NCBI GenBank assembly: GCA_963706795.1 | Contig: OY970170.1 | Coordinates: 780,001-812,000 of the forward strand | DNA from: Candidatus Saccharimonadota bacterium | Lineage (GTDB): Bacteria > Patescibacteriota > Gracilibacteria > BD1-5 > UBA2023 | Reading direction: 5' to 3' | Length of the DNA stretch: 32,000 nt | Shown here: positions 1-32,000 of the stretch, one piece after another | Numbering within the stretch: the first letter of the stretch is position 1 | Layout of the letters: each line of letters starts with the position of its first letter | Notes under the pieces: model-generated | Databases searched by the model: none | What the model saw: the letters and a program-made list of their open reading frames with translations, nothing else | What the model was told of the DNA's origin: nothing | Program-made: the position numbers and the translations under genes

Positions 1-3000
1 TCCGAAGACTTTATTTGAATGGTTCTCGAGTTACTCAAGACAGAGGATGTACAAAAAATAGCGCAAGCAAAGAGTCTATTTGAGGAGCAAAGGATTTTTA
101 GTCAGTATGTAAATCCGAATCTTGCTGCAGATATCGCACAGGCCTTTTTAAAGCTTGGATGGTTCAATAATGCTTTTGGTTTTTACCGAATGGCTCTCCG
201 CATCGATGCGGAGGAAGTGGCGGAACTTCTCGATACAATGATCGATACCTTCCTCGATATTAGTGAGTTTGATCTTACGCCAGATGAGCTTGCTCATAAA
301 CCTCGTTTTGCGCAAGCTCAGCAAGAAATCATCGAAAAAATTCTGGCGAGAGCCAACGGTAATCTATTGGAGACCTATGGTTCTCGGATTTTTGTGACGA
401 TTGGCCGCATATATGAGAATTTTCTTGATTCTCCACTTAAAGCACAAGAGTATTTTAAGCATGGTGTGGAGCTTGGCGAGTGATATGCATATTTTTTACT
501 CTGAATTTCCTATGGAAATCAGAAGAATTATGCTGAAGCGATCCGAATTCATGAGCTTGGATGGCAAAAACATCAAGATCAGAATTGCCTTACATTGCTG
601 GTACGTGAATATTTATTTAAGGGTGATAGAGTTCGCGCGATGCATGCGTATGAGCTTCTTGTTTCTGCTATGAGGATATCAGGGAGGAAACTTCGTAATG
701 TTTTTCCTCTGCTGACGAGTGAAAGACTGTATCTTGATTCTGACTACTTAGCGATTCAAAGACATGCATCTGAGTCAGGAGAAACCATCGGGGGTATACA
801 GCGGATGCAGGCGCTTGAGTCCATTAAAGAAATGACCGAGCCGTTTATCGATACCCTAGAAACCCATGAGTTCAAGCTCGCACTCCATCAAATGGGCGCG
901 ATTGAATTGAACGATGTAGACAATGCGAGAGAATATATTGAGATGATTGCACATATTTTAGAGCTCTGAGATGAGTGAAAAACATGGCTCTGCAATTACT
1001 TTGAAACCTATGCTTCGCCGCTCGCTCTTAGAGTGTATACTGCCAAGGAAGAGGAAGAAGACAAGCAAAAAAATGTACAGAAAAAGGACGAATCAACCGA
1101 TGTAAAACCTCCTCAGGGTATGGTGCGAGCTCGTCTTGTTGAGCGTGTGCCGCAGGTGCAGACACAGGTGAGTATGCTGACAGATCAAGTTATACAAACC
1201 CCAGAAGATACGACTGAGCGCTACTCATTGCAAGAATATCTCGCTATGCACCTGGGATACATACAAGATCTTTGCTGGTTTGATGAGGATCTCGACTTAC
1301 TTGAGGCAATGGAAGTAATCCACGATCAGTGCTTCCTGCGTGATCAGGATACATATGGAGAAAATTCTATTGATGCGATTTCGGCATTTCAGCAGCATGA
1401 ACGAATTGCATATGCGACTCAAAAATATGATACCTTCCCAGAAAATTTAAAAATAGCCTACCGAAAAGCTATCGAAGAAATCGATGAAAAATATGGTAAA
1501 TCTTTTAGACGTCTCCATGTAAAACAGATCATTACTGAGGGTGAGACATATCCACTAGAAGAAGAATTTTTTTATCTCTTCTTAGAATGTTCGTTGCTCT
1601 GAGTGAACGAGGGGATTGCAAAAAGTCTCTCTGACTTGCTTCTTACCTCTCATTTCTCACAGGTAAATCAAAAGGCACTTGCGCAGGCATTCCACGAGTT
1701 TCCTGATACCATAGAGGACGAGAGACTGATAGATCACTTCCTTGAGGTTGGACTTGATGATATTGATGCACTGAAGGCACTTGTGACGATTGCCTCGGAG
1801 GATGAAAGTGAAGAAACAATCGGTAAAAATGCAGAATACCTTCGAGCGTGTCTTGTAGAACTTGGTCATCTCAGGCCAAAATCTTCGAAAAATTGGCTCT
1901 CGAGTTTTATAAAGAAGCACACAAATTGACTTCGTGCTCTCCATCCTGAATACAGCAAAGAACTTGATCATGTCATGATCGAAGCTTACAAGCATGATGA
2001 ATTATTTGACGCTGCCAAATGCATCTGTCTTCTTACTTGTGAGCAAGATCCAGAAATGTTTCGACAACTTGGATTGCTCGATGAGCTGACGGGAGACAAT
2101 GAATCCGCACTTCAGTGCTTTGAAAAAGTCTGGCAAGAGCATCATCTTGAGTCTGTGATCCCTGATCTGATGTTTATCTCAGCTGAATTAGGACATTGGC
2201 AAGAGCTCATTCATTGGTATGCGATCTGAAAACATATCGAAGTTCCAAATATCGATGCAGAGTTTGCAAATACAGCAACCATCGCGATAGCATGGAACGT
2301 CCTTACTGAAGAAGATGAAACAAGCCATAAAGAAGAGCAAGTAGAGTGACTTCGTCCAATATCTGCGGATCAAGCAAAGGTCGTCCAACTGGGGTATGAA
2401 GTTCTAGGCAATATTCTCGATAGTCAGGCAGGACCAGATTATAGGATGGCATCCGGAGAGGAATTCGGAGCATATTTGAGCCTTTCGTGCTGGATTTCCG
2501 AAGGAAGAGATGCTTGAGAATTTAAAGTCACTGCTTCCGAAAAACTCAGACATCTGAGATTTTTCCTCATGGAAGATGATGAAGCTGTTCATAAAATGCC
2601 AGAGTATTGGGAATGACTCTATCAGTTGTTACAAAGTAATAATCTAGGCATTTGGAGGGAGGTTTTTGAGTACTATGATAAACTGTTTGAAAGAAATCTC
2701 GCTGATGTAGCGCAAAATGACACGCATGATGAAGTAAACAAGAGTTACATGTATGCTGCAGTGTGTGAAGATATAGCGGATTTCATTAAAGTGATCCGAT
2801 CCCCTGAGTCTAAATGTCACGAGCAGACAGCAATAAAAACATATGCAACGATCGGAAAGATCTGTTTTTATATATTTGGCGATGCAATCGAGGCTAAAAA
2901 ATACTATGAGCTTGCCTGAGATGCTCAAAAAATGATAACGATGGAGGAAGTGATTGCCCATGATAATGATCATTCACTTCCTGTTTCGCGATACCTCCAC

Positions 3001-3003
3001 TAA
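1..3003 (+). CDS. Very large TPR/Sel1-like helical-repeat protein, at least 1000 aa. The 5' end may lie upstream of the window; an in-window ATG exists at 19.
   Basis: Track ORFs 19-483, 595-969, 1033-1602, 1603-1929, 1975-2229 and 2626-2919 are all in frame 1. They are separated only by TGA codons. The first TAA in that frame is at 3001-3003. TPR-like strings are present, for example GE-G-YAYFLL-G-ISYGNQKNYAEAIRIHE, where TGA sits at the TPR consensus Gly. No signal peptide or TM segment was seen. Confidence 0.6.
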
Positions 3004-3012
3004 GATCCTCCT

Positions 3013-5307
3013 ATGCAACGCCAACCAGATCTAGATCGAGTCATTACACTCGACGAATTTAATTGAGAGTTCCAGTGAGTGCAGAGTCTCATAGCGAATC
3101 AGGCTGCTCAAATAAGCTCATTGATACAGGAGAGTGATGATCAAGAGCTCGAGCATCTTCTCCATGAAAATAGCTCTTTTGAGAGACTGCAGATTATTTT
3201 GCAACGAGAATACAAGCGGGGCAATATTGCGAGTATGCTCGAGAAATGGGAAAAAATTGTAGAGAGTCATCCACAAGTTCAGGTGCATGCGCATCTTGTT
3301 TGAGAATATACTCTCAAACTTGTACAGCAGGCTTCTGCAGAGTGAGAAGTGCACTATAGTTCTTCTGCGCGCGATCGATTACATACCTCGCTCGAGACAC
3401 TTTTTTGACGGGACGAGGCATGAGTCTACGCAGATGGCAAAATACATCTTGAAATTCTACAACTCAAGGCACTTGAGCTTGCTGATTTTGAGAGTGCTAA
3501 ACAGTATGTTGCCACCATCAAAAAGTATCTTGAAAACCAAGAGGGCGTGGAGTTGCTTCGTGAACACTTTAGAGTGTTTTCGTCGCAGCTCGCATTGTAT
3601 CTTACTCGTCCGGATGAGCCAGTGGATGATTTTACATTGGCCAGTGCGGATGTGGATGATTCTGAGGATTTTTGTATGCTGATTTTATCTCATATCTCTG
3701 CTACATCGGGCAGATTCTATGATCATACTGCGAGAGCCATCTACGCCGACCTTGTGGATATCGGAAACATATTCCAAAATGAACGCTTCATAACAGCAGC
3801 TCATCAAAAACTGCAGCTTAGTGCCGCTATTCAAGAAACGCTTGATCAAGGAGGTGAAGAATTCGCTCGGTTTTATGAGCATGTAAAGAATGTGGCTGGC
3901 ATTACAATGGATTCAGCTCAAAATAGGGATATTGTTTTTGCAGAAATCGTTGCCAAGCAAAGCATAGTAAAGAGCGAAAAATTCGGCTCTTCGATGAGAC
4001 TTTTTGTTATGATGAATGCTCTCCTCTGCGGCTGTCCCCCAGAAATCACCGAATGAGTTCTTGATATGTGCTCAGCACGAGACTACACCAAAGAAGAATG
4101 CAAATTTATCGGACTATTCCTGCTCTCGCAAAGCCGAGATGCGGATGCTCTATATTACCTCGGTCAAGCAAATCTCTCGGATATGGAGGTCTTTTCTGCG
4201 CTTATGGACATACTGCGCAATAATATGGGCTTAGTCGACGTGCTGATGCAAGAAATTCTCCCGACTCGCAATGAGGTTCAGCAGACTGGTAAGATACCAA
4301 ATCTCAGGACTATTGCTCGTAAGTTTGTACGAATAACTAAAGACGCTGAGCCATCGGTTCAGAGTGATGCTCTCGTGCTTCTCGGGCAGACATATTTTTT
4401 TACATGAGAGAATGCCAAGGCTGAGGCATACCTTACTGAGGCTGCAAATATGGGGAATGTCTTGGCTCAAGAATGGATGATCAGTAATCACTCACATGAA
4501 TTCTGATCTACTTCCATGGAATCTCGAGTGCAAAAACTCTACGATCAGACCAAAAACCCAAAATACCTCTTTGACCTTGCGTCTCACGAGCTTGCAGTCG
4601 GTAATAGAGATCGTGTCATGGGATATTTGGAGCATTTGGATCACCATCAAAATCTCGATTATTTACGGCTCTACGTAGAGTATTTTTCTACGGGTACATT
4701 TGCCGACAAAATGGCCCTCCTGGGCGATCTTCATAGGATGAAGCCCGAAACTCGAAAGAGTATGAATCCAGCTGTGCTCCAAACTTATCTGAACTTTACA
4801 ACCGAGCAGCTCTCTGAGTTTGATGCTCGATGAAAAATCTTGCCTAAAGAAGTGAGTGATTATCTCTGGCTTGCTACGGGTCAGGCTATTCTCTCGCCCA
4901 ATCCTGACAAAGCGGTAGAGTATTTTGAGCGAATAAGAGCTCTCTTACTCCGCGAAGATGAAGCGGTCTATCTTGCAATGCTCCAGACATTTATAGGTAT
5001 GCAGTCAGGTGATATGACGAATGAGGCATTTATTTTTCGAGATACAAAATATGCGATGCTTGCATATCTCACAGAAGCTATCACTACAGAAGCACGAGCA
5101 TATTTTGAATGCTTCAGTGAACATCCTGATCTCTATATGCTCACGAATGCTATTGCATGGACTTTTCGTGATGGATGCAAAGATATACCGTTGGCAGATG
5201 AGTGGTTTGTGGAGACGCGTGAAAACATGAAAAATTTTAGTCCTTCTGATCGCATAGAATACTACCTCGCCCTGCAAAATACAGGTATTCCTGGCAAGCT
5301 TCACTAA
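3013..5307 (+). CDS. Large TPR/Sel1-like helical-repeat protein, 764 aa
   Basis: The ATG at 3013 lies 9 nt after the upstream TAA. Frame-1 fragments 3079-3303, 3547-4056, 4066-4407, 4516-4833 and 4840-5307 join through TGA codons only. The gene ends at TAA 5305-5307. A Sel1-like string is present: LLGQTYFFT-G-ENAKAEAYLTEAANMGNVLAQEWM. Confidence 0.6.
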
Positions 5308-5370
5308 ACTTCCTATTTCTGTCCTTCTCGCTATAATGCGCGCGAACCTTTTCCTCAGTGCGCGTCGCTT

Positions 5371-5390
5371 CTCCAGAGAATGCTCTGGAG
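5371..5390 (+). promoter_or_regulatory. Perfect 8-bp hairpin in the pnp leader (CTCCAGAG-aatg-CTCTGGAG); its loop contains the upstream candidate ATG at 5380
   Basis: The inverted repeat was read directly. A TATAAT box lies at 5332-5337 upstream. E. coli pnp is autoregulated through an RNase III-cleaved leader hairpin, and rnc is present in this window. Confidence 0.4.
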
Positions 5391-5436
5391 AGACATCCGC
5401 GAAGCGGAGGAAAGGAATATTTTTTCATTTTCTCCT

Positions 5437-7602
5437 ATGATTCCTGGACTTTCGGATCAGAACGTGGTCGACAAACAACCCGTGATTAAGACATATACCA
5501 TTGCTGGTAAAGCTATTACTTTCCAATCTGGAAAGCTCGCTCATCTTGCTGACGGTTCTGCCGTTATTTTAGACGAAGTTGGCAACTATCTCCTCACGAC
5601 CGTTGGCATCAAACAAGAAGCAAATCTCAATGCTTCGTTTTTCCCACTCAGTGTCGAATTTCAAGAAAAATACTACGCCTCTGGAAAGATTGGCGGAAAC
5701 CGCTTTATGAAGCGAGAAGGTCGTCCATCTGAGACGGCGATTCTCAACTCGCGTCTCATCGACCGACCAATTCGGCCAATGTTCCCAAAGGGCGTGCTCA
5801 ACGAAGTACAGATTATCTCTACTATTCTCTCTTCATCCGGAGTTTCTGACTTTGGATTTTGGGGAATTACTGGGGCTTCTCTCTCACTTTTGCTCTCGGG
5901 ATGCGCTCAGTTTGAAGGTCCAGTAGCTGGAGTTCGCATTGCGCTCACTGCTGATGACCAATTTGTGTTCGATCCAACATTTGAGGTGCTCGCCACTGCA
6001 AAGCTCGATCTCACGGTTGCAGGTACCAAAGACGCCATGACCATGGTCGAATCTCAGGCCTACGAAATTGAGGACACTGTTATGCTTCGTGCTTTTGAAT
6101 TTGCACATGCTGCGATCAAAGAGCTCTGTAATGCTCAAGAAGATTTCGTACGCGTCTATCTCCAGACTCACGCCCTTCCAAGTATTGTGCTTACTTGTAA
6201 GCAAGACAACGAAGAACTCAAAAACCGCATTTTTGATATCGTTACAGATGAGGAAATCAAGCCACTTTTCGGTACAGGAAAGATGGAATTTCATCACCAA
6301 CTTCATCTCCTCGAGGAGCGTGTTCTGGGAGTTCTCGGATATGACGAGGCAGCAGAATCTAACGAAGTTTCGCCTTCTGAAGTTGCAGAATATGTCTATG
6401 GTGCAGTAAAACACCACATGCGCCGCAAGGTTCTTGTTGAAAAAATCCGTCTCGATGGTCGCAAACTCGACGAGGTTCGTCCAGTTCGGTCTGAGGCCGG
6501 ACTCCTTCCTCGAACACATGGCTCAGTTCTCTTTGAACGTGGAGTTACGCAAGCACTCTCGATCACAACTCTCGGAGGTCCTGGTGACATCCAGATCGTT
6601 GATGATATGTTCGAAGAAAACACTAAGCGCTACATCCATCACTACAATTTTCCTCCGTTTTCGGTGGGAGAAGTGAAGCCACTTCGTGGAGTGAGCAGAC
6701 GTGAAATCGGTCATGGACGACTCGCCGAAAAGGCTGTCGAGGTCGTGCTCCCATCACTTGCAGAATTCCCATATTTTATCCGCGTAGTTTCTGAAATTAC
6801 GACGTGTAACGGATCATCTTCGATGGCGTCGATCTGTGGATCAACGCTCTCACTCATGGACGCTGGAGTTCCGATTAAGGCTATGGTTGCTGGTGTCGCC
6901 ATGGGTATGATCTTCGACGAAGAAACACGACAATACGAAATCCTCTCAGATATCCAGGCACAAGAAGACTTCCTCGGAGATCTCGATTTTAAGGTTGCAG
7001 GAACAGATCGTGGACTCACAGCGCTTCAGATGGACTGTAAGATCGCAGGTCTTCCACTTGAGGTTATTGCACGAGTTTTTGCTCAAGCAAAGGGTGCGCT
7101 TGGATATATCTCTGGTGAAATGAAAAAAACCCTCGCTGTTCCAAGACCAAATCTCTCTCCTTACGCGCCATTTATACTCTCAGTATTCGTACCTGAGGCC
7201 AAGATGCGCGAAGTTATCGGAAAGGGTGGAGAGACGATCCAGGGAATCGAAAAGGATTTCGGTGTCCAGGTCAATCTCGAGGATGACGGGCAGTGTTCAA
7301 TCACAGCCAAAGATCAGGCCTCCGGTCAGGCAGCACTTGCCTTTATCAAGGGTATTCTCAAAGATGACGAAGTTGGAGATATGCTCCATGGAAAGATCGT
7401 CAAAATCCTCGATGGTGTCGGCGCAATCGTTGAATGGGCGAAGGGAAAATCAGGAATGATGCATATCTCAAAACTCGGAGTTACTGAGCGTGTTGAAGAC
7501 ATCAATAAATACGTCCAAGTTGGCCAAGAAGTCGATGTAAAAATCATCGCCGTCGACAAAGAAAAAGGACGCGTCGGACTCGAAAGAATCATCAGTAAAT
7601 AG
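5437..7602 (+). CDS. pnp: Polyribonucleotide nucleotidyltransferase (PNPase). An alternative start at 5380 would add 19 aa.
   Basis: Uninterrupted 740-aa ORF with two RNase PH-like domains and C-terminal KH (VIGKGGETIQGIE) and S1 (GKIVKILDGVGAIVEW) domains. TAG stop at 7600-7602. The 5380 ATG sits in a hairpin loop, so 5437 is preferred. Confidence 0.95.
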   Translation: MIPGLSDQNVVDKQPVIKTYTIAGKAITFQSGKLAHLADGSAVILDEVGNYLLTTVGIKQEANLNASFFPLSVEFQEKYYASGKIGGNRFMKREGRPSETAILNSRLIDRPIRPMFPKGVLNEVQIISTILSSSGVSDFGFWGITGASLSLLLSGCAQFEGPVAGVRIALTADDQFVFDPTFEVLATAKLDLTVAGTKDAMTMVESQAYEIEDTVMLRAFEFAHAAIKELCNAQEDFVRVYLQTHALPSIVLTCKQDNEELKNRIFDIVTDEEIKPLFGTGKMEFHHQLHLLEERVLGVLGYDEAAESNEVSPSEVAEYVYGAVKHHMRRKVLVEKIRLDGRKLDEVRPVRSEAGLLPRTHGSVLFERGVTQALSITTLGGPGDIQIVDDMFEENTKRYIHHYNFPPFSVGEVKPLRGVSRREIGHGRLAEKAVEVVLPSLAEFPYFIRVVSEITTCNGSSSMASICGSTLSLMDAGVPIKAMVAGVAMGMIFDEETRQYEILSDIQAQEDFLGDLDFKVAGTDRGLTALQMDCKIAGLPLEVIARVFAQAKGALGYISGEMKKTLAVPRPNLSPYAPFILSVFVPEAKMREVIGKGGETIQGIEKDFGVQVNLEDDGQCSITAKDQASGQAALAFIKGILKDDEVGDMLHGKIVKILDGVGAIVEWAKGKSGMMHISKLGVTERVEDINKYVQVGQEVDVKIIAVDKEKGRVGLERIISK

Positions 7603-7607
7603 CTTTT

Positions 7608-8171
7608 ATGCCAGCTGATATCATCCCACTCGGTGAACATCGCGATCTCAAGGCTGAAAAAAATCTCGAACAAAGGTTTCGTGATACAAACTTCCAGTAT
7701 CTTGCTGCAGTGGCTGAGATCATAAAAACTCGGGAAATTCTTATTCAGCGCGTGTATGATCTCCTCCCTGTAAAGCCCTCAGTAGTAGATGATTCAGCTC
7801 TTAAAGAAACTCCAAAAGGACTCGAAACAGCGCAGATATATTCACTCAATTCTCGAGTTACTCCGGTAAATCCGCTCACTCAGATACTTCGAATGATCAG
7901 CTTGTGGGACGAAAATATACATCAGTCCATGGATCCAAAACTCAGACTCCCATCCGAAGATCTGGGTCCCGATGAAAATCGCATGAAGCATCTGCTCGTA
8001 CTTGTCGATCAGTGTTCTGCATCGGAGATTGAGGAACTGGCAAAATACCTCAGCAGTGTAAATATTGCTCACGCCTCTCGCACAGTTATTGTGCAAAAAG
8101 CACATCTTCATATCTTGATATCTCAAAAAAGAGAACAATTCCAAAAACTCAATAATGACCAACAAAGATAA
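7608..8171 (+). CDS. Hypothetical protein, 187 aa
   Basis: Intact ORF that starts 6 nt after the pnp stop. It overlaps the next gene by 17 nt and ends in TAA. No recognisable motif. Confidence 0.55.
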   Translation: MPADIIPLGEHRDLKAEKNLEQRFRDTNFQYLAAVAEIIKTREILIQRVYDLLPVKPSVVDDSALKETPKGLETAQIYSLNSRVTPVNPLTQILRMISLWDENIHQSMDPKLRLPSEDLGPDENRMKHLLVLVDQCSASEIEELAKYLSSVNIAHASRTVIVQKAHLHILISQKREQFQKLNNDQQR

Positions 8172-9372
8172 TCTATCGTACTACGCATTTGAACTCGGAC
8201 GCGAGTGGAAGCTCTCACTCGCCGAACTCGAAGCACTTTTTGGAAAAGACGCGATAGAGAAGGTCTCTGAAAAACTCGTATTTTTGCGTACGGGCCGTGA
8301 TGTGCGAAATATGTTCTGGAATATGGGCGGAGTTATCCGCGCATTTCGGATTATTATGCCGCTTCGTGACCTAAAAATGTTCCCGCATCGAGTCACCGAA
8401 ATCCTCGAAAAAACTACAGACGAAGGGAAGATTTCATTTGCACTCGGAGCTATCGGACCAAAAATCCCAGTATTTTCGATGGGGCTTCGTATTAAGAAGG
8501 ATCTCAAGATAAAGGGGAAAAGCATCCGTTTTGCCAATAAAGACGATCGCAATCTCGTCTCTGCAGTCGTAAAAAAAGAGAGTCTCGCGTTCTATGAGCG
8601 AGAGTTTTTTATGCTCGAATGTGCAGGGGAGACGGTACTTGCTGCGACGACAGCAATTCAGGATATCGATGCCTATGCGGCGCGTGATCTCAAAAAAGAG
8701 CGCGATATGGAAGTCGGAATGCTTCCCCCAAAACTTGCTCAGACCATGGTCAATCTTGCACTCGGTCAGAGTGATGTGACGCCTAAAACCGGTCTCTATG
8801 ATCCGTTCTGTGGACTCGGAACTGTCCTTATCGAAGGTGCAAATATGGGTATTACGAAACTTCTTGCGTCAGATATCAGTGCTGAAATGGTGAGCGCTAC
8901 AAAGGTAGGAATCGAACGATTTGCAGAAGCACGAAAACTCCAAATCGATGCCTATGTCATGGGTCTCGATGCAAAAAATATCGCCAATTTCCCTCGACTC
9001 CGAGACGTTACCCACATCGTCAGTGAAGGATATCTTGGAAGCATCTTCTCTCAAGAAACCATCACCAAAGAAAAAGTCGCTGTCGAAAAACGCAATCTCG
9101 TCGTCATCTACGAAAGTATGTTCCGTGGCCTCTGGACTGCTAAATTTGATGGTACGATTGTCATGACGATCCCATGTTGGGGACTCAAAGGAGAATTTAT
9201 GTATTTCACCGAATTTTACGAACTCGTAAAAAAGATGGGATTCGAGATTGATCCGCTTCTCGGTAATTACAAAGAAATCCAACCCACAAAGTACGGAACC
9301 CTCCTCTACCGCCGTCCTGGTCAAACAGTCGGAAGAGAGGTGTGTAGAATTCGAAGGAAGAGCGTTCGATAA
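8155..9372 (+). CDS. Class I SAM-dependent RNA methyltransferase (UPF0020 / THUMP-associated family)
   Basis: 405-aa ORF. The motif LYDPFCGLGTVLIEGANMG matches the DPFCGSGT SAM-binding motif of UPF0020 putative RNA methylases. TAA stop. Confidence 0.75.
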   Translation: MTNKDNLSYYAFELGREWKLSLAELEALFGKDAIEKVSEKLVFLRTGRDVRNMFWNMGGVIRAFRIIMPLRDLKMFPHRVTEILEKTTDEGKISFALGAIGPKIPVFSMGLRIKKDLKIKGKSIRFANKDDRNLVSAVVKKESLAFYEREFFMLECAGETVLAATTAIQDIDAYAARDLKKERDMEVGMLPPKLAQTMVNLALGQSDVTPKTGLYDPFCGLGTVLIEGANMGITKLLASDISAEMVSATKVGIERFAEARKLQIDAYVMGLDAKNIANFPRLRDVTHIVSEGYLGSIFSQETITKEKVAVEKRNLVVIYESMFRGLWTAKFDGTIVMTIPCWGLKGEFMYFTEFYELVKKMGFEIDPLLGNYKEIQPTKYGTLLYRRPGQTVGREVCRIRRKSVR

Positions 9373-9525
9373 GAGGGAAAACAAATTCACAGAAATTTTT
9401 CTGCGAATTTTCTATTCTAGATATATCTTGGCGCAAGAAGCATGTTATTGCGATCAGAAAATTCCCTTCAAATTCCCTCAAACTTGCATTTTCCTGCCTT
9501 TTCATTACTCTCTGCGCGCAATCGC

Positions 9526-9612
9526 GCCCAGGTGGTGGAATTGGTAGACACGCAGGTTTCAGATACCTGTAGGAGCAATCCTATGTGGGTTCAAGTCCCA
9601 TCTTGGGCACCA
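9526..9612 (+). tRNA. tRNA-Leu (anticodon CAG), type II with long variable arm and encoded CCA
   Basis: Hand-folded. The acceptor stem GCCCAGG pairs with CTTGGGC. The D-arm is GTGG-AATTGGTAGA-CAC. The anticodon stem is CAGGT/ACCTG with loop TT-CAG-AT. The T-arm is GTGGG-TTCAAGT-CCCAT, followed by discriminator A and CCA. The architecture closely parallels E. coli tRNA-Leu(CAG). Confidence 0.9.
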
Positions 9613-9708
9613 TGCACAGAAATAACTGACGAACTTGAACGTGAGGCATCCCGCATCGCGGGATAGAAAGCCAACGATTTGGCTTTCGGCCGAGGGAGGC
9701 CCGAAGGG

Positions 9709-9729
9709 AAGTCCCATCTTGGGCACCAT
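9709..9729 (+). repeat. Exact 21-nt copy of the tRNA-Leu 3' end (AAGTCCCATCTTGGGCACCAT; first copy at 9593-9613)
   Basis: Direct comparison of the two stretches. The copy start positions are 116 nt apart. The 95 nt between them hold two perfect hairpins (ATCCCGC-atc-GCGGGAT and GAAAGCCAA-cgat-TTGGCTTTC). Confidence 0.85.
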
Positions 9730-9917
9730 TCTTCGCTTCTTCGAAGCTTCGAATGGCACGCCAGTACGATTGGGAAGAATGCTCTCCGTAGCTTTAGCGA
9801 AGGATGAGCAAAATGCCTAATCTCTCCTGAGATATACGAAAATAATAAGGGATTCTTTAGACTCGAACTCTTGGGAGTCTCATGTTATTTTCACTTTAAT
9901 ACTTTGACTTTTTGCCT

Positions 9918-10484
9918 ATGAAAACAGCTATGCAGTGCCGCGTAGGTACCGTTGTAAAAATTGGAAACGACCTTATGGTGGTTCTCCGATTCGAAATGCA
10001 CCGCGCAGGACGTGGAGCTACAAATATCAAGCTCCGTCTCAAGAACCTTCTCCAGAAGGGAATGCAGGATAAGATCTTCGATTCTGAAGAAAAGATGGAC
10101 GACGTAACACTCGCTCGTTCAAAATTCGAGTTCCTCTACGAATCAGCTGGAATGTACGCATTTATGGATCAGGAGAGTTTTGAACAGATCGAACTCAGCG
10201 AAGAAGATATCGGAGATGCGAAGTTCTATCTCACAGAAGGACTTATCGTTGATATCCAGAGCTTTGAAGGTCGTCTCGTTGGTGTTATGCTTCCACAAAA
10301 GGTAAAACTCAAAGTTACCGAAGCTGATCCTGCAGTCGCTGGTAACACAGCTGATGGAAAGGTCGACAAGCTCGTAAAGCTCGAAACTGGTCTTGAGCTC
10401 CGAGTTCCAGGATTTATCAATGCTGATGAATACATCATGGTTTCCCCAGAAACTGGAGAATACATGGAGCGCGCGAAGAACTAG
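9918..10484 (+). CDS. efp: Elongation factor P, Arg32 subtype
   Basis: 188 aa counted from ATG 9918; the track begins at a TTG two codons upstream. Collinear with EF-P over its length. The loop tip reads HRAG-R32-GAT instead of the Lys34 loop. TAG stop, followed by a terminator. Confidence 0.95.
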   Translation: MKTAMQCRVGTVVKIGNDLMVVLRFEMHRAGRGATNIKLRLKNLLQKGMQDKIFDSEEKMDDVTLARSKFEFLYESAGMYAFMDQESFEQIELSEEDIGDAKFYLTEGLIVDIQSFEGRLVGVMLPQKVKLKVTEADPAVAGNTADGKVDKLVKLETGLELRVPGFINADEYIMVSPETGEYMERAKN

Positions 10485-10494
10485 TTTCTTCTAT

Positions 10495-10525
10495 AAAAAA
10501 ACACCCGAGATTCGGGTGTTTTTTT
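10495..10525. terminator. Bidirectional rho-independent terminator between efp and the convergent ABC exporter
   Basis: AAAAAA-ACACCCGA-gat-TCGGGTGT-TTTTTT, with an A-run on one side and a T-run on the other. Confidence 0.8.
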
Positions 10526-12464
10526 ATGCCTCCACTTTGGACGTTACACCCTCATTTGAATGCTGGATATCATAGAATTTTGCATATGGATTATCTCAGC
10601 CGATAAGGGATTCATGATTACCAGTGCTCGTGATTTTTCCATCCTCGATGCAATAGATCGTATCGACATGGCGAATCGTCGACATGCGATGAGTGATGAA
10701 AATAATAATCTTTTCGCTTTTTTCTCCCAGGAGCTCTCGCATGATACGAAGCTCGTTTTCGGCATCGAGCTGGTTTGTTCCTTCGTCGAGGATGAGAATG
10801 GGGCGATCTTGGAGTAGTGTACGAATAATCGCAATAAGCTGTCTTTGTCCACCGGAGAGATCGTCATCCCAGCCAATATTATTATCGAGACCGAGTCGGA
10901 GTTTTTGGATCTTGGTTTTGAGTCCGAAGTTATCCAAGAGCTTCCAGAGCTCATCATCGCTGACTGCGCGTTCAACCCCGAGCGTGAGATTTTCACGGAT
11001 CGTGAATCTGCCATTCATAATAAACGGATCCTGGCTGACGTATGAGGCGAGTGAATAGAGTGCATCACGCCTAATTGTTTTACCTTCAATCTTGTTGTAG
11101 CTGATCGTTCCTTCGTAGTTTGAGAAGAATCCAAGGATGAGATTAATGAGCGTCGTTTTGCCTGCACCATTTTTGCCGACGATACCGTAGATATTTCCTT
11201 TTTTAAAACTCAGATTGATGTCATGGAGAATCACGGGGCTTGGGAGCTCGATTTCGGCCTTGAGTTCTTTGAGCATGTGGATCTCATCAAGATCCCAGGT
11301 ATTCATATTTTTGTAGGATTCGATTCGTCGTATTGAGATATCTATGAAGGATTTTTCAGCTTCTGCAGATTTTGGATACTGGAATACGCAATTGCGAATA
11401 CTGATGGATTCTACGGGATGTGAGATACAATTAATCCGCAGTTGATCGCCGTTCTCGGTCATTCCAAGGAAAAGCTCCATTCGAGCGAGATCATCTGCAA
11501 TCTTGTTTTTATCGATCCAAGTACTGAGAATATTATTTACGACCTCTCATATTTGAGAGGTATAGAGCATCGTCATTGTCATAAGACCGATGGATCCAGT
11601 CGAATAGTAAATCGTATATCAGACATACATTTTGATGAGCAATGTAAAGAAATTCTCATTGATGAGTTGCACAATGCTCCAGCTGGCATCACCGAGGACT
11701 TCAGTCTTGCGACTCACTGCGATTTGCTCAAGAATTCCAGCAAATTTTTGCGTAAATGATTTCGTTGCGCCATTGACGACTATGTGATGATATGACCGTT
11801 GTAATGCAGCTTCCATGTTCCATCTGAGAGAAGTGAGCTCATGATTGCTCTTGAGATTAAAGTGTATCATGAACGCATTTTTGTGCTGCTGTATCAAAAA
11901 TGCGAATATCGCAGATACAAATACAAGCAAAAATATTTTGTAATCCGTGAACGAAAATACAAGGAGTACTGAACTCGCCGTAATAAACATCCCAATTTTA
12001 GCGATGGTGAAATCCTCGATTTTGGCGGGCATGTCATTTACGGTACTTCTGGCGCTCTCGATGAGTCTTTGATATCTTGCAGAGAGCGAGTAGCCTGGAT
12101 CCAGAAACTGTGTGCGTTCGGTGACTTCAATGAGGAGACTGTTTTCGAGACGCTTTTTTTCGACTTCGGTTGCGAGTTTGAAGCCGAGATCTATCAGTGC
12201 TTTGAGAAGGTCTGCGATAAATATGATTCCTAAAATGATCAAAAATATTCCATATGGCGTATTCGTGAACATAAAAAATGTCGCGCTTTTTTCGACAAGC
12301 TGGTCCATCTCGAGCTTCACAAGATAGGGGAGTCCTGCCTGGATCAAACGCGCAACAATGGTTGTAATGAGCGCAATGAGGAAGTATCTGCGATGCTTCT
12401 TATAAACGATTTCCCAGATGAATTTTATTGCACGGGAATACTTCTCTCTCAAGCGCACGAACAT
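10524..12464 (-). CDS. ABC exporter, fused permease and ATPase (type I exporter, MsbA-like), 646 aa
   Basis: Track ORFs 11619-12464 (TMD) and 10596-11480 (NBD) share one frame. Three in-frame TGAs join them (11619-11621, 11547-11549, 10596-10598). Walker A is GKNGAGKT, the signature is LSGGQRQ, and Walker B is ILILDE. The C-terminus continues as G-DNPYAKFYDIQ... to TAA (complement of 10524-10526). Confidence 0.9.
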
Positions 12465-12466
12465 GA

Positions 12467-12931
12467 CTATTTGATTCCAATATATACCGCGACTCTGTCT
12501 ACTCCGATATAGTGTTCAAAATCCGCGATATAGGCACGCTCGTGCTCCGGATGAGCAGGGAAGAATTGCCAAACATCCATCCAGGCATCAATGACGGACT
12601 GTGGCATCGCTCCTGATTTTTCGAATACGAGATAGCTTCCACTTGGTATTTCTACGCTTCTCATATTGTCATCAAAGGAAATCTCCGTAGTTTTGTGGCC
12701 AACTGTGACATCAAATAATCCAGAAGCGTCGGATTCGTAATTTGAATACGTGCCATACATTGCACTTTCTGGATCTTTGTCCGTAATTTTATCACTGATC
12801 CCTTCACTAAAAAATTTGCCCCAGAGAGGTCCGATTTTAGCAGTGACAGGATTGCCTTCATCTTGGTTTTTGGTTCGAGTAGTGATACCAGTAACAATGA
12901 ATGCGTCTACATGTTTGAGGATTGGTTCCAT
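12467..12931 (-). CDS. GyrI-like / AraC-effector-binding-domain small-molecule-binding protein
   Basis: 154 aa from the internal ATG (MEPILKHVDAFIVTGITTRT...). Features typical of the family are IGPLWGKF, SGSYLVFE and DFEHY. The stop lies 2 nt upstream of the ABC exporter start. Confidence 0.7.
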   Translation of the reverse strand: MEPILKHVDAFIVTGITTRTKNQDEGNPVTAKIGPLWGKFFSEGISDKITDKDPESAMYGTYSNYESDASGLFDVTVGHKTTEISFDDNMRSVEIPSGSYLVFEKSGAMPQSVIDAWMDVWQFFPAHPEHERAYIADFEHYIGVDRVAVYIGIK

Positions 12932-12938
12932 ATTGATT

Positions 12939-13937
12939 TTAGGTGAATGAGATATCGTCAAGAGTCGCTGCGATGGTGTCAGTAATATCGTGCATTTCGA
13001 GTTTTTTTGCAAGTGCTCGGAAATTGATCTTATCTGCGAATAGGAGTTTTTCGAGACTTTTTTGAGGAGAATTTTCGATCACAAAATCCTTCAATGTCTC
13101 ACCCCAAGGAATCGTCTCATCGACGTAGTCTGTAAAGTCCTGGATTTTTTCAAAATGAGCATTATTGCTCTCGCGATATATATCCCACAAAAACGGCTTT
13201 CCAGCGAGCAAGGCTCAGATGAGACTATTTTCTCATCGTACGATATTTGTATCACTGAGGTTTAGGAGTGCGCTGTAGTCTGCCAGGGGAAGAAAGGGGA
13301 GGCTGGTGCAATTGTTTGCCTCAATCGATAGCCCACCACACATCAGGAATTGATATTCTGGATGATTCTGTGCAAGCAGAGAGATGGCTTCGAGGCTTGA
13401 TGGATAGACAAAAACACTACACCATTTTTGGGTGTGTTTTAAAGAACCAAGTGCATATTTTTCTTTGAATTTTTCTCGAGTCATTTCTTCATTTTGCCTC
13501 GGGATGACCACTCCAGCTCATTCCTCAAGGATGCTTGGGACGAGATGAATGACCGTAGATTGACCGACGGTGTAGGTTGTTTTGTGGAGCGATGCAACTC
13601 CAGGATTCTGATATCCACGATCCTTATGAAATTGCAGATAATCAAAATTGAGAATCGTATGTGGAAAGGCATTTTGAAGCGTTTCTTCGTTGATTTTAAG
13701 CCCAAAAAAATTGCATCTGATCTCGCTGTGTTGGCTTGCCTCCCAATCATCAAGTTTGTGATATTGGAGAGAAGGAAAACTCTCTGAACCCAGCATGCGA
13801 TCGAAAAGATCGCGGTCTTCGCTCCAAAAATGAATAGTGAGATCGGGGTATTTTTGCATCAAACAAATAGCGAGTGAGAGTGCAAATCCCATGTCGCCAA
13901 AATTGTCTATCACCGGAACGGTAAAATCCATCTGCAT
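12939..13937 (-). CDS. earP: EF-P arginine-32 rhamnosyltransferase EarP (DUF2331 family), 332 aa
   Basis: Three same-frame fragments (13518-13937, 13233-13511, 12939-13211) join through three TGAs. The product matches remembered Pseudomonas EarP blocks. VIDNFGDMGFALSLA matches VVDNYGDIGVTWRLA. LPFLPLADYSALLNLSDTNIVR-G-ENSLI-G-ALLAGKPFLWDIYRE matches LPFMAQDDYDRLLWCCDLNAVRGEDSFVRAQWAGRPLLWHIYRQ. TAA stop. Confidence 0.88.
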
Positions 13938-13991
13938 GAGGCAAGTCTACTTCCCATTTGCAAAACGCAAGATTCTCTGTTCAATACGCCC

Positions 13992-14930
13992 ATGCTTCCA
14001 AAACTTCTCAACTCCCGTCTACGGTCTATTCTCGTGGATACCGATTATCAGTCTGTCATGGACGCCTTTGCAACTCAGCGAATGGCTTCCTTTCGCGTAA
14101 ATACGCTCAAATCTTCCGAAGAAGAAATCGATGCAAAACTTGCAACGCTGGGCATCGCAGCGACAAAATTCCCACCTATTAAAGGTGTCTATTTACTCGA
14201 TCCAGCAGATGAATTCGCATTTAAGGGTTCACCACTTTTTCGCGAAGGACTGACCTATATGCAGTCGCTCTCGAGTCTTTTACCGCCTCTCGCTTTTGAA
14301 TATGGCGAATGAATGACCAAAGTGCTCGATATCTGTGCGGCTCCTGGCTCAAAAACGACTCAAATGTCTGCGCTCATGTCTAATCACTGAGAGATCGTTG
14401 CGCTCGAACAGAGTCCGATTAGATGTGATAAGCTCATCCACAATGCCAAACTCCAAGGAGCAACCAACATCCGAATTCTTCGTACAGATGCTCGTAAATT
14501 CCTCGATGAGAGCGACGAAATGTTTGATGCGATTTTGCTCGATGCACCATGTTCGGCAGAGTGACGCATTCGTCTCGATGATGAGCGCTCATACGGATTT
14601 TTTTCACTCGATAATATCCGTCGTAAATCTGAGCTGCAGCTCGATCTCCTTCTGCATGCATTTATGCATCTCAAGCCCCAAGGAGTCCTTGTTTACTCAA
14701 CTTGTACTCTCGCTCCCGAAGAAAACGAAGGCGTTATCTCACGATTTCTCTCGAATGGAAAACATGCCATCCTCGAATCTGTCGAGTTTCCATTTGTCGA
14801 ATTTCGCCCAGGATTGACGCGTTTTGCGAGTAGAGAATACCATGCTGACATAGCGCGGACGGCACGTATTCTTCCTTCCAAAAATTTTGAATGATTTTTT
14901 GTAGCAAAGATCAGAAAAACCGGCCTATAA
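13992..14930 (+). CDS. RNA cytosine-C5 methyltransferase (NOL1/NOP2/Sun; RsmB/RsmF-like), 312 aa
   Basis: Frame-3 fragments 13992-14312 and 14664-14894 join through four TGAs to TAA 14928-14930. Motifs are DICAAPGSKT, LDAPCSAE-G-RIR (TGA at 14562-14564 on the DAPCSGxG glycine) and VYSTCT. Confidence 0.85.
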
Positions 14931-14948
14931 AAAAGACAGAACTTTCCT

Positions 14949-14976
14949 TTGACATACGCACACTTTTTTATACTAT
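14949..14976 (+). promoter_or_regulatory. Sigma-70-like promoter: TTGACA, 16-nt spacer, TACTAT
   Basis: Hexamers read directly at 14949-14954 and 14971-14976, about 25 nt upstream of ATG 15002. Confidence 0.5.
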
Positions 14977-15001
14977 CTTTCGGTCCAATTTTTTTCGAAC
15001 C

Positions 15002-15232
15002 ATGACATTTTCACCTCCAAAGAAAGCTTCCAAAGTCCAGACTGGTAAACGTCACGGTAAGTGGCTTTTCGAGAAAGCTCGCAAGATCAAGAATTCTGTT
15101 GTCCTTCAATACGATGCAGCAGGAAACGCTATTGGTCTCGCTCATTTCGCATCTCCAATCACTGGAGAATACAACGGCCGCAAGGTCTACAAGGTTGGTT
15201 CGAAATCAAAAGTAACTACGGTTCGAGCGTAA
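15002..15232 (+). CDS. Small basic hypothetical protein, 76 aa
   Basis: An ATG-initiated ORF (MTFSPPKKASKVQTGKRHGKW...) framed by a near-consensus promoter and a strong terminator. TAA stop. Confidence 0.55.
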   Translation: MTFSPPKKASKVQTGKRHGKWLFEKARKIKNSVVLQYDAAGNAIGLAHFASPITGEYNGRKVYKVGSKSKVTTVRA

Positions 15233-15238
15233 CTCCCC

Positions 15239-15268
15239 GAAAAGCCGGATTACTCCGGCTTTTATTTT
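15239..15268 (+). terminator. Rho-independent terminator
   Basis: AAAGCCGGA-ttac-TCCGGCTTT followed by TTTTATTTT. Confidence 0.8.
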
Positions 15269-15287
15269 CAGTAGTGGTCTTTTAAAT

Positions 15288-15758
15288 ATGCGAAAACTCT
15301 CCCGTCGCGAAGTGCGCGAATTCCTCCTTCAGTCGCTCTACGCACGTTCAGTGCTGGGTACTGATTTCTCTCTTGAGAATTTTGCGTCGTCCTACTACGA
15401 GTCTCCAGTTGGGGATGCTCTTGTTGACGCATACTTTTTGGACATGTACGATGGTATCATTGTTCAAGAAGGTAATCTCCTACAAGTAGTGAGTCTTTTT
15501 GCGCCAAAATTCGATATTTCGATCATGCCACTCGTCAATCTTTTGCCGATCTTCATCGGTGCGTATGAGATGCTCTATCTCAAGGCTGATCAAGTACCAG
15601 AAAAGGTTTCGATCAACGAGGCAGTCGAACTTGCTAAAAAATTCTCCGACGATGGAGCTCGTGAGCTCGTCAATGGCGTCTTGAATAGCTTGAAAGATCA
15701 GAAGAACACGATAGTATCTACGCTCGAAAGCAGACAGGGATTTTTCTTCCTCGTCTAA
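15288..15758 (+). CDS. nusB: Transcription antitermination factor NusB
   Basis: 156 aa. The N-terminal SRREVREFLLQSLY and the C-terminal INEAVELAKKFSDDGARELVNGVLN match NusB hallmarks. Confidence 0.85.
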   Translation: MRKLSRREVREFLLQSLYARSVLGTDFSLENFASSYYESPVGDALVDAYFLDMYDGIIVQEGNLLQVVSLFAPKFDISIMPLVNLLPIFIGAYEMLYLKADQVPEKVSINEAVELAKKFSDDGARELVNGVLNSLKDQKNTIVSTLESRQGFFFLV

Positions 15759-15785
15759 TTTCTTCTTTAGAACTTATACCTTCAC

Positions 15786-16517
15786 ATGACAAAACGAAGC
15801 AATCGCTTCGATCCATTGGCATTTGAAGAGAAAGTAGAAAGTCTTCTGCTTTCTCTTGAGATTCCGTACAAGAGGAGGAGCTCATATGTGCTCGCATTCC
15901 TCCACAGATCTGTACTCAATGAGATCAATCTCCCTGAGAGCAACGAACGTCTCGAATATCTCTGAGACGCTGTCCTAGAGCTCATTACTACCGAATACCT
16001 CTTCCATGCATTTCCTGATAAGGATGAGGGGGCTATGACGGATATTCGTAGTGCGCTCGTTCGAGGCCGTAATCTCGCGGATGTCGCTCTCAGGCTCGGC
16101 CTCTCCGACTTTATATTGCTCTCAAAGGGCGAAATCCAAGCAGGCGGAAATCTCAATCCATATATCCTCGCAAATACCTTTGAGGCTCTTCTTGGTGCAG
16201 TATACCTCGATGCAGGATTTACGGCTGCGAAGCAGTTCGTAGAGATCCATGTCATCTCTACTCTCAAACAAATCCTCGACGAAGAACTCCATGTAGATCC
16301 AAAATCCAATCTCCAAGAGCTCATCCAGGCAATGTATAACGTGACTCCGCATTACGATCTCATTGGCGATCATGGTCTCGATCACGACAAAACCTACGAA
16401 ATCGGCGCCTATGTCCTCGATCGTGAGATCGGACGAGGTGTAGGTTCGAGCAAAAAAAAGGCGCAATCCAAAGCTGCCGAAAACGCCCTCGAGCGCAAAA
16501 AAGAGTGGGAAAAATAG
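15786..16517 (+). CDS. rnc: Ribonuclease III, 243 aa
   Basis: ATG at 15786 in frame 3. The RNase III signature reads NERLEYL-(TGA 15963-15965)-DAVLEL, against canonical ERLEFLGDAVL. The dsRBD ends in GSSKKKAQSKAAENAL. TAG stop. Confidence 0.95.
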
Positions 16518-16600
16518 TGGATCAGGATGCAGTACATTGGTTTTGTAAAATCCCAATGCATCAATATCTGTAGGAGAGTGTTTTCTCCCTCGATTAAGTT

Positions 16601-16628
16601 TTGACTTTCGTCCCTCATTTCATACAAT
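16601..16628 (+). promoter_or_regulatory. Sigma-70-like promoter: TTGACT, 16-nt spacer, TACAAT, upstream of rpmH
   Basis: Hexamers read directly at 16601-16606 and 16623-16628. Confidence 0.5.
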
Positions 16629-16652
16629 TCACGCATTCATTTTTAGAGTACT

Positions 16653-16898
16653 ATGATTGGTAAATTCAAGAAGCGCAAACGTCTTCGTTCACACGGTTTC
16701 CTTGCTCGCATGACCACAAAGGGTGGAGCGAAGGTTATTGCTGCACGCCGCCGAAAGGGTCGTCACGTTCTCGCAGTTAGCTATCCAAACCGCTACAAAT
16801 TCACAAACGGTAAGTCAAAGCTCCACATTATTGCTGGAGGTACTGCACGCGTAGTTCGATATCCAGGTTCTAGCGAGAAATTCCGCCCAGAAGCATAA
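16653..16898 (+). CDS. rpmH: Ribosomal protein L34 with a C-terminal extension of about 35 aa (81 aa total)
   Basis: The L34 core is [37 protein letters not shown]. The ORF then continues without any stop to TAA 16896-16898. The conserved rpmH-rnpA-yidC order supports the call. Confidence 0.85.
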
Positions 16899-16901
16899 AA
16901 C

Positions 16902-17309
16902 ATGATCGCGAAACTATTTCGCCTCACAGAATCAGACGTTGGAAAGGTTTTAAAAAGAAAAAAACCTTTCTTTTCGTATACCCTCGTGGCGAATGTTACT
17001 AAAAATCAGCTTGCACATGCGCGTTTCGGCATTATCCTTTCGGGGAAAGTAACAAAAACAAGCGTCGATCGTAATTTTTACCGTCGGATGTTTTTCGAGC
17101 TTGCCCGTCCATATATCGAAAAGAGCACATTTGATATTGTGCTCGTCGTCAAAAAAGGGAATGTGCTGACCCGCAAAAACCCAGAACACATCGCAAATTT
17201 CGAAAAAGAAGTTACCTTCCTTTTAAAAAAGATATTTTCTCCCTTATCGCATGAAAGACCGTCTCCTCAATATACTGCTCCTCACGTTCATCTTCCTCCT
17301 CGTCATTAA
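16902..17309 (+). CDS. rnpA: Ribonuclease P protein component
   Basis: 135 aa. FGIILSGKVTKTSVDRNFYRRMFFE matches the RnpA basic motif (VSKK..AV.RNR.KR). It sits between rpmH and yidC. The 3' end overlaps the yidC start by 59 nt. Confidence 0.8.
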   Translation: MIAKLFRLTESDVGKVLKRKKPFFSYTLVANVTKNQLAHARFGIILSGKVTKTSVDRNFYRRMFFELARPYIEKSTFDIVLVVKKGNVLTRKNPEHIANFEKEVTFLLKKIFSPLSHERPSPQYTAPHVHLPPRH

Positions 17310-18414
17310 TTTTTTCTTGCCGAAGCCAGCTGCACAAACCGAAAAATCCGAGCCAAACTTCAAACTTGCGCAGGCTGAATACGTCATCCCAAATATTCCG
17401 GTTATCAGTCTCGCCAACCCTACAGACAAGGTGATTTCGCTCGATACATGTAAAGATCTCGAAATCCTTCGTGATCTCCAAAAAGTCCAGATCGATGGAA
17501 CAGCACAGGCATTCTGTAAAACGCTTACTGTAGCACCAAAATCAGAGGTGCATCTCGATCTCAGCGCACTTCGAGCGCTCTTTGAGCATCCATCGGATAT
17601 TGGATTTAAGGCAAAAGTCGACAACAAAGATATCGCAGTGAGTGTAAAAATCTCCGAACGCGGAATGCTTCGTACCTTCTTTGCGACGATTTTTTATGCA
17701 CCAGTACTCAATCTCTTTGTATATATTCTTGATGTGCTTCCTGGACATAATCTCGGACTCGCAATTATTTTGATTACACTGCTCGTTCGTATCATTCTTC
17801 TCTTGCCACAGCATCACATGCTCGTGAACGCTCGCAAGATGCAAGAGCTCCAGCCACATATCAAAAACCTTCAAGAGAAGCATAAGGGTGATCAATCCAA
17901 GATCGGAATGGAGCTCATGGAGCTCTACAAACGTGAAAAGGTAAATCCACTTGGAGCATGTCTTCCTCTGCTTATCCAGATGCCTCTGCTCATTGTCCTG
18001 TATTGGGTTTTAACGAGTATTCTTGATGCGAGTAATCATTATTATTTTTACTCATTTTTTCAGGGGTTTCAGGTAAGCAGTATTAATACGCATTTCCTCG
18101 GAATGGATCTCCTTGCGATTGGCGGTATCGTAGGTGCAATCCTCGCACTTTTGGTTGGTATTGCTCAGTGGGCGCAGATTAAGCTCTCTCAGATGCGTAC
18201 AAATGCTTCTCCAGCTCCTGTGATTAAGCACGATCCCGAGAGTCTTATGCCAGATCCAAACATGATGAATATGTTCATGCTTTGGGGAATGCCGGTGATG
18301 ATCGCTGTATCTACATACTTTTTCCCAGCGGGTGTTGGTGTTTACTGGCTCATTGGAACGCTCTTTATGCTCGTTCAACAAGTCATCGCAAACCGCGTAA
18401 CTACAAAAAAGTAA
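17251..18414 (+). CDS. yidC: Membrane protein insertase YidC/Oxa1 family
   Basis: 387 aa with an N-terminal TM segment. The conserved core is ILLITLLVRIILLPQHHMLVNARKMQELQPHIKNLQEKHKGDQ...YKREKVNPLGACLPLLIQMP. Confidence 0.9.
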   Translation: MKDRLLNILLLTFIFLLVINFFLPKPAAQTEKSEPNFKLAQAEYVIPNIPVISLANPTDKVISLDTCKDLEILRDLQKVQIDGTAQAFCKTLTVAPKSEVHLDLSALRALFEHPSDIGFKAKVDNKDIAVSVKISERGMLRTFFATIFYAPVLNLFVYILDVLPGHNLGLAIILITLLVRIILLLPQHHMLVNARKMQELQPHIKNLQEKHKGDQSKIGMELMELYKREKVNPLGACLPLLIQMPLLIVLYWVLTSILDASNHYYFYSFFQGFQVSSINTHFLGMDLLAIGGIVGAILALLVGIAQWAQIKLSQMRTNASPAPVIKHDPESLMPDPNMMNMFMLWGMPVMIAVSTYFFPAGVGVYWLIGTLFMLVQQVIANRVTTKK

Positions 18415-18478
18415 TTTCGCTGACAAAAAAACGACACTTCGCAGATATACTCAGTCAGTTTATTCTTCAATATCTCGT

Positions 18479-18742
18479 ATGAAAACACGTGCCATCCTTG
18501 CGGGTCTCGTAGTACTTGCACTCACTATCCCATCAGCATTCGTCAATGCACGCGCTGTGGTTTCAGGTCCAGCAAAGATTACTTCAAAACCTGTAGTGAA
18601 GACTGTAGCTCCGGTTACCAAACCCGCTACCTCTGTAAAAACAGTGACAAAAAAGCCAACTATAAAAACACCTACCGTTACTAAAAAGCCAGTTGTAAAA
18701 AAGAAGGTAAGAACGCCTGTAAAAACAACCGTAAAACCTTAG
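18479..18742 (+). CDS. Small secreted Lys/Pro/Thr/Val-rich low-complexity protein, 87 aa
   Basis: The signal peptide is MKTRAILAGLVVLALTIPSAFVNA. Iterated KPxVKT-like segments follow. TAG stop and a terminator come after it. Confidence 0.55.
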   Translation: MKTRAILAGLVVLALTIPSAFVNARAVVSGPAKITSKPVVKTVAPVTKPATSVKTVTKKPTIKTPTVTKKPVVKKKVRTPVKTTVKP

Positions 18743-18746
18743 TTAT

Positions 18747-18769
18747 AGCCTGCAATGCAGGCTTTTTTT
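18747..18769 (+). terminator. Rho-independent terminator
   Basis: AGCCTGC-aat-GCAGGCT followed by TTTTTTT. Confidence 0.75.
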
Positions 18770-18776
18770 GAATACT

Positions 18777-19454
18777 ATGAGAGTGTTGCTCGTAGAGGAC
18801 GATCCACGAATTGCTGCAAATATCATTGAATTCCTCGGGACTCAATCTTTTGCGGTTGATCATACAGACAATGGCAAGACTGGATATGAAATGGCCGTGA
18901 AGGGCGATCTCTATGATGCAGTCATCTCTGATCGCATGCTTCCGCTCATGGATGGCGCGACCATGGTACGCAATCTTCGTAGTGAAGGCGTAAAAACTCC
19001 CATTATTATGCTTACTGCCATGGATGCAACGGATCAAAAGATCGATGGTCTCTATGCTGGCGCGGATGATTATCTCGTGAAGCCATTTTCGCTCAAAGAG
19101 CTCCTTGCCAGACTTCATGCACTGCTCAGGAGGACATTCGACCATCTCGAGGATGGAAAGGAACTCATCATTGCTGATTTGCACTTGATGTTAGATACCA
19201 AGCAGGTATATCGAGCAAATACCGCTATCAAGCTCTCCAAAAAACAATTTGAGCTTCTTGAATATCTCATGCGAAATCCCTGACGAATTATCTCTAAGTC
19301 AGAGCTCGAAGAACATATCTGGGATCGAAATGCTGAGCTTTGGAGCGATGTAGTTCGATCACATATTCAAACCCTTCGAGCCAAGATTGATCGGCCATTT
19401 GTAAAGCAGCTTATACAAACTACTCACGGCATGGGATATGGCATTTTTGAATAA
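18777..19454 (+). CDS. OmpR-family response regulator, 225 aa
   Basis: MRVLLVEDD receiver domain with LTAMDA and KPF. One in-frame TGA (19281-19283) joins the receiver to a winged-helix C-terminus (...HIQTLRAKIDRPF...TTHGMGYGIFE). TAA at 19452-19454. Confidence 0.9.
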
Positions 19455-20775
19455 ATTTACACCCGCGAATCTTCCGATCAAGACACGTTTGGCATTTGCT
19501 TTTGCATGCGTCTCGATCGTGTTTTTGTGTGTATATTCTTTTGTTGTCTATACGGTTTTTGATCGCTATCTTTTGCGAGATGCGACGGATTTGGTGCGGG
19601 CGCAGTATGAGTCGATTCTCTCGGATATCACCTTTGTTGAGGACGAATCTCAGGGAATAGATCTGGCCGAAAAAACCCTCTCACGCATCGATCAGGCCAC
19701 CAATCTTGGGCTTCTTGTTTTTGTATATGACAGCAATGGCGATGCGATTGTTTCACCTTCACCGATCAGTATTCCTATCGGAAAAGAATGAGCATTTGAG
19801 CTCCAAGAATGATCCGAAATCTTCTTTGTATATGGAGGGAAGGTAGAGCAGGGCTCACTTTATGTCGCGCTGAGCAAGGAAGTGAGTGTACAAGAAAAAC
19901 TTGGTCGACTCCTTGGGATTTTAGTCCTTGTCTGACTCGCGTCAGCTTGATTGATCTTTGTTGTGAGTTACTTTTTTTCTCGTAGGGCGCTTCGACCGAT
20001 TGACCGACTCAAGGAATACATTGCTTCTGGTGGAAGTGCTGAACTCCGTTTTGCGAAGGATGAGATCGGATATTTAGCAGAAGAATTCGATCAATATCGT
20101 ACTCGTATCGAGGCCTCGCTTGCGCGAGAACGTGAATTTAGTGCTGATGCGAGTCATGAGCTTCGCACTCCATTAACGGTACTCAGAACCACGCTCGAAC
20201 TGCTCGAATCCAAAAAACAAGATACCGAATCAACATCCAAAATCGCCACTATGAATGAGGCGATTGATGAGATGGAAGACCTCATAAATAAGCTTTTACT
20301 TTTGGAGCGTGGCTTAGCTGATGGCGCCGAATCCTCCATGCAGGTGAGTGATTTCTTCTCTGATTTTCTCACACCCTTTAAGGATATAGCTCACAAAAAA
20401 GATCTCAATATCATCCTCGAAACTCCCAAAAAAGACTTTCTTGTGCGAACGAGCAGAGAGCGTCTGGAACATGTTTTTGGGAATCTCATACGCAATGCTC
20501 TCCACTATACCGAACAGGGGGCTATCACGGTTCGAGTCACTAAAAATCGCGTGGATATTATCGATACCGGAGTTGGAATGTCTCACCAAAACCTCATGCG
20601 AATCTGGGATCGATTTTATCGCAGTGATCGTTCTCGCAATGGTGAAGGAGCCTGACTCGGACTCTCAATTGTAAAACGTCTTGCAGAAGAATCTGGCTGG
20701 ATTTTAGCAGTGAAGTCTGAGCTCGGAGTCGGCTCGACTTTCACAGTTATATTTCCGAATGCTTCCAAGAAATAA
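19438..20775 (+). CDS. Sensor histidine kinase, 445 aa, with two TM segments
   Basis: Frame-1 fragments 19438-19791 and 19951-20655 join through TGAs. The H-box is FSADASHELRTPL and the N-box is NLIRNALHY. The G2 box reads GEGA-(TGA 20653-20655)-LGLSIVKRL. TAA at 20773-20775. It overlaps the response regulator stop by 17 nt. Confidence 0.9.
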
Positions 20776-21697
20776 TGCGATTTTTTTTGGTGAAAAGGAG
20801 CTTTCAGAGCTCTTTTTTTGTTCCGCCGTTTGCTTCGGCTATAAATCTACGGATTTCAGCGATATTGCCTTCTGAGAGTCCAATAGTTGTGTTGTGCACG
20901 ATACGATATATCGTCTCGATAAGGGTATTTTGCTCTAGAAGCGTGAGTGCCAAAAATTCCCATTCATGAAAACTCTCATTATCAAGAAGTCGCGTAATAC
21001 GGGATTCGAGGGTTTCGTGAACCATTTCAGCATATTCCGAAAATGCAGAGAGATTATCACGGAATTGTGGATTAATTGCCTCAATTTCTGGGATAATTTT
21101 ATTGCGGATACGGTTGCGTAAAAATGCCTCAGCGTCATTTGAGCTATCCTCTCGAAAAGCGATTGAATGCTCTGTAGCATAGCTTCGAATCGCTGACTTT
21201 GTGGTATGAATCAGTGGTCGAAGCGTATTGCCACTCAGTTCTGCAATCCCCGTGAGTCCTCAGAGTTTTGAACCACGAAAAAAATTTAATAGAATGGTTT
21301 CTATACTGTCATCTAAATGGTGTCCGAGGATAACAAATCGTGATCCAGTCTGTTTTCGGATGATTTCAAAGGCTTCTTTACGGACAATTCTTCCGGATTC
21401 TTCGAGGCCAATTTTTGCTTCTTTTGCACGGGTGGCAATATCCTCTTTGAGACTTATGCAGAGAATTCAATGTCACTCGCAATAGGTTTTCACAAGTGCT
21501 TCATCGCCGTCACTTTCAGCTCCACGAAGTCAGTGATTAATATGGACCACAGTGATCTGTTTTTTGGCATGTATCTCTGTCAAAATCTGGAGCAGTACCA
21601 TGCTGTCGACTCATCCAGAAACTCCCACAACAATAGGCTCATCAGTGTCAATCTGATGCGTTGTAAATACGTTTTCGATGGTCTGGAGGAGAGTCAT
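20747..21697 (-). CDS. tilS: tRNA(Ile)-lysidine synthase, 316 aa
   Basis: Minus-strand frame read by hand. The PP-loop is VVGVSG-(TGA, complement of 21611-21613)-VDS. LGHHLDDSIETILLNFFRGS follows. At least five in-frame TGAs. The stop is TAA (complement of 20747-20749). The 3' end overlaps the convergent kinase gene by 29 nt. Confidence 0.85.
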
Positions 21698-21757
21698 ATA
21701 GACATCAGTAATGCTGCTGAGATTGTTTTTGGGAGATTGTTGCAAGACTCCTCTCTT

Positions 21758-22087
21758 CTACTCTAGGATATCGGATGCCATTTTTGTTGCCATTTTGCGC
21801 ATAATTGGCAAATAGAGATCGTCCGGAGCGAGCTTATTGACGATCTGTTTTTTGCATTTTGTGCACTCATGAACGATGACGAGGCCTTTGTTTTTGCGAT
21901 TTTCGAAGGCAATTGCCTGCATGGTGCCATGGCAGTTACTCGCACGGTCGCCAGGAAAAATATCGTCGACGTGCTTGCTTGCGAGGCAGTACGGACAATG
22001 ATTTCGTGCTGATCCATCTGGATGAATGGTGACGTGTTTGCCACAGTTTTCACAGATGAATTCTTCATTTCGCATGATAAAACCCAT
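21758..22087 (-). CDS. RNHCP-domain zinc-ribbon protein, about 109 aa
   Basis: Contains CENCGKHV...SARNHCPYCLASKHVD...CHG...HECTKCKK, which carries the RNHCP motif and paired CxxC motifs. The start was chosen at the internal ATG (MGFIMRNEEF). TAG stop. Confidence 0.65.
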   Translation of the reverse strand: MGFIMRNEEFICENCGKHVTIHPDGSARNHCPYCLASKHVDDIFPGDRASNCHGTMQAIAFENRKNKGLVIVHECTKCKKQIVNKLAPDDLYLPIMRKMATKMASDILE

Positions 22088-22151
22088 GCTGTCGATTCTA
22101 AATATGCACTGATATTTTGCAACCGGCATTGTGATCTGATAGTCTAATTGC

Positions 22152-23474
22152 ATGAATAAGCCCATCGAGAACGAACAGCAATTCAAAAAAGTCATCACAG
22201 CACTCGGAGACAAAAGTGGTTCCTCGAGTCATTTTCAGTCTGACAAATTTGATCAGCTCGCCAAGTATGTCCATGAAGCCCTCGAAAAACAGGACTCTGA
22301 TCTGGCACTCACACTCATCACAAAATGAGCACTTTCGCTCGGATCTTCTGATGTCCATTACGATCTCTCCGATGGTCTCACACAGGTACGACTTCGTATT
22401 GATGGTAATCTCGTGACAATTTTTGCGCTCGAACTTCGTCAGTACAAACTGCTTCTTGAACGTCTCAAATACAAATCCGAACTCAAACTCAATATCACCA
22501 ATATTCCACAGGATGGAAAATACCGTATTTTGGATGATGTGAGCCGAATAGACGTTCGTGTTTCGACGCTTCCAGTCAAGAATGGAGAGAATGTGGTATG
22601 TCGTATTTTGGATTCGACAAATGCAATTCCAAAGGTTTCAGATCTTGGATTTATCTGGACTTCAAAGCGTCAGATCGACAAAAGTCTCAAGAAAAAGGCA
22701 GGAATGATCCTTGTAACGGGACCGACTGGATCGGGTAAAACTACTACGCTCTATTCGATCATGCAGGAGCTCAATGTTCCTGAGCACAAGATCATTACCC
22801 TCGAAGATCCCATCGAATACGATCTCCCATGAGTGGTTCAATCCGAGGTAAATGAAAAGAATGGCTATAACTACCATACTGGCCTCAAGGCGCTTCTGCG
22901 TCAGGATCCGGATGTTATTATGATTGGTGAAGTGCGTGATCTCGATACTGCAAATACTGCCGCGCAGGCTTCGCTGACGGGACATCTTGTGCTCTCGACA
23001 CTGCATACCAAGAGTGCTTCTGAGACGCTTGAGCGACTCATGAATATGGGGGTAGCATCATATATTCTTGCCTCGTCTATCGATATCATTATTGCTCAGC
23101 GCCTCGTTCGCAAGCTCTGTCCACACTGTATCGAGTCCTATATCGCCGACGAATCTCAGAGCGAAGTTATCAAATGGATGATGCAAGATATTGGTATCGA
23201 TGCCGTTGCCAAGGCCAATAAAAATGGCTACAAGCTCTATCGTTCGAAGGGATGTGAACACTGTGGTTTTACAGGATATCGCGGTCGACTCGGTATTTAC
23301 GAAGTCCTTCATTTTAATGACGACATTCGCAAACTCATCCGAGATGGCGCAAGTCCCGCACAAATCTTGGTTGAAGCTCGCAAAAACGACCTCATTCTCA
23401 TGCGTGAAGACGGTGTCCTCAAAGCCATGCGTGGTAAAACTTCACTCGAAGAAGTCTTTAGTGTAATTGAATAA
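22152..23474 (+). CDS. pilB: Type IV pilus / type II secretion assembly ATPase (PilB/GspE family), short form of 440 aa
   Basis: Frame 3 from ATG 22152 joins 22413-22832 and 22833-23474 through TGAs at 22326-22328 and 22830-22832. Motifs are SDVHYD...VRLRIDG, Walker A GPTGSGKTTT, the Asp box, Walker B VIMIGEVRD, the His box TGHLVLSTLH, and the tetracysteine CPHC...CEHC. Confidence 0.9.
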
Positions 23475-23531
23475 TTCAGAGTTTTTTTGAAGTTGGTTTG
23501 ATTCTCGAAGCACTGCGTCTATCATAGGGGC

Positions 23532-23897
23532 ATGAAATTTCTGACTCGCATACTTCTCGCAAGTCTCGGCATCTTCTTTTTGATGCCGTCATTTTTGCTG
23601 ACTGGAAGCGAAGTACATGTAGTTACTCCAGAATCCGCAGGCTGTTTTACAGGGATACGATGTGATCGTGAGCCAGATGGTGCATGGGCATGTTTTCGTG
23701 ATCCTTCGGCTCTGCAGGGTCAGGCAAATGTATTGTCACCACAGATTCAGGCTTCTTCGCATGATCGACTAGATGCTCATTTCGTTAGTGCTGCGTCTGA
23801 AATATCATATGGCAGCACTGCTACTGCATCCGAATGGTCACATATTTCTCGACCATTTGCCTTTGAATACGTCGGAATAGTAAAAATTCAGGTTTAG
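23532..23897 (+). CDS. Hypothetical secreted protein, 121 aa
   Basis: N-terminal hydrophobic signal-like segment (MKFLTRILLASLGIFFLMPSFLL). TAG stop. No family recognised. Confidence 0.45.
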   Translation: MKFLTRILLASLGIFFLMPSFLLTGSEVHVVTPESAGCFTGIRCDREPDGAWACFRDPSALQGQANVLSPQIQASSHDRLDAHFVSAASEISYGSTATASEWSHISRPFAFEYVGIVKIQV

Positions 23898-23934
23898 GAT
23901 TGTCTCTCCAGTCCTATTTCCTGAATTTTTAAAT

Positions 23935-24468
23935 ATGAAAAAATACCTACCTTTTTTGGCAATTATTGCGATTGCTGTATTTCCAAGCTCGACTTTTGCT
24001 TTCGTGCCATTGATCTGTGATCTCTGTACCGTTGGCGTGATCGCAGGGCTTGCAGTTTCTCGATATTTCGGGATCGATGACACCGTTACTGGTGTATGGA
24101 TTGGCGCCTGTCTTGTCGCTTTGATTGCAATGACAGTAGCCTTCTTGGAGCGTAAAAATATTCGCTATCCACTGCGTAATACTTCGATTGCGCTGATGTA
24201 TATTGGCTTTATGTACGCATCGTTTTGGTATATGGGCGTGATCGGCATGTATGGTAATACGCTTTTTGGTATCAAGAGTATTTTTGCTGACAAGATTGTA
24301 GTGAGTAGCATAGTTGGTGGGCTCGTTCTGAGTGCTTCATCTCTCGGATATCAAGCAATGAAGCGACGCAATAATGGCCATGCATATTTTCCATTCCAAA
24401 AAGTGGTGATGCCAATCGTGTTTTTGATCCTCACGAGCGTGGTATTTTATTTTGTAACGCACAAATAA
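23935..24468 (+). CDS. Hypothetical integral membrane protein, 177 aa
   Basis: Signal/TM N-terminus plus about 4 further hydrophobic spans. TAA stop, immediately followed by the next ATG. Confidence 0.6.
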   Translation: MKKYLPFLAIIAIAVFPSSTFAFVPLICDLCTVGVIAGLAVSRYFGIDDTVTGVWIGACLVALIAMTVAFLERKNIRYPLRNTSIALMYIGFMYASFWYMGVIGMYGNTLFGIKSIFADKIVVSSIVGGLVLSASSLGYQAMKRRNNGHAYFPFQKVVMPIVFLILTSVVFYFVTHK

Positions 24469-24469
24469 T

Positions 24470-25072
24470 ATGTCTGCAAAAGCTCAAACTCACGATATCA
24501 ATGAGCTCATCGAAAAATACGATGCCCTCAAAAAACAAGAAAAAATGGACCTCTCCCAGGACCAAGATCTCTCCATCGCGATCATGAATCTCATCTCGAT
24601 CGAAGAACATCTCGTCTTCTCAGGCGCAAAAACTGGTAAAACCCATTTTTATGATCTCATAGAAGAAGTCCGTGAGATGCGCAAAAATCTCCTCAAAATG
24701 ATCATCAAAGAATACGAAGGAGAAGTCTGGTGTATCTCTAAGCATCTGCTCGCCTCATCCATGCGCCTCATGGAAGTCGGCACCAAGTCTCAAAGCATGG
24801 GCCGTCGCGAGGAAGCCTACGACTTCTTTGAAAAAGCCTATGATCTCTACGCACTTTTCTGGGGGCTTCAAATGAATGTTGTTGGAGCTGACACGCTTCA
24901 AAAAACATCTTCTGATCTGTGAGATTCAGAGATAGTTCCGACTGAAATGACTTCTCAAATCGAGCACATCCGAGTTCAGGATGCACCGTCACAAAACGCC
25001 CCAAAACGCACTGGATTTATGGGGAAGCTCGGGGATCTCGTACGCAAGGCAGTCGATTGCTGTATCGAATAA
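24470..25072 (+). CDS. Hypothetical cytoplasmic protein, 200 aa
   Basis: The frame-2 ORF 24470-24922 continues through one TGA to TAA 25070-25072. The C-terminus ends ...LVRKAVDCCIE. No family recognised. Confidence 0.55.
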
Positions 25073-25090
25073 TTATTTTCTCATCCACTT

Positions 25091-25702
25091 ATGAAACACA
25101 TCCTTCTCAGTCTCTGTATGACAGTGCTTCTTGCCTCATGTACGCAGACATCAAATATCGCAACAAATCCTGTAGTAAAACCAGCCGATTCCAGTCTCTT
25201 AGAATCCGCTACTGGTGGACTCAAAGTAGATCTCTCTAAGTCATACCACTACCTCGATAGTGAGAAAAAAGCATATGCAGAGGGTACCTTCGGGGATCTC
25301 ATCTCAAAGACTCCGTACACGATCGTCTATTTTTACCCAAAAGACGGAACTCCAAACTGTACAATCCAGGCGCTCGACTTCTCTCGACTCCAGTCAGAGT
25401 TTGCAAAAGAAGGATATCAAATCCTCGGAGTTTCCAAGGATGACCTTGCTTCCCATAAGGCTTTTGCTGACCGTAACGAACTCAAAATCAAGCTGCTTCA
25501 GGACAAAAATAGTGACTTGCTTGCAGAGTTTTGAGCACTCGGTAAGCTCCAAGAATACGGAAATGGATCAGACAAGTCAGATATTATTCGCTCTACTTTT
25601 ATCATCGACAAATCAGGCGTCATCCAGCATGCCTTCAAGGATATTAAAGCCGTCGGACACGCTGATCGCATCCTCGAACTCATCAAATCTCAAAAGAAAT
25701 AA
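25091..25702 (+). CDS. bcp: Bcp-type peroxiredoxin (thiol peroxidase) with a lipoprotein signal peptide, 203 aa
   Basis: The lipobox is VLLAS-C. The catalytic motif YFYPKDGTPNCT matches the canonical FYPKD.TPGCT. One in-frame TGA (25532-25534) joins to ...STFIIDKSGVIQHAF. TAA at 25700-25702. Confidence 0.8.
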
Positions 25703-25718
25703 TTACTTCCTAAGATAC

Positions 25719-25749
25719 AAAAAAACCGATAGGCACTATCGGTTTTTTT
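25719..25749. terminator. Bidirectional rho-independent terminator shared by bcp and the convergent GH26-like gene
   Basis: AAAAAA-CCGATAG-gca-CTATCGG-TTTTTTT. The minus-strand gene's TAG lies inside the stem. Confidence 0.75.
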
Positions 25750-26872
25750 GTAGATTTTTTTCTCTCAGAGTGAGTGGCTTTTTGATCGTTTTCCCAGTAC
25801 CAAAAGGAAGATTTTTGGTACTCATTTTTGGATCGCTGAAAAATTCGAGAATGTTGGTATACGCCTTACCGGTTTCGAGCGAGAGAGCTGCCCAATCGAG
25901 TTCTTCTGCGCGACTGCGATCCGTGAGTCACTTCGTGCGATCTCGATTGAAATAGAGGGCTCCGACTATCGTGGGCTCGGATGCTATGGTTTCGTGCATA
26001 TGAGTGAGCCAGAGATTTTTCTTGGTGGTGGTATTTTTGTATTCGTCTTTTGCCTTTTGCTCGGACCATGGTCATTCAAAATCAACTGCGGTCGTTCCGA
26101 CTTCATCTAAAAATATGGGTTTGCCATAGAGTTTGAGGCGCTCAAAGGTCTGCATTTTTGATCCAATGAGTAGGCTTTTAAATGACTGCCACTTTGCCCA
26201 CGAGGCATTTCGGCCGCGTCCCCAGTTGTACATGCTGAGACTCGCCATATCGACATATTCGCTTCCTGGATAAAAATCCTCAAGTGTTTTACAGTGTGTT
26301 TTTTGTTTTGTAGTCTGACTGCAATAGATAATTTTGCCATTTACGACGCCATTTTCAGAGGGGAGATCCTCGATATTTACCGCAAAATTAAAGAGGATGT
26401 TATTGCGATCGAGTCCTGCAGTGCGCGAGAGATTCCAGATACGTTTGTAGGCGATCTGATAATTTTGAGGATCGCCGGACCATGAGAACCAATTGCCATT
26501 CATCTCATGCATGGTGCGAAAGATAAACTTCCCATGGGATTCTTTCATGGTCGCAAAGAGCCTCGAATATGCCACATCAAATTTGCCATCTGCGACTGCT
26601 TTTGCGCTGAGTCCAAGAGGCGAGAGTGTCACATGGTAGATACGATCGACCCCAAGATTTTTGATATTTGCAGAGAGTGTTTTGGCGTCTTCTGTGCTAA
26701 AACTATCAAAAATAAACCCAACAATAGGAGCACGGAAGCTATATTTTTGCTCGAGCGTGGTGATCTCGGAGGCATTGTTGTTTTCGGGATATATTCCAAA
26801 TGCGTAATCTGCGTGGACGCTGCTACAAAGACTGAGCGCGACGAGCAAAAAGATCGTATAGAGTTTTTTCAT
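25736..26872 (-). CDS. Secreted glycoside hydrolase family 26-like protein, 378 aa
   Basis: Signal peptide MKKLYTIFLLVALSLCSSVHA. The motif RTMHEMNGNWFSWSG matches the GH26 HEMNG.WFWWG block. The ORF 26072-26872 extends through two TGAs to TAG (complement of 25736-25738). Confidence 0.75.
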
Positions 26873-26978
26873 GGTGCCAGTATGGCAATTTTTGCACGAC
26901 CCTCAAGAAGTTCTCGTTTTTTTATTTTGTATTTACGTGCCTATCCATACGCTCGAAGACATCTCGTAACTTCCTCCT

Positions 26979-27506
26979 ATGCCAAAAGCTCAAGCCAAGG
27001 GATCTAAAAAAAAGAATACTCCTCAGCCTCGTATTCCACTCGCCGACCGTTTTATCAAATGGATAGGTTCCGAAAATTCGCTCGTGGCGCATACCGTCTT
27101 TTTTATTGGTGCATTCTCATTTTTGCTCTTTGGGTTTTCTCTAGATAAGATTCTTCTGGTGCTTACAACCGTATTATCACTCGAAGCAATCTATCTCGCG
27201 ATCTTTATCCAGATAGCGATCAATCGCAATACCGAGAGTCTCCAAAATGTCGAAAAAGACATCGACGAAATCCAAGAGGATATCGATGAGATCCAAGAGG
27301 ACATCGACGAAATCCAAGAGGACGTTGATGAGATTCAGGAAGACGTCGAACTCATCGAAAAAGACATCGACGAAATCCACGAAGAAGAAGTCCTCGAAGA
27401 AGACGATGCCGAGCGCACACGCAAATTTTTCGTCAGTCTCGAATCCCAACTCCAAAAACTCATCACCGAAGTCGACACCCTCAAAAAATCAAAAACAGGG
27501 AAATAA
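26979..27506 (+). CDS. DUF1003-like two-TM membrane protein with an acidic repeat tail, 175 aa
   Basis: The hydrophobic core ends in SLEAIYLAIFIQIAINRNTESL, which resembles the DUF1003 ...QNR... motif. The C-terminal half is (DIDEIQE)n. TAA stop. Confidence 0.6.
   Translation: MPKAQAKGSKKKNTPQPRIPLADRFIKWIGSENSLVAHTVFFIGAFSFLLFGFSLDKILLVLTTVLSLEAIYLAIFIQIAINRNTESLQNVEKDIDEIQEDIDEIQEDIDEIQEDVDEIQEDVELIEKDIDEIHEEEVLEEDDAERTRKFFVSLESQLQKLITEVDTLKKSKTGK
27258..27383 (+). repeat. Six tandem 21-nt units (consensus GACATCGACGAAATCCAAGAG) encoding DIDEIQE heptads
   Basis: Units begin at 27258, 27279, 27300, 27321, 27342 and 27363. Units 1 and 3 are identical. The others differ mainly at synonymous or conservative positions. 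Confidence 0.9.
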
Positions 27507-27536
27507 AAAAAATCTGGGAATTCCCAGATTTTTTTT
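27505..27536. terminator. Bidirectional terminator (perfect palindrome) between the DUF1003-like gene and the convergent pilin gene
   Basis: AAAAAAAA-TCTGGGAATTCCCAGA-TTTTTTTT. Confidence 0.75.
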
Positions 27537-28323
27537 ATGGTGTGATCGTACAGCCGGTACCGCTTACTCAGCCACTTGCATCAAGTATGAGGTAGGTTCC
27601 AGATCACATACTCAGCCCAGCATCAGCAATTGCTTGGCAGCTTGTATAGTCGCTCGCACTCGGTAAGCTCACTCAGTTTTCTGAGGCTATATCTGTAAAA
27701 AGTGTCGCTTTTGTTACCGCCTTTCCGCTCGTGTCGTATGGAATATTGATACTGCTATTATTTATAATAAAGCTGAGTTGGTTTGTTGCGCCCGCTCCGA
27801 TACCTGGATTTACCTCTAGATCGCTCGTCGTATTTACAGCGAGTAAGAGGCTCGGAAAGATCGATGGCATGAGTGCCAGGTAGTCGCCATCGACATAGGC
27901 TCGTAAAATATTCGCTCATTCTATCGTCATCCCGATTTGGTAACTCTGTCTATTCGTCAGGCTCGAGTACATATACGCCCGAGCAGTCCGAGGATCGATG
28001 CGAAGTTTTGTGCTATTTCCCTTGGTAATGGCATCCGAATTTCCTTGGTAGACGACCGCTACTCCGTTATTTAAAAGCGAGAAATTACTTGCTGGAAGGG
28101 GATAGGAGCCTAGCGTTTGTTTATTGCTACGAAGTTGCGTCTTCATCTCAGCCATGTCCGTTTTGCGTGTACTATTACGTGCATCAACCGCACTATTCGA
28201 AAACGAAACAAATGCGATCGTCGACAAAATTGAGAGCACAAGTATCACTACAATGAGCTCTACGAGCGAAAACCCCGCACAGCTTTGTATCTGCGATCGC
28301 CTTAAAAAAAGAGTTGTTTTCAT
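27535..28323 (-). CDS. Type IV pilin / pseudopilin, 262 aa
   Basis: The class III signal is MKTTLFLRRSQIQSCAG|FSLVELIVVILVLSIL (G-F-S-L-V-E5). Fragments 27916-28341 and 27673-27870 are in one frame and extend through four TGAs to TAA (complement of 27535-27537). A C-terminal Cys pair is present (SCQAI...GTGC). Confidence 0.85.
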
Positions 28324-28422
28324 GTTCTGAAAATACAACAAATCCGCTCACGAGCAAGATAAAGTTTTACACTGAACAAAAGATATGGAATACTATCCAC
28401 GTTCATCACTATCCTCCTCCCC

Positions 28423-29109
28423 TTGAGCACGAGAGTTCTCACGTTCGCGAAACGCTTGCTTTCCACTGTTTTATTTGGAACGCTTTTTGTGACACTAGTG
28501 GTATCAGCCTTTGATTCTATCGCGCAAAATATTAGCCCACAAAATGCTACACAAACCTGATCCAACAACGTAGTTTGGTTCTCGACGGGTACGATTTCTG
28601 CATCTCAGTATTTCACTCAATACGTCAATCTAAATGATGATTCTGCCACGGTTGGTAATTACTTCCATGGATATTACTACGATACGCAATTTGGCTTTTT
28701 TAAGCTCGATTGGGATTCGGATGTGAACAATAATGTCCGTGTAATTAGCTCTACAGACCGTTGTGCTACGGGATATGGTTACAAACTTGGTGGATTTGCT
28801 CAGGGTGTGGATGCTGGGCTCATCAATTTTAATTACAGCTCTGACGTCTTTGTCTATTACTGTGAGTCCGACAGCAAACTCCATGGCTACGCCTATAACG
28901 AGGACTATGGTTTTCAGAGTTTTGAGTGAATTAGCTTTACAATAGCAGCTGTAAGCACACAAGTGCCATTGGTCCAGGGTTCTTCGGATCCATTCTTTGT
29001 AAATAATCAGTCGATGATCCTATCCTCTCCGGTTGGATTCTCTTCAATCCAATGAGATGAACAATCCAGTGAATGGGGGAAATCCGCGCTCTTCTTCATT
29101 GTAAAATAA
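28423..29109 (+). CDS. Secreted protein with three internal G-[YF]-[AY]-x4-G-x-x-x-F motifs, about 228 aa (start uncertain)
   Basis: Frame 1 is open from 28363 to TAA 29107-29109 through three TGAs. There is no ATG; TTG 28423 gives a good signal peptide (STRVLTFAKRLLSTVLFGTLFVTLVVSAFDSIA). The repeats are HGYYYDTQFGFFKLDW, LGGFAQGVDAGLINFNY and LHGYAYNEDYGFQSFE. It is divergent from the pilin gene. Confidence 0.55.
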
Positions 29110-29124
29110 GCCTGATTTGACCTC

Positions 29125-29159
29125 AAAAATTCTCCTGACTATCCAAGGAGAATTTTTTT
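29125..29159 (+). terminator. Rho-independent terminator
   Basis: AAAAATTCTCC-(11-nt loop)-GGAGAATTTTT followed by a T-run. Confidence 0.65.
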
Positions 29160-29275
29160 ATACATGCTTTTTATCAAAAATATAGTGGTTTTTACAATAC
29201 AGGAGGTCGGAAAAATTTTACATTCCAAAGAACATATGTGACAATGATATGAGTAAAGTTTACTGCCTCCTTCCC

Positions 29276-32000
29276 ATGAAACACACAAAAAACCTACTTT
29301 CGGCACTTTTGCTCGTAATGTCCGTAATCAGCCCTTCTGTTCAGGCTCTTACGGTGGCTGATGCTGTTAATTCGATGCAGGCTGCGCCTCCTTCGGATCT
29401 CCCATCGGTTGCAAATCCACGAGGGAATATTGGATATATTCTGTCGACTATTTTTTATGGATCGTCGGATGGTGCTCTCAATGGCAAAATCAAACCACAG
29501 TATCTTGATCTCTCTGGAGTATCGAGTGGAGGAGGAACTTCTCAGTGGACTACGACCGGATCTTCGATCTATTATGGATCGACAGTCGGTATCGGTACGA
29601 GCAATCCAAATACTGCATACACACTCGATGTAGCAGGTGGTATCCGTGCTTCAAATGGAATTACGATTACAGCAGGAAGTGTTTCGCTTCCAACGGGTGC
29701 GATCAGCTCAAATGCCATTGCAGACGGATCACTCCTCTTTGCTGACTGGAATCAAAACTGATGTACGGTTGGTCAGATCCCAAAGTGGAATGGCTCTGCA
29801 TGGGCCTGCTCGGGTGACTCGGGTGTTGGATCAGAAACCGATCCTGTTTGGACTGCAGCAATTAATAACTACTACACAAAAACTAATCTCCAGACTTCTG
29901 GTCAGGCAAGCGTAAATTGGGGGAATCTCACGAGCGTTCCTACAGCATCAACAGCCACTTCGGGTATCGTTTTGCTTGTAGATGGAACGGGTTCTACTTC
30001 AACAACGAGTGCTGCGACAGCAAACTCAGTAAAAACTCTCTGGGATAGTATCGTCGGCAAACTTACAGGAAGCGGAACCGTGAATTATATTCCAAAATTT
30101 AACTCGACTGGATCAGTTGCAAACTCACAGATCTTTGATGACGGAACCTATGTTGGAGTCGGAACGCCAACACCTACCGAAAAATTCGAAGTCGCTGGAA
30201 ATATCAAGCTCTCAGGAGGAGTACCTACCTACCGCATTACCAATCTCGCAAGCCCCATTGGTAATGATGATGCTGCGAATAAGGGGTATGTAGATACCAA
30301 GGTTTCTGCAGCGGGAAGTGCAGTCTCAAACAGCTATCTCTCAAACGGATCCTACTATTCAGAAGGAGGATCGCCATATTTTTGTAAGCTCAACACACTC
30401 GCAGGAACGGTCCAAAAGATCACTCCAGTCAATCAGAATCAACTCTGTGATACTGCGTCAAATCTCTATTGTAATGCAGGTCTCTGTAATGCTTCGGCAA
30501 GTACTATTGCCTCTATCCGCAGTAGCAATCAGCTCGTAAGTGCGAAAGATGACAAGTCATGTTCGGTTAATAACGGGCAGGTCTACTGCTGGGGATATAC
30601 TGGAAATGGTCAGAAATATCTCGGTCTCTCGCTTGCGGGTGTAAATGACAGTGGAAACGGACATACATGTGCACTTCTCTGAAATGGTCAGATCAAGTGT
30701 TGGGGAACCAATACTTCTGGTCAGCTTGGGAATGGTACAAATTCAGCCTCGTCTATTCCAGTTTCGGTAAGTGGTATCTCAAATGCTATCAAGGTGGTAA
30801 CAGGAAGCTCGATGTACAGCACCGCCAATGGTATGAGCTGTGCGCTCCTTGCTGATGGAACAATCAAGTGTTGGGGAAATAACGCAGTTGGCCAGCTCGG
30901 CGATACAACTACGACCAATCGAAATACTCCCGTGAGCGTTTCGGGTATCTCAAATGCAATCGATATCGCCATCGGAAATCCAAATGCATCAGCAAGTGCG
31001 ACGGTTTGTGCTGTACTCTCAACAGGTGGAGTAAAGTGCTGGGGATACGGAGGAAATGGTCAGCTCTGAAATGCTGCAAGCTCAAATAGTGCTACACCAG
31101 TAACAGTAAGTAGTCTCACAAATGCACTCCGTATTTATGCATCTGGAGTAGCGGATACCACAAATGGAACAATGTGTGCTCTCATTTCAGACGGTACGAT
31201 AAAGTGCTGGGGTACGCTTCCAGGTGCGAATAGTGCAACGGCTGTGTCTGGTATTACGAATGCAGTTGATCTCTCGATTAGTAACTCGAATGGAAGTTCA
31301 TCTTTTGCTTGTGCAGTCCTCGCAACTGGTTCGATCAAGTGTTGGGGAACAAATGGTTACGGGCAGCTCTGAGATGGAACACAAACAAACTCAGCCACTC
31401 CTGTAACGGTTGCTGGTATCTCAAATGCGCTCAAGGTCTATACCTCTATGAGTGCTGCAGGTACAGCCTATGCCTATGCCTGTGCGCTCCTTGCAGATGG
31501 TACCATCAAATGTTGGGGAAATGAAGTAAGTGGACAATTTGGAGATGGAACAGCCAGTGCTCTCAGACTCACGCCAGTAACAGTAAATGGTATCACGAAT
31601 GCAATTGATCTCTCAATTGCTCAAACTTCTGGATCTGATGGATCATCATTTGCCTGTGCGACACTCGCAAATGGTCAGGTAAAATGTTGGGGAGCTGCTA
31701 GCGTAAATCAGCTTGGATATGCCTCTACGACAACCGCAACGTCGCCAGTAACTGTACAGGGGATTTTTACTGCTCAAAAAGTATTCGTAACAGGAAATTC
31801 ATCATCATCGACAGTTTCACAATGATATGCCTGTGCTATCCTTGCAGAAGGTGGTATCTCATGTTGGGGACAAAATTCTGACGGTCAGCTCGGAGATAAT
31901 ACAACTGCTAACAAGACCACTGCTACACCGGTGTATTCTGCGAATGGTCTCTATTATACGGGTATTGGAAACCTCACTGCTGATAAGATGAGTCCAGAAC
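29276..32000 (+). CDS. Giant secreted surface protein with a tail-fibre-like N-terminal region and at least 9 RCC1 beta-propeller repeats. It is 3' partial, with more than 900 aa inside the window.
   Basis: Frame-2 fragments 29249-29761, 29972-30682, 30794-31069, 31172-31372 and 31448-31825 join through TGAs. The signal peptide is MKHTKNLLSALLLVMSVISPSVQA; an upstream ATG at 29249 is also possible. Fibre-like motifs are VGIGTSNPNTAYTLDVAG, GQIPKWNGSAWAC, ATSGIVLLVDGTGSTSTTSAATANSV and NDDAANKGYVD. The RCC1 unit CALLADGTIKCWG.N..GQLG(TGA)DG is iterated. No stop occurs before position 32000. Confidence 0.85.

Follow-up and report, generated by a model that had tools for sequence, protein, structure and literature searches.

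The 32,000-nucleotide window (the whole stretch of DNA analysed here) must be translated through UGA, and the residue specified by this codon is glycine. We have little doubt that the window belongs to the chromosome of an uncultured bacterium of Gracilibacteria type (BD1-5-like), within the Patescibacteria/CPR, that uses NCBI translation table 25. That this group recodes UGA to glycine was known before, and what the finding offers is correct annotation, not new biology; the recoding is reportedly well documented in Campbell 2013, Rinke 2013, Hanke 2014 and Shulgina & Eddy 2021.

When open reading frames were called greedily and without overlap, table 11 yielded 61 frames with a mean length of 166 aa, and reading TGA as a sense codon doubled the mean to 329 aa over 32 frames. 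The control readings, in which TAG or TAA was taken as sense, stayed at means of 180 and 185 aa, respectively; therefore, the gain in length is specific to TGA. The same pattern, with a doubling only when TGA is sense, was observed in the closest relatives, L044 and L002. Three of the long minus-strand frames obtained by greedy calling (9885-10490, 22098-23768 and 24209-25072) were discarded as antisense artefacts, the real genes being efp, the PilB/GspE ATPase and two small plus-strand genes. The refined set comprises 29 models and one small extra gene (23532-23897), with 9,911 codons and a coding density of 93%, and includes the following features.

1..3003, plus strand: large helical protein, TPR-like, truncated at the 5' end by the window edge; 12 TGAs, TAA stop
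3013..5307, plus strand: another large protein of helical repeats; 10 TGAs, TAA stop
5437..7602, plus strand: polynucleotide phosphorylase (pnp); 65 GGN glycines, no TGA, TAG stop
8155..9372, plus strand: RMKL-like (UPF0020) methyltransferase; no TGA
9526..9612, plus strand: tRNA-Leu(CAG), the only tRNA of the window
9918..10484, plus strand: elongation factor P (efp); no TGA
10524..12464, minus strand: ABC transporter, fused permease and ATPase; three TGAs (11619-21, 11547-49 and 10596-98)
12939..13937, minus strand: EarP, EF-P arginine rhamnosyltransferase; three TGAs
13992..14930, plus strand: RsmF/RsmB-type rRNA m5C methyltransferase; four TGAs
15786..16517, plus strand: RNase III; TGA 15963-15965 at the G of the signature ERLEFLGD
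16653..16898, plus strand: ribosomal protein L34; no TGA
18777..19454, plus strand: OmpR-family response regulator; TGA 19281-83, a glycine in 2/3 distinct PDB homologues (OmpR wing)
19438..20775, plus strand: sensor histidine kinase; five TGAs
20747..21697, minus strand: tRNA(Ile)-lysidine synthase TilS; six TGAs
22152..23474, plus strand: type II/IV secretion ATPase (PilB/GspE); two TGAs
25091..25702, plus strand: Bcp-type peroxiredoxin; one TGA (25532-34)
25736..26872, minus strand: GH26-like glycoside hydrolase; two TGAs
27535..28323, minus strand: type IV pilin-like protein with an N-terminal methylation motif; four TGAs
29249..32000, plus strand: surface protein with RCC1 repeats, truncated at the 3' end by the window edge; five TGAs

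As a side observation, L34 carries a conserved C-terminal extension of about 37 aa, which is unexplained.

In total, 63 in-frame TGA codons fall in 16 of the about 30 genes, and table 11 breaks these 16 genes into 79 fragments. An earlier reading of the window, made from the letters only (the sequence-only reading), had described most of roughly 33 reconstructed genes as broken into 2-8 pieces. The breaks are real; the gene count is about 30, the affected genes form a bare majority, and the number of pieces per gene ranges from 2 to 13, owing to the TPR-like proteins with their 12 and 10 TGAs. The first of these proteins (1..3003) gave only sub-threshold Pfam TPR matches (TPR_8), which do not confirm the TPR glycine example LL-G-ISY (502-504) of the same reading. 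The complete models stop at TAA (21) or TAG (7), in agreement with the claim that none ends in TGA; this count is partly circular because the frames were delimited by TAA and TAG, and independently of it homology reaches the normal C-termini. In addition, the PNPase frames of about 55 full-length Gracilibacteria-type relatives reach a TAA or TAG stop without an earlier TGA, except for the ambiguous L019.

Translation through UGA is further documented by continuous Pfam matches, which cross one to five TGAs per domain. Specifically, the PP-loop match (residues 22-199) spans five TGAs, the RsmB/F match (110-307) three and the T2SSE match (54-436) two, and the HATPase_c, RNase III, EarP and RCC1 matches are likewise unbroken. 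The sequence 3' of the TGAs is under purifying selection, with changes that are largely synonymous: past its first TGA, rnc differs from that of the closest relative by 85 synonymous and 29 non-synonymous substitutions. These data bear on gene decay, by which the TGAs would be nonsense mutations in pseudogenes of a degenerating genome or of a poor assembly. Table-11 calls made on the same DNA in the public Logan collection do resemble fragmented genes: several short 'genes' stand there in place of the histidine kinase, and likewise of the PilB ATPase and of the RCC1 protein. Nevertheless, all 63 interruptions are TGA, with not a single TAA or TAG and no frameshift inside domain-spanning homology; three TGAs occupy identical codons in species just 50-60% identical in that protein, and the essential single-copy genes tilS, rnc and rsmF are among those hit. 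Taken together with the synonymous character of the downstream changes, this leaves gene decay a vanishingly small probability.

As for the identity of the residue, the sequence-only reading had placed TGAs on conserved glycines of independent families, and all six coordinates that it gave proved to be TGA codons in the peptide contexts reported, as listed here (x, the residue encoded by TGA).

15963-15965: NERLEYLxDAVL
14562-14564: DAPCSAExRIR
21611-21613, minus strand: VGVSGxVDSM
20653-20655: GEGAxLGLSIV
31067-31069: GQLxNA
31370-31372: GQLxDG

The family glycines were recovered at the TilS SGGxDS, RsmF DAPCSxxG, RNase III ERLEFLGD, kinase G2-box, EarP VRGE and RCC1 GQL-G motifs. Specifically, TGA 21611-21613 corresponds to the second G of the PP-loop SGGxDS, a glycine in 4/4 PDB homologues of TilS, and TGA 20653-20655 to a G2-box glycine, present in 3/3 PDB homologues of the kinase. 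The RsmF TGAs at 14388-90, 14562-64 and 14892-94 face glycine in 3-4 of 4 PDB homologues, and the PilB/GspE TGA at 22830-32 does so in 3/3 GspE structures. TGA 13233-13235 of EarP, at the G of VRGE(D/N)S, is also TGA in the relative L044, in which the RNase III site is GGA; over the L044 orthologues, GGN stands at four of the window's TGA sites and TGA is common to both genomes at two. Within the RCC1 protein itself, the GQL-G column of the internal repeats is GGN in five copies and TGA in two (31067-69 and 31370-72).

Among the 18 TGA positions that could be aligned to PDB homologues, nine are glycine in the majority (TilS, three in RsmF, RNase III, the G2 box, EarP VRGE, GspE and the OmpR wing) and none is tryptophan (binomial P = 2e-6 at a 7.5% background), while seven fall on variable non-glycine residues (E, K, D, R, A, P); the peroxiredoxin TGA at 25532-34 lies at a variable position, D in the closest PDB homologues. 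In a likelihood ranking on alignments to relatives, glycine came first, serine followed 3.0-6.5 lnL units behind, a margin computed from the window's own sites only, and tryptophan lay 29-68 units behind. In the opposite direction, the TGAs of relatives face glycine in the window at 424 of 561 positions and tryptophan at one, and the PNPases of six non-Gracilibacteria contain no TGA. All together, the PDB homologues, the RCC1 repeats, the likelihood ranking and the TGAs of relatives support the original assignment of UGA to glycine.

These results also weigh on table 4, the reading of UGA as tryptophan found in Mycoplasmatales, some insect endosymbionts and some Eggerthellaceae, which would equally remove the breaks and double the ORF length, and which is the commoner bacterial reassignment of UGA (PMC4032931, PMC8629427). 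We judge it extremely unlikely here, given that none of the window's TGAs falls on a tryptophan in PDB homologues or relatives, that the likelihoods and the comparison with relatives' TGAs go the same way, and that the sites include P-loop and G2-box glycines, at which tryptophan is structurally implausible; moreover, the lineage is Gracilibacteria-type by its PNPase relatives. The codon TGG aligns to tryptophan, as had been proposed. Selenocysteine recoding was considered and rejected: among the 56 TGA positions for which relatives could be aligned, not one faces Cys; 16 unrelated families account for the 63 sites; and Rfam returned no SECIS.

Glycine at UGA places the window with the codes already described for the clade. 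Table 25 is established for the Gracilibacteria (BD1-5/GN02) and Absconditabacteria (SR1), corresponding to GTDB class JAEDAM01 with the orders BD1-5 and Absconditabacterales (PMC8629427; PMC4032931; gTranslate preprint). The window shows no difference in kind from these systems, sharing with them UGA at conserved glycines, TAA/TAG stops, TGG for tryptophan and a probable Patescibacteria/CPR affiliation; its GC content of 44% is in the higher part of the published range (21-53%), and TGA makes up only about 10% of its glycine codons, whereas it is dominant in relatives of 21-30% GC. The extended code of the sister clade Absconditabacteria (UGA to glycine and CGA/CGG to tryptophan; Shulgina & Eddy 2021) has only the first of these changes in common with the window, where CGA (99 codons) and CGG (19 codons) align mainly to Arg (226/663 and 91/148 aligned residues) and tryptophan is not among the six residues most frequently aligned to them. 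With the table 4 systems (Mycoplasmatales, Hodgkinia, Zinderia, Nasuia, Stammera and some Eggerthellaceae) the window shares a sense UGA and an expected loss of RF2, but UGA is tryptophan there and glycine here.

The affiliation was assessed through PNPase (pnp) homologues. Without exception, the closest relatives (57-87% identity) are MAGs of Gracilibacteria type, carrying the labels Gracilibacteria, Patescibacteria or Peribacteria, with the best GTDB representative at 87% and the next best homologues at about 43%; this agrees with the placement in a CPR lineage made from the letters. As NCBI usage of 'Gracilibacteria' takes in table-11 lineages, the name alone is no proof (gTranslate preprint); the 50 or more nearest PNPase homologues come from Gracilibacteria-type MAGs which themselves carry TGA at glycine.

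According to the reading that we favour, UGA acts as a sense codon for glycine and termination occurs only at UAA and UAG, with UGG retained for tryptophan and CGA and CGG for arginine. Judging from published knowledge of the clade, UGA would be read by a dedicated tRNA-Gly with anticodon UCA, and release factor 2 would have been lost, leaving RF1 alone to terminate at UAA and UAG. The search for a tRNA(UCA) was negative in the window, in 7.9 kb of additional flank (three Logan contigs, jointly covering window positions -1473..38387) and in 60 related loci. Likewise, no prfB lies within the 32 kb window, a result that says nothing on the whole genome.

TGA is not distributed evenly among the glycine codons of the window. 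It is absent from the 65 glycine codons of pnp (P = 0.0014) as well as from efp, yidC, rpmH, rnpA and nusB, and its share of the glycine codons rises to about 25% in tilS and in both large repeat proteins. Conservation is lower at the window's TGA sites than at GGN sites, with only about 30% glycine in relatives vs 60-75%, a figure that also counts against the glycine assignment. TGA is strongly preferred after Glu codons (16/63 vs 29/592 for GGN, p = 6e-7), with the same trend in relatives, where Lys codons are preferred as well, and a following G is enriched. The Glu-TGA codon-pair bias is in itself unexplained. A dual or context-dependent UGA, mostly read through as glycine with some termination, or decoded inefficiently or ambiguously, would account for the avoidance of core genes and of conserved glycines, and the literature notes a U34 wobble ambiguity between UGA and UGG (PMC8629427). 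This reading is nonetheless very unlikely, because none of the gene models requires termination at TGA, the products reach their normal C-termini at TAA or TAG, TGA occurs also at catalytically critical glycines, and low-GC relatives have 28-49 TGAs inside pnp, so that the avoidance is not general.

Within the reading of UGA as glycine, the preference for a preceding Glu codon, the following G, the avoidance of core genes that are presumably highly expressed, and the less conserved sites suggest, tentatively and with the odds rather against it, that decoding is context-sensitive and that UGA is not a fully equivalent fifth glycine codon. If so, tRNA-Gly(UCA) may be constrained by codon-pair context or by efficiency, or a residual ambiguity with UGG or termination may persist. 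To our knowledge, no such context sensitivity is on record for table 25.

In conclusion, the importance of the recoding is practical, since it is essential for annotation: any annotation, census of domains or screen for novelty that uses this contig needs table 25 and would otherwise return spurious short ORFs and pseudogenes. For the group as a whole, the well-documented recoding gains one further Gracilibacteria-type lineage, of mid GC and at species level.

Stop-to-stop ORFs were listed across the window (GC content, 44%) and a greedy non-overlapping set was kept. Under the standard code (table 11) this set comprised 61 ORFs with a mean length of 166 aa, whereas reading TGA as sense gave 32 ORFs averaging 329 aa, the gain expected by the sequence-only reading, which had proposed that UGA is read as glycine throughout (table 25). 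In the same test, controls with TAG or TAA as sense reached means of 180 and 185 aa, respectively, and therefore the gain in ORF length is specific to TGA. The closest relative locus, L044, and another of the closest relatives, L002, showed the same behaviour.

The gene set, settled from a six-frame reading together with a Pfam scan, consists of 29 models (9,911 codons), a small extra gene (23532-23897) and a tRNA-Leu(CAG), with a coding density of 93%. The antisense ORFs 9885-10490, 22098-23768, 23769-24164, 24209-25072 and 15975-16913 (all on the minus strand), picked by the greedy procedure with TGA as sense, were replaced after the all-frame reading and the Pfam scan. The longest gene-free stretches are 14931-15287 (357 nt), 9613-9917 (305 nt) and 23475-23531 (about 60 nt); Rfam returned no family in these, and tRNA-Leu was its sole match on the window. 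The models hold 63 in-frame TGA codons, spread over 16 genes. Most genes had been described as broken at TGA into two to eight pieces: interrupted genes do exist, but they number 16 of about 30, and a single gene can fall into as many as 13 pieces. That no gene ends in TGA agrees with the stop codons of the models (21 TAA and 7 TAG), although this argument is partly circular.

The residue encoded by TGA was assessed through phmmer alignments of window proteins to solved structures. All six TGA positions put forward by the sequence-only reading are indeed TGA codons in the peptide contexts it described (6/6). The sites at which TGA aligned to glycine are listed here.

TGA sites of window proteins that align to glycine in solved structures
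TilS: second G of SGGxDS; Gly in 4/4 homologues
RsmF: three TGA positions, including DAPCSG-E-G; Gly in 3-4/4 homologues
RNase III: G of ERLEFLGD; Gly in all homologues; the predicted UGA-spanning peptide contains LEYLGDAVLELITTEYLFHAFPDK
Histidine kinase: TGA of the G2 box; Gly in 3/3 homologues
EarP: TGA of VRGE; Gly in 3/3 homologues
GspE: TGA of 'DIDGIGQ'; Gly in 3/3 homologues
OmpR wing: TGA; Gly in 2/3 distinct proteins

Glycine was the majority residue at 9 of the 18 structure-aligned sites (binomial P ~2e-6 against a 7.5% background); another seven varied (E, K, D, R, A, P), and tryptophan was found at none. The TPR protein, also offered as an example, gave only sub-threshold Pfam matches. 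A database-free control is provided by the RCC1 protein, in which the final G of the seven internal repeats CWG...GQL-G is written as GGN, the ordinary glycine codons, in five and as TGA in two.

A Codetta-style likelihood on alignments to relatives, restricted in its final form to the refined genes with the same alignments, placed Gly first, with Ser 3.0-6.5 lnL and Trp 29-68 lnL behind. An earlier set-up, in which the matrix was dominated by PNPase and TGAs upstream of true starts were included, had favoured Ser and Ala and was discarded. In the reverse direction, TGAs of the relatives stood opposite a window glycine in 424 of 561 cases and opposite tryptophan once. TGG aligns to Trp, as had been maintained; for CGA (99 codons) and CGG (19) the aligned residue is Arg. 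An additional change of CGA/CGG to Trp has been reported for Absconditabacteria (PMC8629427); in contrast to the code of that group, the window reads these codons as Arg, and the change is therefore absent from it.

Interruption by TGA could also reflect gene decay. Single Pfam matches, however, span TGAs in the PP-loop domain (residues 22-199, five TGAs), RsmB/F (110-307) and T2SSE (54-436), and matches to HATPase_c, RNase III, EarP and RCC1 likewise run across them. The locus L044, whose PNPase is 87% identical to that of the window, is syntenic with it for efp, earP, rsmF, nusB, rnc, rpmH, rnpA and yidC, and codon differences between the two downstream of the first TGA are largely synonymous (85 synonymous and 29 non-synonymous in rnc; 76 and 61 in rsmF). 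Moreover, three window TGAs occur at the identical codon in L044 or L002, in proteins only 50-60% identical. Together, these observations rule out pseudogenes. Taken as a whole, the data show that UGA is decoded as glycine and that termination occurs at UAA and UAG.

The lineage was scanned with PNPase across GTDB, each species being covered by a single genome; the source genome is not among the GTDB representatives. Of the 66 loci returned, about 60 are MAGs that carry the label Candidatus Gracilibacteria, Patescibacteria group or Peribacteria, mostly with 57-87% PNPase identity (a few divergent or partial at about 51-55%), and the next-best matches, from Thermotogota and others, show 39-44%. 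In about 55 full-length Gracilibacteria-type relatives the PNPase ORF runs to a TAA or TAG and not to an earlier TGA, L019 being ambiguous; six outgroup PNPases have no in-frame TGA. Within the Gracilibacteria-type relatives, TGAs in pnp rise as GC falls, from 0-9 at 35-59% GC to 28-49 at 21-30% GC. Specifically, the low-GC loci L046, L047, L048, L052 and L062 carry 28-49 TGA-Gly codons in full-length pnp and 18 in the partial L062 gene; at 52-59% GC, L001, L005, L006 and L015 have 0-1, and ORF statistics alone do not decide the sense of TGA there.

TGA accounts for 9.6% of the glycine codons of the window and is unevenly spread. Its share is about 25% in tilS (20747-21697) and in each of the large repeat proteins (1-5307); it is not used among the 65 glycine codons of pnp (5437-7602; P=0.0014) and is absent from efp, yidC, rpmH, rnpA, nusB and the methyltransferase gene 8155-9372. 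TGA sites are less conserved, with glycine opposite in relatives at about 30% of them vs 60-75% of GGN glycines. Glu (GAA/GAG) precedes 16 of all 63 in-frame TGAs (e.g., 481-483, 14310-14312 and 19789-19791) vs 29 of 592 GGN codons (Fisher p=6e-7); this preference, together with one for AAA-Lys, recurs in relatives (12.3% vs 6.1%). CTC precedes 9 of the 63 TGAs, and the following base is G in 30/63 vs 163/592 after GGN. Avoidance of Shine-Dalgarno-like GAR-GGN is an unlikely cause of the Glu bias, because 26 of the 27 ATG starts examined lack a Shine-Dalgarno motif within the preceding 25 nt and the upstream regions are pyrimidine-rich, as they are 5' of pnp in about 50 relatives. YCTCCT lies directly before ATG at three starts (3007-3015, 5431-5439 and 26973-26981); these are its only matches in the window (0.27 expected), all at predicted starts.

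Ribosomal protein L34 (16653-16898, plus strand) has 81 aa, of which Pfam L34 covers only residues 6-42. The remaining C-terminal extension (about 37 aa) is conserved in L044, where its codon differences comprise 10 synonymous and 1 non-synonymous; it thus appears to be translated. The gene for EarP, which rhamnosylates an arginine of EF-P (12939-13937, minus strand), lies near EF-P (9918-10484, plus strand), whose loop HRAGRGAT has, by hand alignment, Arg where E. coli has Lys34; such a pair would amount to an EF-P system of the rhamnosylation type in a member of the CPR. Genes for dTDP-rhamnose synthesis were not found in the window. At residues 235-272 the large RCC1-repeat protein (29249-32000, plus strand) contains a phage-tail-fibre repeat (Pfam PF03406), and its gene adjoins a type IV pilin-like gene (27535-28323, minus strand); in L044 an RCC1/pilin-like ORF is instead placed between rnc and rpmH (~18988). 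These genes may form a mobile or variable surface-protein cassette.

Table 25 was reportedly first described in 2013, by Campbell for SR1/Absconditabacteria and by Rinke for Gracilibacteria. Going by the literature on the clade, UGA would be decoded by a tRNA-Gly(UCA) bearing the identity elements for glycine, and RF2 would have been lost. No tRNA(UCA) was found in the window, in 7.9 kb of extra flank from three Logan contigs (upstream, 1.5 kb; downstream, 6.4 kb) or, by ARAGORN, in 60 related loci; the flank is free of tRNAs of any kind. The code was confirmed for BD1-5 (Hanke 2014, PMC4032931) and included in a systematic screen (Shulgina & Eddy 2021, PMC8629427). In GTDB the recoded lineages now belong to class JAEDAM01, and table 11 is used by some members of 'Gracilibacteria' in the NCBI sense (gTranslate preprint), so the direct evidence from the window outweighs the name.

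In conclusion, the finding is correct and corresponds to NCBI table 25, and its biology is already known; its value lies in annotation. Three Logan contigs of run ERR12037365 (L067, L068 and L069), together spanning positions -1473 to 38387 of the window, carry the window proteins exactly, and L067, the one aligned, matches the window at 100% identity. Public table-11 gene calls on these contigs are fragmented, as expected: the kinase appears as pieces of 117 and 230 aa, the PilB ATPase as pieces of 58, 139 and 213 aa, and the RCC1 protein as five or more pieces. Database entries built on table-11 calls of this DNA are thus truncated proteins.

What the first reader, a model, noticed from the sequence alone, without database searches (positions are those of the whole stretch)
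9918..13937. EarP rhamnosyltransferase and an Arg32-type EF-P in a code-25 (CPR-type) genome
The efp product has Arg exactly at position 32 of the loop tip (HRAG-R-GAT), where E. coli-type EF-P carries Lys34. About 2.5 kb away on the opposite strand is a 332-aa gene that is only visible after reading three TGAs as Gly. It matches the conserved EarP blocks (DNxGDxG; LPF...DY..LL...D.N.VRGE(D/N)S; GKPFLWxIY). From what I recall, EarP/EF-P(R32) rhamnosylation is described mainly in beta- and gamma-proteobacteria and a few other phyla, and it needs dTDP-L-rhamnose. A metabolically reduced episymbiont keeping this modification system would be notable. It also raises the question of where the activated sugar comes from.
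Basis: partly seen in the sequence, partly recalled or inferred. Interest (0 to 1): 0.7.

Follow-up and report, generated by a model that had tools for sequence, protein, structure and literature searches.

The report
EarP–EF-P(Arg32) pair in a Gracilibacterium
A tiny TGA-recoded CPR bacterium encodes a divergent but apparently intact copy of EarP, the enzyme that puts a rhamnose sugar on translation factor EF-P, next to a matching Arg-type EF-P; the pair is conserved across related genomes, which adds a lineage the EF-P literature I could search does not mention.

Summary
It matches Pfam EarP (93.6 bits, cut-off 25), and its only sequence matches in the PDB are EarPs. TGA means Gly here: it falls on invariant glycines, and orthologues have Gly at 61% of these positions and never Trp.

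The catalytic residues D13/D17/E273 of P. putida EarP and most dTDP-binding residues are kept. A model of a 52%-identical homologue matches EarP crystal structures (TM 0.72-0.79).

A scan of species genomes found 20 related loci, all in Gracilibacteria/Peribacteria/Patescibacteria MAGs, and every one has in-frame TGA. In 14, efp lies within 5 kb of earP, inside a conserved rsmF-nusB-rnc-yidC block. Their EF-Ps carry the loop xR(G/A)GRG(A/S)T.

This EarP clade is about 21% identical to canonical EarPs and as diverse internally, so recent transfer is unlikely. NCBI already labels some homologues EarP, but no searchable paper links EarP to CPR. rmlABCD could not be checked for this genome; published surveys report it in the class. 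Verdict: real, a divergent new member of a known system, of moderate interest.

The parts
9918..10484 (+). efp: elongation factor P, 188 aa, no in-frame TGA. This is the presumed acceptor protein.
   Evidence: Pfam EFP_N, EFP and Elong-fact-P_C; NCBIfam PRK00529 at 186 bits. An identical protein, P0054, lies on a 1,267,896-bp public contig.
10011..10013 (+). Codon 32 (CGT, Arg) at the tip of the beta3-beta4 loop H28-R-A-G-R32-G-A-T35. This is the presumed glycosylation site.
   Evidence: Gapless alignment to P. aeruginosa EF-P Arg32 (3oyy, 6j7m_M) and to Lys32 of 6rji. Codons read. The loop is conserved as xR(G/A)GRG(A/S)T in 109 of 120 homologues.
12939..13937 (-). earP: divergent EF-P arginine rhamnosyltransferase (GT104, GT-B fold), 332 aa under code 25.
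   Evidence: PF10093 93.6 bits. Only EarP hits in the PDB by sequence. A homologue model matches EarP structures at TM 0.72-0.79. D11, D15, E236, R234, F176, Y178, F215 and Y254 are conserved.
13518..13520 (-). In-frame TGA, earP codon 140, read as Gly.
   Evidence: Orthologues have Gly in 7 of 8 aligned cells and TGA in the eighth. Codon read.
13233..13235 (-). In-frame TGA, earP codon 235: the Gly of the VRGE motif, between the phosphate-binding Arg234 and the catalytic Glu236.
   Evidence: Gly in 8 of 8 orthologues. Gly is nearly invariant across 46 EarPs.
13215..13217 (-). In-frame TGA, earP codon 241, at a variable position.
   Evidence: Orthologues have K (7) or S (1); P0001 has G.
12467..12931 (-). 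GyrI-like/Cass2 small-molecule-binding protein, 7 nt downstream of earP on the same strand.
   Evidence: Pfam Cass2 and GyrI-like. Also present between earP and efp in the nearest relative, L007.
10524..12464 (-). ABC transporter (fused membrane and ATPase domains), 2 nt downstream of the GyrI-like gene. It is absent from between earP and efp in all related loci examined.
   Evidence: Pfam ABC_tran. Absent between earP and efp in the related loci L002-L026.
13992..14930 (+). rsmB/F-type rRNA methyltransferase, divergent from earP across a 54-nt spacer. It is a conserved neighbour of earP.
   Evidence: Pfam Methyltr_RsmB-F. The rsmF-earP divergent pair occurs in 14 related MAG loci (L007-L011, L013-L015, L017, L018, L020, L022) plus L002 and L006.
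15288..21697 (.). Conserved synteny block nusB-rnc-rpmH-rnpA-yidC-(RR-HK)-tilS that accompanies the rsmF/earP/efp cluster in relatives.
   Evidence: Pfam. tblastn synteny across L002, L006, L007, L011, L013, L014, L018, L020 and L022.

Best explanation
The region holds a working enzyme-substrate pair for activating EF-P by arginine glycosylation, in a TGA=Gly (code 25) Gracilibacteria-class CPR genome.

Proposed mechanism: earP encodes a GT-B inverting glycosyltransferase of family GT104. Its C-domain pocket binds dTDP-beta-L-rhamnose. F176, F215 and Y221 stack on the base, and R234, Y178 and S238 contact the diphosphate, with Y254 also conserved. The acidic residues D11, D15 and E236 activate the guanidinium group of Arg32 at the tip of the EF-P KOW-domain hairpin, giving alpha-rhamnosyl-arginine. 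Modified EF-P then relieves ribosome stalling at consecutive prolines.

The pair is not a recent import. It belongs to a deep, lineage-specific EarP subfamily that has stayed next to an Arg-type EF-P, with loop xR(G/A)GRG(A/S)T, inside a conserved housekeeping gene block.

Shown here: homology, fold (by proxy), conservation of catalytic and most donor-binding residues, the acceptor Arg at the loop tip, conserved gene linkage, and the genetic code.

Inferred: that the donor is dTDP-L-rhamnose, that the modification actually happens, and that it is needed for EF-P function.
For: - **Family match.** PF10093 at 93.6 bits against a cut-off of 25. The PDB hits by sequence and by profile are exclusively EarP.
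- **Fold.** An AlphaFold model of P0001 (52% identical to the window protein) has pLDDT 90.3. Its top 13 Foldseek PDB matches are all EarP (E 1e-16 to 1e-21, TM 0.72-0.79). The next non-EarP GT-B enzymes are at about 1e-8.
- **Key residues.** P. putida D13, D17, E273, R271, F191, Y193, F252, S275 and Y291 correspond to window D11, D15, E236, R234, F176, Y178, F215, S238 and Y254. These are invariant or nearly so in the CPR clade. Their roles are taken from PMC5615199.
- **Acceptor loop.** R32 is at the loop tip, Gly is at -1 and there is no Pro at -2. The individual P. putida substitutions K29R, S30A/G and N33G are tolerated (PMC6544042).
- **Linkage.** efp lies within 0.05-5 kb of earP in 14 of 20 related species-level loci, all within the same synteny block.
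- **Age of the clade.** The CPR clade separates cleanly from canonical EarPs. Mean identity is 36% within the clade and 21% between clades.
- **Genetic code.**
- **Donor availability in the class.** PMC4736985 and PMC9166423.
Against: - The protein scores far below the NCBIfam equivalog cut-off (95.7 against 347 bits). It is about 21% identical to canonical EarPs and about 45 residues shorter.
- Three residues implicated in P. putida EarP are not kept. Q255, which hydrogen-bonds the nucleotide sugar 3'-OH, is L218 here. D274 is N237, invariant in this subclade and V or G in another. Its salt-bridge partner R23 is S21.
- No rml genes are in the window or within 10 kb of earP in any related locus; there are only weak RfbA-like hits in L025 and L026. 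I could not search the rest of this genome.
- More distant Gracilibacteria with the same Arg-type EF-P show no earP within 10 kb. Linkage is therefore not universal.
- There is no biochemical evidence.
Confidence: 0.77

Rival explanations
1. The enzyme-acceptor pair is the same, but the donor differs. The CPR-type EarP would glycosylate EF-P Arg32 with a nucleotide sugar other than dTDP-beta-L-rhamnose.
For: Q255 of P. putida EarP, which contacts the deoxyribose 3'-OH, is Leu/Ile/Phe in the CPR clade. D274 is Asn, or Val/Gly in a second subclade, and its partner R23 is not conserved. No rml genes are linked to earP. In the P. putida structure the rhamnose ring itself makes no protein contacts (PMC5615199), so sequence says little about sugar specificity.
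Against: The aromatic cage and the phosphate-binding residues are conserved. The D274 contact to the diphosphate is through the backbone, so D to N need not change binding. The dTDP-rhamnose pathway is reported as common in the class.
Confidence: 0.1
2. The EarP-like glycosyltransferase acts on something other than EF-P. The Arg-type EF-P would be unmodified or modified by an unknown route, and the linkage would be incidental.
For: Many Arg-type EF-Ps in other phyla have no known modifier (PMC12931083). Some Gracilibacteria with this EF-P type show no earP nearby. In L005 earP sits away from efp.
Against: Adjacency persists in 14 loci while EarP identity falls to about 32%. R32, G31 and the absence of Pro at -2 are invariant. 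Every characterised member of PF10093 acts on EF-P. EF-P domain I resembles the EarP-type more than the Firmicutes type (three comparators only).
Confidence: 0.06
3. The pair is a recent horizontal import from Proteobacteria, like the islands in Petrotogaceae or Planctopirus, rather than a long-resident lineage trait.
For: The literature treats every non-betaproteobacterial EarP as a transfer (PMC11388002). An ABC transporter and a GyrI-like gene lie between efp and earP here, so the local region has seen insertions.
Against: The CPR EarPs form their own clade, as diverse internally as the canonical set, and only 16-27% identical to it. Synteny with rsmF, nusB, rnc and yidC is conserved across the clade. 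The genes carry lineage-typical TGA-Gly codons, including at the VRGE glycine. No rfb genes travel with earP, unlike the Petrotogaceae island. The EF-P scores higher against Firmicutes-type than against Pseudomonas EF-P overall.
Confidence: 0.05
4. earP is a pseudogene broken by three stop codons in a standard-code genome, or the code is 4 (TGA=Trp).
For: Under table 11 the frame breaks into pieces of 139, 92 and 90 aa. A public assembly annotates it that way (L001). Several database homologues were translated with Trp at these positions.
Against: There are 50 in-frame TGAs in 14 otherwise intact genes. They sit on invariant glycines and never align to Trp. Genes end in TAA or TAG only. All three TGAs of earP are in frame, with no frameshift.
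Confidence: 0.01

Closest known systems
EarP (GT104; PF10093 / TIGR03837) with Arg32-type EF-P of Pseudomonas, Shewanella and Neisseria
   Same: Same Pfam family and same GT-B fold. Same catalytic Asp/Asp/Glu triad, phosphate-binding Arg and aromatic nucleotide cage. Arg at the tip of the EF-P beta3-beta4 loop, with Gly at -1 and no Pro at -2. earP lies close to efp.
   Different: About 21% identity and about 45 residues shorter. The score is below the NCBIfam equivalog cut-off. Q255 becomes L, D274 becomes N, and the R23 partner is lost. The EF-P loop is HR(A/G)GRGAT rather than KSGRNAA. The host is a TGA-recoded CPR bacterium. No rfb genes are linked.
Horizontally transferred earP-efp islands in Petrotogaceae, Planctopirus, Treponemataceae and Fusobacteriaceae (PMC11388002)
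   Same: EarP and an Arg-type EF-P occur together outside the Beta- and Gammaproteobacteria.
   Different: Those cases are nested with proteobacterial sequences, break the native efp synteny, and in Petrotogaceae carry rfbBCD alongside. Here the pair forms its own deep clade, sits in a conserved housekeeping block that includes nusB, and has no rfb genes nearby.
Arg-type EF-Ps with no known modifier, and EfpL/YeiP (PMC12931083, PMC11611912)
   Same: Arg at the loop tip.
   Different: Those proteins do not co-occur with EarP. EfpL has an extended loop. The window protein matches generic EF-P models (186 bits) far better than EfpL models (about 105 bits).

Membership tests
EarP (GT104, PF10093/TIGR03837) | Significant match to the family model above its curated threshold | tested here: met
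   PF10093 at 93.6 bits against a gathering cut-off of 25, E 1.7e-26, covering residues 8-277.
EarP (GT104, PF10093/TIGR03837) | Score above the NCBIfam equivalog cut-off (TIGR03837, 347 bits) | tested here: not met
   95.7 bits. This makes it a divergent subfamily, so exact functional equivalence is not certified by that model. NCBI nevertheless names the homologues P0016 and P0022 as EarP.
EarP (GT104, PF10093/TIGR03837) | GT-B two-Rossmann fold closest to solved EarP structures | tested here: met
   Tested by proxy. A model of P0001 (52% identical) has pLDDT 90.3, and its top 13 PDB matches are all EarP (TM 0.72-0.79).
EarP (GT104, PF10093/TIGR03837) | Invariant catalytic residues D13, D17 and E273 (P. 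putida numbering) | tested here: met
   They correspond to D11, D15 and E236, which are invariant in 19 CPR-clade sequences. The mapping comes from the profile alignment to 5nv8, and the roles from PMC5615199.
EarP (GT104, PF10093/TIGR03837) | dTDP-rhamnose pocket: F191, Y193, F252, Q255, F258, R271, D274, S275, Y291 | tested here: inconclusive
   Seven of nine are kept or conservatively replaced: F176, Y178, F215, Y221, R234, S238 and Y254. Q255 is L218 and D274 is N237.
EarP (GT104, PF10093/TIGR03837) | Cognate EF-P with Arg at the loop tip, Gly at -1 and no Pro at -2 | tested here: met
   The loop is HRAG-R32-GAT. The substitutions relative to P. putida are individually tolerated (PMC6544042).
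EarP (GT104, PF10093/TIGR03837) | Genomic association of earP with efp | tested here: met
   2.45 kb apart here. Within 0.05-5 kb in 14 of 20 related loci.
EarP (GT104, PF10093/TIGR03837) | dTDP-L-rhamnose synthesis (rmlABCD) in the same genome | not testable with these tools
   Absent from the window and from the flanks of related loci. The 1.27-Mb source contig could not be retrieved. Reported for the class in PMC4736985 and PMC9166423.
EarP (GT104, PF10093/TIGR03837) | Demonstrated alpha-rhamnosylation of EF-P Arg32 | not testable with these tools
   Needs mass spectrometry or an anti-rhamnosyl-arginine antibody.
Genetic code 25 (TGA = Gly; Gracilibacteria/Absconditabacteria) | In-frame TGA at conserved Gly positions, not Trp, with TAA and TAG as the only stops | tested here: met
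   66 of 108 aligned cells are Gly and none is Trp. TGA falls on motif glycines. Gene stops are TAA 10 and TAG 3.
Genetic code 25 (TGA = Gly; Gracilibacteria/Absconditabacteria) | tRNA-Gly with anticodon UCA; loss of release factor 2 | not testable with these tools
   The only tRNA in the window is tRNA-Leu(CAG). The rest of the genome is not available.

The most novel reading that the evidence does not exclude
Arginine glycosylation of EF-P by EarP would be an old, mainly vertically inherited trait of the whole TGA-recoded Gracilibacteria-class branch of the CPR. It would have its own EarP subfamily and its own EF-P loop signature. That would make this branch a second major natural home of the system, a deep sister to all proteobacterial EarPs, and would weaken the published view that EarP arose within the Betaproteobacteria. 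Surveys would have missed it because TGA recoding fragments or mistranslates the gene in standard annotation.
Probability: 0.4. Interest if true: 0.55.

Novelty: new member of a known kind. Interest (0 to 1): 0.4.

Why it matters
- **Range of the modification.** EF-P needs a lineage-specific modification in most bacteria studied. Which bacteria use which modification is still being mapped, and close to half of surveyed genomes have EF-Ps of no known type (PMC11388002). This finding assigns a probable modification to the EF-P of a whole class of uncultured, genome-reduced CPR bacteria.
- **What reduced genomes keep.** A 1.27-Mb genome retains a dedicated single-substrate glycosyltransferase. 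That argues that EF-P activation is under selection even in a proteome with few polyproline runs (9 PP and no PPP in 9,432 residues of this window).
- **Material for enzyme studies.** It supplies a distant EarP/EF-P pair (about 21% and 32% identity to the model systems) for studying how the enzyme recognises its acceptor hairpin.
- **Annotation blind spot.** Under codes 11 or 4 the gene is split or mistranslated, so comparative surveys undercount it.

Tried and rejected
- **Structure of the window EarP.** I modelled the closest database homologue instead.
- **Retrieving the source genome.** The source is a 1.27-Mb contig. Genome-wide presence of rmlABCD and absence of epmA/epmB/ymfI/dhs therefore remain untested.
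- **rml genes near earP.** tblastn with E. coli RfbA, B, C and D against the window and 27 loci (434 kb) found nothing. The only exceptions were 27-28% RfbA-like hits in L025 and L026.
- **Does the clade span standard-code lineages?** From ORF coverage I first thought the clade included high-GC 'Peribacteria' MAGs using the standard code. This was wrong: all loci carry in-frame TGA in conserved genes.
- **Promoters and terminators.** The scan of 9400-14200 found fewer promoter-like sites than shuffled sequence and no informative terminators.
- **Non-coding RNAs.** An Rfam scan of the window found only the tRNA.
- **EF-P phylogeny.** I did not build a broad tree, for lack of a balanced sequence sample. 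Only three PDB comparators were used, so that result is anecdotal.


Full report
**1. What is in the sequence**

The plus-strand ORF 9918-10484 encodes a 188-aa protein. [quoted passage not shown] Codons 28-35 read H-R-A-G-R-G-A-T, and Arg32 is CGT at 10011-10013. In HMMER alignments to solved structures this stretch aligns without gaps. Arg32 falls on Arg32 of P. aeruginosa EF-P (3oyy, 6j7m_M), the residue that EarP rhamnosylates, and on Lys32 of the 6rji/6rk3 EF-P. The Arg is therefore at the loop tip.

On the minus strand, 12939-13937 is one frame of 332 sense codons from ATG to TAA. It is interrupted only by three TGAs, at codons 140, 235 and 241. With TGA read as Gly, the protein matches Pfam PF10093 (EarP) at 93.6 bits, against a cut-off of 25 and with E 1.7e-26. 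Its only sequence matches among 177,635 distinct PDB sequences are the EarPs of Neisseria, P. putida and P. aeruginosa.

**2. The genetic code**

Reading TGA as sense joins fragments into long genes across the window. Examples are two proteins of about 1,000 and 765 aa, an ABC transporter, rsmF, a histidine kinase, tilS and an RCC1-repeat protein.
- I counted 50 in-frame TGAs in 14 confident genes. These genes end in TAA (10) or TAG (3).
- The TGAs fall on textbook glycines: the TilS PP-loop SG[G]VDS, the kinase G2 box GA[G]LGL, RCC1 GQL[G], and EarP VR[G]E.
- At the TGA positions of seven window genes, orthologues in related loci have Gly in 66 of 108 aligned cells and Trp in none. The Gly background is 7%.

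This is code 25, not code 4, and earP is not a pseudogene.

**3. Is the enzyme likely to be active?**

A profile of the CPR-type sequences aligns to P. putida EarP (5nv8) over nearly the full length. Using residue roles from Krafczyk et al. 2017 (PMC5615199):
- The three invariant catalytic residues D13, D17 and E273 correspond to D11, D15 and E236.
- The leaving-group Arg R271 corresponds to R234.
- The nucleotide cage and diphosphate contacts F191, Y193, F252, F258, S275 and Y291 correspond to F176, Y178, F215, Y221, S238 and Y254.
- All of these are invariant or nearly so among 19 CPR-clade sequences, and most remain so across 46 EarPs.

There are three differences. Q255 is L218. D274 is N237, which is invariant in this subclade and Val or Gly in another. 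Its salt-bridge partner R23 is S21.

The window protein could not be submitted for structure prediction. The closest database homologue, P0001 (52% identical), gave a confident model with pLDDT 90.3 and pTM 0.89. Its 13 best Foldseek matches in the PDB are all EarP (E 1e-16 to 1e-21, TM 0.72-0.79), and a further EarP entry (5nv8) follows at 6e-9. Other GT-B enzymes start near 1e-8.

On the acceptor side, Volkwein et al. 2019 (PMC6544042) report the following for P. putida EF-P:
- Gly31 and the absence of Pro at -2 are essential.
- K29R is tolerated.
- S30G and S30A retain 96% and 39% of activity.
- N33G is rhamnosylated at 62% of the wild-type rate.

The window loop HRAGRGAT meets every one of these requirements.

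**4. Relatives and context**

A word-indexed search of 5.8 billion proteins found 26 close relatives at 33-53% identity. A second tier of canonical EarPs followed at 23-30%. Two relatives are already named EarP by NCBI, in a Candidatus Gracilibacteria MAG and a Patescibacteria-group MAG.

A scan of one genome per GTDB species with the clade alignment returned 20 loci. Every one is titled Candidatus Gracilibacteria, Candidatus Peribacteria, Patescibacteria group, or an unnamed MAG. The nearest is 61% identical.

tblastn with the window's proteins shows a conserved arrangement: tilS-(HK-RR)-yidC-rnpA-rpmH-rnc-nusB-...-rsmF, then earP divergent from rsmF, then efp convergent with earP. efp lies within 0.05-5 kb of earP in 14 of the 20 loci, and several others end at a contig edge. 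In this window an ABC transporter and a GyrI-like gene lie between earP and efp. They are packed 7 and 2 nt apart on the earP strand. The nearest relative, L007, has only the GyrI-like gene there.

All the linked EF-Ps carry (H/R)R(G/A)GRG(A/S)T, as do 109 of 120 EF-P homologues retrieved separately. Every locus has in-frame TGA in conserved genes. An earlier impression that some were standard-code was wrong.

A profile search of 1.84 billion representative proteins found 1,599 EarP-like proteins at E <= 0.001, of which 49 score at E <= 1e-30. The best-scoring ones I inspected are of this CPR type. Many of the top hits are fragments of 100-230 aa, or carry Trp at glycine positions. Both are what annotation under codes 11 and 4 would produce.

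**5. Evolution**

In a neighbour-joining tree the CPR sequences form one clade and the canonical sequences another. Mean identity is 36% within the CPR clade (minimum 18%), 37% within the canonical set, and 21% between them. This depth, the conserved housekeeping synteny, the TGA-Gly codons inside earP and the absence of co-travelling rfb genes all argue against a recent proteobacterial import of the kind described for Petrotogaceae or Planctopirus (PMC11388002).

The tree is unrooted and the canonical sample is biased, so the direction of any ancient transfer is open.

The EF-P scores better overall against the 6rji/6rk3 and 1yby EF-Ps than against P. aeruginosa EF-P. Its domain I, the part EarP recognises, is closer to the Pseudomonas type (33% against 26% identity), while domains II-III show the reverse. 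With only three comparators this is a lead, not a result.

More distant Gracilibacteria with the same Arg-type EF-P have no earP within 10 kb. In L005 earP sits beside the ribosomal-protein operon. Linkage is therefore common but not universal, and whether all members of the class have EarP is unknown.

**6. The sugar donor**

No rml gene is in the window or in the flanks of related loci. I could not obtain the rest of the genome. Published genome analyses report rfbABCD in complete Peribacteria genomes (PMC4736985). They also report dTDP-L-rhamnose synthesis as conserved in Gracilibacteria MAGs (PMC9166423). Because Q255 and D274 are replaced, a different donor cannot be excluded. I give that about 10%.

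**7. Novelty and verdict**

The EF-P literature I could search lists EarP in Beta- and some Gammaproteobacteria, Petrotogaceae, Planctopirus, Treponemataceae and Fusobacteriaceae. No paper in the library contains EarP together with Patescibacteria or 'candidate phyla', or 'elongation factor P' together with Gracilibacteria. Database annotation, however, already names some of these proteins EarP.

It is a divergent new member of a known system in an unreported lineage, not a new kind of system. Interest is moderate, at 0.4. It would be higher if EarP proves ancestral to the whole recoded CPR branch, or if the donor differs.

Noticed in passing
window-wide; e.g. 5380-7602 (pnp), 17251-18414 (yidC) versus 19-5307, 20747-21697: TGA-Gly use is very uneven. 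It is 0% of Gly codons in pnp, efp, yidC, nusB, rnpA and the 8155-9372 methyltransferase. It is 17-28% in the two giant TPR-like proteins, tilS, rsmF, earP, the histidine kinase and the pilin-like protein. This suggests the reassigned codon is avoided in some core genes.
   Followed up: partly
window 10524-12931 (-): An ABC transporter and a GyrI-like/Cass2 ligand-binding protein lie directly downstream of earP on the same strand, with gaps of 7 and 2 nt. They look like one operon with earP. The nearest relative, L007, has only the GyrI-like gene, and other relatives have neither.
   Followed up: partly
window 9918-10109 (EF-P domain I) versus 10110-10484: EF-P domain I is more similar to P. 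aeruginosa EarP-type EF-P (33% identity) than to the 6rji and 1yby EF-Ps, which I took to be S. aureus and C. thermocellum (about 26%). Domains II-III show the opposite (32% against 39-41%). This may be co-evolution with EarP or a mosaic history. Only three comparators were used.
   Followed up: partly
L002-L026; proteins P0003, P0007, P0019, P0180-P0188, P0201-P0215; L001: Public records of this EarP clade are often damaged by the wrong genetic code. Logan calls split the window's own earP into pieces of 139, 83 and 90 aa. Many database entries carry Trp at invariant Gly positions, as code 4 would give. MAGs labelled 'Peribacteria' with 53-59% GC also carry in-frame TGA.
   Followed up: yes
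proteins P0201, P0204, P0206, P0210, P0215; probably L025 and L026: A second recoded EarP subclade has RGE(V/G)S in place of RGE(N/D)S, KPFLWDMYK, and a conserved C-terminal ...FYFSL. P0210 is annotated as 638 aa, with the EarP domain at residues 312-585. That may be a read-through or fusion artefact.
   Followed up: no
L029-L031 (EF-P homologues P0075, P0086); L005: More distant Gracilibacteria with the same Arg-type loop keep efp in a different neighbourhood (fmt, HIT, sortase ... era, ispH), with no earP within 10 kb. In L005 earP sits between rplO and queA, beside the ribosomal-protein operon, without efp.
   Followed up: partly
window 19-3003 and 3013-5307 (+): Two adjacent very large proteins (994 and 764 aa, 11 and 10 TGA codons) have only sub-threshold TPR-like Pfam hits and no other recognisable domains.
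   Followed up: no
window 22152-23474, 27535-28323, 29249-31999, 25736-26872: A set of cell-surface genes: a PilB/T2SSE ATPase, a pilin-like protein with an N-methylation motif, a protein of more than 917 aa with RCC1-type repeats (...CWG.N..GQLG...) running off the window end, and a GH26-like glycoside hydrolase.
   Followed up: no
window proteome (26 genes, 9,432 aa): There are only 9 Pro-Pro dipeptides and no PPP in the window's proteins. The load of EF-P client motifs looks low, at least locally.
   Followed up: no
window 17251-17309; 19438-19454; 20747-20775: Gene overlaps: rnpA and yidC by 59 nt as called, the response regulator and histidine kinase by 17 nt, and the histidine kinase and tilS (convergent) by 29 nt. 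Start sites were not verified. tRNA-Leu(CAG) at 9526-9612 lies about 300 nt upstream of efp.
   Followed up: no

Follow-up and report, generated by a model that had tools for sequence, protein, structure and literature searches.

The forward-strand gene at 29276..32000 of the window (by which we mean the entire 32,000-nucleotide stretch of contig OY970170.1 analysed here) is predicted to encode one large Sec-type secreted protein, a chimera of phage-tail-fibre-type modules and RCC1 blades. Architecture and genomic context make this protein plausible as a host-attachment factor. As a large Sec-exported extracellular protein, it is likeliest to be displayed on the surface and to bind another cell as an adhesin, a reading in which we place moderate confidence.

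A single gene read in genetic code 25

When UGA is read as glycine (code 25), the frame that opens at 29276 is one gene. Its 2725 nt within the window correspond to residues 1–908 of 1346; under code 25 none of the 908 is a stop, there being neither TAA nor TAG, in agreement with the single open reading frame of more than 900 residues given in a preliminary description of this DNA. Translation of 29276–32000 with table 11 produces five in-frame stops, all of them TGA (29759..29761, 30680, 31067, 31370 and 31823, + strand), and each sits where the repeat consensus has glycine, for example GQL* versus GQLG. The full-length gene, whose recovery had been recommended, was obtained from the overlapping contig L002 (overlap 4492 nt, 100% identical), where the reading frame occupies positions 1768–5808, running 1316 nt past the window end to a TAA, and encodes 1346 residues. 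It holds nine TGA codons, eight of which align with GGN codons in both of the two orthologues compared. Across 11 confident genes of the window there are 20 in-frame TGA codons and no internal TAA or TAG, and the source is probably a code-25 bacterium of the Gracilibacteria. Public protein sets show genes of this kind either as code-11 fragments or in code-4 translation, with tryptophan for glycine; because the genes are broken or mistranslated in this way, the family largely escapes standard searches.

Domain architecture

The order of domains is a Sec signal peptide, a conserved head, a mosaic of fibre motifs, a Cys-rich linker, a nine-blade RCC1 array, a six-blade array and a Cys-rich C-terminal domain. 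The signal peptide (29276..29347, + strand, residues 1–24) was read directly from the sequence as MKHTKNLLSALLLVMSVISPSVQA|L, with lysine in the n-region, a hydrophobic core and the cleavage site VQA|L. Four orthologues keep the n, h and c regions and an AxA site, as AQA|L, in keeping with the clean signal peptide described previously. The N-terminus has no lipobox cysteine and no prepilin G-F-x-x-x-E motif (no match to Pfam N_methyl), and scanning the sequence for a sortase signal, a lipoprotein motif or a C-terminal membrane anchor found none. With no anchor motif detected, release from the cell would be just as possible. The head (29348..29530, + strand, residues 25–85) matches no Pfam family; when orthologues are aligned with the window protein, no other segment is as well conserved (62–70% identity).

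The mosaic of phage-tail-fibre-type modules follows at 29531..30325 (+ strand, residues 86–350), with PHROG tail-fibre families matching residues 200–345 at E-values down to 6e-8. A single Phage_fiber_2 repeat is above the Pfam threshold (29951..30064, + strand, residues 226–263; 26.7 bits versus a gathering cut-off of 22, E=4e-6). All motifs quoted in the preliminary description were found: VGIGTSNPNTAYTLDVAG (residues 103–120), VGVGTPTPTEKFEVAG (residues 296–311), TATSGIVLLVDGTGSTSTTSAATANSV, NDDAANKGYVD and GQIPKWNGSAWAC. Phage tail fibres and tailspikes have in common with this protein the Phage_fiber_2 repeat and the patterns 'YYTKTNLQTSGQASV.W.NLT', 'VGIGT..P...L.V.G' and 'D.A.K.YVD', as well as mosaic, module-swapping evolution. 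An exhaustive phmmer search with residues 163–445 matched 4179 representatives, many of which are giant repeat proteins; the best large relatives have either a chaperone domain, Peptidase_S74 or Peptidase_G2, at the C-terminal end (present in P0040, P0044, P0045, P0047 and P0053) or a T7 tail-fibre domain inside. Judged by its sequence, then, the N-terminal third is assembled from modules otherwise found in phage tail fibres or spikes and in giant fibre-like surface proteins.

The likeness to phage fibres is at the level of motifs only. A tblastn search of 50,697 GenBank phage genomes returned no match, and the 34 viral contigs of IMG/VR that matched did so locally, with no co-linear relative among them. 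The earlier proposal of a fibre-like first half is supported for the sequence modules (Phage_fiber_2, PHROG). An AF2 monomer model of the N-terminal half of the orthologue P0002, built on a 10-sequence alignment (mean pLDDT 33, pTM 0.16), neither confirms nor refutes a fibre fold, and a PDB sequence search with the N-terminal region gave a single weak match at noise level, to phage Gp44 (8es4, E=0.23). Unlike phage tail fibres and tailspikes, the protein has a Sec signal peptide, a cellular context and no C-terminal Peptidase_S74/G2 chaperone domain detectable by Pfam, and it has RCC1 arrays and a lectin-like domain where the phage protein has its receptor-binding tip.

A Cys-rich linker (30326..30610, + strand, residues 351–445), 61–83% identical among orthologues and with cysteines conserved in their alignments, leads into RCC1 array 1 (30560..31942, + strand, residues 429–889), whose nine blades, the first partial, are recognized by Pfam WD40_RLD, RCC1 and RCC1_2 and by a blade HMM. 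The protein as a whole is repetitive and rich in Gly, Ser and Thr. The RCC1-like families used were Pfam PF25390, PF00415 and PF13540, which describe tandem blades of about 50 residues. For the window part of the protein, Pfam reports an RCC1-like domain at E=1e-66 and RCC1_2 at E=9e-36; the two WD40_RLD scores are 226 and 234 bits (cut-off 150) and the two RCC1_2 scores 121 and 148 bits, and a further RCC1 match has E=6e-69. The blade HMM identifies 15 blades in total, nine in array 1 and six in array 2. The preliminary description had seen at least nine RCC1 repeats as one propeller; the nine repeats are there in the window, the first incomplete, while the single propeller gives way to two arrays.

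Array 2 of an orthologue was modelled by AF2 with pLDDT 90–98 as an RCC1-like structure of six four-stranded blades. Foldseek comparison of this model yielded matches to UVR8, HERC2 and RCC1 (E~1e-30, rmsd ~1.7 Å) and also to the RCC1-type propeller of secreted BLIP-II; the model superposes on the RCC1-like domains of eukaryotes (UVR8, HERC2 RLD). In sequence, array 2 is 40–48% identical to bacterial alpha-tubulin-suppressor-like RCC1 proteins of the COG5184 type, the closest of them in Chloroflexota. Known RCC1 proteins are mostly stand-alone, with one or two propellers, whereas the arrays here are flanked by fibre and lectin-like domains; array 2 also differs from the known RCC1 propeller in having six recognizable blades rather than seven. 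To our knowledge, no adhesin function has been established for bacterial RCC1 proteins.

At the C-terminal end (residues 1216–1346) is a Cys-rich domain, absent from the preliminary description, that resembles DUF1554/endostatin-like (C-type-lectin-related) domains at sub-threshold level. Against DUF1554 (Pfam PF07588; gathering threshold 27.5 bits) the protein scores 14.0 bits and its orthologues 16.4 bits, and its NCBIfam match to Leptospira LenA/B (E=3.6e-4) is far under the family cut-off. Matches to DUF1554 and LenA/B recurred in all three orthologues tested, always below threshold. BLASTP against Pfam-verified DUF1554 proteins gave E-values of 2e-6 and 7e-4, and hhalign a probability of 82% over 23 columns. 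The domain has the N-terminal 'Y.GNLGG..GA...C' and C-terminal 'C..WT......C....LLC' signatures of the Leptospira Len proteins, but those are lipoproteins of small size rather than the end of a 1346-residue fibre protein, and the family scores of 14–16 bits contrast with the 27.5 required. Modelled by AF2 together with array 2, the orthologue's C-terminal domain had pLDDT <50; a word-index search with the domain returned 0 matches, and a PDB sequence search only noise (E=0.2).

Gene neighbourhood and evolution

A full-length orthologue, MDD2745358.1, is present in NCBI under the source name 'Candidatus Gracilibacteria bacterium' and is labelled 'tail fiber protein'. The architecture had been called undescribed: our literature search found no published description of it, but the database entry already bears that label. 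An exact look-up of the 1346-residue sequence itself in the public protein collection gave no entry. The family is rare, with co-linear matches in two of ~185,000 species genomes (35 word-index matches), and a metagenome scan found only six motif-level loci and no new orthologues.

Five code-25 loci have a common cluster, consisting of a secreted 228-residue protein, the fibre-RCC1 protein, a membrane Cys-rich protein, signal peptidase I and a small membrane protein. In the window, the upstream partner gene up228 (28423..29109, + strand) encodes a secreted protein of ~228 residues from a TTG start, with two in-frame TGA codons, and is invisible under code 11; in L003, L005 and L052 the gene just before the orthologue is a homologue of up228, with 54–65% identity. 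Pfam and NCBIfam scans were both empty for the partner proteins up228, dn354 and dn398. The S26 gene of the cluster is matched by TIGR02227, the equivalog model for bacterial signal peptidase I in general, and may simply encode the housekeeping enzyme. Between up228 and the fibre-RCC1 gene is a terminator-like hairpin with a U-run (29125..29157, + strand; dG −13.1 kcal/mol, z = −4.3, with none of 200 shuffles equally stable), and promoter-like hexamers lie at 29171–29198 and 29217–29245.

The cluster is usually accompanied by pilin-like genes, with pilin-like genes passing TIGR02532. In the window, a 262-residue type IV pilin-like gene on the opposite strand (27535..28323, − strand; N_methyl 26.9 bits versus 21.2, TIGR02532 26.3 versus 16.3) has a 55% identical orthologue in L052. 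The preliminary description had placed the large gene next to a pilin gene; the pilin is indeed nearby, but up228 is the immediate neighbour. On one side of the gene is a major-type pilin and on the other are three pilin-like genes, and 6 kb upstream is a type II/IV secretion ATPase of the PilB/GspE type (22152..23474, + strand; Pfam T2SSE E=9e-113), 88.6% identical in L052 with gene order kept. Flanking pilin-like genes are present in L003, L005 and the window/L002. The L052 contig breaks off with the upstream pilin as the only one visible, and L051 has the core cluster with no detectable pilin-like genes nearby. Among the annotated neighbours, every gene assigned to a family belongs to housekeeping, secretion or the pilus, and no phage genes were seen.

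The fibre-RCC1 protein evolves fast relative to its neighbours in the closest pair of genomes, where T2SSE is 89% identical and DUF948 78%, but the protein itself only 44–51%. The comparison across genomes that had been recommended shows that array 1 has 7, 9, 9 and 17 blades in different species (blade HMM, orthologues), being built as an expandable 7–17-blade run with an alternating long/short unit, and that the first fibre module is swapped in the L051 orthologue. Comparisons with the window protein find the distal half more diverged than the fibre half, while L003 versus L005 shows the distal half to be the more conserved, an inconsistent gradient. Across 38 kb, no 300-nt tile of the gene has a second copy and no convincing reverse transcriptase motif was seen; the diversity-generating retroelement that had been suggested as something to look for was not found in this 38 kb, nor was any signature of recent recombination.

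In other Patescibacteria, two proteins, P0014 and P0022 (MCX7616324.1), fuse the same fibre module and DUF1554 to a prepilin. Both carry the N_methyl prepilin motif, then a near-identical 'VGIGT..LEVAGNIKLSG.TPTYK.TNVA.P...D.A.K.YVD' module followed directly by DUF1554, and both genes also adjoin a signal peptidase I gene. Modular type IV pilins are known, for example Streptococcus sanguinis PilB/PilC, and underlie the 'modular pilin' adhesin concept (PMC8179133), which P0014 and P0022 fit by their predicted domain content, a point in favour of these modules being shown outside the cell. The protein described here resembles them in having a fibre module and then a Cys-rich C-terminal domain of the same type. 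It differs in its Sec signal, in the lack of a class III (prepilin) signal and of a pilin body, and in the ~770 residues of RCC1 blades inserted between module and C-terminal domain.

Possible roles of the protein

The best reading of these data is an adhesin built from borrowed fibre modules and associated with the surface or with a pilus. The linked signal peptidase I would cleave the protein after Sec export, and the conserved head would hold it on the cell, perhaps by attaching it to the membrane protein encoded next door or to the complex of minor pilins in the adjacent type IV pilus. The fibre-type region could then form an extended shaft, possibly trimeric, with the propellers and the lectin-like end domain placed distally to bind ligands on the surface of host or prey. 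The length-variable array 1 and the swapping of fibre modules may tune, from one species to the next, how far the protein reaches and what it recognizes. Large surface proteins and type IV pili have been proposed as the host-attachment apparatus of this group (PMC8080830, PMC11452946).

A narrower version of the adhesin explanation, possible but on balance doubtful, would make the protein a functional analogue of PilY1/PilC, that is, a Sec-exported non-pilin propeller presented at the tip of the adjacent pilus through neighbouring minor pilins. The flanking pilin-like genes, the nearby PilB-type ATPase and the occurrence of the same fibre module and DUF1554 on the prepilins P0014/P0022 point this way, the more so as PilY1 and modular pilins have modules in common (PMC8179133). 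Like PilY1/PilC, the protein is large and non-pilin, has a Sec signal peptide and β-propeller content, is encoded beside minor pilin genes and contains modules that also occur on modular pilins. Against this, no PilY1/PilC propeller is among the Pfam matches (E≤0.1 to 0.5) and the domains come in another order, the propellers being of RCC1 type and central rather than C-terminal; the core cluster of L051 has no detectable pilin-like genes nearby, and the terminator-like hairpin sets the gene apart from those upstream.

It is unlikely that the protein is instead a structural component of the cell envelope, such as an S-layer or fibrous coat, and takes no specific part in recognizing a host. Such a function would suit a secreted, Gly/Ser/Thr-rich, repetitive protein with a length-variable array, and the thick fibrous surface of relatives has been ascribed to large secreted proteins (PMC8080830), but a core component of the envelope ought to occur throughout the clade, whereas the family is rare, and both the lectin-like end domain and the relatives fused to pilins suggest that a ligand is bound. 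We regard as very unlikely a soluble binding protein, inhibitor or toxin released from the cell, for example a BLIP-II-like propeller inhibiting a host enzyme; the lack of an anchor motif and the structural match to BLIP-II would fit, but BLIP-II is a single small propeller, which leaves unexplained the fibre region, the two arrays, the terminal lectin-like domain and the way the gene stays linked to membrane and pilin genes. A phage or prophage tail-fibre gene, as suggested by the Phage_fiber_2 and PHROG matches, the motif matches in viral contigs and the NCBI name of the orthologue, is scarcely credible given a signal peptide not normal for phage fibres, the missing chaperone domain, the want of a tblastn match in 50,697 phage records and of a co-linear relative in IMG/VR, and cellular synteny kept in five genomes at 44–63% identity; on gene context the prophage reading is rejected and largely refuted.

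The adhesin reading can be taken further, though we think this extension rather unlikely: Gracilibacteria and other Patescibacteria may have taken up the receptor-binding tail-fibre modules of phages and show them either on pilins or as a Sec-exported fibre that a dedicated assembly set holds on or beside the type IV pilus, making the protein the determinant of host specificity in the episymbiont. If so, the RCC1 array would set the reach and the terminal lectin-like domain the choice of ligand, the assembly set would comprise the secreted 228-residue protein, the membrane Cys-rich protein, the linked signal peptidase I and the small membrane protein, and the two modes of display, pilin-grafted as in P0014/P0022 or as a separate fibre, would be interchangeable.

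Gracilibacteria have no cultivated member (PMC11452946), and earlier literature goes no further than naming 'type IV pili and large surface proteins' in general terms (PMC8080830, PMC11452946). The locus described here offers a concrete, conserved and fast-evolving candidate for finding or holding a host, with defined partner genes, and one that is tied in evolution to pilin-displayed versions of its modules in other Patescibacteria and to the receptor-binding modules of phages.

Genetic code and the full-length gene

The frame that opens at position 29276 on the plus strand meets five stops within the window under the standard bacterial code. Every one is TGA, and each lies at the glycine position of the local repeat consensus (for example 'GQL*' versus 'GQLG'). 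Many more genes of the window are intact only if TGA encodes an amino acid. Across eleven confident ones there are 20 in-frame TGA codons and no internal TAA or TAG. In the target gene, eight of nine TGA codons face GGN in both of two aligned orthologues. Code 25 (UGA = Gly) is therefore the genetic code of the window; to our knowledge it is found only in Gracilibacteria and Absconditabacteria. Under this code the frame stays open for 908 codons up to the window end, in agreement with the single ORF of the preliminary description, and all motifs quoted there are found in the translation.

The preliminary description had also suggested retrieving the full-length gene. The public assembly contig Logan ERR12037365_754047 (L002) matches the final 4492 nt of the window with no mismatches and supplies the remainder, giving a complete gene of 1346 codons with nine TGA codons and a TAA stop. 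The exact full-length protein was not found in the public protein collection, where the source genome, a contig of 1.27 Mb, is represented only by code-11 fragments. Family members among the public proteins (the fragments P0001–P0008 and P0043) either break off at TGA, as under code 11, or are code-4 translations with Trp at Gly positions ('CWWNNNYWQLWDGT'); both effects conceal the family from routine searches. Antisense to the target (window 29294–32000, continuing to merged coordinate 33433, minus strand) code 25 leaves a frame of 1379 codons free of TAA and TAG. The frame could mislead gene callers; its openness probably follows from composition (Gly/Ser/Thr-rich codons) together with a code that has only two stops.

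Domain architecture

The gene encodes a secreted multidomain protein in which phage-fibre-type modules are joined to RCC1 blades and a Cys-rich terminal domain. As first proposed, it begins with a signal peptide (aa 1–24), which is of the Sec type, ends in VQA/L and has the same design in orthologues (AQA/L); neither a lipobox nor a prepilin motif is present in it. A conserved head without a family match (aa 25–85) precedes a chain of short fibre-type modules (aa 86–350), in which a Phage_fiber_2 repeat is recognized at aa 226–263 (Pfam, 26.7 bits versus a gathering score of 22) and PHROG tail-fibre families match aa 200–345. Alignments place a Cys-rich linker at aa 351–445. An exhaustive HMMER search with aa 163–445 as query yielded 4179 cluster representatives (E ≤ 1e-3), many of them proteins of 1–5.8 kaa matched in 10–36 stretches. 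Of seven large relatives scanned, five end in Peptidase_S74 or Peptidase_G2, the intramolecular chaperones that typify trimeric fibres and spikes of phages; one carries a T7 tail-fibre N-domain, and another, P0043 (1038 aa in its code-4 public copy, with Trp in place of Gly), is a further fibre and RCC1 protein. The AF2 monomer model of the orthologous N-terminal half, built from a shallow alignment, has a pLDDT of 33.

The first RCC1 array (aa 429–889; window 30560–31942) comprises nine blades at a spacing of approximately 56 aa, the first of them partial, in keeping with the nine or more repeats originally counted. Beyond the window lies a second array of six canonical blades of approximately 50 aa each (aa ~925–1217). 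It belongs to a very large bacterial RCC1 family (3793 matches), with its nearest bacterial matches in Chloroflexota (40–48% identity). In the orthologue P0036 this array (aa ~805–1100) is modelled by AF2 with a pLDDT of 90–98 as 24 strands forming six four-stranded blades. The model superposes on UVR8, the HERC2 RLDs, RPGR and RCC1 (Foldseek E ~1e-30, rmsd ~1.7 Å, ~310 columns), its six blades overlaying six of the seven in UVR8 and HERC2.

The Cys-rich C-terminal domain (aa 1216–1346) matches DUF1554 or the Leptospira endostatin-like family Len at both profile ends in all three orthologues tested, always below threshold. BLASTP against Pfam-verified DUF1554 proteins gave E-values of 2e-6 and 7e-4, and hhalign a probability of 82% over 23 columns; the structure model of this domain has a pLDDT below 50.

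Relatives and variation between species

Co-linear relatives are rare, with 35 matches in a 5.8-billion-sequence index, occurrence in two of approximately 185 000 species genomes and none in a JGI metagenome scan. Full-length orthologues are MDD2745358.1 (locus L003, 1240 aa, in NCBI as 'MAG: tail fiber protein [Candidatus Gracilibacteria bacterium]') those of loci L005 (1354 aa) and L051 (1768 aa, positions 4924–10230, 35 TGA codons), and P0043 (1038 aa). Domain order is identical in all of them, while repeat number and modules differ between species, a variability that the preliminary description had proposed to look for. The first array has nine blades in the target, seven in L003, nine in L005 and 17 in L051; the second is constant at six. 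The difference between the target and L003 is an in-frame indel of two blades (a long/short unit), and the L051 array resembles three sub-arrays, each closing with a 'terminal-type' blade. At aa ~85–190 of the L051 protein, the first fibre module (SQWTT...VGIGT...KWNGSAWAC) is swapped for another fibre-type module (VNGKTGSVVITQSDVGLSNVENT...), a case of mosaic module exchange as in phage fibres. DNA repeats inside the target are only 60–85% identical, and within 38 kb no tile of the gene has a second copy, nor is there a credible reverse transcriptase motif; the locus therefore carries no signature of a diversity-generating retroelement or of recent conversion.

Among the more distant relatives, P0014 and P0022 (MCX7616324.1, Patescibacteria) are the most informative. 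These are prepilin-type proteins with an N_methyl motif, a pilin body, a fibre module nearly identical to that of the target ('VGIGT..LEVAGNIKLSG.TPTYK.TNVA.P...D.A.K.YVD') and, directly after it, a Pfam-significant DUF1554. Related bacteria display the same fibre and terminal modules on pilins. In the target, by contrast, a Sec signal replaces the pilin moiety, and approximately 770 residues of RCC1 blades separate the fibre module from the C-terminal domain.

Gene neighbourhood and candidate role

The target is a cellular gene. Its partner genes are conserved and it is linked to pilin genes; nothing resembling a phage gene is found among the annotated neighbours. Within the window the order is TilS, RNHCP, a PilB-type ATPase, three small proteins, AhpC, a secreted GH26 protein (minus strand), DUF948, a pilin (minus strand), up228 and the target, followed in L002 by dn354, signal peptidase I (S26), small99, a pilin-like gene (minus strand), a second pilin-like gene and dn398. 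The pilin noted earlier is thus in the neighbourhood, but not adjacent, as up228 (window 28423–29109, plus strand) intervenes. This gene encodes a secreted protein of 228 aa without a family match, has a TTG start and two in-frame TGA codons, and is missed under code 11, where the region resembles a gene-poor spacer. In L003, L005 and L052 a homologue (54–65% identity) immediately precedes the orthologue. Between up228 and the target lie promoter-like hexamers and a hairpin that resembles a terminator (dG −13.1, z −4.3). Downstream, dn354 (L002 5874–6938; merged 33382–34446) is anchored in the membrane at its N terminus, after which come about eight C-x(8-25)-C pairs; it has no family match and is 32–37% identical across four loci. 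The core of target, dn354, S26 and small99 recurs in L003, L005 and L051, and up228 and the pilin-like genes in L003 and L005. L052 shares the entire upstream gene order with the window, but its S26 gene is upstream of up228. In this closest genome pair, identity is 89% for the ATPase, 78% for DUF948, 55% for the pilin and 44–51% for the target; such fast divergence would be expected of an exposed surface protein.

In seven of seven loci (S26 at L002 6941–7516, L003 5875–6444, L005 ~7629–8051, L051 ~11541–11990, L052 ~6456–6971, L008 7200–7886 and L010 5061–5657), including those of the two prepilin-fused relatives, S26 is at most two genes away from the gene with a fibre module and a DUF1554(-like) end. 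It is downstream in four loci and upstream in L052 and L008, and directly adjoins the genes of the prepilin-fused relatives in otherwise unrelated neighbourhoods. The target-linked S26 scores 87 bits (versus 47) with TIGR02227, the equivalog for general bacterial signal peptidase I. It may be a housekeeping enzyme retained beside a major cargo; alternatively, it may be dedicated.

Elsewhere in the window, the GH26-like protein of the pilus-linked region (25736–26872, minus strand; signal peptide, Pfam E = 2e-8) could have glycans of the host or the envelope as substrates. The DUF948-like membrane protein (26979–27506, plus strand), conserved at 78% identity in L052, has an acidic sequence repeated in perfect tandem (DIDEIQE DIDEIQE DIDEIQE DVDEIQE DV...). 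Two adjacent large proteins of 994 and 764 aa (19–3003 and 3013–5307, plus strand) are seemingly cytoplasmic and rich in helical repeats. A tRNA-Leu(CAG) (9526–9612, plus strand) is the sole RNA gene detected, with no further Rfam matches in the window at gathering thresholds.

Each domain type is already known, and large surface proteins are a recognized feature of these bacteria. The architecture of Sec signal, fibre mosaic, expandable RCC1 array, second RCC1 array and DUF1554-like end appears to be undescribed, as do the conserved partner cluster with signal peptidase I and the kinship to prepilin-fused versions; no published account of any of these was found in the literature searched. The original remark that this domain combination was not recognised as a described architecture stands in that respect, although NCBI already labels one orthologue 'tail fiber protein'. 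We infer that the conserved head would retain the protein on the cell or pilus, that the fibre region would form an extended, possibly trimeric, shaft, and that the distal propellers and lectin-like domain would bind a host-surface ligand. Type IV pili and large surface proteins have been proposed to mediate host attachment in this group (PMC8080830, PMC11452946), and modular pilins and PilY1 set a precedent in which adhesive modules are shared between pilins and a propeller protein that sits at the pilus tip without being a pilin (PMC8179133); the suggested role is consistent with both. For host recognition the protein is a promising and concrete candidate, although it would bring in no categorically new mechanism.
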